A program made the translations under genes and the position numbers. DNA of 64,000 nucleotides, from NCBI RefSeq assembly GCF_963676685.1, contig NC_092352.1, positions 32,364,001 through 32,428,000 on the forward strand, written 5' to 3'. Source of the stretch: Mytilus edulis (lineage: Eukaryota). The notes beneath the pieces are model-generated. The model searched no databases. It saw nothing but the letters and a program-made list of their open reading frames with translations, and had not been told where the DNA came from. Positions 1-64,000 of this stretch are shown here, piece after piece. Positions within the stretch are counted from its first letter, which is position 1. The number at the start of each line of letters is the position of its first letter.

Positions 1-2404
1 ATCGATACAAAGAAAAACATCAAACAAAGACACAGACAAGACTTGGCACGGTATATTCCCATCCCTCATCCCTAACAACAACAAAAATACAGTAAGTACA
101 GATCTGAGAGTACCCGCAGCAAGTTAAAAGCCAACAAATCATGTATTTAGAAAAAAGTCTGGCAAAACAAATGTAAGAAAAAATGCATATGCAAGTTTAA
201 ACTGTTTAATTTAAACAAATTTTCATTGTGACTTGTTATTGTTTCCAAACTTTCGCTCTTATTCTAAGTTGATATCTTATAGTTCGCGTCTGTGTGTATT
301 GCATTGTCGTTTGTTTTTGTTCACTTCAGTGTTTCTGTTGTTTCGTTGTTTTCCTCTTATAGCTGATGTGTTTCCCTCGGTTTTATTTTGTAACCCGGAT
401 TAGTTTTTGTCTGAATCGATTTATGATTTCCGAAGAGCGGTATACTACTGTTGCCTTTATTTACATGAAGGCAAGTACTGTCCTTTTTCAATGAATATAT
501 TCGTTTGTTATTAAAAAAAATAAGAAATTTGCGCTTACCTTCTGTCGTGGTTTTAACCTCCATTTCACAAGAGGTGTTCTACACTCCTTATGTGTATGGT
601 TTAGAGTCTCTTGTACGTTCTAATAGAAGATATAATATATTACTATAAAGCTTGAACATTTAAGTGTTTACTTACAATAATGTTCCTGTAAATTCGCAAT
701 GTTAGAATAAGATATTTTACCATTTTACCAAAGATATTCATTATTATGACACCAGAAATTATAAATTATAAAAACATGTCCAAGAACATTTTGACAAAAA
801 GAAAACCCAGACTAGCAATCTCTACAAAAAATAAAGTCCATTCCATCTGATGCTAGATTTTGACACAAACTAACAAGGATTTAACAAGTGAATCGGTTTT
901 CCAAACTTCGGGTAATTATTTACTTTAATACCATTTCAGCAATACAAATAGATTTCAGTTTCGTTCATAAGATCAATTCAAAGCAGAAAAGAAAAGAAAA
1001 AATATCAAAGGTTTCATTACTTACTGCCATAACATGAGGTTCAACAATATTATTACGATATGAAAATGTGAAACTGTTTATATATATTTTGATGATATAA
1101 AACGGGTTGACTATTATGAATAAATTACTATTACTTTTTAATATTATAGATTAGTATGTAGATCAGCAAATTGTGCTTCTTTTCACTTTTCAATAGATGT
1201 TTATATGTTATTAGGCATGAAATGAATTTTCTATATGTTTTATCTCGTATTCATTGAACCAAATATTTTTAGCATCTAAAACAGATATAAAAAGCATGGA
1301 TGTTTTTCATATATTCTATAACAATCTTAAGGCGATTACATTTACAGTTAAAGTTTCAGTTTAATTTTATCTTTCTTTTGACTGCAATTGAAATAAAAAT
1401 TTAATGCGTTTTCCACAATTTCTATGTTACCTCAAAGGCGGTCAAATTTACATGCAGTGATATTTACATTCAGACTCAACGAGTTAACTCCCCATTCTAA
1501 AGTACATATAGATGAATTATCATCAATGTTTATATATTTTTAAATTGCTGGTTGTTTTCATGAATACGCAAGTGCATAATATAATTGGATAATATATTTT
1601 TTTTATTATCAATAGCATATCATTTTAAATTAAACTATTTGTAAATCTATCTCAATTTGTATTCCAAATTCATTTTTAACAAATGCCATTTTAATTACAT
1701 CATAGTATGGGTATACATTCTGTAATGCCTGAATTGTTGCCTAATCTGCTATGACAAATGTGATCTGATTTTAAAGCAATAATAATCAGGCAATAGTTAA
1801 TTTGTTTCTGATGTTTATGTTATCCCATTATCCCATAGTTTTCGTTATTTGGAAAAATCGAATCGTTCGTTTTGTAAGATTCTCGATTGAGTAAAAATAA
1901 CTCATTTTCTAGCACCATGTTATAGGTATGGTCAGGTAGTGTTAAGAATTGAAAGGATGATCTAGAAACTTATAACAGTATGATAAATCATAGTAAGAAA
2001 AGGAAAATAATCGAAAAAACAGGCTATGGGAAACACATGTTTTGACAGTGGCAAACACACGATAATTTGGTTTTAAAAGTAATGCATACGCCTTGATACG
2101 CTCCCTGATAACCGAGAAAAATCAAAACAGTATGACAAATTATAGTAAAGAAAGGAAAATTGAAGAAAATAAAATAAAGTAATAACACGTCATGTACTTA
2201 AAACACATGACAAAAAAATTTAGACGTTGATTTAATGAATGACTTTATAATATACATTTCATTTTGAGCACGATTGTTAGAACAGGGATTCGATTATGTA
2301 ATTCTATACAAAAATAAGTTATCTTAATCCTAATATGTACCATTAACCCTATCATATTATATTCCGTATATCTGTCTGTAAGAAAAAGGAGATTGTTATA
2401 ACGT

Positions 2405-2700
2405 TATAAATAAAGGCAACTGTAGTATACCGATGTTTAAAACTCATAAATCGATAGAAACAAACAAATCCGGGTCACAAACCAAAACCGAGGGAAACGC
2501 ATTAAATATAAGAGGAGAATGACGACACAACATTGAAATGTAACACACACAGAAACGAACTAAGCATTTAACATCAAAACTAAATACATGAATTTGGGAT
2601 AGAAAAGTACTGTGACACGTCTTATAATAATGTGAATTCACAATCAAATATAAGAGGAAACAAACGACACAAAAGAAACACAACGTTAAAATGTATAATT
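2405..2700 (+). repeat. Dispersed repeat; inverted copies at about 215-462 and 25715-26135
   Basis: aaataaaggcaac.gtagtataccg...aatccgggt.acaaa..aaaaccgagggaaac is reverse-complemented at 370-462. Confidence 0.7.
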
Positions 2701-5441
2701 GAGACAACCATCCACCAAAGACCAAAAACGATTATTTTAACAGCTATTTGTCACCACGTGGTCTTCAACAATGAACAAATAGCAATGACCATACTGAAGT
2801 CATGACAAAATGTTATTATAAATAAAATTATTATACAGAGATTTTTAAATGAGTTTAGAATTTTGAATAAACTGCTGAGTCCAATTTTTTCAAAATGTCA
2901 AAGAAGAAAATGGTAAACAAAATTTTGCTTTTCAGAAAAACACAATAAAAGCTTCTAAATAGTGAAGTAGCAGTGAAATGACTAAAAGTACATCTCAACA
3001 TTTGTAGAAAGCCCTCTAGTAAGCTTGTATTGCTTATATCTTCGTCATTTTTGGTCTCTGGTGGGTAGTTGTCTAATTGGCAATCATACCACATCTCTTT
3101 ATTTTTATAAGCTTAGTCGTACTTTAAAATTATTTAAATTTATTTTAATAGTTTAAAAAGCAAAATGCATTTAAATGCAATATGAAAAGATAAATATAAA
3201 GTAGGGATTTAAAAAAAAACGTGTTAAATGCAGTACTCTTGACAGAAATATGATTCAGTGTGGGTTTTTTTCTGCTTCATTTTAATAGTAATAGATCACC
3301 ATTTGTATTTGAAAATATAGCAAAAAGATTTAATTAAATTTGTATGCATATCTTTTTATATAAAATTCTCTCATATTTTGCAACACAATCTTACCTTGGC
3401 TGCGTACGCATTACGAATAAAATAACTCATACTCACATACGATGGTGTACAATGATCGACCGAAAAAACACGTTCACAGTTCATTTGTCCTTGCAATGAA
3501 TTTATCATTTTCCAACGTTAAACGATAGAAAACACAGAAAAGCAAGGAATATGAATATTGCCGTTGAAATGAATCTATCACAAAATTCTCCCAGTAGCAC
3601 ACATTGGGCAAAATATATATGAAATAAGGACGATATTTGTCATGAACTCAATTTTCAATATGTTAAATAAGACATAACGTGTATATTCAAGAATTAAGTA
3701 ATGCTACACTTGATACTTGAGAATCTAATTTGGTGATATAATTCAATTATAAAAGTCAAAATCAACAATTTATGTGTTTAAATACAGTAATTTTCTCTAA
3801 AGATACATTTAAAATTAAAAATAACCGTTAAAAAGATATTTATTAAAGTAATTACTATTGTATACTTTATTTCGATTGGAAAATGCAATACTTTGTAAAG
3901 TTAGTCATTCGTTTTTCCTATAAATTTTAACAGGTAATAGAGGGGATCTCATTATTTCTCTGAATTGTAGTTAATAAGCAAAAACACATATATGTCATGA
4001 ACATTCTTCTTTAGAAATAAGAATAATTAAACATATACATGCACATCGTGGTTGCAACCGATTTGGACGAATAACTTTTTACTCTCTTCATTTTAATAAT
4101 TTTAACGAAAAACTTTTTTTCATTTATGAATATTCTTACCCTTAGAAATCTGGGAGTTCTTTCCATTATTTAGTCAGCATTCGGTACGTATACGCTCCAT
4201 GTCTCCATGACAGGAGAAAGACGACGAAAGGATTGCTATAAAATCTTTTTATTGACTATATAAAGACCTTCGTTTTTAATCTGTAAATCAAAATTTTAAA
4301 CATATTAATCCAATTTCAATGTGCATTATTCTAGCTTGAAAAAAACACCCCTAATACATGTTTTAGTTAACAAAACAATCGAAAGGAAAACAAACAAAAC
4401 AATTAATGTTAACTTAAACACTCCCGAGATAGGGACCTGAGATGGTCACACGTCAAACGGCATACAAGTGATAAACCTTTTCAATAGGAATGTGCATTTA
4501 AGCGAATAATTTACTAAACTTTTTAGTTTTAATAATTACAATCCAACATATGAAAAATTTATTTTACACTGTTTAAATTAGGCGAATTAGGTAAAACATT
4601 ATATCCATAAACATTTCATTCTTATTTTCAATATTTTTCAAGGTCAGGAAAGAGGATAGATTATGATTCTGTGTAGAATATTACCCCAAAAACGTAATCA
4701 TTAACATGAATGTTGAACCTTTCCCTCCATTTGAAAACATAAAAAAAACGAAACAGAATACTGGCAAACAAACAAAATTCATTTTGTGATAAAAACAGAA
4801 GATGGGTAGAAACTATTCATCGATTCAAACAGTAAATTTAAAATTCCAGATCATTACAGAAAAGTCAATAAATATGTTATTACGAAAATTTTGCAAATTA
4901 CAGCCACCATAGATTTGCTTACCGTATTTTGAGGGTCATCTAATACCAAACGTTGATTGTTAGAGTTTAAACGTTTCATGTGTCGGTTTGTTCGTTCGAT
5001 TTTATTGGAAATAATAAAAATATTAAGAAATGCAAAAGTGGAGAAAACTTCAAAATGTTATCAATTGCTGTATGAATCGCACCCTTGAAAGCTATACATT
5101 AGCTTTTATTATTTTACTGTTGAATAATTATTCCTAGAAATAAATGTCCGTTATCCTACTATTATAAATCAATCGACTTGTAACTGTACAAAATATATCT
5201 CTTACAGAGATAACATTTACATTTTGACAAATATGGGCAATGACTTTTGGTATTGTTCGTCTGCAAATAGCGTCCAATAATGGCAAGATGCACTTCTCCA
5301 ATATGTATGAAACCCTTTGTGAAGTTTCCAGGATCTGAGTTTAAAAGTATAAGAGATGATTAGCGCCGATTACACAAATTTGATTTTCTTCTGAAGATTT
5401 TGCCTAAATAGTTATCAAAGGTACCAGGATTTTAATTTAAT

Positions 5442-5485
5442 ACACCAGACGCGCGTTTCGTATTCATAAGACTCATCAGTAACGC
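5442..5485 (-). ncRNA. Minimal type I hammerhead ribozyme motif (weakened stems) inside a ~290-bp repeat (5405-5690)
   Basis: Minus strand gcguua CUGAUGA gucuuaugaauac GAAA c-gcgc-g UC^ uggugu; core intact, one mismatch in stem II, G-U-rich stem I. Confidence 0.65.
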
Positions 5486-6294
5486 TCAGATCAAAATAAG
5501 TTATAAAGCCAAACAAGTACAAAGTTGAAGAGCATTGAGGAGTGAGGACCCGAAATTCCAAAAAGTTGTGCCAAATACGGCTAAAGTAATCTATTCCTGG
5601 GATGAGAAAATCCTTAGTTTTTGGGAAAATTTAAAGTTTTGACAACAGGAAATTTATTAAAATGACCATATAATTGGTATTCATGTCAACAAAATGAGTT
5701 CCCAATGCTGGAAATTTGACAGGGTAGTTATCAGGACAATTAGTTAGCAATAGATGTACAACTTCAATATATAAATAATTCTTCTTTAAAGTTGAAGAAC
5801 TAGAAGTGATCTGGGTAGCTGGGTTGAAAATTTATTCAAAGCCAATGAAATTTGTGAAATTCGGTAGGACATACCTAAATACATAAATATACCAAGTAAA
5901 GTGTTTTAATAAAAAAAAATCAATGTTCAGTTATATCCATTAACCACACACGTAACATTAGTGCACTCAAACATTTCTCGTTTCTTAAATAAAGATAAAG
6001 GGATGAAAGTTGATTAACCAGGGGGAAATGTTAATCCAGAATAAACAGTCTGTGCTTATATCCAGTGAAATTATTGAATTCGGCGTTTTATTACGGTAAT
6101 TAAGATATTTGTGAAATTTTGACTTTGATCCCTTGATCCCTCACTTTGGCAAACTTACTTGCCATAGATATTCTTCTATTTTTATGACAAATAATTTATT
6201 AATAATTGAGAATAACGAGTTTTAGGAAGAAAGTTATGGATCAGAACACAAGTATCAGTCCACTAATCCAAGGTTCAATTGTTTTCTATGGTAA

Positions 6295-6362
6295 TATAGT
6301 TATCAAATGTACCATGATTATAATTTAGTACGCCCAGACGCGCGTTTCGTCTACATAAAATC
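6295..6362 (-). repeat. Truncated copy of the hammerhead-bearing repeat at 5405-5690
   Basis: atagttatcaaa.gtacca.gatt...ccagacgcgcgtttcgtctacataa matches 5408-5470; the CUGAUGA half is missing. Confidence 0.7.
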
Positions 6363-8605
6363 ACTGAAAAATTTAGCATACTAGTACCTTTAATTGCAAA
6401 TGGAGGGTAATGTTTTCTGAAAGTCCGGAAAAACATTTTAAACAGGTACTTTTGATCTAGAGAAACGGGCAACATTTTCCCTTTTATTTTAATTTCATAC
6501 CTGAATATTTCATCTATTTTGAAAGCTTCAACTATGGGAATGATCAAATTTTTAAAAAATAAATCTACTTTTTTCTGATGTTCTTCCTGGTCATGTTTAA
6601 ATTAGTAGTTCTTTACCTGAACAGAAAACACATTTGAAGAGCTCTGATTTTTTACTTGTAGGTTTTTGAAGTCTGTGAAAACACTATTATTAAGTTTAGT
6701 GCTTTTCTGATCTGGTTTCTATATTCTGTTCTTCTATGTACCCTTTCATTATTAAACTTAACAGACATAGAAAAGGGATGGAAAAAGAACTTGAACCTTG
6801 GCAAAATGTTTACAAGCATGTTTCTTTTGCATTAACTTAAAGTCAGACACCTCTGAAGTTGAGAGAGGAAATAAGGAATGAACCGACAAAAGAGCAGAAA
6901 ACAGCTGAAAGCCACCAATAGGTCTTCTATACGACAAGAAAATCCTGCACCCAGATGCTTGCTTCAGCTGGCCCCTAAGTATTCTTTAAAGTTTTGTGTT
7001 GTTGGTAGGTGTTTTGGTAGTCTCTATCAAATCCCATATACAGACAAAGGACAATTTGGAGATGGATAAATGATAGACTCTTGTGTATCATAAAATGCAG
7101 TAGGTAATTCAAAATTATACATAAATCTTATTATTCTTTTATGGCATTGTTGTATTGTCTTATCCTGACATCTTCTTATCCACAACAACAAAAGTACAGT
7201 TTAATATGTCATTTATTGTTTACAACAAACAAAAATAGTAAAAAAGCACCATCTATTCCATACATACACAAATAATATCTCTCATTCACTCTACATTTCG
7301 AAAAGCATAATGAAAATGCATTTTTGGCATCAATGAAACAGCAATGACTGTATTTAAGTTTTGAATCCATGTTAATATCCTTGTTTATTTTTGAGACCTT
7401 TAACTGAGAGTATATAACAATACTGTCAAAATCAAACTGATTTGTTAGTTTGATTTTAGTTCAAAAGCTGCTAAGATATGTTATCCTTTGAGATTACTAC
7501 CACTTCTTTTAATTTCTTTTATTGTAATGAGTCAGTTAATATAAAAGATGCTGCCACTGTTACAAAAAAAAAAAGAAATAATAAAAGTTATTTGATTCCG
7601 ATACAATAAATAAATCATTTTAAAGTTAAATGCATATTTATAATTACAGTAATGTCTTACAAAGTTCTACATGTAGAAGACAGCCAGAGGAATATGCTGT
7701 AACATGTAAATGCAGTAAAACAGCTGTATAATCCTGGCTAGATCTTGGCTGATTTTCTACCTCTTCATAGAAGTTGTGTTCAATACATGCTTTGATGTAA
7801 AACTATAATTTGCTGTGAGATTGTTTTTTGGGTTTTTTTGGCAAGAGGCATCAACACTGTCAGGTCCATGCACAATTAGGGATAACAGATAAGGGATTTT
7901 GATTATAAGAAATGTGTCTGTAATTCTTGAAACAAACAAAATCTTACAGCACTTTTTATCTCATTTTTCACAAATTTACGTTAAAATATCTTAAGTACCC
8001 TGAAACTGGTGAGGCTATAAATAGACCTGTGTACAGGTACTTTTGTATCTCAAAAGTACTAAATCTTCCAATACTTAAAATGAGTTATAGAAATTAAGCT
8101 TCTAATTAAAAATACAGAAGAAGTTTCTATACAAATACTAACTTTGCAAGTTGAATGTAAAGCATATAAATATATATAGCATATAATTATTTGCTTTAAA
8201 CAATCAATTATTATTGGTTTTTTTATGTTTTCCTATTAATGTTAATTGGTTGCATAGAATTTTGATAGAGGATGCAACATGTAATATATATATACTGTAA
8301 ATTCAAAAATTATTTTTATTATTGTGAAAATTGCAACAGAGTTGTAAACACTATAATTTAAACTTGCATTTTGAAATATTTTATATTCATAAATTAAACA
8401 GGATTTTCCTTGAAAATCGTAAAAATTAAAATCGTATTTTAGTCTAAAATGACAAAATCACAATAATAAATGCACGCAATAATTTCAGAATTTACAATAC
8501 ATATATATATATATCGGTATTAGAAATATATCATTCAATCAATTTCATATATCCAAATGAATAAAATGTTTTAATATAATATGAAGCACTGTATGAGATT
8601 GTTGA

Positions 8606-11600
8606 TTACAAACATTTATTGTCTGATTTCTTTGGCATGGATTCCACTGGATGATTGGCAAAGAACATCTCCATTGGTTTATTTATTCTCCAGTATCGTT
8701 CATTCACTTGGTGAAGGGTCATGGATCCATTTAATGAGGTATAGTTACCAGGTGTACTGGCAATGTATATTACATAATTTGTTTCTCCTTTACTTCTACC
8801 TGTAATTAATAGGTAAATCATAACTCTTCATGAAATGCAGTATTTACATTAAATAATGATGCAAGAAAAATATAAACCCTGACATTTTCAATGTATTAGA
8901 TAGTAGGGGTATGTAAGAAATGCATCACAGATATAAATCAAGACATTTTTAATTTGCTAGCAGCTCAGTCTTTATTCATTACAAATCTATGACATATTTG
9001 TATACAAAATGAAGCAATGTCAATTTAAAGTTAAAGAGAAAATCTATGTGTTATTTAATTTACTTTTAAAAACAAATAATAGATATATTGTAAAACTGCT
9101 AGACTAAAAAAAGACATATTTTTCATTTTGCACTTTTCAATTTCAATTTTTATGATATATTGAAATTTTCACATCCTGTTCCATTGAATTAGTCGCTTAT
9201 TTAAATGTCCTATTCTACATGAATCTTTTCTACAATATTTCTTTCTTTAAAACAAGTATTCTTTCCAATTATGATAAGTAATATTTAAGTTTCGCATTCA
9301 CCAATGTGCGAAGTATAAACTTTTTCTTGCAAACATTTAAAGGACCTTTCAATATCAATCTCGTGGACTCAAGCTCGATTCTCAGAATATAATTCAAGTA
9401 GCATATCACAGTGAGTGCAGGGAGTTTTTAAGCAATGAGTTTGAGAGAAAACTGAAATCACTGATCAACTATAATGACAAGTTAGCATACTTTGTGATAA
9501 TGGATGAATTATATAAATATTTAAAATTATAAATTTTACAATGCTGTTTACATAGTAGTAATAGTTATTTTCCAAAATGTTAGTAACTGATCAAATGCCT
9601 AGTTTATTAAAAGACAACAAGTAAATATACATGAACATAAGACTAGAAAAAAATATATAAGTAGATGCAAGGGACATAATCTAGACTCTTTTTACAGTTT
9701 TAACCCTCTTACATGTAGTTTTTCACAGTTAGTTTTTAAGTTGCCACTTTTGTATTTTTATAATCCTTTACTAGAATTCATTGAAATAATCAAATAGAGA
9801 GGGTTTTCACTGGGTAACAACTTTAGAGTAGCTTGTTGGTATTAAATTGCATGCCCACTGTACAGAAAAGCAGATATTAGTTTATACTTGGTATGTTTAT
9901 CGATTAAAAATGTTTGATCTTTTGGTTGAACTCAAGTGGGTTTTAAATTTCAATTACTGAACTGGATTGTGATGTTAAGAATTATGCTATCACAGATGGG
10001 AAACTATTTGAAACTTATCTTTTACTATTTTTTTTTTTATCTTATTCAATATAGAGGCAAATCATCTCCCTTTCCACAATACTTCATGTTTGCGTTTACT
10101 TTAATAGGTAATGTCTATCTAAACTTATTGGTGACCAGTATATTCAGTATGCTTTACTATAGCAGTAAATTTAGTTGGTTGACTTATGATATATAACAAA
10201 ATATGCTCTAATTGTCATAACCACAATGCTGCATTTTTTCCTCAAATGTGACCTACCAGATAAGACTTATGGGTTTTCTAATTACATAAGCAACAAAACA
10301 GGTGCCACATGTGAAGTAGTGGACACCTTAAATCACACCAGGTTTTTGGTTGGGTTTGAATTGCTAAGACTTTAGTTTTCTTTGTTGTTGTATTTTGTGT
10401 ACAGCTGTCTGTTTCTTCACCATTTTCTTATTTTTGCTATGGCATTGAGATTTATTTTTACTTTTTCACAACAAAAGGGGGGAGGGGGTATTTAGTCTAT
10501 GAAATTTTTCAAAGTCAAAATTTTCATTAACGACTGGTGATAATAGGACCAATTCAGCAATTGCCGATATTTTGTCATTTGTTATCACATGCCAATTACA
10601 AGTATGTTGTTGTTTGTGAGCATGTGCTAGTAATCACTGGCACAGGAAAACAGATTAAAAGTGTGACTTGGTTATTTCCAGTAGTTGTAAATAAAGGTCA
10701 GGGTTCTCGCTAAGGATTTTTAAAGGCGAGTCCAGGGACTTGTCATTTTTTGCCATAGTGAGTCCAACAGCAAGAAGAAGGTATTTTATTGCAATATAAT
10801 GTAATATTTTAGTCTCCATGCATATGGCCTAACAGACCAATAAAATGACATTAAATTCAGATTACTTTTAAACTTTTACTATAAAATGATGATATTTGTG
10901 TTTAACTGTGTTCAGTTTATACAAAATTTCTTAATCTTGATGCATCTGTGGACTCACCAGTTTTGAAAATGGTGTGGACTCACCAGTTTTGAAAATGGTG
11001 AGTCCAGACAGATTTTGATGAGTCCAGGACTCATGGACTCGCCTTAGCGAGAACCCGAAAGGTGATAAGATAGTTGCGATAAATGTACTTAGCACTGATT
11101 AATAGTTTTTAAATTTGTAACAGATTATTTGAAATTCCCTTGTTCTTTTCCTGAAAGTATGAAATTATAGAATTCGAAGACTTCGCATTTCTTAACAAAT
11201 GACTTACTTTGCTCTCCTTTTGCTGCATCTAATGATAGTCTAATGGCCAAGTATTTTGAAAGATGATCAACTGAAATATAAAATTACAAATAAAGTCAAA
11301 AGCAAAAACAAATTGGTTTGATTGATTATGTCTGCAATAGTTTGTGCTAAAATAAGTAATGTAAATACAAAATGTATTCAAGGTTCTTAAAAAATTGAAA
11401 CCAAGAAACCTTGATGGAATCAGAAAAAATCTTGTGTTCTAAATGATGAATAAAAAAATATATAGTTGTCAGCAGCTGAGTCCAGTCAAAAAGTATGTAA
11501 GCCATACTTTCCCTTGTCTCTTTTAAACAGACAACTTAGGTGATTAAATATATTGAATTGTATTTCTCAAGAACTATGGACTTGCAATGGCCAAATTTGA

Positions 11601-13263
11601 GAATTCCATTAAATTGATTCACAAGTTGTAAATATCTTCTACTGACAGCTTTATTTTGGAATTTGGAAAATAAATGTGCATAAAATTTGCATAGAAAGTC
11701 AGTAGCTATCTCTCTCTTTATAAAAAATAAACTCGACCACAGTTACTTTCTTGGGCCTTTTATGGCATACATGAACATTTATTTTCCAATTATTTCATCA
11801 ATTTGAAATAAATAACTCAATAAACATTTCATATGACTATCAATATTTAAAATCTTTAATTTGAAATGACTAGGACTTTGTATATATTTTGATTATAAGT
11901 TCACCTGTAGCATTGGCTGTGGTCTTTATAAATCTTGTTTGTAATGTATCTATGTTTTGATCAGCTGTTGGTAAAGATCTGAACACAAGCTCTATGTCAC
12001 TGGCGGGTAGTTCTGTCATTGGCTGCTCGCCATCTGAGTCTTCTGTTGTTTTTGTGCGCTTTAATGGTGTTGTATCATTTGAAGTAGTACTAGCTGTTTC
12101 AAGCTTTGACAAATCTGTCTCTGTGTCATGTTTCCGTACCCTAACTCGCTGAGCTCTGTTCATAGCCTGCATCCTCAAACCTTCTTCAATGCTATAATAT
12201 AGGAATATACATTGTACAAATGTATGTACAAAATGTATAATCAAAACAAAATTTATCTCCAAAGTTTACATTTAAATCATTATACATGTACATGAAGACT
12301 TTTCAGCCAAGTACTATAGATGGTGAACAAAGTTCAATATTAATATTTATTTAGGACCGGTGAGTTTGAAAGTTAGTTCAGTGGTTGTTGTTGGTTGCTG
12401 TCATGTCCGTTATCTGTTTTTCATTTGTCATTAAGTTATAAATTAGGCGGTTAGTTTTCTAAATTGAATTGTTTCACATTTTACATGTTGGAGCCTTCAA
12501 AAGTTGACTATACATATACAATAAGGATTTTTTTTATCTTATTATTGAAGGCTGTACAGTTTCCTTTAATTACTTACAATGTACATCCTTAAGTTTTGAC
12601 TCTCATATATAGTTGTCTCATTGGCAATAATACCACATACATTAACTTTACATTAGTTGAAAATGTTTTCACCAGGTAACAATCTGCTCTATCACCTTCA
12701 CAAATATGTAAATTTATTAATGTCCCAGGTTACAAACAAAATTAATGAACATCTACAAAGTGTGGTGTTTTGAAATAGCATAATTTTTAGACACTGTCAG
12801 CATAAAGAAATGTATACAAACAATGCTGTCATGCTGAAATGTTATACCTGTGAGTAAGAGCTGCACTACTGTGTTGTTTGTTGAGTTTGGCCAGGACACG
12901 TTCCTGATGGGCCTCATATTCATCTCTACTTGGGTATATCTTAGAAATCAGGGCATCAAAATTTGGGTCTGGTCGTAATGATCTCTTTGAAACAAGCTTT
13001 TTCCGGCAGGTTGGACATTCTTTGTTCCCACTTCTAAGTGCAGTTATAATACATTCTTGACAAAAACGATGTAAACACTCTTTTGTTGTCATCGTATTTT
13101 TTAACATATCTAGGCATATCGGACACATTAGTTCACTGTGCAGACTCCTTGGAGATACTGCTATCTCTGTATTATCCGTGATCGCCTCCTGTGGAGTGCG
13201 ATGGAGCTCATATAAGCTCAATTCCCAAGTTTTATTCGGCGCATTCGTTACTTCGTTTGCCAT
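8606..13263 (-). CDS. RNF2: Polycomb PRC1 E3 ubiquitin ligase RING1/RING2 (Sce ortholog); exons 13263-12848, 12191-11905, 11270-11208, 8799-8606
   Basis: [20 protein letters not shown]...[24 protein letters not shown]...[38 protein letters not shown] region; RAWUL domain pieces [32 protein letters not shown]...LNGSMTL...[12 protein letters not shown]; GT-AG junctions are phase-compatible. Confidence 0.96.
10699..11057. mobile_element. hAT-like MITE in RING1 intron 3
   Basis: TIRs cagggttctcgctaagg / ccttagcgagaacccg; aaaggt on both flanks (partial TSD). Confidence 0.7.
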
Positions 13264-13273
13264 CTTTGTATTG

Positions 13274-13298
13274 CACGGAAGTTGTGGTCGCGCATGCG
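13274..13298. promoter_or_regulatory. ETS-like (CGGAAGT) and NRF1-like (GCGCATGCG) motifs just upstream of the RING1 ATG
   Basis: cacggaagttgtggtcgcgcatgcg; CGGAAGT also lies about 30-45 bp before the TRIM (16886) and E4F1 (27927) start codons. Confidence 0.45.
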
Positions 13299-13369
13299 GA
13301 TTAACATTGTCAAAGGTTTTCTCAAAGTACAGTGCAATACTCGGTTTCCAAAGTTGAAATATTTGTTTA

Positions 13370-14466
13370 CAGGCGGAAACCCAGTTGAAATAGAACAAAA
13401 GAATCGAAGCTCTTTGTTAGAGAAGGCGATAAATGCTAACTGTACTGTTTACTACAGTAACAAAAGTTAATAGAAACAAACAAACTGACGACAATTTTCT
13501 TCTCAATGACGAAGTGTTTTATTTTAAAAACACCATTTGCATATAAAGTTTGGCAAATTGCAATTTATCTATTACATATAGTAATGCATAACAATTAGAT
13601 ATCAAGTCGACGACAGTGGTATCTATCAAGTTGGATGTCAGAAAATGCAAAACATCCGATTTAATTATTTTTTTACCACGGACGGAGAACATATCAATCT
13701 ATTCGTGTCTGCCCTTCCATGCTTCCATTATGTGACTCAAGAAAAAAATTGCAAAAAATGGGTAACAATTGTATCGAAAAGAGAAAATCGAGTGCACCTT
13801 TTTATGTTCAAGGCGTGTTTGAGGTGTATATTTTGTCTTTAAAACGTACAAAGCAAGAGTATTTGATATATCATCTCGCTTCATATTCTATAATTTTTAT
13901 AAATCAAAACGGCTACAAGTTGACTTGATAGCTTAAAAAAATCACAGTAAGAAAAGATGAAATACCTATCTAATGAATAAAAAAAACAGAGTAGGTGTGT
14001 TCGAATAGCTATTTTTTTTACTAAAAGTACTTGACAACAGTCTTTTAAGTTGGATGATGAAAATGCCTATCCTCCTCGAAATTTTTTTTTTGTATGTGAT
14101 AACTAGGGTTAATAATCTTCAATCACTGAAAATTTTTAGACTGCCCTTCCACGAAATATTTAATTAGAATTTTTTTAAATGTTTTGGAATTTTCGAAAAT
14201 TCCATCTGACAACCGATCAGAAAATAGTTTTAAGTTGAATCAATGCAGACAAGATCATTAACTGATGTTCATTAGCTAGTAGATACATTTGTCTTTTAAA
14301 ATACAACTGACATATAAGGATCGTAGTGGTGCTATGTGGATACATTTATCGGTTTTCAAGAGCAAAATTGGCAGCGCGTCATCCCTACAATGGCTTCCAT
14401 TTCTACGATTGTGAAAATGAACTGGCGTAATGGGGAGATAATTTTGACGAAGTAGAATCCTGACTG
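13370..14466. repeat. ~1.1-kb direct repeat, copy 1 (starts about 105 bp upstream of the RING1 ATG)
   Basis: Colinear with 20432-21553 from cagg.ggaaaccc.gttgaaatagaacaaaag to gacgaagtagaatcctgactg. Confidence 0.92.
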
Positions 14467-14472
14467 CTAGTA

Positions 14473-16652
14473 TTCAATACTCGTGATGTCATCGTTTAAA
14501 CTTTCAAGAGATGACTTCAATTTCACCACTTCACCGTTGCTTTAATACCGTCCTACAACCCTCTATCAAGTTAATCATGTTAGAAAACGAATCTCTGGAA
14601 TATTGTTTCAACTGGGAAATATATATATATATATTACACATGCAGACGCTGGAGGAATGTTGCTACATAGAATTCGAAAGTCAACAATTAGAAGCTGAAA
14701 ATATCTTATGTCATAAAGTTAGATTGTCACACAAACCTCATTGTAAATTTAAAGATGTAAGATATAAGGCAAACATTACTGTATCTGTTGAATCATTTAT
14801 CATGTTCAATGGGTTAGATGCGTTTCGCGTTTTTCAAACAATCTTTCAAATATAAGTATGCGACTGGGAGGCACGAGGGAGGGCATCATCTATATTAAAA
14901 GCGGAACGTGAAGTTTAATGATTATGTTAGATTCTAGTCGTGAAGCTTCTGCATGATGAAATAAAAAAACTAGTCTGCAAGAAGAAAAGCAGGTTGGTTT
15001 CAGTTTTTTATACGACCGCAAAAATTGAAAAAATTTTGATCGTATATTGGTATCACGTTGGTGTCGTCGTCGTCCGAAGACACTTGGTTTTCGCACTTTA
15101 AATTTAGTATAAGTAAATATAAATCTATGAAATTTAAACAAGGTTTATGACCATGAAAGGAAGGTTGGGGTTGGTTTTGGGAGTTCCGATCCCAACGGTT
15201 TAGAAATTAGGGACCAAAAGGGTCCAAATAAGCATTTTCTTGGTTTTCGCACTATAACTTTAGTTTAAGTAAATAGAAATCCATGAAATTTTGACACAAG
15301 GTTTATGACCACAAAAGGAAGGTTGGGATTGATGGTTTATGACCACAAAAGGAAGGTTGGGATTGATTTTGGGAGTTGAGGTCCCAACAGTTTAGGAATA
15401 AGTAGTCCTATAACATATGACTTCGCATTCTTATTCAATTTTTAACGTTTTTATACTGATATTTTCATTTTTTATTTTTTTTAAATGCGAATGCCAATGG
15501 CACATAGATAGTAAAAAAAAATATAAGAACAATAAATAGAAATAGTAAATAATGCCTCCGAGGTCATATGTTATAGGACTAAGGAATAAGGGGTCAAAAA
15601 GGGGCCCAAATAAGCATTTTTCTTGGTTTTCGCACCATAACTTTAGTATAAGTAAATAGAAATCTAGGAAATTTAAACACAAGGTTTATGACCATAAAAG
15701 GAAGGTAGGGATTGCTTTTTGGAGTTTAGGTCCCAACAGTTTAGGAAAAAAGGCCACAAAGGGTCCAAAATTAAACTTTGTTTGATTTCATCAAAAATTG
15801 AATAATTGGGATTCTTTGATATGCCGAATCTAACTGTGTATGTAGATTCTTAATTTTTGGTCCCGTTTTCAAATTGTTCTACATTAAGGTCCAAAGGGTC
15901 CAAAATTAAACTGAAAATCCTTGGGGTTCTTTGATATGCTGAATCTAAACATATACTTAGATTTTTGATTATTGGCCCAGTTTTCAAGTTGGTCCAAATC
16001 GGGGTCCAAAATTAAACTTTGTTTGATATCAACAAAAATTGAATCCTTGGGGTTCTTTGATATGCTGTATCTAAACATGTATTTATATTTTTGATTTTAG
16101 GCCCAGTTTTCAAGTTGTTCCAAATTGGGGTCCAAAATTATTCTTTGTTTGATTTCAACAAAAAATGTATGTATGGGGTTCTTTGATATATGCTTAATCT
16201 AACCATGTATTTAGATTTTTGATGTTTGGGCCCGGTTATCAAATTGGTCCACATTGAGGTCTAAAGGGTCCAAAATTGAACTTTTTTTATTTGATTTCAT
16301 CAAAAATTGAATTCTTGGGGTTCTTTGATATGCTGAATCTAACCATGTATTTATATTTTGGATATTGGACCATAATAGGTAATGTCCAATTTAAAATTTA
16401 AAGTTTTTAAGTTTAAGTTCTTAGACCACATTTTTAATTTGTCAGAAACCTGTGTTGTGTCAACTATTTAATCACAATCCAAATTCAAAGCTGTATCAAG
16501 CTTGAATGTTGTGTCCATACTTGCCCCAATGTTCAGGGTTCGAACTCTGCGGTCGTATAAAGCTGCGCCCTGCAGTGTATCTGGTTTGGTTGTAAAATAT
16601 GTCCTCCAAACGTAACAAATATGTTGTCAACCAAGAAATCAAGCATATATTA
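14473..16652 (-). mobile_element. Older Penelope-like RT fragment (about 14473-14990 and 16590-16652), split by the HINE-like insertion
   Basis: actcgtgatg...aaccctctatcaag...ggaatgttgctac matches 22430-22620; aacgtaacaaatatgt.gtcaa.caagaaatcaagcat at 16609 matches 22991. Confidence 0.7.
15005..16586 (+). mobile_element. HINE/Helentron-associated non-autonomous element with internal tandem repeats
   Basis: T-rich ends, subterminal inverted repeat tatacgaccgca/tgcggtcgtata, (cgt)n microsatellite, arrays of ~115-130-bp units. Confidence 0.75.
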
Positions 16653-16918
16653 ATAATGCCAGTGAATAGTGTAAACAGGTAAAGCTTTGTAAACGAATTG
16701 ATCTACTGTTGATTAATTTATCGACCTAACTTTTCGTTTATTATACGATTATGGTAGTAAAACCAAAATTGCCAGTTCTACAATGCAATTAGAATTTCGT
16801 GCAAGCAATATACGTCAGTACTTTGATTATATCCATTTGAATCTCCAGTTTATTTTAAGCGATCATATGAATAGTCTCGTGATAACGGAAGTAAATTAGA
16901 AGTATTGGTTTTAACAAT

Positions 16919-18919
16919 ATGGCGCTATCCAGACAAGATCAGACAGAATTAATCAGTTGTCAAATCTGTTATGAAACCTTCAAAACACCGAAAATATTAC
17001 CATGCTTACATACCTTCTGTGAACAATGTATACACGAGTTCATAATATCAACTGGACGCAAAAAAGAACCACATTCAAGAAAAGAGTTTAGTTGTCCTAC
17101 TTGCAAAACTCTTGTCAAGCCAACAGATGCAAAGTCGGATATTGATAAATGGGCTGCTAACCTGCCTCATAATGTAAGCATACAAGAAATGCTTGATATG
17201 TCTAACGGAGAAAACAAAAAGTGCAGTGCTTGCAAACGACATGATGAAATATCAGAGGCAAAGTTCTGGTGCGAAATATGCGAAGAAGCTTTCTGTGAAA
17301 AATGTAATGACATGCATAGTCGTATGAAACTTTCTGCTTCGCATAATGTAATTCCTGTTGAAGAAGTTGCTTCCTTTACCTACGGAATGGTTGTTAATGC
17401 GATATCTGAACATTGCTCTGTTCATCCGTCAAATTTAGTAGACGTGTTTTGTTGTGATCATAAAATTATTTGTTGTGGTTCCTGTGTATCTACGAAGCAC
17501 AGAAGATGTAAAAGAGTAATGACTATTGCAAGCCTTATGACAAGTGGCAAATATATGTCTCTCCCATTGAAGATAACCGAAATTAAGCAAGCGATAGAAA
17601 GTCTTATAAAGGAAAAAGATCAAGAAAAAGCTGATATCAAACTCGCAACAGAAGACACAGAAGAAGAAGCGAAAGAATTTCTCGAACAACTTAAATGTAA
17701 GCTTGATAACTTGTTTGATACATTTGCGAAACAACTACACATGTTCCGCGATGAAAAATATACGAGTTTTAATGTACGAATGCGGCTATTAGAACAGTTT
17801 GTTAAGAATCTAGATCATTGGATCCGTTCGATTGAAGTTGTTGAAAAATTTGGAACCAAGACACAGTTGTTCATTCTTGTGGAGAATATAAAGCATCATA
17901 TTGCATCGAATGTAAGCGAAATCTCTCGAGTTAACCAGAGCGACACATTGGTAGATTTAAGCTTTCAAAAAAAAGGCATCTTCAGCCAGCTTGAGACTTG
18001 TGAGACCATGGTAGACATTGGAACGTTTAAAACATTCGAGAGTCCTATATTTGGTCAGATGATTGGTATTTACAAGTGCTGTGCAGGCTTAGGCTTAAAT
18101 TGTTATCCCAAATTTAAAAATGCGTACGTAACGTTTGTTAAAAGTATTTGTATCACAGGTTCAAAGTTTTCCTGTGGTGTATGTATAGATGAAAAATATA
18201 TGGTAGTTGGAGATGCTGGACCACAAAAAAAACTGTACATCATTGAAAAACATTCAGGTTATATCGTCAGCACCACAGATATCCATGGAGATGTCAAACG
18301 TTTATGCTATGATAAAAAGTCGAAGCAGCTATTTATATCATGTTATAGTGAAGAATTATACAAAGCAGACGTTAAAGCTGAAGAAATAATTAAAGTAACA
18401 AAAATGCCTTTCAATGAAGATCACGTTGGTGCATTGTTTAGTTCAAACAACGACGTGTATGTCGTTGTCAACAGAGCAATTAAGAAATTCAGTTTAATTG
18501 CCGATTCAGACGATATGACTACATGTTTTTACACTAACACAGAATGTGGTCTAAACGGAATGAACGTGATAGGGAAATATATTGTCTTCACAACAGCAGA
18601 CAACGAGATCAAGTGTTCAACATTACAGGGAAAGAGAAAATTTTGCTATAAAAACGATGAACTGGAAAGTCCTAAATGTATTGCTGTATTGTCTTCCGGA
18701 TTGACTTTAGTTGTTGACAGAGCAAATGGCGGGTCATTACATCTGCTTTCAGAAGATGGATTAAAACACCGAAGATTACTGGAAAAGTTTGATAATGTTA
18801 ACAATCCAGCTGATATTTGGTTAGATGGCAACGAAGAACTCGTATACGTTGCAGGTGGAAAGTACATTGATACCTACAGAATAGTCGCCGATCAACAAAA
18901 TGATAGTACGGTAGCCTAG
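16919..18919 (+). CDS. Intronless TRIM-family E3 ligase (RING, two B-boxes, coiled coil, C-terminal NHL-like beta-propeller), 666 aa
   Basis: CQICYETFKTPKILPCLHTFCEQC...CPTC RING; CSAC...WCEICEEAFCEKCNDMH...H B-box1; CSVH...FCCDHKIICCGSC...H B-box2; helical middle; beta-rich C-terminus with SPKCIAV and NPADIWLD blades. Confidence 0.9.
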   Translation: MALSRQDQTELISCQICYETFKTPKILPCLHTFCEQCIHEFIISTGRKKEPHSRKEFSCPTCKTLVKPTDAKSDIDKWAANLPHNVSIQEMLDMSNGENKKCSACKRHDEISEAKFWCEICEEAFCEKCNDMHSRMKLSASHNVIPVEEVASFTYGMVVNAISEHCSVHPSNLVDVFCCDHKIICCGSCVSTKHRRCKRVMTIASLMTSGKYMSLPLKITEIKQAIESLIKEKDQEKADIKLATEDTEEEAKEFLEQLKCKLDNLFDTFAKQLHMFRDEKYTSFNVRMRLLEQFVKNLDHWIRSIEVVEKFGTKTQLFILVENIKHHIASNVSEISRVNQSDTLVDLSFQKKGIFSQLETCETMVDIGTFKTFESPIFGQMIGIYKCCAGLGLNCYPKFKNAYVTFVKSICITGSKFSCGVCIDEKYMVVGDAGPQKKLYIIEKHSGYIVSTTDIHGDVKRLCYDKKSKQLFISCYSEELYKADVKAEEIIKVTKMPFNEDHVGALFSSNNDVYVVVNRAIKKFSLIADSDDMTTCFYTNTECGLNGMNVIGKYIVFTTADNEIKCSTLQGKRKFCYKNDELESPKCIAVLSSGLTLVVDRANGGSLHLLSEDGLKHRRLLEKFDNVNNPADIWLDGNEELVYVAGGKYIDTYRIVADQQNDSTVA

Positions 18920-19171
18920 CTTTTAACTCAGACATGTATAAATGAACCTTAGTTGATGAATAAAAAAACAATCTATGGTGGGGATACCAAACATTTCTTT
19001 TTTTAAACGTTCTAATTTTATTCATATCTTTTTTGTACACTTTTGCTACCTTTCTTAAACAAACTGTAGGATAACTAAGTTATTACAAAAACGACATCTT
19101 CAGAAAAGACATGAATGACGTGTGTCTTTTCTTATCATCTGAGGGAATGGCCATTTCAAATATAAAAGGAT

Positions 19172-20430
19172 AAGAGAGAGTAGAAAGATACCAAAGGGAC
19201 ATTCAAACTCATAAGTCGAAAATACACTGACAACGCCATGGCTTAAAAAAAACTGGACACACAGACAAACAAAATTACACAAAACACAACATAGAAACTT
19301 AATACTGAGCAACAAGGGTAGGTAGATCCTGCTCCACATGTGGCACGCCGACCGTTGTGTTGCTCATGTTAGTACGACTCAGTAATAAGTTTAATTCGGT
19401 AGGTCACATTCGAGGAAAATAATTGGGTTGTAGTTACGACTATTGGAACATATTCGCTATCATCTGAGGGATGGGATAGATGCATTCAACGTAGTCACTT
19501 TTTTTTTAACTATACAGCGAGAGAGCATCATCTTCATAACGTAATGTGAAGTTAAAGGATACTGCTAACTTCTTTTCTTTCCTCCTATGAAATTTCTTTA
19601 TGAAGACTCTATGAAGTATCAAAGATTTTGTCAATCAAGAAATCAAGCATCTCGAAAATGTCAGTTTCAGAGATTTGAATTCAATTTTGGTTTGCTTGTA
19701 TCTGCGTTTGCAAGTCATTTTTATGAAACAAAGCAAGACCAACTTTTTCAATTTGTCTTTTAATTTGGAATGGGAAATACTTGTGAAAAGTGTAGAAGAG
19801 TCTGATGTTTTAATGCTATTGCAAGATAAGAGAGTTTTAGATTGTATGTAATCTAATACTAGTAGATCTTTAGATTTTTTTAGTATCCACATCTGATCCA
19901 CGCCACCTCTAGAATAGGTAGGTATCTTTAATGCCTATCTTTGATTGCTGATAAAATTGATGTTAATAATTTAGAAAGAGGTTTCGCGGAGCACTTGGAA
20001 GACCAAGCAATATAACGTTGTTTGTAAGGACACTTATATAGTTTATGTATTCAACACAAAGATGGAAGATCAAGTTCTTCATCTTTGGTTGAAATCCAAA
20101 AGGAACAGACCTATGATAATCCCGGATTTCCTCTTTGTGTCGTGGGGTATATGTTGAGTTTCCAAGTGAGTTGTCCAAACATAATTCATGCAATTTGTAA
20201 TGTGATTTACACACATCAACGATCTTGTCTGTGGTCTGTCACTGGATTTATCTGTGGGGACGGCAACATATTTGTCAAGGTGGTAGGACAAGTGTTTTGT
20301 ATCATTTTGGTCTTTAAAGATTGATGACGTCATTGATGAATCATGGGTATGTGACTGTCTGGGCATTCATTTTCTTGATTCTTATATTTATCAACGACGT
20401 CAGTGCATTCGGAAAGAGTAATACGTCCTC
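19172..20430 (-). mobile_element. Second, internally deleted copy of the same Penelope-like element
   Basis: Colinear with 22078-23830; translates to CNSIKTSDSSTLFTSISHSKLKDKLK. Confidence 0.85.
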
Positions 20431-20431
20431 T

Positions 20432-21553
20432 CAGGTGGAAACCCGGTTGAAATAGAACAAAAGAATCGAAACTCTTTGTTAGAGAAGGCGATAAATGCTT
20501 ACTGTAATGTTTACTATAGTAACAGAAAATTTTAAAGTTAATAGAAAAAAAAAATGACAATTTTCTTCTCAATTACGAAGTGTTCTATTTTAAAAACACC
20601 AATTGCCTAAGGTTTCAATTTATCTACTAGTATTACATAGTTAAGCAGGACAATTAGATATCAAGTCGACGACATTGGTGATCATTGGTATCTATCAAGT
20701 TGGATGTAGAAAATGCATAACCTCCGATTTTTTTTCAAACATTACCATGGGCAGAGAACATATCAATCTATTAGTTAAGTAATTTTCGTGTCTGCCCTTC
20801 TATTATGTAACTCAAGAAAAAATTCTAAAAAATGGGTAACATTTGTATCGAAAAGAGAAAATCGAGTGCACCTTTTTATGTTAGGGCGTGTTTGAGTTGA
20901 ATATTTTGTCTGGAAAACGTACAAAGCAAGAATATTTGATACATCATCTCGCTTCAGATTCTATCATTTTTATATATCAAAGCTATAGGTTGCCTTTATA
21001 ACATAAAAAAATCACAGTACCAAAAGATGAAATATATGGGTCAAGTGAAATACCTATCCGATGAATCATAAAAACAGAGTAGGTGTGTTCGAATAGCTAT
21101 TTTTTTACTTAAAGTACTTGACAGTCTTTCAAGTTGGATGGTGAAAATGCATATCTTCGAAAAAAAAATATACTTTGTGTGTGATAACTAAGGTTTATAG
21201 TCTTCAACCACTAAAAAAATCTTGTCTGCCCTTCCACGAAATATTTAACAAGAATTTTTTTAAATGTTTATGAATTTTCAAAAATTCCACCTGACAACCG
21301 ATTAGACAATAGTTTTAAGCTGAATCAATGCAGACAAGAACATTAACTGATGCTCATTAGCTAGTAGATACACATTTGTCTTTCAAAATACAACTTACAT
21401 ATAAGGATCGTAATGGTGCTATGTGAATTACTTTGTCGGGTTTCAAGAGCTAAATTGGCAGCGCGTCATCCCTACAATGACTGCCATTTTTACGATTGTG
21501 AAAATTAAGTGGCGTAATGGGGAGATAATTTTGACGAAGTAGAATCCTGACTG
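20432..21553. repeat. ~1.1-kb direct repeat, copy 2
   Basis: Same two boundaries as 13370-14466, with scattered substitutions and indels. Confidence 0.92.
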
Positions 21554-21659
21554 TTTAAATAAAAGCTGATTTTTTTTTAATCCATACTCTAACAAAAATC
21601 ACATGGACTCTGGATTTGGAAAGTTGTCATGATTTCAGCAAAAGTCGGGTAATCTATAG

Positions 21660-24090
21660 GGTACTAATGCAGCCAGTTAAACGTTCTGAAAAGAATATTG
21701 GATGATCTTGGATCACACTTGAACAAACTGGTAAAAATGACAATTTACCATTCTTTCGTCATGTCAAACCTAAGTTACTGTTCACTCACATGGTATTTTT
21801 GTAGCGAGCGCAACACCCCCAAAAAAATGAAAAACTGCAAGAACGAGCGCTCAGATTCATCTACAATGACTACAATAACTCATAGGAACAATTACTTGAA
21901 AAATCTAAACTACCAACACATAAAATCAGATGCATGAGAACCATGGCATTATAAACCTACAAAATTTTGACAAAATCCAGTCTAGAGTTCTTACACAATA
22001 TATTTAAATTTTAAAGACAACTCATATTATTTCAGATATAAACTCACAGTTGATTTACCACAACCTGGAGCTACAAGAGAGGGACGAAAGATGCCAGAGG
22101 AACAGTCAAACTCATAAATCGAAAATAAACTGACGCCATGACTAAAAATGAAAAAGACAAACAGACAAACAGACAAACAATAGTACACATGACACAACAT
22201 AGAAAACTAAAGAATAAGCAACACAAACCTCACCAAAAACTGGGGGTGAGCTCAGGTGCTCCGGAAGGGTAAGCAGATCCTGCTCCACATGTGGCACCCG
22301 TTGTGTTGCTCATGTTATAACAAATCCGGTAACTATTCTATTTCGATAGGTCATATTCATGAAAGGAAAGGACGTAAGGAACATATCCGATATCATTTGT
22401 GAAACGGTTATTCCATAACGGTCAACCAACTCGTGATGGCGTCCGTAAAATTTAAAAGGGATGATTTCAACATCACCATTTGGAACTCTTGGTTTAATAG
22501 CTTCCTTGTGAGCAGCAACCCTCTATCAAGAAAATCATGATAGGAAATGCAAGCACGGAAATATCGTATCAATTGGGAGATATATACCCGTATGCAGGTG
22601 CTGATGGAATGTTGCTACTTAGAAATGGAAAGTTCAGAATTGGGAAGATGAAATCATCTCTTTTGTCGTAAAGTTCTGTTTTCAACCGACCCTCGTTGTC
22701 AATTTAGTCAAGATATGAGGCCGACTTAACTGTATCTGTTTTATCCTTTATGTCTAGTTCGATGGGATAGATGCGTTTAACAGTCACCAAATTTTGAATT
22801 ATTTAGTAAAAGAACATCATCTTTAAAGCAAAAAGTAGAGTTAAAGAATACGGCTAACTTCTGATCTTTCTTCCTAAGAAATTACTGTATGAAGTCAGCC
22901 TCAAAATAATAAAGAAACATGTCGGCAAGAAGAGGGACACAATTGGTTCCCATTGGAATGCCGACAGTCTGTTGAAAAACACGTTCTTCGAACGTAACAA
23001 ATATGTGGTCAATCAAGAAATCAAGCATCTTGATAATGTCAGTTTCAGTGAATATGTTGTTTGAATCAGAGTGATCCTTTATAAGGTAGGATTTATCCCT
23101 CCTTAAGACAAGATACTTGTATCTACGTTAGCCATTCCTATTTATGAAACAAAGCAATACCAACTCTTTCAATTTGTCTTTTAGTTTGGAATGTGGAATA
23201 CTTGTGTAAAGTGTAGAAAAGTCAAATGTTTTAATACTATTGCAAGATGAAAGAAAGTTAGATTGTATGTACTCTAAAAGATCTTTGGGATTTTTAAGTA
23301 TACACATCTGATTCACGCCACCTCTAGAATAAGCAGTTTCACAATAACTTTGAAGCCCGTCTTTGATTGCTGATAAAAGTGACGTTAATAATTGAGAAAG
23401 AAGTTTCGTGGAGCACTTGGAAGACCCATCAATATACCGTTGTTTGTAAGGACACTTATGTAGTTTAGGTATCCATGCATTACAGTGATGCGGGAAGATC
23501 CAGTTCTCCATCTTTGGTTGAAATTCCAAAGAAACATATAAAAGACCTATGATTATCCAGGATTTCCTCTTTGGTAAGTGTCGTGAGGGTATATGTTGAG
23601 TTTCCAAGTGAATTGTCAATACCTAATTCGTTTATCAAGCAGTTAATGTAATGAGTTTTACACACAAAAACGATGTTGTTTGGGGCTTTATCTGCGGGGA
23701 CAACAACATATTTGTCATGGAGGTAGGATAAGTGTTTTGGGCATTGAAAGACCCATTCAGATTCTTAATTCTGATTTGTATCAACGACCTCACTGCCTTA
23801 ATCCATTCGGAAAGAGTGTCTACGTCTTCCTTCTCGCGCTTAGCCAATTGCCTGGCATAATCCTCGACTGAATCCATCAACATTTTGAAGTTGTATTTCC
23901 AATTGATAGATTTAGGCTCACGATATTTCGGTATGGCAAAAGGAGTTTTAGCTTTAAGGCATCAAAGTTGTGGAACTGCCTGTCTAACCATGCAAGAAGC
24001 CTCTCAACTTTGAAACAGTTCAAACATTTTATTTCAACATGGTGTTCTTCAGAAAACTGCTTATGTAGCTCGTGTAGACAATAACTTTTT
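21660..24090 (+). mobile_element. CR1/L2-like LINE ORF2 3' relic (21660-22077 and 23931-24090), interrupted by the Penelope-like element
   Basis: QLNVLKRI...IYHSFVMSNLSYCSLTWYFC...KLQERALRFIYNDY; resumes as YGKRSFSFKASKLWNCL. Confidence 0.75.
22078..23930 (-). mobile_element. Penelope-like retroelement, 5'-truncated, frameshifted RT pseudogene plus 3' terminal sequence
   Basis: Minus-strand motifs IKTFDFSTLYTSIPH, FQQTVGIPMGTNC.PLLAD, DDVL, SASYLD, LYDKRDDF.FPI.NFPFLSSNIP..PAYGVYISQLIRY; no GIY-YIG domain seen downstream. Confidence 0.88.
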
Positions 24091-24910
24091 TTGCTGTCTC
24101 ACAGCTGGAATCTTCTGGCTTTGTGTTCTGTTTATTGTTTATTGTTTGCTTTTGTTTTATTTATTTGCTTAGCTTTTGTTTTTGTGCCAGTTAAAGCAAA
24201 ATGTGTGTTTTTCTTTTCTTTTACCTTGCTTGCTTTGATTTATGCATGTTTGCTTACCTATTATGTTATGCATGTGTTTTTATTTGTATGTGTAGTTTGT
24301 CAAATGTGCTTATAATTTGTTATTTGTTTTAAATATCAAGTCGTTTAAGAGCTCTACAGAGCTCATGTTTATCTGTTGAATTGTACATATATCATGCCCG
24401 ACTCTAAACAAAATTTACTTATTTACTTTTAACGTCAAGCCTCAAACGGTAATTTTTGGAAAAAAATAACGTGATTCGTCAGTCGATTTTCAGCGCTAAA
24501 AGTTTTGAATCAGTGGCAGGTTCAGGTGGGGGCATAAGATACAGGGAACATGGAAATCTGCATAAAATGTAAAAAAAAAGCCATAGTACGTATAGCAAGA
24601 TTAAATTTTTGCAAACGGCGGGTTTTTTTTTTAGAATAGACATTTTAGAGTAGCAATGAAAATCGTCTGCTTCATATATACGTGGGTGATTTAACCACAA
24701 GTTTTCCAAAGAATAGATTGTTTTGTCAGTTTAATTTTTTTTTAACAATGACAACATTTCAAACACAATTCCATTTTAATAGTCCTGTCATGATTTAAAA
24801 AAAGAAGCCAGTAACACCATTACAAACTCAATCCTAATTTAATATCTTTGTACGGTCTATAAAAAAAACTATCATATTTTGAGAATTTTTTCCGACCGGT
24901 GATAATACAC

Positions 24911-25286
24911 TTTATCACATATTTGTTACAAATACGTCTGGTTTTGCATATGCAATAACCTCAAAATTGCCCGGGGCAAAAAAGACCATATTGATATTGT
25001 GCCCTGATTCTAAATGACGTGACGTCAGTGTGTCCTTAACGACACGTTTGTGATAAAATGTTTAAGATTTTACCTTTTATCTTTCATTAAATTGTTATAA
25101 TTGACCTTTGTTTCTCTTTTCTGCAGAAATTAAATATGTGATAAAAAGATTATAACATGTCTTTTCCATATTGTCCCTGGTATCATCCCTCGACCTATAT
25201 CGGCCCTCGGCTAAAGCCTCGAGGCCGATATGGGAGTCTCGGGATGATACCAGGGCCAATATGGAAAAGGGCATGTTATAATCTAT
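24911..25286. repeat. ~370-bp element ending in a long hairpin, copy 1
   Basis: Nearly identical to 27253-27617; inverted repeat 25147-25284. Confidence 0.85.
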
Positions 25287-25744
25287 ACGTACACGCCGAG
25301 GCGTATTTATGGGTAGATGCCCTACCCCTTTTTGTGAGAAAAAAGGGTTGATTACTTAGGGAACCACTGAAGCATGACAAAGCGGGTCCCCTTTTATGGC
25401 AGCAGGTGCCACCTATTTAAATTTCTAAATCCGCCACTGATAATTTAAAAGTCACAATAAATCCGTCACTTTTTGTGATGATGAACTATACATGTGACGG
25501 ACAGTTTATATTTTGTTCGTGGTGTCCTGGTGTGCTGTCGTTAATTCATGGGAGGTGTATCGTGTTATTTAGCGGTTTACACTTTTTTAACATACTATAA
25601 AATTATTTATTTATGCATTTCTTTCTTCTGAGAGTTTTTGTGTTTGTTTGTACTGTATTCCTGACACGTAGTGTTGTCATTTTTGCGGTAAGAAATAAGC
25701 GGGAGGTTCGGCTAATTTCTATTATTCCGTTGTTATTCTCTTAT

Positions 25745-26026
25745 AAAAGAGGGACGAAAGATACCAGAGGGAAGGTCAAATTCATAGATTGAAAATTAAC
25801 TGACAATGCCATAGCTAAAAAAAAAAGACAAACATACTAATAAGAGTACAGAAGACACAACATAGAAAACTAAAGACTAAGCAACATGAACCCCACAAAA
25901 AACTGGGGGTGATCTCAGGTGCTCCGGAATGCTGCCCGTAAGCAGATCCTGCTCCACATGTGGCAACCGTCGTGTTGCTTATGATATTACAAATTCGGTA
26001 AATAGTCTATTTCGGTAGGTCACATT
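25745..26026 (-). mobile_element. Isolated 3' terminus of the Penelope-like family, inserted in another dispersed repeat
   Basis: agagggacgaaagataccagaggg...gcagatcctgctccacatgtggc matches 22078-22350. Confidence 0.8.
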
Positions 26027-26461
26027 ATAATTGATTTGATTGCCTCGATTTCAAAAATTATTTTACCCGGATTTGTTTTTGCTTAATCTAATTATGACCA
26101 TTGAACAGCGGTATACCGTATACTGCTGCTTACTTTACTCACAGGCACTTACTTGTCTCAGAAATTATTCTTCTTAATTTTCCTTAATATAACACTGTTA
26201 TATTAAGATATATATAGCAGAACATTCTGAGACAGGTGCCTGTGCATTCAGACGACGACGACGGACGGGGCCCGAAGCACTGTGGGCTAAAAAAAACCAA
26301 TGTCTTCTACAGGATTATATTTTGAAAGATAAGAGTACAAATGCAATGTATGATACAACACATTTTATTTTTGCACTAAAAATTATTGATAGATATTGGG
26401 TTTTTTTTTACAAATATCATGATTCGTTTTTTTTTTTAATATATTCTCTACATCATTTTAA

Positions 26462-27132
26462 AGGGGTACTAGCTACGAGATATATAAAAAATCTAAAGTT
26501 GGATTTTTTTTTTGGTTCAATCAATAGTGAAATAACAATTCGCTTTTTGAAGCCAAAAAGGGTCAATTTTGTCAAACTACGCTAAGAAACATTGATAATT
26601 AGTAATTCACTTGCAAGTGAATGAGTCGACCTCTTTAAATCCGTATTCATGTGAACTTCAATTTAACTCCTAGCTAGAGATTGACAACGCATGCATTGTA
26701 CGTGTACTGGTTATTTGAAGAAAAAGAATATCAACAATGAAAGTGAAACTACGGTAAATCATTGATTACTAATTCGATGCACATACAATCATTCTTATAC
26801 GGTTAAAAGCAACGAGAAACATCTATTTTTAATCTATAAAATAAAATCAAACAGACCTAAAATAATCCAATTGCACGTGTTGGTTTAATCTGTTCATATC
26901 TTTATTTATGTTTACATCGCTTATATGGTCATCTGAGGTCAAATTGATAGTTAATTAGATGGCGTATGGACTAAAATACACACGAAACGAACCTATATAT
27001 TATCTACCCCATGCTCTGTAAACTGTTTATTTTAGACTTTTGATAGTTTGGATAAATCTTTTACATTGTTATAAATCAAATATGAGAATTTGAGTCAAAT
27101 CGGTGACCATGAATTTGACAGCTAGTGCCCCT
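26462..27132. mobile_element. Non-autonomous DNA transposon with TTAA target duplication (Kolobok-like)
   Basis: ttaa|aggggtactagct ... agctagtgcccct|ttaa. Confidence 0.8.
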
Positions 27133-27252
27133 TTAAATACCAAGGTTTATATAGTATGAAGTCTAAAATAACAAAAACTTGCACTTAGCGATATCACTTT
27201 TATATAAAAGATTTAAGATTTAAATATGCTACATATGTCTATATATATATAT

Positions 27253-27617
27253 ATTTATCACATATTTGTTACGAATACGTCTGGTTTTGCATATGCAATA
27301 ACCTCAAAATTGCCCGGGGCAAAAAAGAGCATATTGATATTGTGCCCCGATTCTAAATGACGTGACGTCACTGCGTCCTTAACGACACATTTGTGATAAA
27401 ATGTTTAAGATTTTACCTTTTATCTTTCATTAAATTGTTATAATTGACCTTTTTTTCTCTTTTCTGCAGAAATTAAACATGTGATAAAAAGATTATATAT
27501 AACATGTCTTTTCCATATTGGCCCTGGTATCATCCCTCGACCCAAAGCCTCGAGGCCGATATGGGAGTCTCGGGATGATACCAGGGACAATATGGAAAAG
27601 GGCATGTTATAATCTAT
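27253..27617. repeat. ~365-bp element ending in a long hairpin, copy 2
   Basis: Nearly identical to 24911-25286, with a deletion in the hairpin's left arm. Confidence 0.85.
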
Positions 27618-27972
27618 AAATATGATAATCTATACATATGATATGGACATATGTAGCATATTTAAATCTTAAATCTTTGATATAAAAGCACATACAGATA
27701 TTCACAGTATTTTTGTCTGCAGCACTTAACACAAAACTTGATAAGTTTTGTTTATCATGGTGTTTTTTTTTTTTTTGTGTTGTTTAAAATTAAAAGATAT
27801 ACGTGATATTACTATGTTATTCAAGTTAGAAGGGACGGGGTGCACAAAACCTTTAATAAAATCTAAAAATTTGCCATTAGAACGCACCTTACTCAAATTA
27901 CTTTGAAACGCGCCCTATACTTTTACCGGAAGTAGATTATCACTCACCATTTTTCGATAGTCGCAAACCGCC

Positions 27973-30900
27973 ATGACCGAGAACGACAAACCATCAGATG
28001 TGTCTACGACACGTTTACTTCTAGGTAAGAAGCAGACGAAAAAAGTTCAAATTGTCATTTTATTATTAATGAAATACCCACAAAAGAAAATGCATAACAT
28101 GTTGATGATATATGGTCTTACAAATAATTTGGTAGCTTCGTTGACAACTGGTGTGAACTGCCATCATTGTTTACACTCTTCCAAGACTGAAAAACAATAT
28201 TTTTTCCTGCAGTCGGATCATCAAGTTATGGTAAAAGAGATTGTAAAACTATTTTATGGATCTCCATGCCCTGTTTTATGACAAAGAACCAAAATCTTTA
28301 AACCTCGCTCCCGCCTTCTTCAAATAATCACCTTGTCCCCAGCTTGTCTGGCAATATAGCCATTGGACATCAGAGTTATCTCAGGCTCATAATAACCTGG
28401 CCTTAGTCAAGTTGCTGTCATGTTTTGAATCTTGCCATTGTTATGATCATATGTACATTGTACATGTATTGGTACTACGATTGCCTGAGAAATCCCAAGA
28501 AAATTGACCCAAAAACTTATAGATAAATTATGTCAGCGGAAAATTAATTTTTTATGGTGGCATCAAAGGTTTTAGTAAGACTATACAAATCCTTGGTGTC
28601 ATATACACGGTAAATACCTCTTTTATAGATTTGTAGTAAAGTATATCATTTTGAGATTAAATTCCTCTGTCAAAGGCAAAGTGGAAATGTACAGTGAATT
28701 TTAATTTGCATAAATCTATAGGTCGTTACCCCATTTTTAAAATGCCTTTCCTGGGTACCTTGCATGTTTTTATGGAACAGCCCTGTGTAGTTATTCATTT
28801 GTAAATATACATTTTTGTAGAAAGTATCAAATTTATATTTTCACAGCAATTTATTTTATGAGATAAAACTGTCCTAAATAAATAAACTTTATTTTTGCAC
28901 AGAAATTGACACAGATGGAGAAGGTGATGATGACATACATTTCTGTAAAAGATGTCGTCTCATGTTCACAAGTCTCCAAGATTACCTTGATCATAAAGTA
29001 CAACATGACAAATACAAAGTTAGTTTCACAAGGAATGGTAAAAACAGGAAGCTGATTATTCCTAAGCTAATACAACCAGAGGATATTAAACATGAACCAG
29101 GAAAGGCCAATGAAATTACTGATAATACAGAACAAGAAATTCACAAGAAGAAAAGAGGTACATTTTTATAATAAACAGTATAGCATTCTTACATTTTTAT
29201 AAAATCAACACAGTATTTTTTTTTAACTTCAGTGAAAAAATCTTGGTGGAGGAAGATTTGGGATAATCAGTGGGACAGCCACCGGAAAACTCTAGTACAC
29301 TCAACACAAGTAGCAATGAATTGATATTTTAAGATCATACATGTATGACCCTTATTTTTTTTTTATTTAATGGACAAATTTGCACAGCCTTTCCTTCTAA
29401 AACTACAAATTTGCAATCATTAAAAATGTTTTATCCATCTGGATAATGAATGATCATTGCCAATAAATATCTCCTTACTTTTATGTTATAACAAGATGAA
29501 AACAACAATTGCTTTGTGGTCTGTAAAAGAGGGGTGGAAGATACCAGAGGGACAGTCAAACTCATAGATGGAAAATAAAGTGACAACACCATGGCTAAAA
29601 ATAAAAAGACAAACAGACAAATTATAGTACACAAGACACAACATAGAAAACTAAAGACTCAGCAACACAAACCCCTCCAAAAACTGGGGGTGTTTGGAAG
29701 GGTAAACTGAATGTGCGTGTAGGGATTTTGTGTCATGAACAAATGAACCATAAGGGTATGTTCCTTCTTTACCATTGTAATTTAGAACACATTTCTGTGA
29801 CAGATGTTTTTGTGCATAATAAATTAGTAATACTTTTGTATTCATAAAAGAAATGTTTTTTTCTTTTTGAAGTTGTTACTTTATGCTGATAAAATGAAGA
29901 TGTTAACTACATTCTTAGTGGTGCAATCTGTTATAAAGGTACATGAATTTTGTTTGATTACAGGTAGAAAAAGGAAAAGTGAGGAGGTGTTAAAGGAACA
30001 AGTACCAGAAGAGAATAACATCTATAACACATCATATACCTGCATCAAGTGTGATTTAAAATTTAATAGGTAAGCAACAGTGTTCTGTAGATGACCAGGG
30101 TACCTTAGACTGGGGTAGATGGAGACAACTTGGGAAAGGTTCATGTTGAAAGTGACATTGCATAAATACCTCCATAATAATAAGCACACATTAAAAAACA
30201 ACATATATTTAGCATAATTTGGACATCTCTTCTAAGGTATTTATGAACTCCAAAATTAATGAAAATTTTCATGTATATGCATAAGTGATCAATCAATTGT
30301 CAAAAACATCTAGTAAATATTTTGACATTTAGTGAAATATTAAAATTTGATAGTCTTTTTCGCAGTAACTTATTATTATGCCTGTTCAAATTTCTTCAAG
30401 CAAATCCAAGTATCATAATATAAATTTGATGCATCCAAAATACTGTTCTTCATGTCAATAAATGTTACATTTTCCTGAAAAAAATTACAGTAATGTTCAA
30501 TAATTTTTTTTTATATAATTAGAGAGGCAGCCTTAAAGCGACACATAGCTTTTGTTCATGATGAAGAAACAGTTGAAGATTCAGATGAAGACAAGATAGA
30601 TGAGGATTACCAGGAAGAGGAAGAAGATGAAGAAGACGAAGAAAAGAGACAACCTAGAAGTCCTAAGCAGTATAATATCATAAAGAATTCTGATGGGGGA
30701 GACAGACCTTATGAATGTCACATTTGTCATAATAGGTTTAAAGAGGTATCATAACTTTTTACACAGATTTATTTTCTATAAAATCTTCTTTATTTATAAA
30801 TGAAGCATCAAGACAAAAAAATGCAATTTCGGATAAGAAGTTTCCAAAATAAAATGTGACCTTAACAATTCATAGGTTTAATAACTGTTACATAACTTTA

Positions 30901-33900
30901 GAGTTTTTAATTATAATAGTAAGTCAATACTACAGCACCAATGTTCAAAATTTAAAATCAACCAAACTATAAAAAAAAAATATAAGGAAGATGTGGCAGC
31001 CCAATATCATTGTCAATGGATTTAGTGAACCCATTTGCATGAACTTATATGTATAAATATTGCACTGACATTATTTTTATGCCCCATTTATGGGCATTAT
31101 GTATTCTAGTCTGTGCATCCATTCCTCTGTTCGTTCGTCCGTTCGTTCATTCGTCTGTCCTGCTTCAGGTAGTTTTTGATGAAGTTGAAGTCCAATCAAC
31201 TTGAAACTTAGTACAAATGTTCCCTTTAATTTGATCCATTTTCGCGGTCCACTGAACATAGAAAAATGATAGTTTGGATGGGGCATCCGTGTACTAGGGA
31301 CACATTCTTGTTTTATTTTGAAATAATTTGTCTTTAACTTTTTTTTTAAATTTGATCTTTGATTTGTTTTCAGATAAGTATTCTGAAAACCCACATGCTT
31401 ACCCACAGTGATACCAGAGACTTTCCATGCTCGATACAAGGTTGTACCTATGCCTTTAAAACAAAAGGGGCTTTAAAACGTCATCTCAGAAGACATACAG
31501 GTATTGTTAAACACAATGATACTAGAAACTTTCCATGCTCAATACAAGGTTGTACTTATGCCTTTAAAACAAAAGGGGCTTTAAAGCGTCATCTCAGAAG
31601 ACATACAGGTATTGTTAAACACAGGGATACTAGAGACTTTTCATGCTCAATACAAGGTTGTACTTATGCCTTTAAAACTAAAGAGGCTTTAAAGCGTCAT
31701 CTCAGAAGACATACAGGTATTGTTAAACACAGTGATACTAGAGACTTTCCATGCTCAATACAAGGTTGTACAATGTACCTATGCCTTTAAAACAAAAGGG
31801 GCTTTAAAGCGTCATCTCAGAAGACATACAGGTATTGTTAAACACAATGATACTAGAAACTTTCCATGCTCAATACAAGGTTGTACCTATGCCTTTAAAA
31901 CAAAAGGGGCTTTAAAACGTCGTCTCAGAAGACATACAGGTATTGTTAAACACAGTGATACCAGAGATTTCCATGCTCAATACAAGGTTGTACTTATGCC
32001 TTTAAAACTAAAGAGGCTTTAAAGCGTCATCTCAGAAGACATACTGGTATTGTTAAACACAGTGATACCAGAGACTTTCCATGCTCAATACAAGGTTGTA
32101 CTTATGCCTTTAAAACTAAAGAGGCTTTAAAGCGTCATCTCAGAAGACATACAGGTATTGTTAAACACAGTGATACCAGAGACTTTCCATGCTCAATACA
32201 AGGTTGTACCTATGCCTTTAAAACAAAAGGGGCTTTAAAGCGTCATCTCAGAAGACATACAGGTATTGTTAAACACAATGATACTAGAAACTTTCCATGC
32301 TCAATACAAGGTTGTGCTTATGCCTTTAAAACAAAAGGGGCTTTAAAGCGTCATCTCAGAAGACATACAGGTATTGCTAAACTAAAATCATAATAGATTA
32401 CTAAAAATAATATTTTATTATTTCATATGAATAAAAATATGAGCCAAAATTGACTAGAATATAATATTGAAGACCTTTTATTAAAATATCATGTTTTAAA
32501 GTATCCCATCAGCTGAATAATTTTGTCAACAGAAACAGTTTGTTTTATCTCTTCCTTGAATGTGGTTGCCTTGAATATTTGAAGTCTTGGGGCTATTTCC
32601 ATTCAGGTCAAACCAAAGACTTTCAAATTTGACAATTTGACAAGCTGGTTCTATGCTATGATCTGTATTGTTAGAGTGACATGTCATGTTGAGGGTAAGC
32701 CCATTAAAAACTTACTTGGCATGTTTGTATACCATTATATTGCCTTATTAGTAAGGATGATCTGTATTGTAAGAGCGACATGTCATGTTGAGGGTAAGAC
32801 CATTAAAAACTTACTTGGCATGTTGGTATACCATTATATTGCCTTATAAGTAAGGTGAAGAAGAAAAAAATTGTGCAGTACAAAGGTTGAGCCAAATCCT
32901 TATCAGGAAAATAACTAGAATAACAGATGTCACAAGCAGTGGAGCTAGATTAAAATTCCAAAATAATATTTTTTAAATAATGGTATTAAATGATAAAAGA
33001 CATTCTGTTATTTATAAATGAAAGATGTAATATATTTTTATTTTGTTATTTAAAGGAGAAAGACCTTATTCCTGTGAGGCATGTGGTCGTAGTTTTACAG
33101 AATCTGGTGCTCTGACTAGGCACATGAGATCAAGGTAGGTTTTGATTATTGGGAGATAAAGTGTTTGAGGAAAGAATTTTCATAGAAAGCTTGTTTGAAT
33201 ATATATGTTACAAAAAACATGACTACGCTTAAAACAGAATTTAGTACTTTGTACTCATACTTAAGACTGAAATTTCATAAAACAAATACCTTTGGAGTTA
33301 CTCTTGACGGCATATCAGAAAAGAAAAACAATTTACTGAATGCTCACAATAATATTGCACAAAGTGAGATGAATGCATTTCAAAATACTATTTATTGAAT
33401 GTGCTGAACTGAAACAATTTCTTTTTAACTAATTAAATGATATTCACTGGTTTCTAAGTATACTTTATTTATTGGTCGCTATTAATGCTTTGACAGAAGT
33501 ACACTATTTAACTTTTTGCTTCGAACACATCTCAGAAATAGGGCTGAAAACATCATAGAACTTGCATACCTACAAGTACTTTCAAAATACTGTTCTTTCC
33601 AGAAATACAATTTATAGAATTTGCACACAAATAAATACTTTACATGAACATTTTTTTAGGCTCATGGAATTTTATAAGTTGAAATGAATACTTTATAGGA
33701 ATATTTAAAAAAAAAACAAAAAACAATACACTTACAAATGTTCTAAATGGAAGTACACAGAGTGACATTATACAACATCAATTAAGTATTTTCATTTTAA
33801 GAAAAGCCAACCTGTTTACTACAACTTATCCAAGACTTGATTATCATTTGTAAATTGATATGTATATATTAACTGCACAAAAGTGAAAAATTTGAAAAGG

Positions 33901-36900
33901 AACACTTGATGGAAAAAAATACTTTCCATGTTTGAAGATAGAATTAAAGTCACTTGTAAATGTACATGATAACAGTTATCCTTTGTCTATTTTTAGAGTG
34001 CCTTGTACTAATAAGTCAGATAGTGATTTACCAAGGTATAAAATGAAATGGAATCTGCCAAATCAAACCATTCATCAAGTATGTTACAATTGTGGTTATT
34101 AGAGATAAAATATTATACATGTTATGCCATGTAAAATTAACTTTCTGGTTCATAGACACCACTGTGTTAGCAAAAATCTGCTACTGACTTGTGTTTATTA
34201 CAAACAAAAAATAGAGAGAATGTTTAAAAGTCTGTGTTGTTCAAACTTTACTGCTTTCAATTTAGTCAATAAGCCATAACTCTAATGCAGAAGAAAAAAA
34301 AATTATTTAACGGAGTTAAGACTTTCCAGTAAACTTGTACTTTTGACAAAGTTTGCATAAATGAAAATGCTTTTTTCCTTTGATTATTGATAAAGGAGTA
34401 GGTCCAGTAAGACCCCTTTTTGGCCCCAAAATATAGCAGTTTAACAAGATTGTTAAAATGTAAACTTTTAGTTATTTATTGGACAGTAGAATGCTTCTGT
34501 TACATAAATATGGGCTGTTTTTGACAATACAATGCACATATATCGGGTACTAGCACTATTAAGTCATGCTAAATTACTGAAATCTTCACAATTCTAGCAT
34601 TTTAGTTAAATTTTAGACGGTTTTCGTGTGAACGAAAGTGGCCGCATTTGTGTTCATCCTTGATATTGAAATGTAAGTTGTATTTTATGATAATATATAA
34701 CATATATAAAGGTTGAGGATGAACATGGATGCTGCCACTTTCATTTTTGACAAAAACCATCTGAAAAGTGACATTTTTCGGCATATTTGGTAGATTTTTC
34801 ATATTTGAGCTTGAATCGGGTCGTTTTTAATGACTAAATCAGTTAAAATCTTTCACAAAAACTAATTGATTCAAATGAAATAGACACTTAAGTGTTTAAA
34901 AAGTGGTCAAAATCTTTCGTAAGATGAACCTGAAATTTGAGGCCAAAATCGGTCCTTACCGGACCTACTCCTTTTCAAATGACACAACTGTTAAAGATTA
35001 TAGCAATGGGATATCTTGAGTGACTTTCAGATCATACACTTTGAGAGAAAACCAGTGGAACTACGTATTGATATGTATTTTTTTTAGGAATTAGAGTTCT
35101 GTTATGAGTTTGATATTTAATATTGTTCACTTTTAGATTGGTGAGACAGACATACAGGAAGTTGATGAAGAATCATCTGTTGTACAAATATCTGACCTCG
35201 TGGCTGCAGCCTTGAACTCTGATACCCTACATACTAATGCTGATGGTAGTATACAGGTAGTCATCTCAGCAGATCAAAATGATATAAGACTGACTGGCCT
35301 GGATGGCAGTTCTGATGAAGTTGTGGTGATAAACTTGGGAAATGCTGAACAAGAAGAGACAATTTCCTCAACACACTGTCAGGTATGTGATAACTTCAGT
35401 TTATTAGAGGAATGTACAGTACAGATATCCATCTCTTTCTTAACAAAAAAAATATATTGAATTAAGAGAAAAGATGACAAACAACAGGTATTTAAATTGA
35501 CTATACATTAACAGGTAAGTACAAAATTAAAACAATATTTAACGATTTTACTACAATAGCACTAGGCAAGTGCATGTGTTTGACATGATCATTATAGAAA
35601 TATGTTCATGATTGCATCAGTCTGTCTTTTAAGGTTAATAATACTTTAAAAGATGGTATTAATTTTCTGACAGGTCTGTGAAGAGCAGTTACCAACAATA
35701 TACCAGCTAAAGGAACATCTGAGGAAGCATATAACAGATCATGCTAATAGGTGTAAAATCTGTCATTTTATATCAGAGGATCAAGAACAGCTGATTAAAC
35801 ATTACACAGCACATCACCCAGAAGAGGTAGGTAGTGTTTATCTCCATTTTTCACTCACATAAGCCCAACATTGATACTGTTCAGTAAGAATCTGACCAAT
35901 ACTTAGAATAAAATATAAATGTACAATTTAGAAGAACTTGTTTTATTTGAAAAATATTTATTTGGTGATTAAGTTATTTTATAAATGTTGACAAGACTTA
36001 ATTGATTTTTGAGCCAATTGTGTATATACCTTTACACAAATAAACAAATGTATGTCTGTGCTTACAGACAATTTTGAACATCTTCAGATTCATTCCTGAT
36101 GTAGGAAGAAGAGTTCTATTTCATCCCTGTCATTATTAAAATAAGTTGTTATAGCTACTCAAGAGTAGGGTGTCTAGTTATCTGGTCCGAGACCACAATT
36201 GTCGTCCCTTGATTTTCGTTGTCCACAAATATAGTCCCTAGTTTTGACAGTGGGTTACTTGCCATTAATATTTATACCCCTTCCAAAGGAGTAAGTTCGG
36301 TAAGGGCCATATTTGGCCCCAATTATAAAGTTCATAGTTACAAGACAATAAATGCTTTAAGTTGCCTTAAAGACATGTGAGAAAGTTAAACAGAACTGTT
36401 TTTGTCAAAGTTTAATTCTAACACGTTGATTTTTACATCCCAAAAAGGTCAAGATAAGGGATTTTTGTGAAATTTGACAAAATCACCTGGATTTCAACCA
36501 AATAAAGGACCAGGAAACATAGAGCGCAGGCGTCGACAAGCTTAATATTCAAATAAGACATGTGAAATGTCTTCACAAACATTATTTTACAAGATCTTTG
36601 TTGTCGACGTATGCGCTCTATGTTTCCTCTCCAATAATCTATGGAAATTTACCCATTTTCATTGATTTTTACATGAAAAATCAATATGAGTACAACTTGT
36701 GACGTCATAATGAAACGCAGAATTGTGAAATTTTCAATAAAATGGCTTATATCCTATCCAGTCAATGTATTAGCTATAATTTATCGTGATATTGGTAAAT
36801 AAATCCGAATTTGAAATTTACGCTAAAAAATGGGGCCATTTTAGGACCTTATCGAACATACTCCTTTATTTCTCCATGTTTAATGCCTCAAATTGCAAGT

Positions 36901-39900
36901 AGGGGGGTAAAATTACACTAAAAAAAATTGGGTCAAGAATTTTAAAGGAAAGTAGTGATTTGGTCCAGCTGAAAAAGGTTAAAAATGAGCACTTCGGAAG
37001 CTGTCAAAAGATTTCAAGACGCCCTTAACATAAAATTGTCCATAATTTGAGTTAGAGCCAATGAAGTTTTCTATAATTTTGATATAATTTGTCCCAAAAG
37101 TAGTACAACACACTAAAAATTTCATTGAGAAAGCGCAGGTGGGATTTTTTAAATTTTCATTTATGTTCTAAAAGAAATGCACTACGAAATAATTGTGGTC
37201 TCAGACCATCTGTTACTTTCTGTAGAATGTTTGAATGGAAAGAGATAAACATAAAAGGTTCATTTTGAGTTTACTTGGTTAAAAATGTATGATCTTGTCC
37301 CATAACTTCTTGCAAGTCAATCTATCATGATCTTTTGTCATAGATCTCTATCCTACTATGACTATGACTGCTACTTCCCTCAAAAGAGAGTTCCTTAAGA
37401 TGGCTTTATATATTGGATCACTATAACAAACAATACTGACATTGCCAAAATTTGTATTTTTTTTGTGATTAACACAAACTTTGGATATTTGTTATAAGAT
37501 ACAATTGTTTATCCAGGTGAAACCAAAGATAGCTGTAAGGTTCCTTGTGTGGTAACTACTGGGTGTTCATACTGTGTTGCCAATCAAATACTGATATGAC
37601 TCATCTATTAGTGTCACTTTTCATTGGAGTCTTCAAATACTGGAAAAACATATATAAATTTATAAAAAAAAAACAATTAATTCTCGAAAAGTACAAAATA
37701 AATCTTTGACTAAAAAAGCACAAAATAAATCTTTGACTAAAGAAGTAAAAAATAAATCATTGACAGATTTTGTAGTTATAAATTATTATTTTTCAGAGTG
37801 ATGACATACTTGCGGTACCTTTTAAAGAAGAAGGGTAAGTTTGTAATTATTTTGATCAGTGCAATATTAAAGCTTAAAATATGTTCCAGATTGTGCTTGT
37901 TTTCATTGCTGAATCAAACATTTTTATAAAGATTATTTGGGGAAAAAATTGTTCTGTGTGTACAATTTCTTTATACTTTTTAAATGCATTTAACTTTGAA
38001 ACTCAGATGCTGAGAAGAAATTATAATGTAGTTACTCTTTTGTATTAGTACATGATAGACAGGCTCCCTCAGCATTCCCAATTAAAAAAAAACAAATCTC
38101 TGCAAATACTATTTCAATGCAGTTTTATAGGTTCAATGATTAACAAAATGTTAGCAGTTAATATGAGTGATATAAAAAATATTGGTTTAATGTCATAAGG
38201 TTACATCAATACCTTCATGATTGTGATAAAAAAAAGTAAACAAGACCATAAAATTCCATGGGCTATAATTTAAGTATTTTAAATTCAAACTTAATATGTG
38301 TATTTATTACTATGAATCTGTAACAACAGACAATTCTGTTTGTAGTGCCAAGGATGCATTGAAGCAGTTATTAGAACTACCAGATGATGATGAAGAAAAT
38401 GACAAGTTAACACAGAAATGTCCTGTTTGTCTGAAACCATTTAGAGGAACTTCATATCTCAAACTACATATGAAGTCACATATAGGTAGGTTAATGTTTA
38501 TCTCAAGCTACATATGAAGTCACATATAGGTAAGTTAATGTTTATCTCAAACTACATATGAAGTCACATATAGGTAGGTTAATGTTTATCTCAAACTACA
38601 TATGAAGTCACATATAGGTAGGTTAATGTTTATCTCAAACTACATATGAAGTCACATATAGGTAGGTTAATGTTTATCTCAAACTACATATGAAGTCACA
38701 TATAGGTAGGTTAATGTTTATCTCAAACTACATATGAAGTCACATATAGGTAGGTTAATGTTTATCTCAAACTACATATGAAGTCACATATAGGTAGGTT
38801 AATGTTTATCTCAAACTACATATGAAGTCACATATAGGTAGGTTAATGTTTATCTCAAACTACATATGAAGTCACATATAGGTAGGTTAATGTTTATCTC
38901 AAACTACATATGAAGTCACATATAGGTAGGTTAATGGTTTCAAAAAAAAATGGAAATTCATGGTGTTCCATTAGTTATAGGCACAGAAAAGTAAAATAGC
39001 TGTTTAATAATATTTATAATATATTTTATAAACTAAACTTTCTTGCTTTCTGTAAAGTTATTGAAATGACCTGAAGAAAATGTGTACTTTTACATAAATT
39101 ATATTTGTTTTATTTTTCAGGTGAAAAAGCTCATAAATGTACTGTGTGTGAAAAAAGTTTTATAACCAAAGACACTTTAAACAAACATATGAGTGTTCAT
39201 AATACAGAAAGGCAGTATAAATGTGGTGAATGTGGTAAACTGTTCAAAAGGATCTCACATGTCAGGGAACATCTCAAAATACATTCTGTAGACAGACCAT
39301 TTCCTTGTTCGGTTTGCTCCAAGTCATTCAAGTCTGCTGTAAGTAATATAACATAAATTTTCTCAGTGTTTATACCGAAGTCTTTTTACTTTTTAAATTT
39401 TTTTTTTAAATGTGTAAAAATCAAATTTAAAATATATAAAAATGTGCAAATTTTAAATAAATCAAATGAACTATTAGATGCTTGATGTTTGCAGTCATCA
39501 AAATAGAGCTGTGAATGGATGTCAAGATTTGTAAAATACAAATGTAATTGAAGTTAATACTTGTAGATTGTTGTCCATTTTTAGCTCACCTGACCCGAAG
39601 GGCCAAGTGAGCTTTTCCCATCACTTTGCGTCCGGCGTCCGGCGTCGTCGTCGTTAACTTTTACAAAAATCTTCTCCTCTGAAACTGCTGGGCCAAATTA
39701 AACCAAACTTGGCCTCAATCATCATTGGGGTATCTAGTTTAAAAAATGTGTGGCGTGACCCCGCCTACCAACCAAGATGGCCGCCATGGCTAAAAATAGA
39801 ACATAGGGGTAAAATGCAGTTTTTGGCTTATAACTCAAAAACCAAAGCATTTTGAGCAAATCTGAGAGGGGTAAAATTGTTAATCAGGTCAAGATCTATC

Positions 39901-42900
39901 TGCCCTGAAATTTTCAGATGAATCACAATCCGTTGTTGGGTTGCTGCCCCTGAATATGTAATTTTAAGGAAATTTTGCTGTTTTTGGTTATTATCTTGAA
40001 TATTATTATAGATAAAGATAAACTGTAAACAGCAATAATGTTCAGAAAAGTAAGATTTACAAATAAGTCAACACGACCGAAATGGTCAATTGACCCCTTT
40101 AGGAGTTATTGCCCTTTATAGTCAATTTTTAACCATTTTTTGTAAATCTTAGTCATCTTTTAGAAAATCTTCTCCTCTGAAACTACTGGGCCAAATCAAA
40201 CCAAACATGGCCACAATCATCATTGGGGTATCTAGTTTTAAAAATGTGTCCGGTGACCCGGTCAACCAACCAAGATGGCCACCATGGCTAAAAATAGAAC
40301 ATGGGGGTAAAATGCAGTTTTTGGCTTATAACTCAAAACCAAAGCATTTAGAGCAAATCTGACAGGAAGTAAAATTGTTGATCAGGTCACGATCTATCTG
40401 CCCTGGAATTTTCAGATGAATCGGATAATCGGTTGTTAGGTTGCTGCCCCTGAATTGGTAATTTTGAGGAAATTTTGCTGTTTTTGTTTATTATCTTGAA
40501 TATTGTTATAGATAGAGATAAACTGTAAACAGCAATAATGTACAGCAAAGTAAGAGCTAAAAATAAGTCAGTGTGACCAAAATAGTCAATTGACCCCCTA
40601 AGGAGTTATTGCCCTTCATAGTCAATTTTTAACAATTTTCTTAAAATTTGAAGATTTTCAATAACATTTTCCACAGAAAGTACTGTTATAGATAGAGATA
40701 ATTGTAAGCAGCAAGAATGTTTAGTTAAGTAAGATCTACAAACACATCACCATCACCAAAACACAATTTTGTCATGAATCCATCTGTGTCCATTGTTTAA
40801 TATTCACATAGACCAAGGTGAGCGACACAGGCTCTTTAGAGCCTCTAGTTTTAATTCCTTTTATACTGGTACACAATTTTAACAAATAAAAATACAAAAA
40901 GTAAAAATTTCAATGCATACTATAAAATAAAAAAGAAATTATGAAAAAATGTAAAGTGTTTACATTCATTTTTAATTTTTTTCAGAATGCTATGAGAGTA
41001 CACATGAGAACACATACCAGTATTTTACCATATGAATGTAAATTTTGTCATCGTAAATTTCGTGAGAAAGCTTCACTACTGCGACATGTAAGAATGCATA
41101 CAGGAGAACGTCCATTTAAATGTAACAGATGTGGCAGGGCATTTGCTGAACATGGAACACTTAACAGACATCTAAAGGCAAAAGGTAGGCAGAGTATTCA
41201 CTTACATAACAAACTCAAAGACATCTACAGATTGAAAAAAGAAAAAGGCATTCATTAACATAACACCTTACAGGCATTTAAAAAAGAAAAGTAATTGGAC
41301 ATTTGCAAACATTTGGTCACGACAATGTGTTTATCGCACGACAGTCTCACTACTGTGGTAAGACACTCTCACAACAGCCACAAGACAGTGACACGACAAA
41401 AATCGTAGAGCAAAAAAAGTACATGTTCAATGTTCGACACACAACAGCGTAACGATGCTCAAAATATCGTGCAACTATCGTACGACAATCACAGATGACC
41501 CGCTATTTGACCAAATTTCATGCCGTAACACTGCATAGATCTGTCGGGTTCATTGTGACCAGGGCTTTACAAGTTAAATTAACATCAACAAATAATCAAG
41601 GCTTTGTATAACATGACTAATTTAAAGACATCTTGAAAAGGTATTCATCAACATATTCAAAACCTTCGGAACAATTGTCTAAAAGTAGGCAGGATACTAC
41701 TAGCATTACACTTTAAAAAAGGCAAATTAACATGATGCATTTATATAATAATTACATTTAAATATTGAAATAGGAAAATAAACAGGTATCTGAAGTCTTA
41801 TGAATGAGAAAATGTATATGCCTTAAACATTTTAGCAGGTAGATTCAAGGCCAATAAAGAAATGTTGCATAAACTACCTTGTCAAAATATGTTGGACACA
41901 GTGGGTTAAAATGTATTACAATGATAGAAAGTGTCCATTTATAAAAGTTTCAAGATGTTGTATTTTATTTCAGTTCCATGTACTGGCCATTCACTACCAA
42001 TTCAACAGGACCAGACAGATTATAATGCTACAGTTTTGTCAGAATTTTCCTCCGTTGTTGCAGATACCCAGCAGTATATCATGTCTGATACTACTGAACA
42101 GCAGGTACAGTATTAGGGTTTTGTTTGGCAGATATCTAGCATTATGTCTATTTTTAAGTAATAAGCAGTAGTTATATACAACTCACTGACAGTAGGGTCC
42201 AAAACAAGAAGTACAAATGGAAGTAAGGGGTAGAAACTTCTTGTTGCATGAAAACTGGAAAATAACAATATATTTTCAGATATAGCTCAGCAAAAGACCT
42301 ATACATTAGAGAGCAGTATTGAGACATGACAAAAATGTAAAGTTTTGTATTTAACATTTTGGTCATTATATTATACATTGAAGTATGGAAATGGAGTTGT
42401 CATTGGCATGTTGAGAAATTGCTTAATTCAATGATAATAATCATGTTCAGTATATATTTTTTTTATCTGATATGAAATCCTCCCTCTTGAAATCTTAGGC
42501 TCAAAACATAATCAAAGAGCAGAATGCTCTGAGGGATACGATTGCCATAGTTTTCATTGACACATGTATAGCAGTTCTGCAACTTTTCATTAAGCAAATA
42601 CGTGAGATTTGGCCAAAATTTAAAAGATCAAAGAGGGAAAAAATAGATCCAAGGATACTGCCGCAAAAAAGCATGAACATGCGTGAGTCTCGCGCATTTT
42701 TGGCAACCCTGGTACAGCTGGATAGTATTATTTATTTTGCAAAACTAATTCAACTGCACATGCAAAATGTAATAATCAGAATAGTCACTCAACTTGAAAA
42801 ATGGCCAATCCCGGATACAATACCATACAAGTGTATGAGCAGCGTACTTATTGTGGGTTTTTTTTGTATCACCGTTAATTCTAGGAGGAACCCCATTTCT

Positions 42901-44660
42901 AACGCTTTAAATATTAATTCCTTTGGGTCAGTGGGCATGACTCCTTTCCGTACACACTCCTCTGTTTAAATTGAGATCGTTCTTAATATAATATGACGTT
43001 TATCGACATCTAACGAGTGTCTTGACGAGTCGTACTGTATTTCAATTTTGACGGAAAATACTTCCGGAAGGGAGACAACTCGAAATGATAATATGGAAGA
43101 CTCCATTTCGGCTGAAGGGGTATTATAGCTAAACCCTTTACGATGTGGACATTTATTTTTATAATTTAAATGATGCATACGATTTAAAATTATGCAACAA
43201 CAATAACCCTCAAAAGCAGACAGACATAGAAATAATCCCATGAGTTTCAAATTAATAAATGAAGCGGGGAATCCAGAGCAACCTCTCAATCTGATACCCC
43301 TTGAAATCAAGAAAACTATACGCATGCGCATTAATGCATAAACAAACCCGCGACTTGCGATTTGGAACAAAAACGTTTATTAAATGATATGATGAATGGT
43401 TCTCCATTTCTTTATGAGACTACAGTATCAAATATCAGTTTCATAACAGTAAAATATAGAAAAACTCCTTCAGTTCTTATATGACAGAAATAGAATTATC
43501 GGAATTCAGAGAACTCTCACATTTATCAAAACTGGGGAATTCCCTCTGACGTGTTTCTAAATTTATAAAAACACTAAATATAAATACTGCTTAATTCTGA
43601 TTTTCCGTGTTGTTAAAAACACGCATATAAGTCAAGGGAAATATCAAACATGACGATTATGAGAAGAACATTACAGGAAAGTTGTTTATGTTCAATCCTT
43701 TTGCTTGTTTTTACCTTTTAAAGCAAGACAATCATAAGAATCTGAGATGTTGCTGAATGTTTAGAATAAAACGGTCGACGTGAAGGAATGCAGCCCTGAG
43801 TCAACGGTAAAAGTCTACAGATTGCTTGAAAGCAATCGTATCCCAAAAACTGGAAGTGGTACATGTATTAATGGCATTTAAATATTTAAAATGTTCTCTA
43901 GAACACAAGACTATTTCAAAATCAAACTCTATTAAATTCCTTAGAAGCTGATTAAATTTCATCTGGCTTAAATCAGGAAGGACTCTACATTCGTTCCAAC
44001 ATACATATAAAAAAAATCAAATTTCTGTGAATGATTATAAATGACATTCATTAGAAAAGCAGTTTATATTGTAATTTTACTGTCTGACACAAAAACATTT
44101 CACTATATCAAATTCGTAGAAACTTATTGCCAACCCACTATATTCATCTACAAAAATCTGAAAAATAAATTATTTTGGTGTGAACTTATAACAAGTATTA
44201 TAAATATTACAAGTTTATTTAGATTGTATAGAAACATAAACATAACTTCTTTTGTTTGCAGGTAGAAGAGGCAACAGAATATGTTGTTGTTCAGACAGGT
44301 TCAGATGACTATCAGAATGTGGAGATCATTACAGAGGAGGAAGTCATAGATGGTATGGAGGTCTCAAGAGATTATATTCTATTAAATGAAGAGGGGGGAA
44401 ATGTCAGAATTGTAGATTCTAAAACTGGAGAGACAATCGCAACAATGCCAGCATCAGCGTTAACTGACTCTTCTTCCTCAGGGGAGATAATTGCCACTAT
44501 ACCACCAAACTATACAGAAGTGGAAGAATCAGTCAGTGATGATCAAATTGCTCAATCACTTATTCAGGCTATTGAAGAGGGAAATACCATTGTAGAAAAT
44601 GTGCAAGTGACAGAAATGCAAATTGTAGAACATAATGAGGATCAAGTTTCTAACAGATGA
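27973..44660 (+). CDS. E4F1: E4F1-like C2H2 zinc-finger transcription factor; exons 27973-28024, 28903-29157, 29964-30069, 30523-30745, 31374-31500, 33056-33134, 33997-34078, 35137-35382, 35674-35826, 37797-37834, 38346-38485, 39121-39338, 40986-41184, 41974-42104, 44262-44660
   Basis: Motifs characteristic of E4F1: [94 protein letters not shown]; junctions are GT-AG and phase-compatible. Confidence 0.92.
29525..29705 (-). mobile_element. Isolated 3' terminus of the Penelope-like family in E4F1 intron 2
   Basis: gataccagagggacagtcaaactcata...aaaactgggggtg matches 22090-22250. Confidence 0.8.
31074..31313 (+). mobile_element. Short HINE-like element in E4F1 intron 4
   Basis: tttttatgcccc...(gttc)n...gggcatccgtgtactagggacacattcttgttt. 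Confidence 0.7.
31404..32381 (+). repeat. Minisatellite, 9 x ~108 bp; unit = 3' 97 bp of E4F1 exon 5 (one C2H2 finger) + first 11 bp of the intron
   Basis: Donor G|GTATTG recurs with GT at 31501, 31609, 31717, 31832, 31940, 32047, 32155, 32263, 32371. Confidence 0.97.
34394..34972. mobile_element. MITE in E4F1 intron 7
   Basis: TIRs aggagtaggtccagtaag / cttaccggacctactcct. Confidence 0.8.
36184..37207. mobile_element. MITE with a 4-bp TSD (ATCT), carrying a nested MITE at 36287-36865
   Basis: atct|ggtccgagaccacaatt ... aattgtggtctcagacc|atct; inner TIRs aggagtaagttcggtaagg / ccttatcgaacatactcct. Confidence 0.8.
38455..38936 (+). repeat. Minisatellite, 11 x 44 bp; unit = 3' 31 bp of E4F1 exon 11 + first 13 bp of the intron
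   Basis: Unit tatctcaaactacatatgaagtcacatatag|gtaggttaatgtt; GT at 38486 and every 44 bp to 38926. Confidence 0.97.
39578..40852 (+). mobile_element. HINE-like element with two ~500-bp internal repeats, E4F1 intron 12
   Basis: tttttagctcacctg...(cgt)n...aggtgagcgacacaggctctttagagcctctagtttt: subterminal IR plus 3' hairpin; 39665-40135 repeated at 40163-40630. Confidence 0.8.
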
Positions 44661-46351
44661 TGATAATCCTTATTTATATTAAAGTTCTTTTGAAACATAC
44701 TAATAAAAAGAAATTGTTCTGTTATTTTACAGTGCATGGCAATGTCAACTAAGCCTGATCTTTGTTTTTAGATGGAGGGTTCAAATATGTTTATGCCGCT
44801 GATACTTTGAGCAAAAACTATAGTAGATGAACAGAAAACAGAAAAAATGTTCAGCAAATCAAGATCAACAAAAAAAAAATATAATTCATGAATTATATTC
44901 TAATCTTTAATGTAGGAGAGAGGCAATTTTTAGTAAAATGCATAAAACCAGGTGAGAAGCAAAAGCTTTTTAGAGCATCTTTTTTTTTTTACTCACAAGG
45001 ATTTCCTTCCAAAAGAAAAATAGGCTATGATGAAACATTCTTTCTTTTTCACATACTTGGGAATCAAAGAATTGACACATAATTCCCTTGCAATTGAAAT
45101 CTGTTATTGTGTACATGATTACGATCATGAACAAATAATCTATTCACAGACAAAATATCTATAAAACCCTTTATACATTAATAGTTCTAAGCTTCACATT
45201 TTATCCAAAATCTTAACTGACAATTAAATTGAGGTTAAGGCTGTAATATTGTGTCGGAAGGAAAATCTCCTAAAAAAAAACCACATACTGGTACCTAATA
45301 TTGTTGACCTATCATGGATAATTGCAGAAAAACATAACTGGATCAACAAAGCCATATGTTATAATCTTTTGAAATGTGATGATCATGGAAGGCTGTTCAA
45401 TATCCAGAAACAAATTAAATGCATATTCAGGATAAGAACAAGTTAATATGAAATTAAAATGAACCCTTCTATATTTTCAACTAACCCTGTCAGCTGAACT
45501 TAATGTGATAGATCAGTTTGCCTGCTTCTTGTCATAGTTGAATGTATGTTGAAAGTTTTACTACTAGTATCACATAAACTGAACATTATCAATGATCCAT
45601 GAAAATCAGGTGTAGGTCAGATGAACCCTGTCAGATAGACACTTACACCTTACAATCATACTATATTCCAAATAAAGGTTTGAGTATTGCTTATAAAATC
45701 TAAAAATCTGACCTTATTGCAAAATTAAACATGGACTTATGAACCATAAAAATGAGGTCATGGTCAGATGAACCCTGCCAGAACAACATGCACACCATGC
45801 AATCATTCCATATACCAAATATGGCAGATCTACTGCTTATACAAATGTATATCCAATTAATGGACAAACCCAAGAAAATAAGGTCAAAAGTCAATTAAAA
45901 AACATACAGGTTATGTTCTTCTATATTTTATGATAGTATGATACTAAACCATTAACAGGAGGGATTGGGCTTGATTTTCATAGGTTGAAGTAATAATCTT
46001 TCAATCAGTTTAACTGAGGTCTTGAGTTGGCATGACTGTAACTGATAGTAGTCCTTTGTTTATGTATCATCGTCAAATATGCTTAGTTGCTTTTGTTCCT
46101 TTTTTTAACTTCGCAGTAACTTTAAAGTAAATTTAAGTAGTTTTACCATGCTTTTACTGAGTTTGAATATTCTTCATTTGCTAGAGCTAACGAGAGGGTC
46201 CAGATCTCGCATAACAAGTTTAACCCCACCATTTTTTTGTACCAGTTCCAGGTCGGAGCCTCTGACCTTGGTTAGAATTGTCATATGTGTTTTAAAATTT
46301 GTTTCATTTTCATGTTTCAAAGTTTAGTGTGAATTCCATTTTTGCTGAACT

Positions 46352-46767
46352 GGTCCAAGGACACAGTTATCGTCCTATGGTTTTTGTTGTCCCTAGTGTA
46401 AACAGTATATAACTTGCATGTTTTATTTGATACACTTTCCCCAATTTATTTCTTGATATTAAATAGGGGGATGTAATTACATGTTAAAGTGCTGAATCTT
46501 TATGTTAAGTAGTGATTTGGTCCAGTTCAAAAAGGTCAAATTTTATCACGTCTGAAGCTGTCAAACTAAATATTACACCCCCGTAATACAGAATTGTCAA
46601 TATTTTGAGTTAGAGCTGGTAGAAGTTTCTATAATTTTGATATTATTTGTCTCAATGGTGGTACACTACACTGTAAAAATCTTTTTGAGAAAGAGCAGAT
46701 GCGATTTTTTTAATTTGAATATATTGTCTAAATGAAATGCACTACAAAATAACTGTGTTCTCGGGCC
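46352..46767. mobile_element. Diverged, uninterrupted copy of the 36184-37207 MITE family, TSD AACT
   Basis: aact|ggtccaaggacacagtt ... aactgtgttctcgggcc|aact; internal similarity (gtagtgatttggtccag, gaaatgcactac). Confidence 0.7.
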
Positions 46768-47017
46768 AACTAGTACATTTCTTATATGGGGAAATCTGAT
46801 GACTGCCCCTTTGCAGGATTTTCTCAATCTGTTGAAAAACCATTGGTGTCCTAGGGCTGTTTTCTTTATTTGCTTTGGCACATTCCCCATTTCCATTTCA
46901 GTACTACCTTATATAATTTACAATAATGGCAGGTTACACTTTCATTGCTGGATAGTAATTCCAAAGGACAAATGGAACAAATGTCAAAGTAAACAAATGG
47001 GGAATGTGGGTGTTTAT

Positions 47018-47245
47018 TAGGGATGACATCAAAAGTTCAATGAAGGATAAAAAACTTAATTCACATAGTTTTTTCACTGACCCCCCCCCCCCCCCTTCTT
47101 AACTTAATTTGGGAAAAATTGATTGACCCATATAGATATATATGTAAAATCAATGTTGGATAATCACATCTTGCAGCAGTTCAACCCCCAAACTATTTGA
47201 ATTAAGGTTTTTTATCTTACACTGATCCTTTGATGTCGTCCCTTA
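47018..47245. mobile_element. Small MITE
   Basis: TIRs tagggatgacatcaaaag / cctttgatgtcgtccctta. Confidence 0.65.
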
Positions 47246-47311
47246 AAGCATTATGCTTTGGTTGTAGTTGATTCAACTACAATAATGGACAAAGGAAGAT
47301 AACTCCTATTT

Positions 47312-48495
47312 TAACAAGAGTGCACACACTGAAATGTCTCGCCTTCTTTACTAATCCTTGATACTATCTTGATAGACCTAAATATAAAGCTTTATTACAA
47401 CTGTCACATAAACTCAACATTAACCAAGAAAATGAAACATTGATTAATGACCCATGAAAATGAGGTCGAGGTCAGATGAACCATGCCAGGCAGACATGTA
47501 CAGCTAACAATTCTTTATTACAACAAATATAGTTGACTTATTGCTTATAAATATTAAAAGAAAAACAGACCAAAACACAAACACTTAAAATAAAATTAAC
47601 GGTACCAATTTTCTTGCACCAGATGCACATTTCGACAAAACATGTCTCTTCAGTGATGCTCGTGACCAAAATATTTGAAATAAAACTTAGCAATGGACCG
47701 TGAAAATGAGGTCAAGGTCAAATAAAACCTATGTAACCAACATATAGATCATAAAATATTTCCATACACCAAATATAGTTGACCTAATGCATAAAGTATT
47801 AGAAAAATAGACCAAAACTAAAAAACTTAACTTTGACCACTGAACCATGAAAATGAGGTCAAGGTCAGATGACACCTGTCAGCTAGACATGTACACCTTA
47901 CAATCATTCCCTACACCAATTATAGTAGACCTATTGCATATAGTATAAGAAAAACAGACCAAAACACAAAAACTTAACTATAACCACTGAACCATGAAAA
48001 TGAGGTCAAGGTCAGATGACACCTGCCAGTTGGACATGTACACCTTACAGTCCTTCCATACACCGAATATACTAGCCCTATTGCTTATAGTATCTGAGAT
48101 ATGGACTTGACCACCAAAACTTAACCTTGTTCACTGATCCATGAAATGAGGTCAAGGTCAAGTGAAACCGGTCTGACAGGCATGAGGACCTTGCAAGGTA
48201 CGCACATACCAAATATAGTTGTCCAATTACTTATAATAAGAGAGAATTTAACATTACAAAAAATCTGAACTTTTTTTTCAAGTAGTCACTGAACCATGAA
48301 AATGAGGTCAAGGACATTGGACATGTGACTGACGGAAAGTTCGTAACATGAGGAATCTATATACAAAGTATGCAGCATCCAGGTCTTCTACCTTCTAAAA
48401 TATAAAGCTTTCAAGAAGTGAGCTAACACCGCCGCCGCCGGATCACTATCCCTATGTCGAGCTTTCTGCAACAAAAGTTGCAGGCTCGACAAAAA
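47312..48495 (-). mobile_element. HINE-like element with ~145-bp internal tandem repeats
   Basis: Repeated ccatgaaaatgaggtcaaggtca units, (gcc)n near the end, terminal gctcgacaaaaa; related decayed units at 45570-45900. Confidence 0.75.
47616..47659 (-). ncRNA. Minimal type I hammerhead ribozyme, apparently intact
   Basis: Minus strand gcatca CUGAAGA gaca-uguuu-uguc GAAA u-gugc-a UC^ uggugc: full catalytic core, 4-bp stem II, 6-bp stem I, short stem III. Confidence 0.8.
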
Positions 48496-48529
48496 TTACT
48501 TTTAACAATTACAATAGATATTTTTAGAA

Positions 48530-48899
48530 AATATATTAGATTCCTATATTTCCATTTGTAAAGTAACACCACCAAAATTCAAACTTGATCTCGATTTTGT
48601 AATAATACGCATTGTGTAAAAGTTTAATAACTTTTGGTTGAGACGAACTTAAATAGAGAATGGAAACAATTTTCATTTGTAAAGGGCATAACTCTAGAAA
48701 AGTAAAAGTGACACCACCAAAATGTAAACTTGATCTGTGTTTTGTGGTAATAAGCATTTTGTATATTTATTTTATAACATTTGGTTGATGCAAAATAAAG
48801 TTAGAACTTAAGAACAGAAACCAACTTTGGGACATATGTACATACAGACAGACAAGGGTAAAACTTAATGCCCCCTCAGTTAAGATGGGGGCATAAAAA
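48530..48899 (-). mobile_element. HINE-like element relic
   Basis: Repeated caccaccaaaat..aaacttgatct units, (caga)n, end atgccccc...gggggcataaaaa; related units at 62960-63335. Confidence 0.6.
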
Positions 48900-49426
48900 C
48901 AGATTATGCATGAAAATATTAATTCATTATAGAACCACATAAATCAAGGTCTGACTGATGTTTAAATATAATTTTGGAAGGGATTCTTGAATCATTTAAA
49001 TTTCCATCTCCAAGTCATGAATAAGAAACACAAATACATCATGAAATTTAATCAGCTATAACAACATTTAACATGATGACTTGACAAAGAGATTCTATGA
49101 TGTAAGAATTAATTGAACTCTCCAGAGTTCATAATGTGTTATGTATATCATTTTTGATTTAAGATATTATGTCGTCTTTCCTTAATAGAATATTTCAATA
49201 TCCATAACTTCAGTAGCAATATATTTTTCTTTTCTTTTTCAACATTTCACAACATGTTTATATAACAGTTAAATTCTAAAAGACTAGATAATTTGAAAAT
49301 TTAACGTTCAAGTTCTACTAATTTTTTATGAGTAAAAGTCACACATTTTCTTAATAAATGATGGAGGTTTGTTATACAAAATAAGTTTACAATATGTACA
49401 AACAATTTACACAAGACTAAAAAGTT

Positions 49427-52400
49427 CTACAATGAAGGATCCCTGAATCTGGAAGCTTGTTCTTTTACTCGTCTTTCATATTCTGTTCTGTTTTGACTGA
49501 AAGAAAAGATGAGATGCAATAATAAATAAAATGTTTTAGTGTCTTTTATTCTTTTTCAAAAAGTCCTGGGGTAAAGCAAGGTTAGTAATGTCACTTAAAA
49601 CATAAACCTTGACAACTTTCTGATTTTACTTTGTAAGTGTATAACATGTTGGTATATGATCTAAATACCAGTACTGTCTGTCAGAAGAATTTTGTCAGAT
49701 TTTATGGACTTCCACTTTATGAATTTACCTCAATATTTTTGTTTAACTTCTTTAAAAGACTTTTTTATACTTAGACGTATCTGACAGTTTTGTTAATTAC
49801 ATGTAATACCTACCAATAAATTGTGTAAGCCTCTGCCTGTGCTGGATCTTTTATGTTAGGTTCATTCAATAATTCTTGTATACCAAGTAAAATCTGTCAA
49901 TCAAAAAATATAACACATTATTGTCACATATAAGCCACATTTCTCAAAGAATTCTTTCTAGCACTCTGAAGAGTTCAGTGCACTTGAACACATGATTCAA
50001 AATAATACTTTCAAGTAATTTAATTATCTTAAGTACTGATAATGGAAAGGTAACACTTGCAAATTTTCAAAAGCAAATAATTTATAGTAATTTTACAAAT
50101 AGTGCTGTTACTATGACAAAATTGCCCATTTATGCTGCCCATTTTTTGCAAAAAACAATACCCATGTAGTTGTGTTTTCTGTCTGCTCTAACACATTGCA
50201 TTCCTATCGGTACCCTTACAGTTTTGAAGGAAATTGGTCAAACAATGTTAAAAAGCTGGCATGTTTTGCCATTTAACAAACCTGTTTTATTGTAACTGCA
50301 GGCCTCCAATCTTTTTCTTCATCAAGCAGTGAAAGACAAACTGTTCCTGATGGATAAACATTGGGATGGAAAAGTGGAGGTTCAAATTTACCTGCAACAG
50401 AAAAAAATAAATTAAAGAAATAAGCAAGTTGATTAAAAAAGAGTAAGATGTTCTGATTATCATGTTTTTTTCTTCATATTGATACAGTAAATTATCATGT
50501 GGAAGTCACAATATGATGTTTTTTTGACAAGTGAGTACAGCAAAGGAGTTCATACTATGAAAAAGGTATGGCAGTCAACATTTTTGATAACCTATTGAGG
50601 TTATGTTGAGCTTATTTGACACCACAAAGCCATTATTAGCAGCTTCCCAAACTGTGAGATAAAGGCACAAGTATGATTGCTAATAAGTTTTTAAAAAGTC
50701 CACACTAATGACCTTGATGATACATACTAACATGTTACCAAAGCACTCTAAAACCAATAAATCAACATCAATATGTTATTATTCCAGTGAGTACATCATC
50801 TCTTTGGATTAACTGTGTGATTACAATTAACAATTATTTTCTGGTATTTCAGTACACTGCATTTTTATTTTGACAATTGCAATTGGAGAATACAAACTGT
50901 GTTGAACAGTTCAACTGTGAGTTTTATAACAAACAAGCTATGTTTATCTGATGAAACAAACTTTGTTTATCTGATGATTCAAACAGTCACAAGGGTATTA
51001 AAGACTAAACAAATAGCATTGAGTTACCAAAGATAAATTACAAATGCAACCAGCAGAATGATAGATGAGGAACATGGTCATTAAATTTACCCATGTCAGA
51101 ATGAAATAATATTACTACTTTGTAAATAAATCTTACATTTAGGAGGTGAGCTAGGATAGTCTTCTTTAAATAACATTCTTAATCTGTATAATCCTCCTTC
51201 CCATGGTGTCTGAAAATAATCATTTGTAAATATAATTTTTATAATAAGTTGATGATCCTATCTAGTAGCAAATGTTACATGCATATCAGGACAGGAAAAT
51301 GTTAATGTGATGTGACAAATATTCCATGAGTATGAAACTGGTAATATCGCAGTCCCACAAGGCCACGATCGCACAATTTGTAAAAAAATGAAAATTTTGA
51401 TGATCATATTACGATCGTGTAGATTGCATTAAGGTCGTATCATGGTCGTGGTGAGGTCTTCCAAGATCGTGATGAGCGTGGCCAACTTTGAACATGTTCA
51501 AAACAATCGTGGTGCGGTCGCAGTGAAATCAGGTCAAAGATCTCAAAGGTCGCTGTACCTTCGTAGCGAATTTCTATTCAGAGAGACTCCGCTACGATAT
51601 CACAGAGACGTTATTACGACCTCACTACGACCATCACTTTCTCACCACGACCCAAGCACACTTCAACTACAACCATACCACGTTTCCACCAAGCTGTTCA
51701 AAACCACAATACCATTCTAGCACGCCCTTGTCGTCCTCATCACACTCTTCTTACAACCACACTACGTTCATACTACGACTATCATTCTCATTGTCATTTT
51801 CTTGTCATTTTGAATTTCTCTAACGGCTCAACCATGCTTCTCATTTTTATATAGATTAGACTGTTGGTTTTCTTGTTTGAATAGTTTTACACTAGTAATT
51901 TTTGGACCCTTCATAGCTTGCTGTTCGGTGTGAGCCAAGGTTCCGTGTTGAAGGCCGTACCTTGAACTATAATGGTTTACTTTTTTAAATTGTTACTTGG
52001 ATGGAGAGTTGTCTCATTAACACTCATACCACATCTTCCTATATCTATTGACACATCTGTGTCATCTCTGTTATCGTTCACTAAAATATCGTTATTTGAA
52101 CTTGATGGACCAGCAATAGGTTGTAATTCAGGTTGGATTGGTTGGTCCGACATCTCTTCTGGATCAGGATCTGTTACTTTAAGGTGACCCTTTGCCTCTA
52201 CATCAACCCTTACCACCACGGCCACGTGTTCTAGTAGATTTTGGTGGCATGACTGTATTGTTTTTAAGAAATCTACGTATTAATCAGAAATAGAAGGAAT
52301 GGAACTGTATATATGAAACACCATGTTGACGTTATTGCTGAGAACTGAGAGCGTAGTAAGATTGCGGTATAAACGTATTATAATCGTGGTAGAGCATGCC

Positions 52401-53460
52401 ACAATCGCAGTAGAAGCGTGGTGCAATCGGATAACTCGTGATATGGTCGTAGTGGGAACGTGATGAGCGTCGAAAGATCTTGATAAGTGTAGTGAGGTTG
52501 CAGGATAAGCGCAATGAGAACGTGGTATAATCGTAGCGGGATTGTTGTAGAAGGGTAATGAGGATGTAGTAGCATTGTGAAAGCAACGAAAAATTACATT
52601 TTTATGCCGCTCATACCGCGACCTCACCACAATCTGAATTTATTTTAGATCGCGGTGAGCGTGGTTCGATCGTTGTCTAGTGGGACTGGGGATTTAGGTA
52701 CAATAATGAGCTGGTTTTTAAACAAGGTAGGTAACAAGGTTTCAGTCCTCAGGAATACATTTAATACAACAAAGAATCATTATTCTGACCAGTCATAGCT
52801 CCTACTCCTAAATGCAATGTACTAAGCATAAAAGCTTCAAATATCAATTTTCAACTACATGTATTTGGTTTGACCTAGTCTGGGTTAGAAAGATAAAACT
52901 AGTAAGCATATTGACAAAACTAAAAAAAAGTACTTGAAAAATGCTTTACAGTTCATCTGTGCATATTTACATATATATATATATATATATACAAGAGTCA
53001 TGAGAGTATTGGGAACCAAATTTCAGTGTTTATATATTTAGTGGTTATCCTGGCTTCCAATCTTTCCAAAAAATATATGAAATCATTATTTACCCCTTTC
53101 TTGCCTGGTATTGCACATTCCCAATTCAATAAATTTAATGTTCCATCTGGATTTTTGGTTGGTCTGGCTACAAAACCCTGCAAAGGAAAATAATATAACA
53201 ACATACTCTCCCTCAAAATAAATTAAATCCTACAGAATATTTGTTACAGGAATATTAAAATGACAAATACAGTGCACTTTTTTATTTACAATACTTCTTG
53301 AACAATACAACAAGGAACTCAATGACATTAATGTAATTCTATGAAATAATTTTCTTGTTTTTAGTCTATAATAATATATAATAGTTTGACTTACAAATGG
53401 GTGATCTTTCCTCCAAGCTTTTCTTTCTTCACTCAGTCTTCCTACAGCTATGCCAGACAT
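49427..53460 (-). CDS. UBE2I: SUMO-conjugating enzyme UBC9, 160 aa; exons 53460-53395, 53177-53094, 51209-51137, 50391-50282, 49893-49814, 49496-49427
   Basis: Spliced translation [56 protein letters not shown]...[70 protein letters not shown]. Confidence 0.98.
51348..52691. mobile_element. GC-richer non-autonomous DNA transposon in a UBC9 intron, with a ~195-bp dispersed repeat nested at about 51853-52048
   Basis: TIRs cagtcccac.ag.c.acgatcg / cgatcgttgtctagtgggactg; the nested repeat end gttgtctcatt..ca.tcataccacatct also occurs near 3068 and 12612. Confidence 0.65.
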
Positions 53461-56288
53461 CTTATTAGTTCAACTGCAAAAGTAAAATACATACAAATTT
53501 ATTGATAAATATTGAAATTGGTTACATGAATTACAAATTTTCCTTCATGTTGTGGATGTAGGTAAATCATGAATTTGAATGGTCAACAGAGAACAAATTT
53601 TCTTTAGTCTTTTCGGTTGAATTTGGCAGCTTTGTTCTTTGGCCACTGAACTGTATTTCCCATTAGCAGTTGGAAAAAATTTCTAACAAGTTGAAGTTTG
53701 ATTTGATAAAACAAATTGCTATTCGTTCAAGTCACAGTAATAAGTTTGTTCACTCATCAAAAGAAGACATAAATAAACAAGTAGCTTTTCTACTAAAAGA
53801 AATGCACCTGAACATAATTGCCTGTTTGGTTTGAAAGATCGGAGAATTATAATATAAAGATGTGTAAATCATTCCTCATAAACATAATACATTGTACATG
53901 TAGAAAACATCTATAGATCCTAAACATAACTATATGTAGACTACCATTAGTTTGAGCAAATTTGTGTTTCAAGTAATTTATGAAAGAAAACATTACAACA
54001 TGCAAAATAGGAGCCAACCACAGGATGTTCCATTTTGAGGGCACTGTTTTAGAAATTTGTATACTTTAAACAGGTGATCAAATTGTAAACACTTGAAAAG
54101 CCCTAAACCTTATTTTGAGAAATGTATTCTAACCAACCACATACAGGTAGTCATTAATAAATAACTTATATGCAACATCAAACATAAAACAAATTGTATT
54201 GTTTTACCACAAGGTTTTAATTAATATAAAGCCAAAGAATATCATTCAGTCTCTATAAATAGTTACCCAGTTTCACTCCTAAAAGGTCCTTTTGTATTTC
54301 TTTATTTTATTTTATTTTTATTCCTATTTCTACATGTCTACTGTTAAAACAATTTAGTATATTTGTTTATTTCTCCTTTGAAATTATTATGTGTAGTCCA
54401 TAAGATTAAAAGTAATTCTATTTGCAGTTATAAATTATTGAAGAAATGGAATAGTTTTAAATAAATATTATCGTTATTTATCTGTACAATTTTTTTTTTT
54501 ATAGAAATTTTTATTCAACGAAAGAAAATGAAAGTTTAAATTAAAAGAAAATGCCCTTTTTGTTTCTTTTTAACCATATATTAAAATAGAACATCTAAAG
54601 CAAACTCTACCTTTTTTCTCTTCAAATATCAACCACCTTCAACAGGAACCCTAACATGCGTCTCTAATTTAAAAAGTAAAGGTATGAGATACTTATATTA
54701 GAGTCTGACTTTTATTACTCCAACAAAGTCTTAAAAGATTAAATACTTAGAAACTCCAAAATGGATTTTAATTCTTCTTTATAAACCTCTTTTAAGTATA
54801 AACATTACTTTTTCTAAAGTTTTGGATAATGTTTTATATCATGATCAATTAGTAAAATATAACTCATTAGCTGCCAAATAATACAACTTGAATGAAGAAA
54901 AAAATATTCAAGTCAAATGTTTATAATAATTGGTTTATTAATTAAAGCAATGGCTTTAATTATCACCATTCACAAAAATAGTGTCTCATTTTTTTTTAAC
55001 ATGCCTCCAGCTATTCAATATAATGTTTATATTGCAGGGTACAAAACAAAATTGTTTTCCTTTTATTTTTGGACATGTTGGAAATCTATATAAATTCCTT
55101 CAAAAACATCTTCAAAAATAGGGATGCAATTTTGGAAAGGTACCAGTCAGTACTCCCTTTAATCACAAATGTTAAAGCTAAGTCAAACTGTTTATGATTT
55201 TGTAAAACTTTACTTTTCAGCAAAAATGACCTTGACAAGTTTTGTCAATTACTAATACATGTATGTGTTTATACAATTTAAGCATAATTACATTTACATT
55301 TACATCCTTAACTATTAAGATTATAACACAAAATTTGTTTATATAACAATAATCAGCCTTTTATATCTCTACCAGTGAGGGTGGCAGGTGCCCTTTAGAT
55401 GTTTTTACAACAATGAAATGTTCAAAATGGCTGGATCCACCCCAGAGCAGGGATAGCAGTATAGGTCACTGGTGCTGTGTGCAAAAAATTAATGTCTCAT
55501 GATTCCATTTCTTTGGATGACACTTTGGTGAAAAATTAAACTACATTGTAACAGTAATTTCTTTTTTATATGACAAAATTATTGGAAAACAATTGATTTT
55601 TTTACCAACAGCAAATTGGAAGCATGATTTTACTTCAAATTACAGTTTCAATTTTGGGAAAAAGTCACACAGACTAGTCACTTCTTAGTTATCTTGTCAA
55701 AAGATTAAGTAACTCAGAGAAGTAAATTATTTGGTCTATAAAAATAGACTAGTCGGTAGTCTAATAAGAATCTTCTTCCTTATAATTGAGTTTTGTTTCT
55801 AACAGTCTACAGTAAGCTTAAACTCTGTGGGCCTACCTATGGTCACATTACAAATCTAGTCCCCTTTGGTTACATACAGTATTTACAATAAAACCCAATT
55901 GATAAGGTTAAAATTATTAACAATCATTGAACAATTTGAGTCTGGGATGCAGGATGGGGCCTTAACCAGGAAAAAGGGATTTAGTCTGAAGGGGTTGTGG
56001 TAATTCAAATGTTTATCATTCAGCTTTGTTTTCAATAGCATGTCATTGAAATAGTTACTCCACGGATTAGAAAGAATAACTTGGATATCCTGTTTCCATT
56101 TAGGCAAAGAACCATTCATGATTTTCTTGTTTTAACGAAGATAACACGAAAAAATAGAATCTATTCAAAGATAACAGTTGTATATATAAAATCGTACAAA
56201 TATGTGAGGGTACTTTTACAGTTTTATGTGTCATTCAAAAGAGTAAATGGTTTTAAAGAAAAATCCTTTCTCATTTCACGAAACTTAC

Positions 56289-56430
56289 CGCTGGAAAAAC
56301 TATGTCACGTGAACAGATCAATTAGACGCTTTACATTAATCTAACACCTTCGCGTCAAGCGTTTGTACGATGTATGTCAACTATTTTTTTCTAAGGGAAG
56401 CAACTATGTAAACAATCCCTTTCTTCACAG
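56289..56430. promoter_or_regulatory. Putative compact bidirectional promoter of UBC9 (-) and RINT1 (+)
   Basis: Minus-strand donor CG|GTAAGT at 56288 pairs with the acceptor at 53474 before the UBC9 ATG exon; RINT1 ATG at 56431; CpG-enriched; E-box GTCACGTGA at 56304-56312. Confidence 0.6.
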
Positions 56431-59400
56431 ATGGCAAAATCAGAGAAGAATGTCCACGTTACAGAATACTTGAACCAAAATATAAAGACTCTATCAGATT
56501 TAAAAGATGTTCATAAAAATATAAAAGAAACTGTTGAGTCATTAGGACAACAAGTAATTAATGCCTTAAGTCATAGGAACAGTACACATGAATGAATCCA
56601 TGACAAATCGCCCCACTGGCAAATCGCGAGTTTGTGAAAAAGTGTGGCGATTTGGTGTTGGGCGTTTTGCTAGTGTGGCGATTTGTCCTGCTTCCCACAG
56701 GAATGAGGATGAGCAATTTCATTTTGCTCTGTTTTTGAACTGTTGAAACATTTATGAGGGTAGTAATGGGGGTACCTTCATGACGTATATCATCGTGTAA
56801 TGTGTTTTCGTACTAATAACAATTTTCACTGCTTACGGTTTTTACTGTTGAGTTTTTATTTAGGTGTTTACTCAAATTTAAAAAGCATGTCCTGTAGATT
56901 GATTTTAGGTATCTAGTTTTTTTGTCAATGATTTCTACGATTTTTTACTGTTTCCGATTACTTTGCGATTTTTGTATGTCAAAAAAACGGCGTCATATGT
57001 TTTCGTATGAAATAAAAATTGGATCAGTACACGGACAGGAAATGACTACAAAATCCGGAAATACATTTTTTCTAAAGTCGTGGTTCGGGTGATCGCTTAA
57101 ATCTTAAAAAAAGTTATTAAATACTTTTCAGTACAAAAAATTACTAGTAAAAAGTGTAAGGTTGGTGTTTCGTGTGATGAAATTTTTACGGATTTTGATT
57201 AATTTCAGATTGGCACCTGGTTTGTACAAAATACATTATTTTTTCTAAAATAAAATGCAGTTTTCAAAATTTATGATTAAATATAAAAAGTTAAGACTGT
57301 TTTCATCTTCATGTATCAAGGATGTATAAAAAAAATTGTCAATGAAATATTGAATAGTTAGATTTTGAACAACCATTTTATATAAGAACCCTGCTAATTT
57401 TAACTCGATGGTTTGTAATTAAAACGGCCAAAAAAACACATGACAGTCATACGTCTTGAAGATCCGGTGTCTGACTTGCAAAAAACATATCTGGACTTTA
57501 TTTTAACCCTTCAGAATTTTTTTCCACAACTATTCTAGTGATGCGTATTTTTGACATTAAATAAAAATGGCTAAATAGGTCAGTTTTATTTAATTTGTTC
57601 TAACGTCTTTAAAAAGCGACGTTGAATATGTTTTAAATATATCAAGTTGTAGTGGTGTTGTTGTTCTAAATATAGAAACAGAAAAACATGCCACAATGTA
57701 CGCGTATGCAGTCGAAACCGACGAAATGTGGTTGATACGAAAACATATGACATACGAAAACATATGACACGACGATAATGGTAAAAATTCTTGCCAAATG
57801 ACGTTAACAGTAATTTTTAGTGCATGACGATTAATTGTACACTTTCTTTTAGACGATAAAATTATCTGAATTTGACGAATCAAGCTATTTTTTTTCCAAA
57901 AATAATGGTGATGATAACTATTTGAGTCTTTAGTCTTTATGAAGCAGTCAGGGGACTTACTTAAATAAGTGATTTTCTAAATCACTGATTCAAGTAACAT
58001 TATTTCCATAAAGGTTGGAAGTTAGAGTTGTCTTTCTTTAATAATCACCTATTTAAGTAGTACAAATTAATCACTAGAAGAAGTGATTTAATTTTATTGT
58101 AGCTTTAAATATAGAATACTAATGATCCAGGGACTAATTATGTTTCTAAACTTATCAGAACCAACATCTGTGTTGTCTAGGATGACCAGGTCATTTCAGG
58201 TGATGACCTTGTACTGAATCTAGGATAATGACATAAAAATCACTTGTTTAAGTATCAGACCTCAATTTCCTTCAAAAAAATCACTTCTTTAAGTATCATT
58301 CTTATAATAACCCCCACTAATTTCAACATCCCCGAACAGTGAAATTTTTATCGCGAACAGTAGAATTTTATTACATAATGATAATCTGAAAGATAAAACC
58401 TTGAACTTCACAGGAAAAATACTCCCACTGCTGGGAAAAATCTTTTAAGAAAATATCAGTTCATTATGTAAAGCCATTATTATAGCATTTTTTCAACTAA
58501 AATAGAATTTTCAGCTAAATGATAGCATCAAAGGCATAAACCTTTCTACTTAAAAGAAGCAAAAAGTTCATTTTTTTTAATTTTACTAATTTATAAAAAG
58601 ATATTTTTTAAACCTATGTGTTTAAAATTTTGAAAAAACTACAAAATCCCAATTTGTGACAAAACCTCGAATTTGCTACTCAAATAAGTGATTTAAAAAT
58701 CACTTATTTCAGTACATTGTAAGTCCCCTGACTGTTGAGACATCTGACGAATCACAGTAAAATTAAACCAATTTGACACTATAGGTAGTAAAAAATTACC
58801 GCTTGATGCCTGTCAGTAAAGGGCATATAATTTACATCCCTCATTTATGCCTAATTTCTATACATGTCTACTGTGCACATACATTTGTAGATTACTAATA
58901 TTATAGTTGTATATTTTGTGAGAGTTTAATGAAATGAAGGTTTAAATAACCAAATTGAGGTTTCCACAGGGACTTGTCAGTGTCTTCAAGACGAAGTGTA
59001 GTATAAAAAATGACCTTCCATTAGTGGCAGAACCAGGGGTTGTAGAAATTCCTTGTTCAAATTACATATTTAAGGTAAAAAAGTGCGGACTATACACAAC
59101 CAATTACGGTAATGCATATTTTATCTACAAAATCTAATATTACTGCAACAATTCTTTTATTTTTCTTAATAATAATATTTTTAAAAATGAAGTGGCGACT
59201 TGTCTTGGTCCCGAATTGTCGAAAACTGATGCCAAAATTACTTCAGACTTTGGTGTCAAAATGTCTTGTTACTGGGTTGTAACCACCCCCTGTTTTAGGA
59301 TCAATGCTTTTGAATAGGGACATGATAATGATGATATTGTTGACCCCCCCCCCCCTCCTTTTCAAAATGACTGGACTGCCCTCAAATTTTTGTCCAAACA

Positions 59401-62400
59401 GTAAATGTACAAAATGTATATTCATTATTGTCACAATAGACCTTTAAACTTTGGATGTCAAACAACGATTGCAGTTTCATTCTTGCATCTGTAGATTAAA
59501 ATTATTTCTTTTATGTTGTCAAATTTTTATAGGAAGGAATGCCTGATGCTTCATATACGTGTATTTGTCAGCTTTAACAAATTACTTCTCTTCCAAGACA
59601 CTTATATTTTGACGTATTTAAAAGGAGATGATGCCTGATGCAACAGATATTTTGGCATCAGATATTTTGTAATATGACGTCAAAATTTTACAGGAACCTG
59701 TGTCATGTCCAATAATGGAGGACAAATAGCCATAAGTTGTATTACAGTTCTTCCCTGATTATTGCGGAGTTTGCATTGCTAAAGTTTTATAGTGGCCTGT
59801 GTTATTTTGTGTGAAATGTTTGTCCTTTCAGGCTTTTTTTCTTATTGCTGCATTAATCATGTTAATGCTGCATGCTCTCTGTCCTGCTTAATCTGTAACC
59901 CATCAATTGATGAATCATTTTTTTTCAACAACCAAAGACTAACAGAAATGTGAACCCTATTAAATCATTGTAATATTAGGCTAAAAGTGATTGGTATAAT
60001 CGGTGCAAAAAACTTAGGCCACTGACTTTCTGAGACATTGTGTTTACAAATGTTTGATAATGCAAAAATCTCTACTCTTAAACTAAGCATCCAAGTTAAT
60101 TTCTGAATGTCATCAAAAAAGCTTTTATTTTTCAGTTACATGAAGCCAGTTCAAGTTTGCCTACTGAGATAGACTATGCTACACAAGGTGCTAATGATAC
60201 ACAGACTGAGGTGACAAACATACAACACCGTAAAGATAACCTTCATCATCAGGTCGTGGAACATGTTAGAAATCAACAGGATGTTTGTAAAGAACTGGAA
60301 AAAGTTACGACAGAAATTCAACAGTATCAGTATTATCTGGCATACCTACAGCTGATAGAAGAGGTTGACAAAATGAGGTCAGTTATACTACAGAGATTTT
60401 TAATTGTCATCTAACATGTATAAAGTATCCATGATATAACAGTGTATAACCTATAAAGAGTTGAAAATAGAATGTCAAGTGAAATGACACCTTCATGCGG
60501 TACAAGCTGGTAGAGTAATTAGGATGGATAAAACCTCTGCTATCATTTCTTTTTGCACCATGTTATGCCTGCATACAATAGCACCACAGTATATTATTTG
60601 ACAGTATGTCTGTTATCCCCTCCTGTAATAAATTTTGGTTCAACTTGTTGCTTCAGTTTAACATATTTATTTTAACCTATAGTTATCAATGAAGTGCCGT
60701 AATGGTCTCATCAACTTAGAAATGAAAACTCTTGTTTATTATAAAAAGATAATATATGAATAACTAAAAAAGTAATAGAGAACAAAAATTTAATTCATAT
60801 AAAGCATTTAAGTTTAACTATCATATATGTTGTATTTATATTTTAGTTCTGATATTCAGACAGCTATGCAGAAAGATGTAATGAGAAGTGCTGTAGAAAA
60901 TTTTCAGACCATGACACATGTCTTATTGTCAAATATTTTATATTTTAGTTCTGACATTCAGACGGCTACATTAACAGATGTCATGAGTAATGCTGTGGAA
61001 AGTTTTCAGACCATGACGCATGTCTTATTGTCACATATTTTATATTTAAGTTCTGACATTCATACGGCTACGTTAACAGATGTAATGACCAATGCTGTGG
61101 TTTTTAGGACCATGACACATGTCTTATTGTCATATATTTTATATTTTAGTTCAGATATTCAGACGGCTATGTTAACAGATGTAATGACTAATGCTGTTGA
61201 AAGTTTTCAGACCATGACACATGTCTTATTGTCAAATATTTTATATTTTAGTTCTGACATTCAGACGGCTACATTAACAGATGTCATGAGTAATGCTGTG
61301 GAAAGTTTTCAGACCATGACACATGTCTTATTGTCACATATTTTATATTTAAGTTCTGACATTCATACGGCTACGTTAACAGATGTAATGACCAATGCTG
61401 TGGTTTTTAGGACCATGACACATGTCTTATTGTCATATATTTTATATTTTAGTTCAGATATTCAGACGGCTATGTTAACAGATGTAATGACTAATGCTGT
61501 TGAAAGTTTTCAGACCATGACACATGTCTTATTGTCAAATATTTTATATTTTAGTTCTGACATTCAGACGGCTACATTAACAGATGTCATGAGTAATGCT
61601 GTGGAAAGTTTTCAGACCATGACACATGTCTTATTGTCACATATTTTATATTTAAGTTCTGACATTCATACGGCTACGTTAACAGATGTAATGACCAATG
61701 CTGTGGTTTTTAGGACCATGACACATGTCTTATTGTCATATATTTTATATTTTAGTTCAGATATTCAGACGGCTATGTTAACAGATGTAATGACTAATGC
61801 TGTTGAAAGTTTTCAGACCATGACACATGTCTTATTGTCATATATTTTATATTTCAGTTCAGATATTCAGACGGCTATATTAACAGATGTCATTAGTAAT
61901 GCTGTGGAAAGTTTTCAGACCATGACACATGTCATATTGTCATATATTTTATATTTTAGTTCAGATATTCAGACGGCTATGTTGACAGATGTCATGACTA
62001 ATGCTGTTGAAAGTTTTCAGACCATGACACATGTCGTATTGTCATATATTTTATATTTTAGTTCAGATATTCAGACGGCTATGTTGACAGATGTCATGAG
62101 TAATGCTGTGGAAAGTTTTCAGACCATGACTCATGTTTATCATAAACACAGTGGATCCCATTGTAAACATCTCCTCAAATTCATCAAAGACACAATTCTA
62201 TTCTGGTATAAGATACTTCATGAAAAACTTGCAAGGTACAATATATACTATTTGGTAGTTCTTAACAATTTATGTAGATCATGATGATTAAAGTATAATT
62301 TATCTGATTGATAAAGATGTTTTTCTACCACTAGTTAAAGTTATTTTAAAGTTGAATTAAATATTAATTGCTTGTTGCCTTTCTCACAATGATACATGTA

Positions 62401-63752
62401 ATTGTGAAAGACATAATCAGAGTGCAAATAAAAAATTATTGGTCCTTTTAGTTCGTACATTGTATTAACAAGAGTCATGATGAACATTTTGACTGCATTT
62501 GAAAAATCAGGTCCTATTGGGTTTATACCTTAATAATGCAAAATAAATAAGCACAGCAAGTTAAACAAAAAAATACAAAGTCATACACATGTGATAGTAT
62601 GAAATTGGGAGAAGTGGACTCATAGATTGTTACTATCATGATACCATCTTTTTTGCAGTGATTTTGAAGAAACATTGAAGTCAGTTGGTTGGCCAATGAT
62701 TGGGAATACAGTTAAATCTCCACCAGTACACAGCAGTCAACATTATGAATTGCTGGAGAAACTATTTATGTCACTTTTGGCTATACAGCTTCCGTATCCT
62801 TATTTATTTCAGTATGACAAAGTAATTAAAAGTAAAACAAGAATGTGTCCATAGTACACGGATGCCCTATCGTAGGTGGGGCATAAAAAGTGAATTTAAA
62901 TGAAGATTATATAGCTAATCAAACTTATTTTATTTGGTTTCAATATTTATGTGTTTCTTTTGTTCGTCCTTAAGTTCTTGCTTCCCAAAATTTGTTTTCT
63001 GTTCTCTTAACTTTAGTTTACTCAACAAATATCATGAAACTTATACACAATGCTAATTACTTCATAGTCAAGTTTGAATTTAGGTGGCATAACTTTTACC
63101 ATTCTAGAGCTATGGCCCTTTGCAAATTGAAAAATTGCTGAATTTTTTGTTTCCGTTCTCTAACCTAAGTTTGTCTCAATCATATGTCATAAAACTTATA
63201 TACAATGCCTTTACCATAAAATTCAAATCTACTCTGAATTTGGTTGGCATTACTTTTATCGTTCATGGGTTATAACGCTTTATAATTTATGTGCATGAGG
63301 GAGCATTATATGTGTCCCATGGACACATTCTATATTTTTTGATTTTTGACTTGGTTCCTGTGTATCTTTTTAGCAACTATTGTGAAGAACTGGTCATATA
63401 AATCTAAAAATGTGGGGGCCAATAATGTATCAGAGAGGTTTACAACAAGATATTTTCTACTCTTCAGAAGATAAATTTATAAAAAGCATATGTATCATAA
63501 TATCTTGATCTTCTTTCTGATATCATTCTTGTTCGTATTCGGTATGTGTGGTTTGATATTGATATTGCTTTTATTGTTTAAACTAAGAAAGAGCAGGTCA
63601 AAGTCCAAGAAGTTGTCCTTAACATAGAATAGTCAGTCTGTATCAGATAAACAAGATGAGCTTCTACTTCCGTTACAACTAATGGTGCTACCATTGGAGA
63701 AAAGATTTAAATATCATTTCTATGGCAACAGAAAAACAAATAACTTGGAAAA
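56431..63752 (+). CDS. RINT1: RAD50-interacting protein 1 (RINT1/Tip20), 5' part, continuing beyond the window; exons 56431-56553, 60136-60377, 62062-62235 (acceptor ambiguous, see findings), 62659-62793, 63633-63752
   Basis: YLQLIEEVDKMSSDIQ...SHCKHLLKFIKDTILFWYKILHEKLASDFEETLKSVGWP and LPLQLMVLPLEKRFKYHFYGNRKTNNLEK match recalled RINT1 motifs ([30 protein letters not shown]..NRQTN). Confidence 0.9.
57945..58734. mobile_element. MITE in RINT1 intron 1
   Basis: Perfect 16-bp TIRs cagtcaggggacttac / gtaagtcccctgactg; subterminal aagtgatt/aatcactt palindromes. Confidence 0.8.
60835..62136 (+). repeat. Minisatellite, 13 x 102/99 bp with a 303-bp higher-order unit; unit = intron 3' end + 5' part of RINT1 exon 3
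   Basis: Acceptor-like tatatttNAG ends at 60846, 60948, 61050, 61149, 61251, 61353, 61452, 61554, 61656, 61755, 61857, 61959, 62061; open as the 485-aa ORF 60827-62284. Confidence 0.97.
62794..63632 (+). other. U12-type (minor spliceosome) GT-AG intron in RINT1
   Basis: 5' site GTATCCTT (62794-62801); branch point TCCTTAAC (63616-63623) 9 nt before the intron end; no polypyrimidine tract; frame joins as CC|T = Pro. Confidence 0.9.
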
Positions 63753-64000
63753 GGTGAGCTATTATGATAAATAAAAGTATGAATTGGAAATCACAAATTT
63801 GCAAAAAAGTTACATTTTTAAAGAATATATTTTGTCATCCTTTGTCTGCAGAGTCTAGCTTTCCTTGAGCTTGATTCTGAAGATTAAACATTATTCAAGT
63901 ATAAATAGCCTTTCATTACATGTTGTCTTTTGTGAAATTTGGCAATAGCAATTCCTTCACAGCTGATAATAGTGTTAACATTTGCTTCCTATGGGATTTA

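What the first reader, a model, noticed from the sequence alone, without database searches (positions are those of the whole stretch)
31404..62136. Recurrent splice-junction minisatellites: three unrelated arrays, each amplifying an exon/intron boundary of a conserved gene
Seen: the three largest non-transposon tandem arrays in the window (108, 44 and 102/99 bp units) share no sequence, yet each unit is part coding exon, part intron, and contains the splice site. Donor arrays extend downstream of the exon and the acceptor array extends upstream, so one terminal copy always rebuilds the normal exon. Coding-exon boundaries are a small share of the window, so three of three looks non-random. Inference: either (a) a mutational process tied to splice junctions, such as transcription/R-loop or RNA-templated repair followed by unequal exchange, or (b) survivorship, because junction-spanning duplications are the exonic ones that splicing can hide, or (c) a copy-number-tunable alternative splicing device. 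I cannot tell from one window whether this has been described.
Basis: partly seen in the sequence, partly recalled or inferred. Interest (0 to 1): 0.88.

Follow-up and report, generated by a model that had tools for sequence, protein, structure and literature searches.

The report
Mussel minisatellites built on splice junctions
Three introns in this mussel (Mytilus) window hold tandem copies of the neighbouring exon edge plus its splice site; such repeats are already known (amphioxus "mirages", the human F7 repeat), but here they are common and the long ones lie on splice sites more often than chance.

Summary
There are three unrelated, locus-unique arrays: 108 bp x9, 44 bp x11 and 102/102/99 bp x13. 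Each repeats an exon edge plus its splice site. The two donor arrays run into the intron after C2H2 zinc-finger exons of an E4F1-like gene. The acceptor array runs upstream of RINT1 exon 3. In each case the exon-proximal copy gives the normal exon. RINT1 proteins of five Mytilus species (717 aa) carry one copy.

The kind is already described. Amphioxus has "mirages" at both 5' and 3' boundaries. Human F7, IFI6, CBS, LMNB2 and PDGF have donor-junction minisatellites. This scan also noted many such arrays in other windows of this genome, and one follow-up reached the same reading.

The non-randomness is partly supported. Genome-wide, the donor consensus AGGTRAGT lies in 36-66 bp-period arrays 2.5x more often than three composition-matched controls. 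Arrays of 8 or more copies show 7x (p=4e-4); 3-7-copy arrays show none. So growth or persistence is biased, not seeding. The samples are small.

An orthologous zinc-finger junction in an unidentified species is also amplified.

No reads or second assembly could be reached, so decoy use and copy number are untested. The tunable-splicing reading has no support.

The parts
31374..31500 (+). Coding exon of a multi-C2H2 zinc-finger gene (E4F1-like). It encodes [42 protein letters not shown](G). The authentic donor is CAG|GTATTG after 31500.
   Evidence: Pfam zf-C2H2 at residues 17-41 of 42, E=6e-6, above the cut-off. Orthologous ORFs P0162-P0165 align over the whole exon and stop or continue at the same HTG position. 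Sequence.
31404..32381 (+). Array 1: nine 108-bp units (97 nt exon end + 11 nt intron start), so nine tandem donors. Copies 2-3 are in frame, copy 4 has +7 nt, copy 5 has His->Arg, copy 6 has -1 nt and a CTG|GT donor. The variants follow an A-B-C higher-order pattern.
   Evidence: TRF; unit parsing; only this locus matches in the genome.
33056..33134 (+). Next exon of the zinc-finger gene, (G)[26 protein letters not shown]. It completes the HTG|ERPY linker when the first donor is used.
   Evidence: Sequence read; P0162 has the same two fingers contiguous.
38346..38485 (+). Coding exon ending in the finger [23 protein letters not shown](G). The authentic donor is TAG|GTAGGT after 38485.
   Evidence: Pfam zf-C2H2 at residues 24-45 of 46, E=4.6e-5 (24.1 bits, just under the 25.2 cut-off); sequence.
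38455..38938 (+). Array 2: eleven 44-bp units (31 nt exon end + 13 nt intron start). Nine copies are identical. Copy 2 has the stronger donor TAG|GTAAGT. Reading past donor 1 meets TGA after 12 codons.
   Evidence: TRF 99% matches; parsing; donor scores.
39121..39338 (+). Next exon, (G)[13 protein letters not shown]..., with two more fingers. It completes the HIG|EKAHKC linker.
   Evidence: Pfam zf-C2H2 x2 and zf-H2C2_2.
60136..60377 (+). RINT1 exon 2 (...LIEEVDKM + AG), donor GAG|GTCAGT.
60838..62139 (+). Array 3: 13 units of 102/102/99 bp (about 24-27 nt intron end with AG + 78 nt exon start). Units 2-4, 5-7 and 8-10 form a 303-bp higher-order repeat 99-100% identical between repeats. Unit 1 is the most divergent and unit 13 is the authentic exon start. 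The whole array is one open frame (60818-62281, 488 codons).
   Evidence: TRF; parsing; identity matrix and translations; eight decoy copies re-found by protein search of the genome.
62062..62235 (+). RINT1 exon 3 as used in annotated proteins, (S)SDIQTAMLTDVMSNAVESFQTMTHVYHKHSGSHCKHLLKFIKDTILFWYKILHEKLA. The acceptor AG is at 62060-62061 and the donor is AAG|GTACAA.
   Evidence: 100% identical to Mytilus RINT1 proteins of 717 aa.

Best explanation
The three arrays are 'mirage'-type junction minisatellites. In each, a short tandem duplication happened to span an exon/intron boundary. It was then expanded by unequal exchange or replication slippage inside the intron.

The copy that adjoins the exon keeps the authentic splice site: the first donor for arrays 1 and 2, the last acceptor for array 3. 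The normal mRNA is therefore still made. The other copies are intronic decoys that are mostly or wholly unused and evolve without coding constraint. They are by-products of a minisatellite-rich mussel genome, filtered by selection so that only duplications that leave one intact site survive.

Shown here: the anatomy, the coding nature of the exon parts, the single-copy annotated RINT1 proteins, decay in the array 1 decoys, and higher-order-repeat turnover. Inferred: which site is used in arrays 1 and 2 (by analogy with F7, LMNB2 and PDGF), and neutrality.

The genome-wide excess of long arrays on donor sites is real but modest. Its cause is left open: biased growth or persistence of exon-edge units.
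For: Anatomy and coding evidence.

RINT1 proteins of M. edulis, M. galloprovincialis, M. trossulus and M. californianus are all 717 aa with one copy, VDKM|SSDIQTAM..., and the two shorter M. coruscus models join exon 2 to exon 3 at the same point.

No protein of 268-854 aa in 5.8 billion carries array 3 read-through peptides.

Array 1 decoys carry +7 and -1 nt indels, a zinc-ligand His->Arg change and a weakened donor. Array 2 decoy use meets a stop after 12 codons.

Array 3 shows central homogenisation (a 303-bp higher-order repeat, 99-100% identical) with divergent edge copies. Amphioxus mirages show the same turnover.

Precedents: in F7 only the most upstream of 5-9 identical donors is used, even against pseudo-sites with a better match to the consensus. 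LMNB2 and PDGF use only the authentic site. IFI6 and CBS use the first three. Amphioxus mirages do not disturb regular splicing.

The intron parts of the units (11, 13 and about 24-27 nt) are just long enough to keep the proximal site intact, as a survivorship filter predicts.

The open frame of array 3 is not compelling evidence for coding. About 5% of substitutions would create a stop, so P(no stop) is 0.2-0.3 for the roughly 30 substitutions seen.
Against: No RNA or DNA reads could be obtained, so the use of decoy sites in this species is untested.

Pure neutrality with uniform seeding does not explain three things. The donor consensus is about 7x enriched among arrays of 8 or more copies. 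In this window 3 of 3 high-copy arrays, but 0 of 16 low-copy repeats, touch a junction. The orthologous zinc-finger junction is also amplified in another species (P0165).

Two of the three unit lengths are multiples of three. Array 3 stays open over 488 codons, including a 3-nt indel; the joint chance is about 0.02.

M. coruscus model P0009 includes a 21-nt piece of an upstream copy, so decoy acceptors may sometimes be used.
Confidence: 0.6

Rival explanations
1. A junction- or exon-edge-linked bias drives these arrays. Units that carry a splice site and exon edge expand, or persist, more than other minisatellites. Possible causes are co-transcriptional snRNP or R-loop effects on replication or repair, locus-specific sequence features, or weak selection for extra U1 or U2 binding sites. 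Junction arrays would then be a major class of high-copy minisatellites in Mytilus rather than a random sample.
For: Triple-motif matches per site: donor AGGTRAGT 0.0272, against 0.0115, 0.0128 and 0.0083 for three composition-matched controls. In the 88-118 bp class the normalised ratio is 5.2x.

Array-level rate ratios are 2.6 for all arrays (p=0.004), 7.2 for arrays of 8 or more copies (p=4e-4) and only 1.5 for 3-7 copies.

In the window, 3 of 3 high-copy arrays against 0 of 16 low-copy repeats lie on junctions.

The same zinc-finger junction is amplified at least 3x in an unrelated contig (P0165). RINT1 has at least 2 copies in M. coruscus (P0009).

Dozens of first-reader notes describe such arrays in other windows, and one follow-up reports about 4-fold (unchecked leads).
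Against: Counts are small: 13 donor arrays on one chromosome against 52 control arrays, grouped by eye from truncated listings. Match counts are heavy-tailed.

Some donor-motif arrays may be coding repeats (for example the 57-bp unit at C1:7.86 Mb) or whole mini-exon units.

Control sites lie genome-wide, so a general genic or euchromatic bias is not separated from a junction-specific one.

No mechanism is shown. Unit GC (0.30-0.35) is not unusual, and microhomology at the array ends is 1 nt or less.
Confidence: 0.3
2. The arrays are functional, copy-number-tunable splicing devices. Array 1 would add one or two extra in-frame zinc fingers through donors 2-3. Array 3 would add 33-34-aa modules to RINT1 through upstream acceptors. 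Array 2 would down-tune expression through nonsense-mediated decay.
For: 108 and 102/99 are multiples of three. Array 1 copies 2-3 are intact fingers (Pfam finds 3 zf-C2H2 in 31356-31787). Array 3 is open for 488 codons. IFI6 and CBS do use the first two pseudo-donors. M. coruscus model P0009 has a 7-aa insert from an upstream copy.
Against: Array 1 copies 4-6 are broken. No extended RINT1 protein is found in any Mytilus annotation or transcript-derived set. The array 3 decoy peptides include intron-derived hydrophobic filler (VLLSNILYFS) and many non-conservative changes. The openness is explicable by chance at the 0.02-0.2 level. The P0165 copies are frameshifted.
Confidence: 0.06
3. The arrays, or their copy numbers, are assembly artefacts.
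For: No reads or second assembly could be examined. Copies that are 99-100% identical (array 2; the array 3 higher-order repeat) are the hardest to size.
Against: The copies carry structured variants and indels. An independent M. coruscus annotation shows a partial second copy at the same RINT1 site. The same kind of array recurs genome-wide and in another organism's contig. The contigs are chromosome-scale.
Confidence: 0.04

Closest known systems
Amphioxus 'mirages' (Adh3; globin genes BflGb6 and BflGb9; other loci), from PMC3087553 and the references in it
   Same: They are minisatellite-like tandem duplications of an intron-exon boundary. Both 5' and 3' boundaries occur. Units run from 10 to 160 bp. 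Many copies keep AG/GT. Regular splicing is undisturbed. The array centre is homogenised and the edge copies are left out. They are described as possibly a general phenomenon in that genome.
   Different: The host is a different phylum (a mollusc). Copy numbers here are higher (9-13; up to dozens in other windows according to unchecked notes). An over-representation on donor sites, confined to long arrays, was measured here. Length polymorphism and somatic instability, shown for Adh3, could not be tested.
Human donor-junction minisatellites: F7 IVS7 (37 bp x5-9), IFI6/6-16 (25 pseudo-donors), CBS IVS13, LMNB2 (100 bp x10-15), PDGF intron 4 (81 bp x16-18), from PMC1557585
   Same: The first monomer spans the exon-intron boundary, so the authentic donor is followed by identical pseudo-donors. 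The most upstream site is used: alone in F7, LMNB2 and PDGF, and with the next two in IFI6 and CBS.
   Different: In F7 the unit is mostly intron (4 nt exon + 33 nt intron). Here the units are 70-90% exon. The human cases are isolated loci. The paper as read here describes only donor-side arrays. Splice-site use is not measured here.
Intron gain by tandem genomic duplication (AGGT model), e.g. PMC3265369 and PMC4974935
   Same: A tandem duplication creates extra splice signals that splicing can hide. Mirage copies have been proposed as raw material for new introns or exons.
   Different: In that model the duplication lies inside an exon and creates a new intron. Here an existing junction is copied many times and no new intron is shown.
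Tandem (mutually exclusive) exon duplications, e.g. the paired myosin-head exon hits at C9:18.47 Mb seen
   Same: Local tandem copying of coding sequence together with splice signals.
   Different: Those copy whole exons with both splice sites, usually in 2-3 copies, and the copies are used alternately. The units here hold only one exon edge and one splice site.

Membership tests
Mirage / junction-spanning minisatellite | Head-to-tail tandem array (3 or more copies) of a 10-160 bp unit | tested here: met
   TRF: 108 bp x9, 44 bp x11, 102 bp x12.9; unit-by-unit parsing.
Mirage / junction-spanning minisatellite | The unit contains part of a coding exon, the splice signal and part of the adjoining intron | tested here: met
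   Pfam zf-C2H2 ends at both donors. The start of RINT1 exon 3 is conserved in orthologues. GT or AG is present in every copy.
Mirage / junction-spanning minisatellite | The authentic copy sits at the array edge next to the exon and the regular mRNA is still made | tested here: inconclusive
   Met for array 3 at the level of annotated proteins (717-aa RINT1 with one copy in four Mytilus species, and the same exon 2-3 join in M. coruscus). For arrays 1 and 2 it is only inferred from the finger-linker logic. No RNA reads were available.
Mirage / junction-spanning minisatellite | Concerted evolution inside the array with divergent boundary copies | tested here: met
   In array 3 the higher-order-repeat copies are 99-100% identical, while unit 1 and units 11-13 are 73-97% identical to the others. 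Array 1 has an A-B-C variant pattern.
Mirage / junction-spanning minisatellite | Copy-number polymorphism or instability between haplotypes | not testable with these tools
F7-type VNTR with silent pseudo-donors | Only the most upstream of the identical donors is used | not testable with these tools
   No reads. Indirect only: donors 4 and beyond of array 1, and donors 2 and beyond of array 2, would give premature stops.
Copy-number-tunable alternative-splicing module | Decoy sites are used to give stable, in-frame isoforms | tested here: inconclusive
   No protein with array 3 read-through peptides among 5.8 billion sequences, and none in the RINT1 cluster apart from a 7-aa insert in one M. 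coruscus model. E4F1-like isoforms could not be searched because of the length filter.
Transposon-borne satellite | The unit or its flanks recur at many loci | tested here: not met
   Units of arrays 1 and 3 match only their own locus in G000. Array 2 was checked only against about 160 kb by local BLAST and gave no hit. The 126-bp and 147-bp arrays of the window do recur elsewhere.

The most novel reading that the evidence does not exclude
In Mytilus, minisatellite units that carry a splice site and exon edge grow to high copy number several-fold more readily than other units. Junction arrays would then make up perhaps a tenth to a quarter of all high-copy minisatellites, and they would recur at the same junction in distant species (the E4F1-like finger junction). 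This would point to a splice-signal- or exon-edge-linked instability or selection that has not been described.
Probability: 0.3. Interest if true: 0.75.

Novelty: new member of a known kind. Interest (0 to 1): 0.5.

Why it matters
Junction minisatellites are natural experiments in splice-site choice: many identical donors or acceptors in a row. If the mussel genome holds hundreds of them, with different unit lengths, site strengths and reading-frame outcomes, then one long-read RNA data set could test how far the 'first site wins' rule found for human F7 applies outside mammals, and whether a mirror rule holds for acceptors.

The arrays also lengthen their introns markedly. The array makes up 72% of RINT1 intron 2 and 57% of the intron after the array 1 exon. 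They offer raw material for new exons or introns, and they are a trap for gene prediction, as the M. coruscus model with a 7-aa insert shows.

If the excess of long arrays on splice sites holds up, it would link splice signals or exon edges to tandem-repeat dynamics. That link is not part of current accounts of how minisatellites arise.

Tried and rejected
There is no RNA or DNA read evidence.
3. Exon-centred sampling. In the hit lists themselves, no exon hit recurs periodically 3 or more times. The sensitivity for exon pieces of 35 aa or less is low, although a calibration with RINT1 did re-find 8 of 12 decoy copies.
4. Naming the zinc-finger gene. The search of protein representatives with a finger exon was swamped by poly-zinc-finger proteins, and the ESM Atlas gave only generic C2H2 clusters.
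5. Coding selection on array 3: the open frame is not improbable enough to argue for it.
6. GC-rich exon units as the cause of expansion: unit GC is 0.30-0.35 against 0.32 for the window, so this is not supported.
7. Microhomology at the array ends: 1 nt or less for array 1 and ambiguous for array 2. It was read by eye and is not informative.
8. TRF on about 64 kb of other fetched loci found no array of 5 or more copies. The sample is too small to set a background rate.


Full report
WHAT IS THERE

The window is G000:C9:32364001-32428000 of a 1.37-Gb Mytilus assembly. Its RINT1 exons are identical to M. edulis XP_071129632.1 (P0008).

Tandem Repeats Finder gives three arrays that outscore all others:
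- A1, 31404-32382, 108 bp x9.
- A2, 38455-38936, 44 bp x11.
- A3, 60835-62140, 102 bp x12.9 with a 303-bp higher-order period.

The A1 and A3 units hit only their own locus in the whole genome. A2 was checked only by local BLAST against about 160 kb and gave no hit. The window's other two long-period arrays (126 and 147 bp, 3-4 copies) belong to dispersed repeat families. The phrase 'the three largest non-transposon arrays' is therefore accurate.

ANATOMY

A1. The exon 31374-31500 encodes a C2H2 finger (Pfam zf-C2H2, E=6e-6, ending one residue before the donor). Its donor is CAG|GTATTG. The unit is the last 97 nt of the exon plus 11 nt of intron. The next exon (33056-33134) begins GA GAA AGA CCT TAT, which gives the canonical linker HTG|ERPY.

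A2. The exon 38346-38485 ends in the finger [23 protein letters not shown](G). The unit is 31 nt of exon plus 13 nt of intron. The next exon (39121-39338) gives HIG|EKAHKC.

A3. The unit is about 24-27 nt of intron end (polypyrimidine tract and AG) plus the first 78 nt of RINT1 exon 3 (62062-62235). The exon part, SSDIQTAMLTDVMSNAVESFQTMTH, is conserved in orthologues of 100%, 77% and 70% identity.

Donor arrays run downstream and the acceptor array runs upstream, so the exon-proximal copy always gives the normal exon.

ARE THE EXTRA COPIES USED OR CONSTRAINED?

RINT1. The proteins annotated in M. edulis, M. galloprovincialis, M. trossulus and M. californianus are 717 aa with a single copy, VDKM|SSDIQ... 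The two shorter M. coruscus models join exon 2 to exon 3 at the same point. A search of 5.8 billion proteins with the array-derived peptides found nothing but RINT1 itself. One M. coruscus model (P0009) carries a 7-aa insert, SDIQTAI. This equals a 21-nt piece of an upstream copy ending at a cryptic GT. So that species has at least two copies, and decoy acceptors may occasionally be used or mispredicted.

A1. Copies 2-3 would add whole fingers in frame. Copy 4 has +7 nt, copy 5 changes a zinc-binding His to Arg, and copy 6 has -1 nt and a weakened donor.

A2. Any decoy donor gives a stop after 12 codons.

A3. The array is open for 488 codons. Only about 5% of substitutions would create a stop, so the absence of stops among about 30 substitutions has P of 0.2-0.3. 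The joint chance, with a unit length divisible by three and a 3-nt indel, is about 0.02. The decoy peptides also carry intron-derived filler and many non-conservative changes.

A3 has three 303-bp higher-order repeats that are 99-100% identical, flanked by divergent edge copies. This is the signature of recent unequal exchange.

Splice-site use, copy number and polymorphism remain untested.

IS IT KNOWN?

Yes. PMC1557585 lists human minisatellites whose first monomer spans an exon-intron boundary: F7, IFI6/6-16, CBS, LMNB2 and PDGF. It shows that in F7 only the most upstream of 5-9 identical donors is used, even against stronger pseudo-sites. IFI6 and CBS use the first three sites.

PMC3087553 describes amphioxus 'mirages'. 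[quoted passage not shown] Regular splicing is undisturbed, and the arrays show concerted evolution that leaves out the edge copies. [quoted passage not shown] This scan has also noted many such arrays in other windows of this genome. One follow-up (s1-832272) reached the same reading, with 'about four-fold over chance' for donor sites.

IS THE ASSOCIATION NON-RANDOM?

Within the window, about 55 coding junctions give a target share of 5-8%. Three of three then has a probability of about 1e-4 to 5e-4.

For a genome-wide test that needs no annotation, I counted three consecutive exact copies of an 8-mer at 36-66 bp spacing and normalised by the 8-mer's total count:

| 8-mer | triple matches / total count | rate |
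|---|---|---|
| donor AGGTRAGT | 1445 / 53,177 | 0.0272 |
| its reversal, TGARTGGA | 1048 / 91,398 | 0.0115 |
| GT->TG swap, AGTGRAGT | 682 / 53,319 | 0.0128 |
| reversed swap, TGARGTGA | 598 / 72,450 | 0.0083 |

The donor motif is 2.5x over the pooled controls. At 88-118 bp spacing the normalised ratio is 5.2x, but a few giant arrays dominate that count.

I then grouped the listed matches into arrays:
- Donor motif: 13 arrays, 7 of them with 8 or more copies, in 111 Mb of C1.
- Controls: 52 arrays, 10 of them long, in 911 Mb.

The rate ratios are 2.6 for all arrays (p=0.004), 7.2 for long arrays (p=4e-4) and 1.5 for 3-7 copies. One donor-motif array (C1:92146285) is recognisably the His-box exon end of a ubiquitin-specific protease, with only 6 nt of intron in the unit.

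The window shows the same contrast. None of its 16 low-copy repeats touches a junction, while all three high-copy arrays do.

So seeding looks roughly uniform, but units that carry a donor or exon edge become, or stay, long more often.

Caveats:
- The counts are small.
- Arrays were grouped by eye from truncated listings.
- Some donor-motif arrays may be coding repeats.
- Control sites are genome-wide, so a general genic bias is not separated from a junction-specific one.

A FURTHER HINT OF LOCUS DEPENDENCE

The last protein search returned genomic ORFs from other, unnamed organisms that are orthologous to the A1 exon. P0163 and P0164 read into the intron at the same HTG position without any repeat. 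P0165 comes from a 489-kb ENA contig. It contains 'RRHTGTSLSH' twice, 41 residues apart. It also contains the finger read in the +1 frame ('RDVHMPSRLKA') twice, 43 residues apart. That means at least three tandem copies of exon end plus donor plus intron start at the same junction, with a different intron sequence and a different unit length.

VERDICT

What it is: mirage-type junction minisatellites in two conserved mussel genes. This is a new member of a known kind.

How it works (inferred): the exon-proximal site is used, and the remaining copies are intronic decoys that turn over by unequal exchange.

- (b) survivorship explains the orientation and the minimal intron parts, but not the excess.
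- (a) a junction-linked process is open, with evidence for a growth or persistence bias.
- (c) a tunable splicing device is unsupported.

Noticed in passing
Protein P0165 (unnamed 489-kb ENA contig; no locus available): The orthologue of the array 1 zinc-finger exon in another, unidentified organism is read through its donor. It shows at least 3 tandem copies of exon end + donor + intron start ('RRHTGTSLSH' twice, 41 aa apart; the finger read in the +1 frame twice, 43 aa apart). The same junction is therefore amplified in a second species.
   Followed up: partly
Protein P0009 (M. coruscus RINT1 model), corresponding to window 61141-61170-type units: The model has a 7-aa insert, SDIQTAI. It equals a 21-nt mini-exon from an upstream array 3 copy (acceptor to the cryptic donor GCTAT|GTTAAC). 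The array therefore has at least 2 copies in M. coruscus, and it confuses gene models or is occasionally spliced.
   Followed up: partly
G000:C1:2768842-2815650; C1:44210256-44230434; C3:19693088-19698990: Macrosatellites. One has a 1423-bp period with about 34 copies, each carrying AGGTAAGT. Two are arrays of intact kinase-domain ORFs with 1868-bp (10 or more copies) and 1765-bp periods.
   Followed up: no
G000:C1:8977032-8984307: A 92-bp unit repeated 80 times or more. It holds both an acceptor-like CTTCTTACAG and a consensus donor AG|GTAAGT, so it looks like a whole mini-exon-plus-intron unit rather than a single junction.
   Followed up: no
Whole genome G000: The donor consensus AGGTRAGT (53,177 sites) is much rarer than its reversal TGARTGGA (91,398). 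It is as frequent as the GT->TG swap AGTGRAGT (53,319), although real donors should add to its count. This may mean cryptic donors are depleted.
   Followed up: no
G000:C9:18472376-18474904: Paired Myosin_head exon hits cover the same profile segments (121-152 with 122-171; 88-119 with 90-127) and lie 340-690 bp apart. They are likely mutually exclusive duplicated exons of a myosin heavy chain gene.
   Followed up: no
window 15806-16363; L031:1-472; L014:47-194: A 126-135 bp tandem unit (GGTTCTTTGATATGCT...) recurs on other chromosomes at 81-87% identity. It is a dispersed, probably transposon-borne, satellite family.
   Followed up: partly
window 31325-31370: A T-rich 24-bp x1.9 repeat ends 2 nt before the acceptor AG of the array 1 exon. 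The acceptor side of this exon therefore also carries a small, purely intronic duplication.
   Followed up: no
window 12832-13416 (-), 16895-18916 (+), 50276-53469 (-): Neighbouring genes: a RING1/RNF2-like exon, an intronless RING/B-box (TRIM-like) ORF of 674 codons (both with Pfam hits), and UBC9/UBE2I-like exons read by eye ([22 protein letters not shown]...). None of their junctions carries an array.
   Followed up: partly

What the first reader, a model, noticed from the sequence alone, without database searches (positions are those of the whole stretch)
60835..62235. RINT1 exon 3 has a ladder of 13 in-frame splice acceptors that could add 0-405 aa
Seen: 13 acceptor-like AGs are spaced 102 or 99 bp apart, all multiples of 3, with no stop codon across 1215 bp. 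Any of them gives a continuous RINT1 frame with 0-12 extra 33/34-aa repeats (SSDIQTAMLTDVMTNAVESFQTMTHVLLSYILYF). The length variant is an exact 3-nt deletion. Many unit differences are synonymous (tct/tca, gat/gac, gtc/gta, gtg/gtt), though several are not. Acceptors differ: mostly TAG, AAG at 61050/61353/61656, CAG at 61857. Only the last acceptor (62061) gives an ortholog-length protein, so either 12 near-identical upstream sites are skipped or an expanded protein is made. Intron-derived residues form a hydrophobic VLLSYILYF stretch in a tethering protein.
Basis: partly seen in the sequence, partly recalled or inferred. Interest (0 to 1): 0.82.

Follow-up and report, generated by a model that had tools for sequence, protein, structure and literature searches.

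The report
Silent decoy splice acceptors in mussel RINT1
An intron of a mussel's RINT1 gene holds 12 tandem copies of the next exon's splice site plus its first 77 bases. RNA reads show that only the last, genuine site is used, so this is one more example of a known repeat type ("mirage" minisatellite) and not a way to lengthen the protein.

Summary
A 102-bp tandem array lies at 60835-62140, with 13 acceptor AGs spaced 102 or 99 bp apart, and a 485-codon frame stays open through all of them. The gene is RINT1 of a Mytilus mussel.

The interpretation does not hold. In three raw RNA-seq runs, depth is zero over 60801-61800. All 11 informative junction reads join exon 2 to the last acceptor (exon start 62062). 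Thirteen contig sets guessed to be RNA hold exactly the share of words expected from the canonical exons alone. The annotated M. galloprovincialis protein (717 aa) and four other bivalve orthologues carry one copy of the unit.

The open frame needs no selection. A period divisible by 3 has odds of 1/3, an open founder about 0.46, and no stop arising in 28 substitution events about 0.25. There are only 8 distinct decoy types, because a 303-bp block was copied three times.

One real signal remains. Differences in the exon-derived part are enriched for synonymous, third-position changes (p about 0.001). I attribute this to sequence exchange with the selected real exon.

This is an acceptor-side "mirage" minisatellite, a kind known from amphioxus. 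The scan has already found many on other DNA of this genome. Because it is in frame, nonsense-mediated decay cannot be hiding decoy use.

The parts
56431..56553 (+). RINT1 exon 1 (start codon to ...GQQ)
   Evidence: tblastn of P0001 residues 1-41 against the window. The exon end is inferred from where identity stops; no joint was read.
60136..60377 (+). RINT1 exon 2. It ends with AG, the first two bases of a split Ser codon.
   Evidence: tblastn at 95% identity to P0001 residues 41-122. RNA depth and the donor joint at 60377.
60378..62061 (+). Intron 2 as actually spliced (GT..AG, 1684 nt). It contains the whole decoy array.
   Evidence: Joint 60375->62060 (cut +2), skipping 1684 nt, seen in 1+2+8 reads in X21, X22 and X24.
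60835..62061 (+). Decoy array: 12 units of 102 or 99 nt, each made of the intron tail with its AG plus a copy of the first 77 nt of exon 3. Decoy acceptor G at 60846, 60948, 61050, 61149, 61251, 61353, 61452, 61554, 61656, 61755, 61857 and 61959.
   Evidence: TRF; unit table; zero RNA depth over 60801-61800.
60949..61857 (+). Three near-identical 303-bp higher-order blocks (units 2-4, 5-7, 8-10), at 60949-61251, 61252-61554 and 61555-61857.
   Evidence: TRF period 303 at 95%. Pairwise differences of 0-2 between corresponding units. 100% self-matches in the own-genome search.
62062..62235 (+). Genuine RINT1 exon 3 (174 nt). Its first 77 nt are the source of the repeat unit.
   Evidence: 100% identity to P0001 residues 122-179. 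Joints at both ends.
62659..62793 (+). RINT1 exon 4
   Evidence: Joints 62235->62659 and 62793->63633; tblastn.
63633..63765 (+). RINT1 exon 5, where the RINT1_TIP1 domain begins. The 3' end is approximate.
   Evidence: Joint at 63633. PF04437 positions 1-33 at G000:C9:32427667-32427765, which is window 63667-63765.

Best explanation
The array is an intronic minisatellite of the "mirage" type. A segment of about 102 nt spanning the intron-2/exon-3 junction of RINT1 was tandemly duplicated. It was then amplified by unequal exchange or slippage, most recently as a 303-bp three-unit block.

The 12 upstream acceptors are decoys that the spliceosome does not use. Splicing goes from the exon 2 donor straight to the thirteenth acceptor, and the protein has normal length.

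The choice cannot come from the local 3' splice-site signals, because these are the same or better at the decoys. I infer that it comes from exon definition. Only the last acceptor lies within normal exon distance (174 nt) of the exon 3 donor and is followed by the unique 97 nt of exon 3. The decoys would define exons of 276 to 1389 nt full of intron-tail sequence.

The open frame is inherited from the founder unit. The synonymous bias in the exon-derived part is best explained by sequence exchange between the decoys and the selected real exon (concerted evolution), not by translation of the decoys.

Shown: the anatomy, non-use of the decoys in the sampled RNA, and a single unit copy in orthologues. 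Inferred: exon definition as the selector, and exchange as the source of the codon-like pattern.
For: Anatomy.

Gene identity:
- PF04437 exon hits lie downstream on the same strand.
- P0001, RAD50-interacting protein 1 of M. galloprovincialis (717 aa), is 100% identical over exon 3.
- Five bivalve orthologues each have one copy of the SSDIQT...VESF segment.

RNA:
- Depth is zero over 60801-61800 in X21, X22, X24 and X1.
- Eleven junction reads use 62062.
- No read fits two places, so reads were not lost to multi-mapping.
- At about 25x exon depth in X24, full inclusion of the array would give about 210 reads, and none was seen. That bounds inclusion at about 1.5%.
- The expected 31-mer share is 0.175 for canonical exons only and 0.245 or more if any decoy were used. 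Runs X2-X14 show 0.18.

Local signals are not better at the real site. Pyrimidine content is the same. Decoy 11 has CAG. The well-placed CTTAT branch-like motif precedes acceptors 2-11 but reads CATAT before acceptor 12 and CGTAT before the real acceptor.

Chance: P(no stop in 28 events) = 0.25, founder tail open 0.46, period divisible by 3 = 1/3.

Exchange: codons 11 and 13 show all four state combinations among units. The real exon shares its GTC/AGT/GTG haplotype with decoys 2, 5, 8 and 11 and not with its neighbour, unit 12.

Literature: amphioxus mirages duplicate intron-exon boundaries and do not disturb splicing (PMC3087553; PMC3902484).
Against: - Synonymous changes are enriched in the exon-derived part: 12 of 22 events against 22% expected (p = 0.001), with 15 of 22 at codon position 3. 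On its own this would also fit translated units.
- Only three raw RNA runs of unknown tissue were read, each only in part (6-18% of the run). A tissue- or stage-specific isoform is not excluded.
- It is not shown that the RNA-seq animals carry the same 12-unit allele. However, X1 holds a 91-nt decoy-type piece, and DNA run X15 holds 0.84 of the words.
- For unit 12 alone the bound is weak, at 0 to 1 of 12 junction reads.
- The exon-definition step is untested.
Confidence: 0.85

Rival explanations
1. Length-variable RINT1. Some or all upstream acceptors are used, at least in some tissue, stage or stress, and add 1-12 extra 33/34-aa units. Selection keeps the frame open.
For: The frame is open through all units. 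The period and the indel are multiples of 3. Synonymous changes are in excess in the exon-derived part. Because the units are in frame, such isoforms would escape nonsense-mediated decay.
Against: - RNA depth over the array is zero, and all informative junction reads use the last acceptor.
- Thirteen further contig sets match the exons-only expectation.
- Orthologues and the annotated Mytilus protein have one unit.
- The intron-derived part shows no constraint (1 synonymous to 5 non-synonymous).
- Decoy units 1 and 3/6/9 carry changes at residues invariant across five bivalves (Q126H, L130Q, T131K, S140N, and the indel).
- The open frame is not improbable by chance.
Confidence: 0.05
2. Recursive (ratchet) splicing. 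The intron is removed stepwise through the decoy acceptors, so the decoys are used but leave no trace in mature mRNA.
For: There are many evenly spaced acceptors in one intron. First readers raised this idea for sister arrays in this genome.
Against: Recursive splicing needs a regenerated donor (AG|GT) at each site. Here every acceptor is followed by TT (AG|TTCWGA), and exon 2 ends in ...ATGAG, so the joined sequence has no GT donor. No intermediate joints were seen.
Confidence: 0.02
3. The array is an assembly artefact, or a private allele of the assembled haplotype, and so is irrelevant to the species.
For: Three 303-bp blocks are near identical, which is the kind of structure assemblers can mis-size. 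Mirage arrays are length-unstable (PMC3087553). The amphioxus BflGb6 mirage was mis-assembled in the draft genome.
Against: - The units are diverged (up to 16 differences) and have an ordered structure.
- DNA run X15 holds 0.84 of the sampled words. That is more than the 0.60 that the non-repeat part can supply, although X15 may be the source sample.
- X1, from another study, holds a 91-nt decoy-type junction piece.

Copy number may still be wrong or polymorphic.
Confidence: 0.06

Closest known systems
"Mirage" minisatellites of amphioxus (Adh3, globin BflGb6/BflGb9, TnC, PGBD5)
   Same: They are tandem duplications spanning an intron-exon boundary. BflGb6 duplicates the 3' end of an intron plus the 5' part of the next exon, with 150-160 bp units at 81-100% identity. 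Interior units evolve in concert while edge units diverge. Regular splicing is not disturbed (PMC3087553; PMC3902484). Here the units are 102 nt and 84-100% alike, unit 1 at the edge is the most diverged, and splicing is canonical.
   Different: The host is a mollusc, not a cephalochordate. The array has 12 decoys, is fully in frame and has no stop. It shows a three-unit higher-order repeat. The exon-derived part carries a codon-like substitution pattern.
Human F7 intron 7 37-bp VNTR (silent 5' pseudo-sites)
   Same: The first element of this minisatellite spans an exon-intron boundary, which gives several identical splice sites. Only the one adjoining the real exon is used (PMC1557585).
   Different: It lies on the donor side, not the acceptor side. 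There the authentic site is the most upstream one, which was interpreted as 5'-to-3' scanning. Here the most downstream acceptor wins. A scan from the intron's 5' side would not predict that, but pairing across the exon would.
Other splice-acceptor minisatellites noted by this scan in the same Mytilus genome (nidogen, CDCA7, PSMA4, LIPE, MIF-like, PI3K regulatory subunit)
   Same: All are intron tail plus exon start, amplified 16-91 times ahead of the genuine acceptor. Where RNA was checked, only the last copy was used (AI notes).
   Different: Several of those arrays have a stop in each unit, so nonsense-mediated decay could mask decoy use. The RINT1 array has no stop, so the absence of decoy-spliced RNA reflects true non-use.

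Membership tests
Mirage minisatellite (junction-spanning tandem repeat) | The repeat unit contains an intron-exon boundary of the host gene itself | tested here: met
   Each unit consists of about 25 nt of intron tail with its AG plus the first 77 nt of exon 3. The last unit runs into the genuine exon.
Mirage minisatellite (junction-spanning tandem repeat) | Head-to-tail tandem array adjoining the authentic junction | tested here: met
   TRF reports 12.9 copies at 60835-62140, contiguous with exon 3. This is the only locus of the repeat in the genome.
Mirage minisatellite (junction-spanning tandem repeat) | Duplicated splice signals do not disturb regular splicing | tested here: met
   Depth over the decoys is zero, and 11 of 11 informative junction reads use 62062. 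The word share of 0.18 in X2-X14 equals the exons-only expectation.
Mirage minisatellite (junction-spanning tandem repeat) | Minisatellite turnover: interior units homogenised, edge units diverged, length unstable | tested here: inconclusive
   Interior homogenisation and a diverged edge unit 1 are seen.
RINT1 / TIP20 family (host gene) | RINT1_TIP1 domain (PF04437) and orthology to RAD50-interacting protein 1 | tested here: met
   Three exon-wise PF04437 hits above the cut-off lie downstream on the same strand. P0001-P0005 carry PF04437. Exons 1-5 map to P0001.
Recursive splice sites | An acceptor immediately followed by a regenerated donor (AG|GT) | tested here: not met
   All 13 acceptors are followed by TT.
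Alternative tandem acceptors giving protein length isoforms (NAGNAG-like, on a larger scale) | More than one acceptor is used in mature mRNA | tested here: not met
   No informative read uses acceptors 1-12.

The most novel reading that the evidence does not exclude
The decoy units are not mere passengers. Either they are translated in a tissue or stage not sampled here, giving RINT1 an expandable N-terminal coiled-coil spacer. Or the array works as a conversion reservoir that feeds variant sequence into the start of exon 3. Either would explain the codon-like (third-position) pattern of differences among units.
Probability: 0.05. Interest if true: 0.6.

Novelty: new member of a known kind. 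Interest (0 to 1): 0.22.

Why it matters
As a protein-length dial it would have been striking, but the RNA data argue against that.

What remains is a clean natural experiment on 3' splice-site choice. There are thirteen acceptors with practically identical signals from -40 to +77, and all are in frame, so nonsense-mediated decay cannot hide mis-splicing. Yet only the one nearest the downstream donor is used. That argues for selection across the exon and against a first-come or scanning rule along the intron.

The array also adds to the evidence that junction-spanning minisatellites are unusually common in Mytilus genomes. Three of the six larger arrays in this 64-kb window span splice sites. 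The cause of that abundance is unknown.

Tried and rejected
- Pfam on exons 2, 3 and 4 and on the long open frame, exon by exon and by reference, gave only sub-threshold or repeat-inflated noise. The PG_binding_1 and BTB_SANBR lines have 0 stretches passing on their own. The N-terminal exons lie outside PF04437, so I established gene identity from the downstream exons and from orthologues.
The only joining of exons was a local 31-mer count inside a script, read from the window file.
I therefore could not fetch the M. galloprovincialis genomic locus of P0001 or the loci of P0002 and P0003, and could not compare the array across species or haplotypes.
- The paper that coined "mirage" (Canestro 2002, PMC117041) is not held. 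I took the definition from two papers that cite it.
- Rfam found nothing in 56000-64000.
- A search for mussel literature on such repeats found nothing relevant.
- The joint to 61960 is rejected as evidence for decoy use, because its 30-nt side is identical in units 12 and 13.
- The 91-nt X1 contig at 61897-61987 (depth 3) is rejected as evidence for inclusion. It is isolated and ends at k-mer merge points. It fits faint pre-mRNA or DNA signal summed over several near-identical units.

Full report
**What is there.** Tandem Repeats Finder reports one array at 60835-62140: period 102, 12.9 copies, 89% matches. It also finds a better-fitting 303-bp period at 95%. I located thirteen acceptor AGs, with the G at 60846, 60948, 61050, 61149, 61251, 61353, 61452, 61554, 61656, 61755, 61857, 61959 and 62061. 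They are spaced 102 or 99 nt apart. One frame is open from 60827 to 62284, 485 codons. The other frame I translated has several stops per unit. Each unit is about the last 25 nt of the intron (pyrimidine tract plus AG) followed by a copy of the first 77 nt of the exon. The array occurs only here in the 1.37-Gb genome.
- The 99-nt variant is a complex net -3 change and not a clean deletion.
- Units 2-4, 5-7 and 8-10 are near-identical 303-bp blocks, so only 8 distinct decoy types exist.

**Which gene.**
- The N-terminal exons gave no Pfam family when searched exon by exon.
- PF04437 (RINT1_TIP1) matches three open frames downstream on the same strand. The first is at window 63667-63765.
- A word search with the long open frame returned RAD50-interacting protein 1 of Mytilus galloprovincialis (P0001, 717 aa). 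It is 100% identical over the genuine exon 3. The search also returned two 714-aa mytilid transcripts and two scallop orthologues.
- All five proteins have a single copy of the SSDIQT...VESF segment.
- tblastn places exon 1 at 56431-56553, exon 2 at 60136-60377, exon 3 at 62062-62235, exon 4 at 62659-62793 and exon 5 from 63633.

**Is the ladder used?** The run search listed 14 contig sets that are probably RNA, holding 0.18-0.20 of the sampled words, plus raw RNA-seq runs carrying the species label. I laid three raw RNA runs and one contig set on 58001-64000.
- Depth is zero in every 200-nt bin from 60801 to 61800 in all four. The flanking exons stand at about 25x in X24.
- No read fitted two places, so reads were not discarded for ambiguity.
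- The joint from 60377 to 62062 is seen in 1+2+8 reads.
- The only other joint, to 61960, rests on one read and one contig with 30 nt beyond the junction. Units 12 and 13 are identical for their first 38 nt, so this joint cannot tell them apart.
- If the whole array were exonic in X24, about 210 reads would be expected. None was seen, which bounds inclusion at about 1.5%.
- As an independent check, I computed the share of the query's 31-mers expected in transcripts. It is 0.175 with canonical exons only, 0.245 if acceptor 12 were used, and up to 0.565 for acceptor 1. Runs X2-X14, from at least eight studies, all show 0.18.
- Because every decoy is in frame and free of stops, nonsense-mediated decay cannot explain the absence of decoy-spliced RNA. 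The decoys are simply not chosen.

**Does the open frame need selection?** No.
- Counting each non-consensus state once gives 28 substitution events among the distinct units.
- With the observed transition/transversion mix, 4.9% of random changes would create a stop. The chance of none in 28 events is therefore 0.25.
- The founder's intron-derived nine codons are open with probability about 0.46 at the intron's base composition. A period divisible by three has probability 1/3.
- The joint chance is a few per cent. The scan's notes already list 23 findings of tandem acceptors in this genome, so one open example is expected.
- The hydrophobic VLLSYILYF peptide is what a U-rich pyrimidine tract encodes in any open frame.

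**A real residual signal.**
- In the exon-derived 25 codons, 12 of 22 events are synonymous against 22% expected (binomial p = 0.001). Fifteen of the 22 lie at codon position 3 (p = 0.0009).
- The intron-derived part shows the opposite: 1 synonymous to 5 non-synonymous.
- Four of the ten non-synonymous events, plus the indel, hit residues invariant across the five bivalve orthologues (Q126, L130, T131, S140). All of these lie in unit 1 and in unit type 3/6/9. The decoys are therefore not held to the protein's constraints.
- I read the synonymous excess as inherited from the real exon. Unequal exchange between a decoy and the terminal unit moves real-exon sequence into the array, and decoy sequence into the exon, where selection screens it.
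- In support, codons 11 and 13 show all four state combinations among units. The real exon also shares its haplotype with decoys 2, 5, 8 and 11 and not with its neighbour.
- A simple snapshot model predicts about 61% of events at non-synonymous sites. In that model each decoy is a copy of the selected exon that then decays neutrally. The observed share is 45%, which does not reject the model (my own estimate, p about 0.1). This step is inference.

**Why the last acceptor?** Local signals do not explain it.
- The 40 nt upstream of the real site match those of the decoys, and pyrimidine content is equal.
- Decoy 11 has the preferred CAG.
- The well-placed branch-like CTTAT motif (A at about -23) precedes acceptors 2-11. 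It reads CATAT before acceptor 12 and CGTAT before the real one.

What is unique to the real site is its downstream context: 97 nt of unique exon and the donor at 62236, 174 nt away. Decoy use would define exons of 276-1389 nt, whereas exons 2-5 of this gene are 133-242 nt. I therefore propose exon definition as the selector, on general knowledge of splice-site pairing across exons. This was not tested here.

Recursive splicing is excluded, because no acceptor is followed by GT.

**Comparison with what is known.**
[quoted passage not shown] The globin BflGb6 array duplicates an intron's 3' end plus the next exon's start, shows concerted evolution with diverged edge units, varies in length between haplotypes, and leaves splicing normal (PMC3087553). 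Adh3, TnC and PGBD5 behave likewise (PMC3902484).
- The human F7 intron 7 VNTR is the donor-side counterpart, with silent pseudo-sites (PMC1557585).
- The RINT1 array meets the defining features that I could test.
- The scan has reported the same kind many times on other DNA of this genome. I learned the term from those notes and checked it against the papers.
- I found no published account for mussels.

**Limits.**
- Only three raw RNA runs of unknown tissue were read, and only in part.
- The array genotype of those animals is unknown.
Copy-number variation and the state of the locus in other Mytilus assemblies could therefore not be examined.

**Verdict.** The repeat is real and was accurately described. 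The protein-ladder reading is not supported. This is a new member of a known kind, of modest interest as an NMD-free natural test of acceptor choice.

Noticed in passing
window 31404-32382 and 38455-38936: Two further junction-spanning arrays lie in the neighbouring E4F1-like gene. One has period 108 and 9 copies; its unit ends ...ACAG|GTATTG and encodes a C2H2 finger. The other has period 44 and 11 copies at 99% identity; its unit ends ...ATAG|GTAGGT. With the RINT1 array, 3 of the 6 larger tandem arrays in this 64-kb window span a splice site. That is far more than the few per cent expected if arrays arose at random positions (notes s1-832388 and s1-832625).
   Followed up: partly
window 62833-62890 (RINT1 intron 4): A piece of about 32-55 nt draws very deep RNA reads, with depth 200-400 against about 25 for the RINT1 exons. 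Most of these reads continue on both sides into sequence unlike the window. Behind 62867 there is a consistent loose end starting CACTCGCACTATCATTTTC... This is probably a fragment of an abundant transcribed repeat or mobile element located elsewhere in the genome. Rfam found no match.
   Followed up: partly
window 58001-58750 (RINT1 intron 1): A stretch is transcribed on both strands at depths of 50-300, much higher than RINT1 itself. It shows many fixed differences and indels relative to the window, so the reads probably come from related repeat copies elsewhere.
   Followed up: no
window 59601-59800: There is a short island of RNA depth, with a summed X1 contig depth of 406 from about 10 contigs, around a 15-bp tandem repeat at 59640-59669. 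It is probably a dispersed repeat.
   Followed up: no
window 60316, 60363: RNA reads show A>G at 60316 (about half the reads in X24) and G>A at 60363 (nearly all reads) in exon 2. The named M. galloprovincialis protein differs from the window at two exon-2 residues (D/Y and Q/H). This is ordinary allelic or species variation.
   Followed up: no
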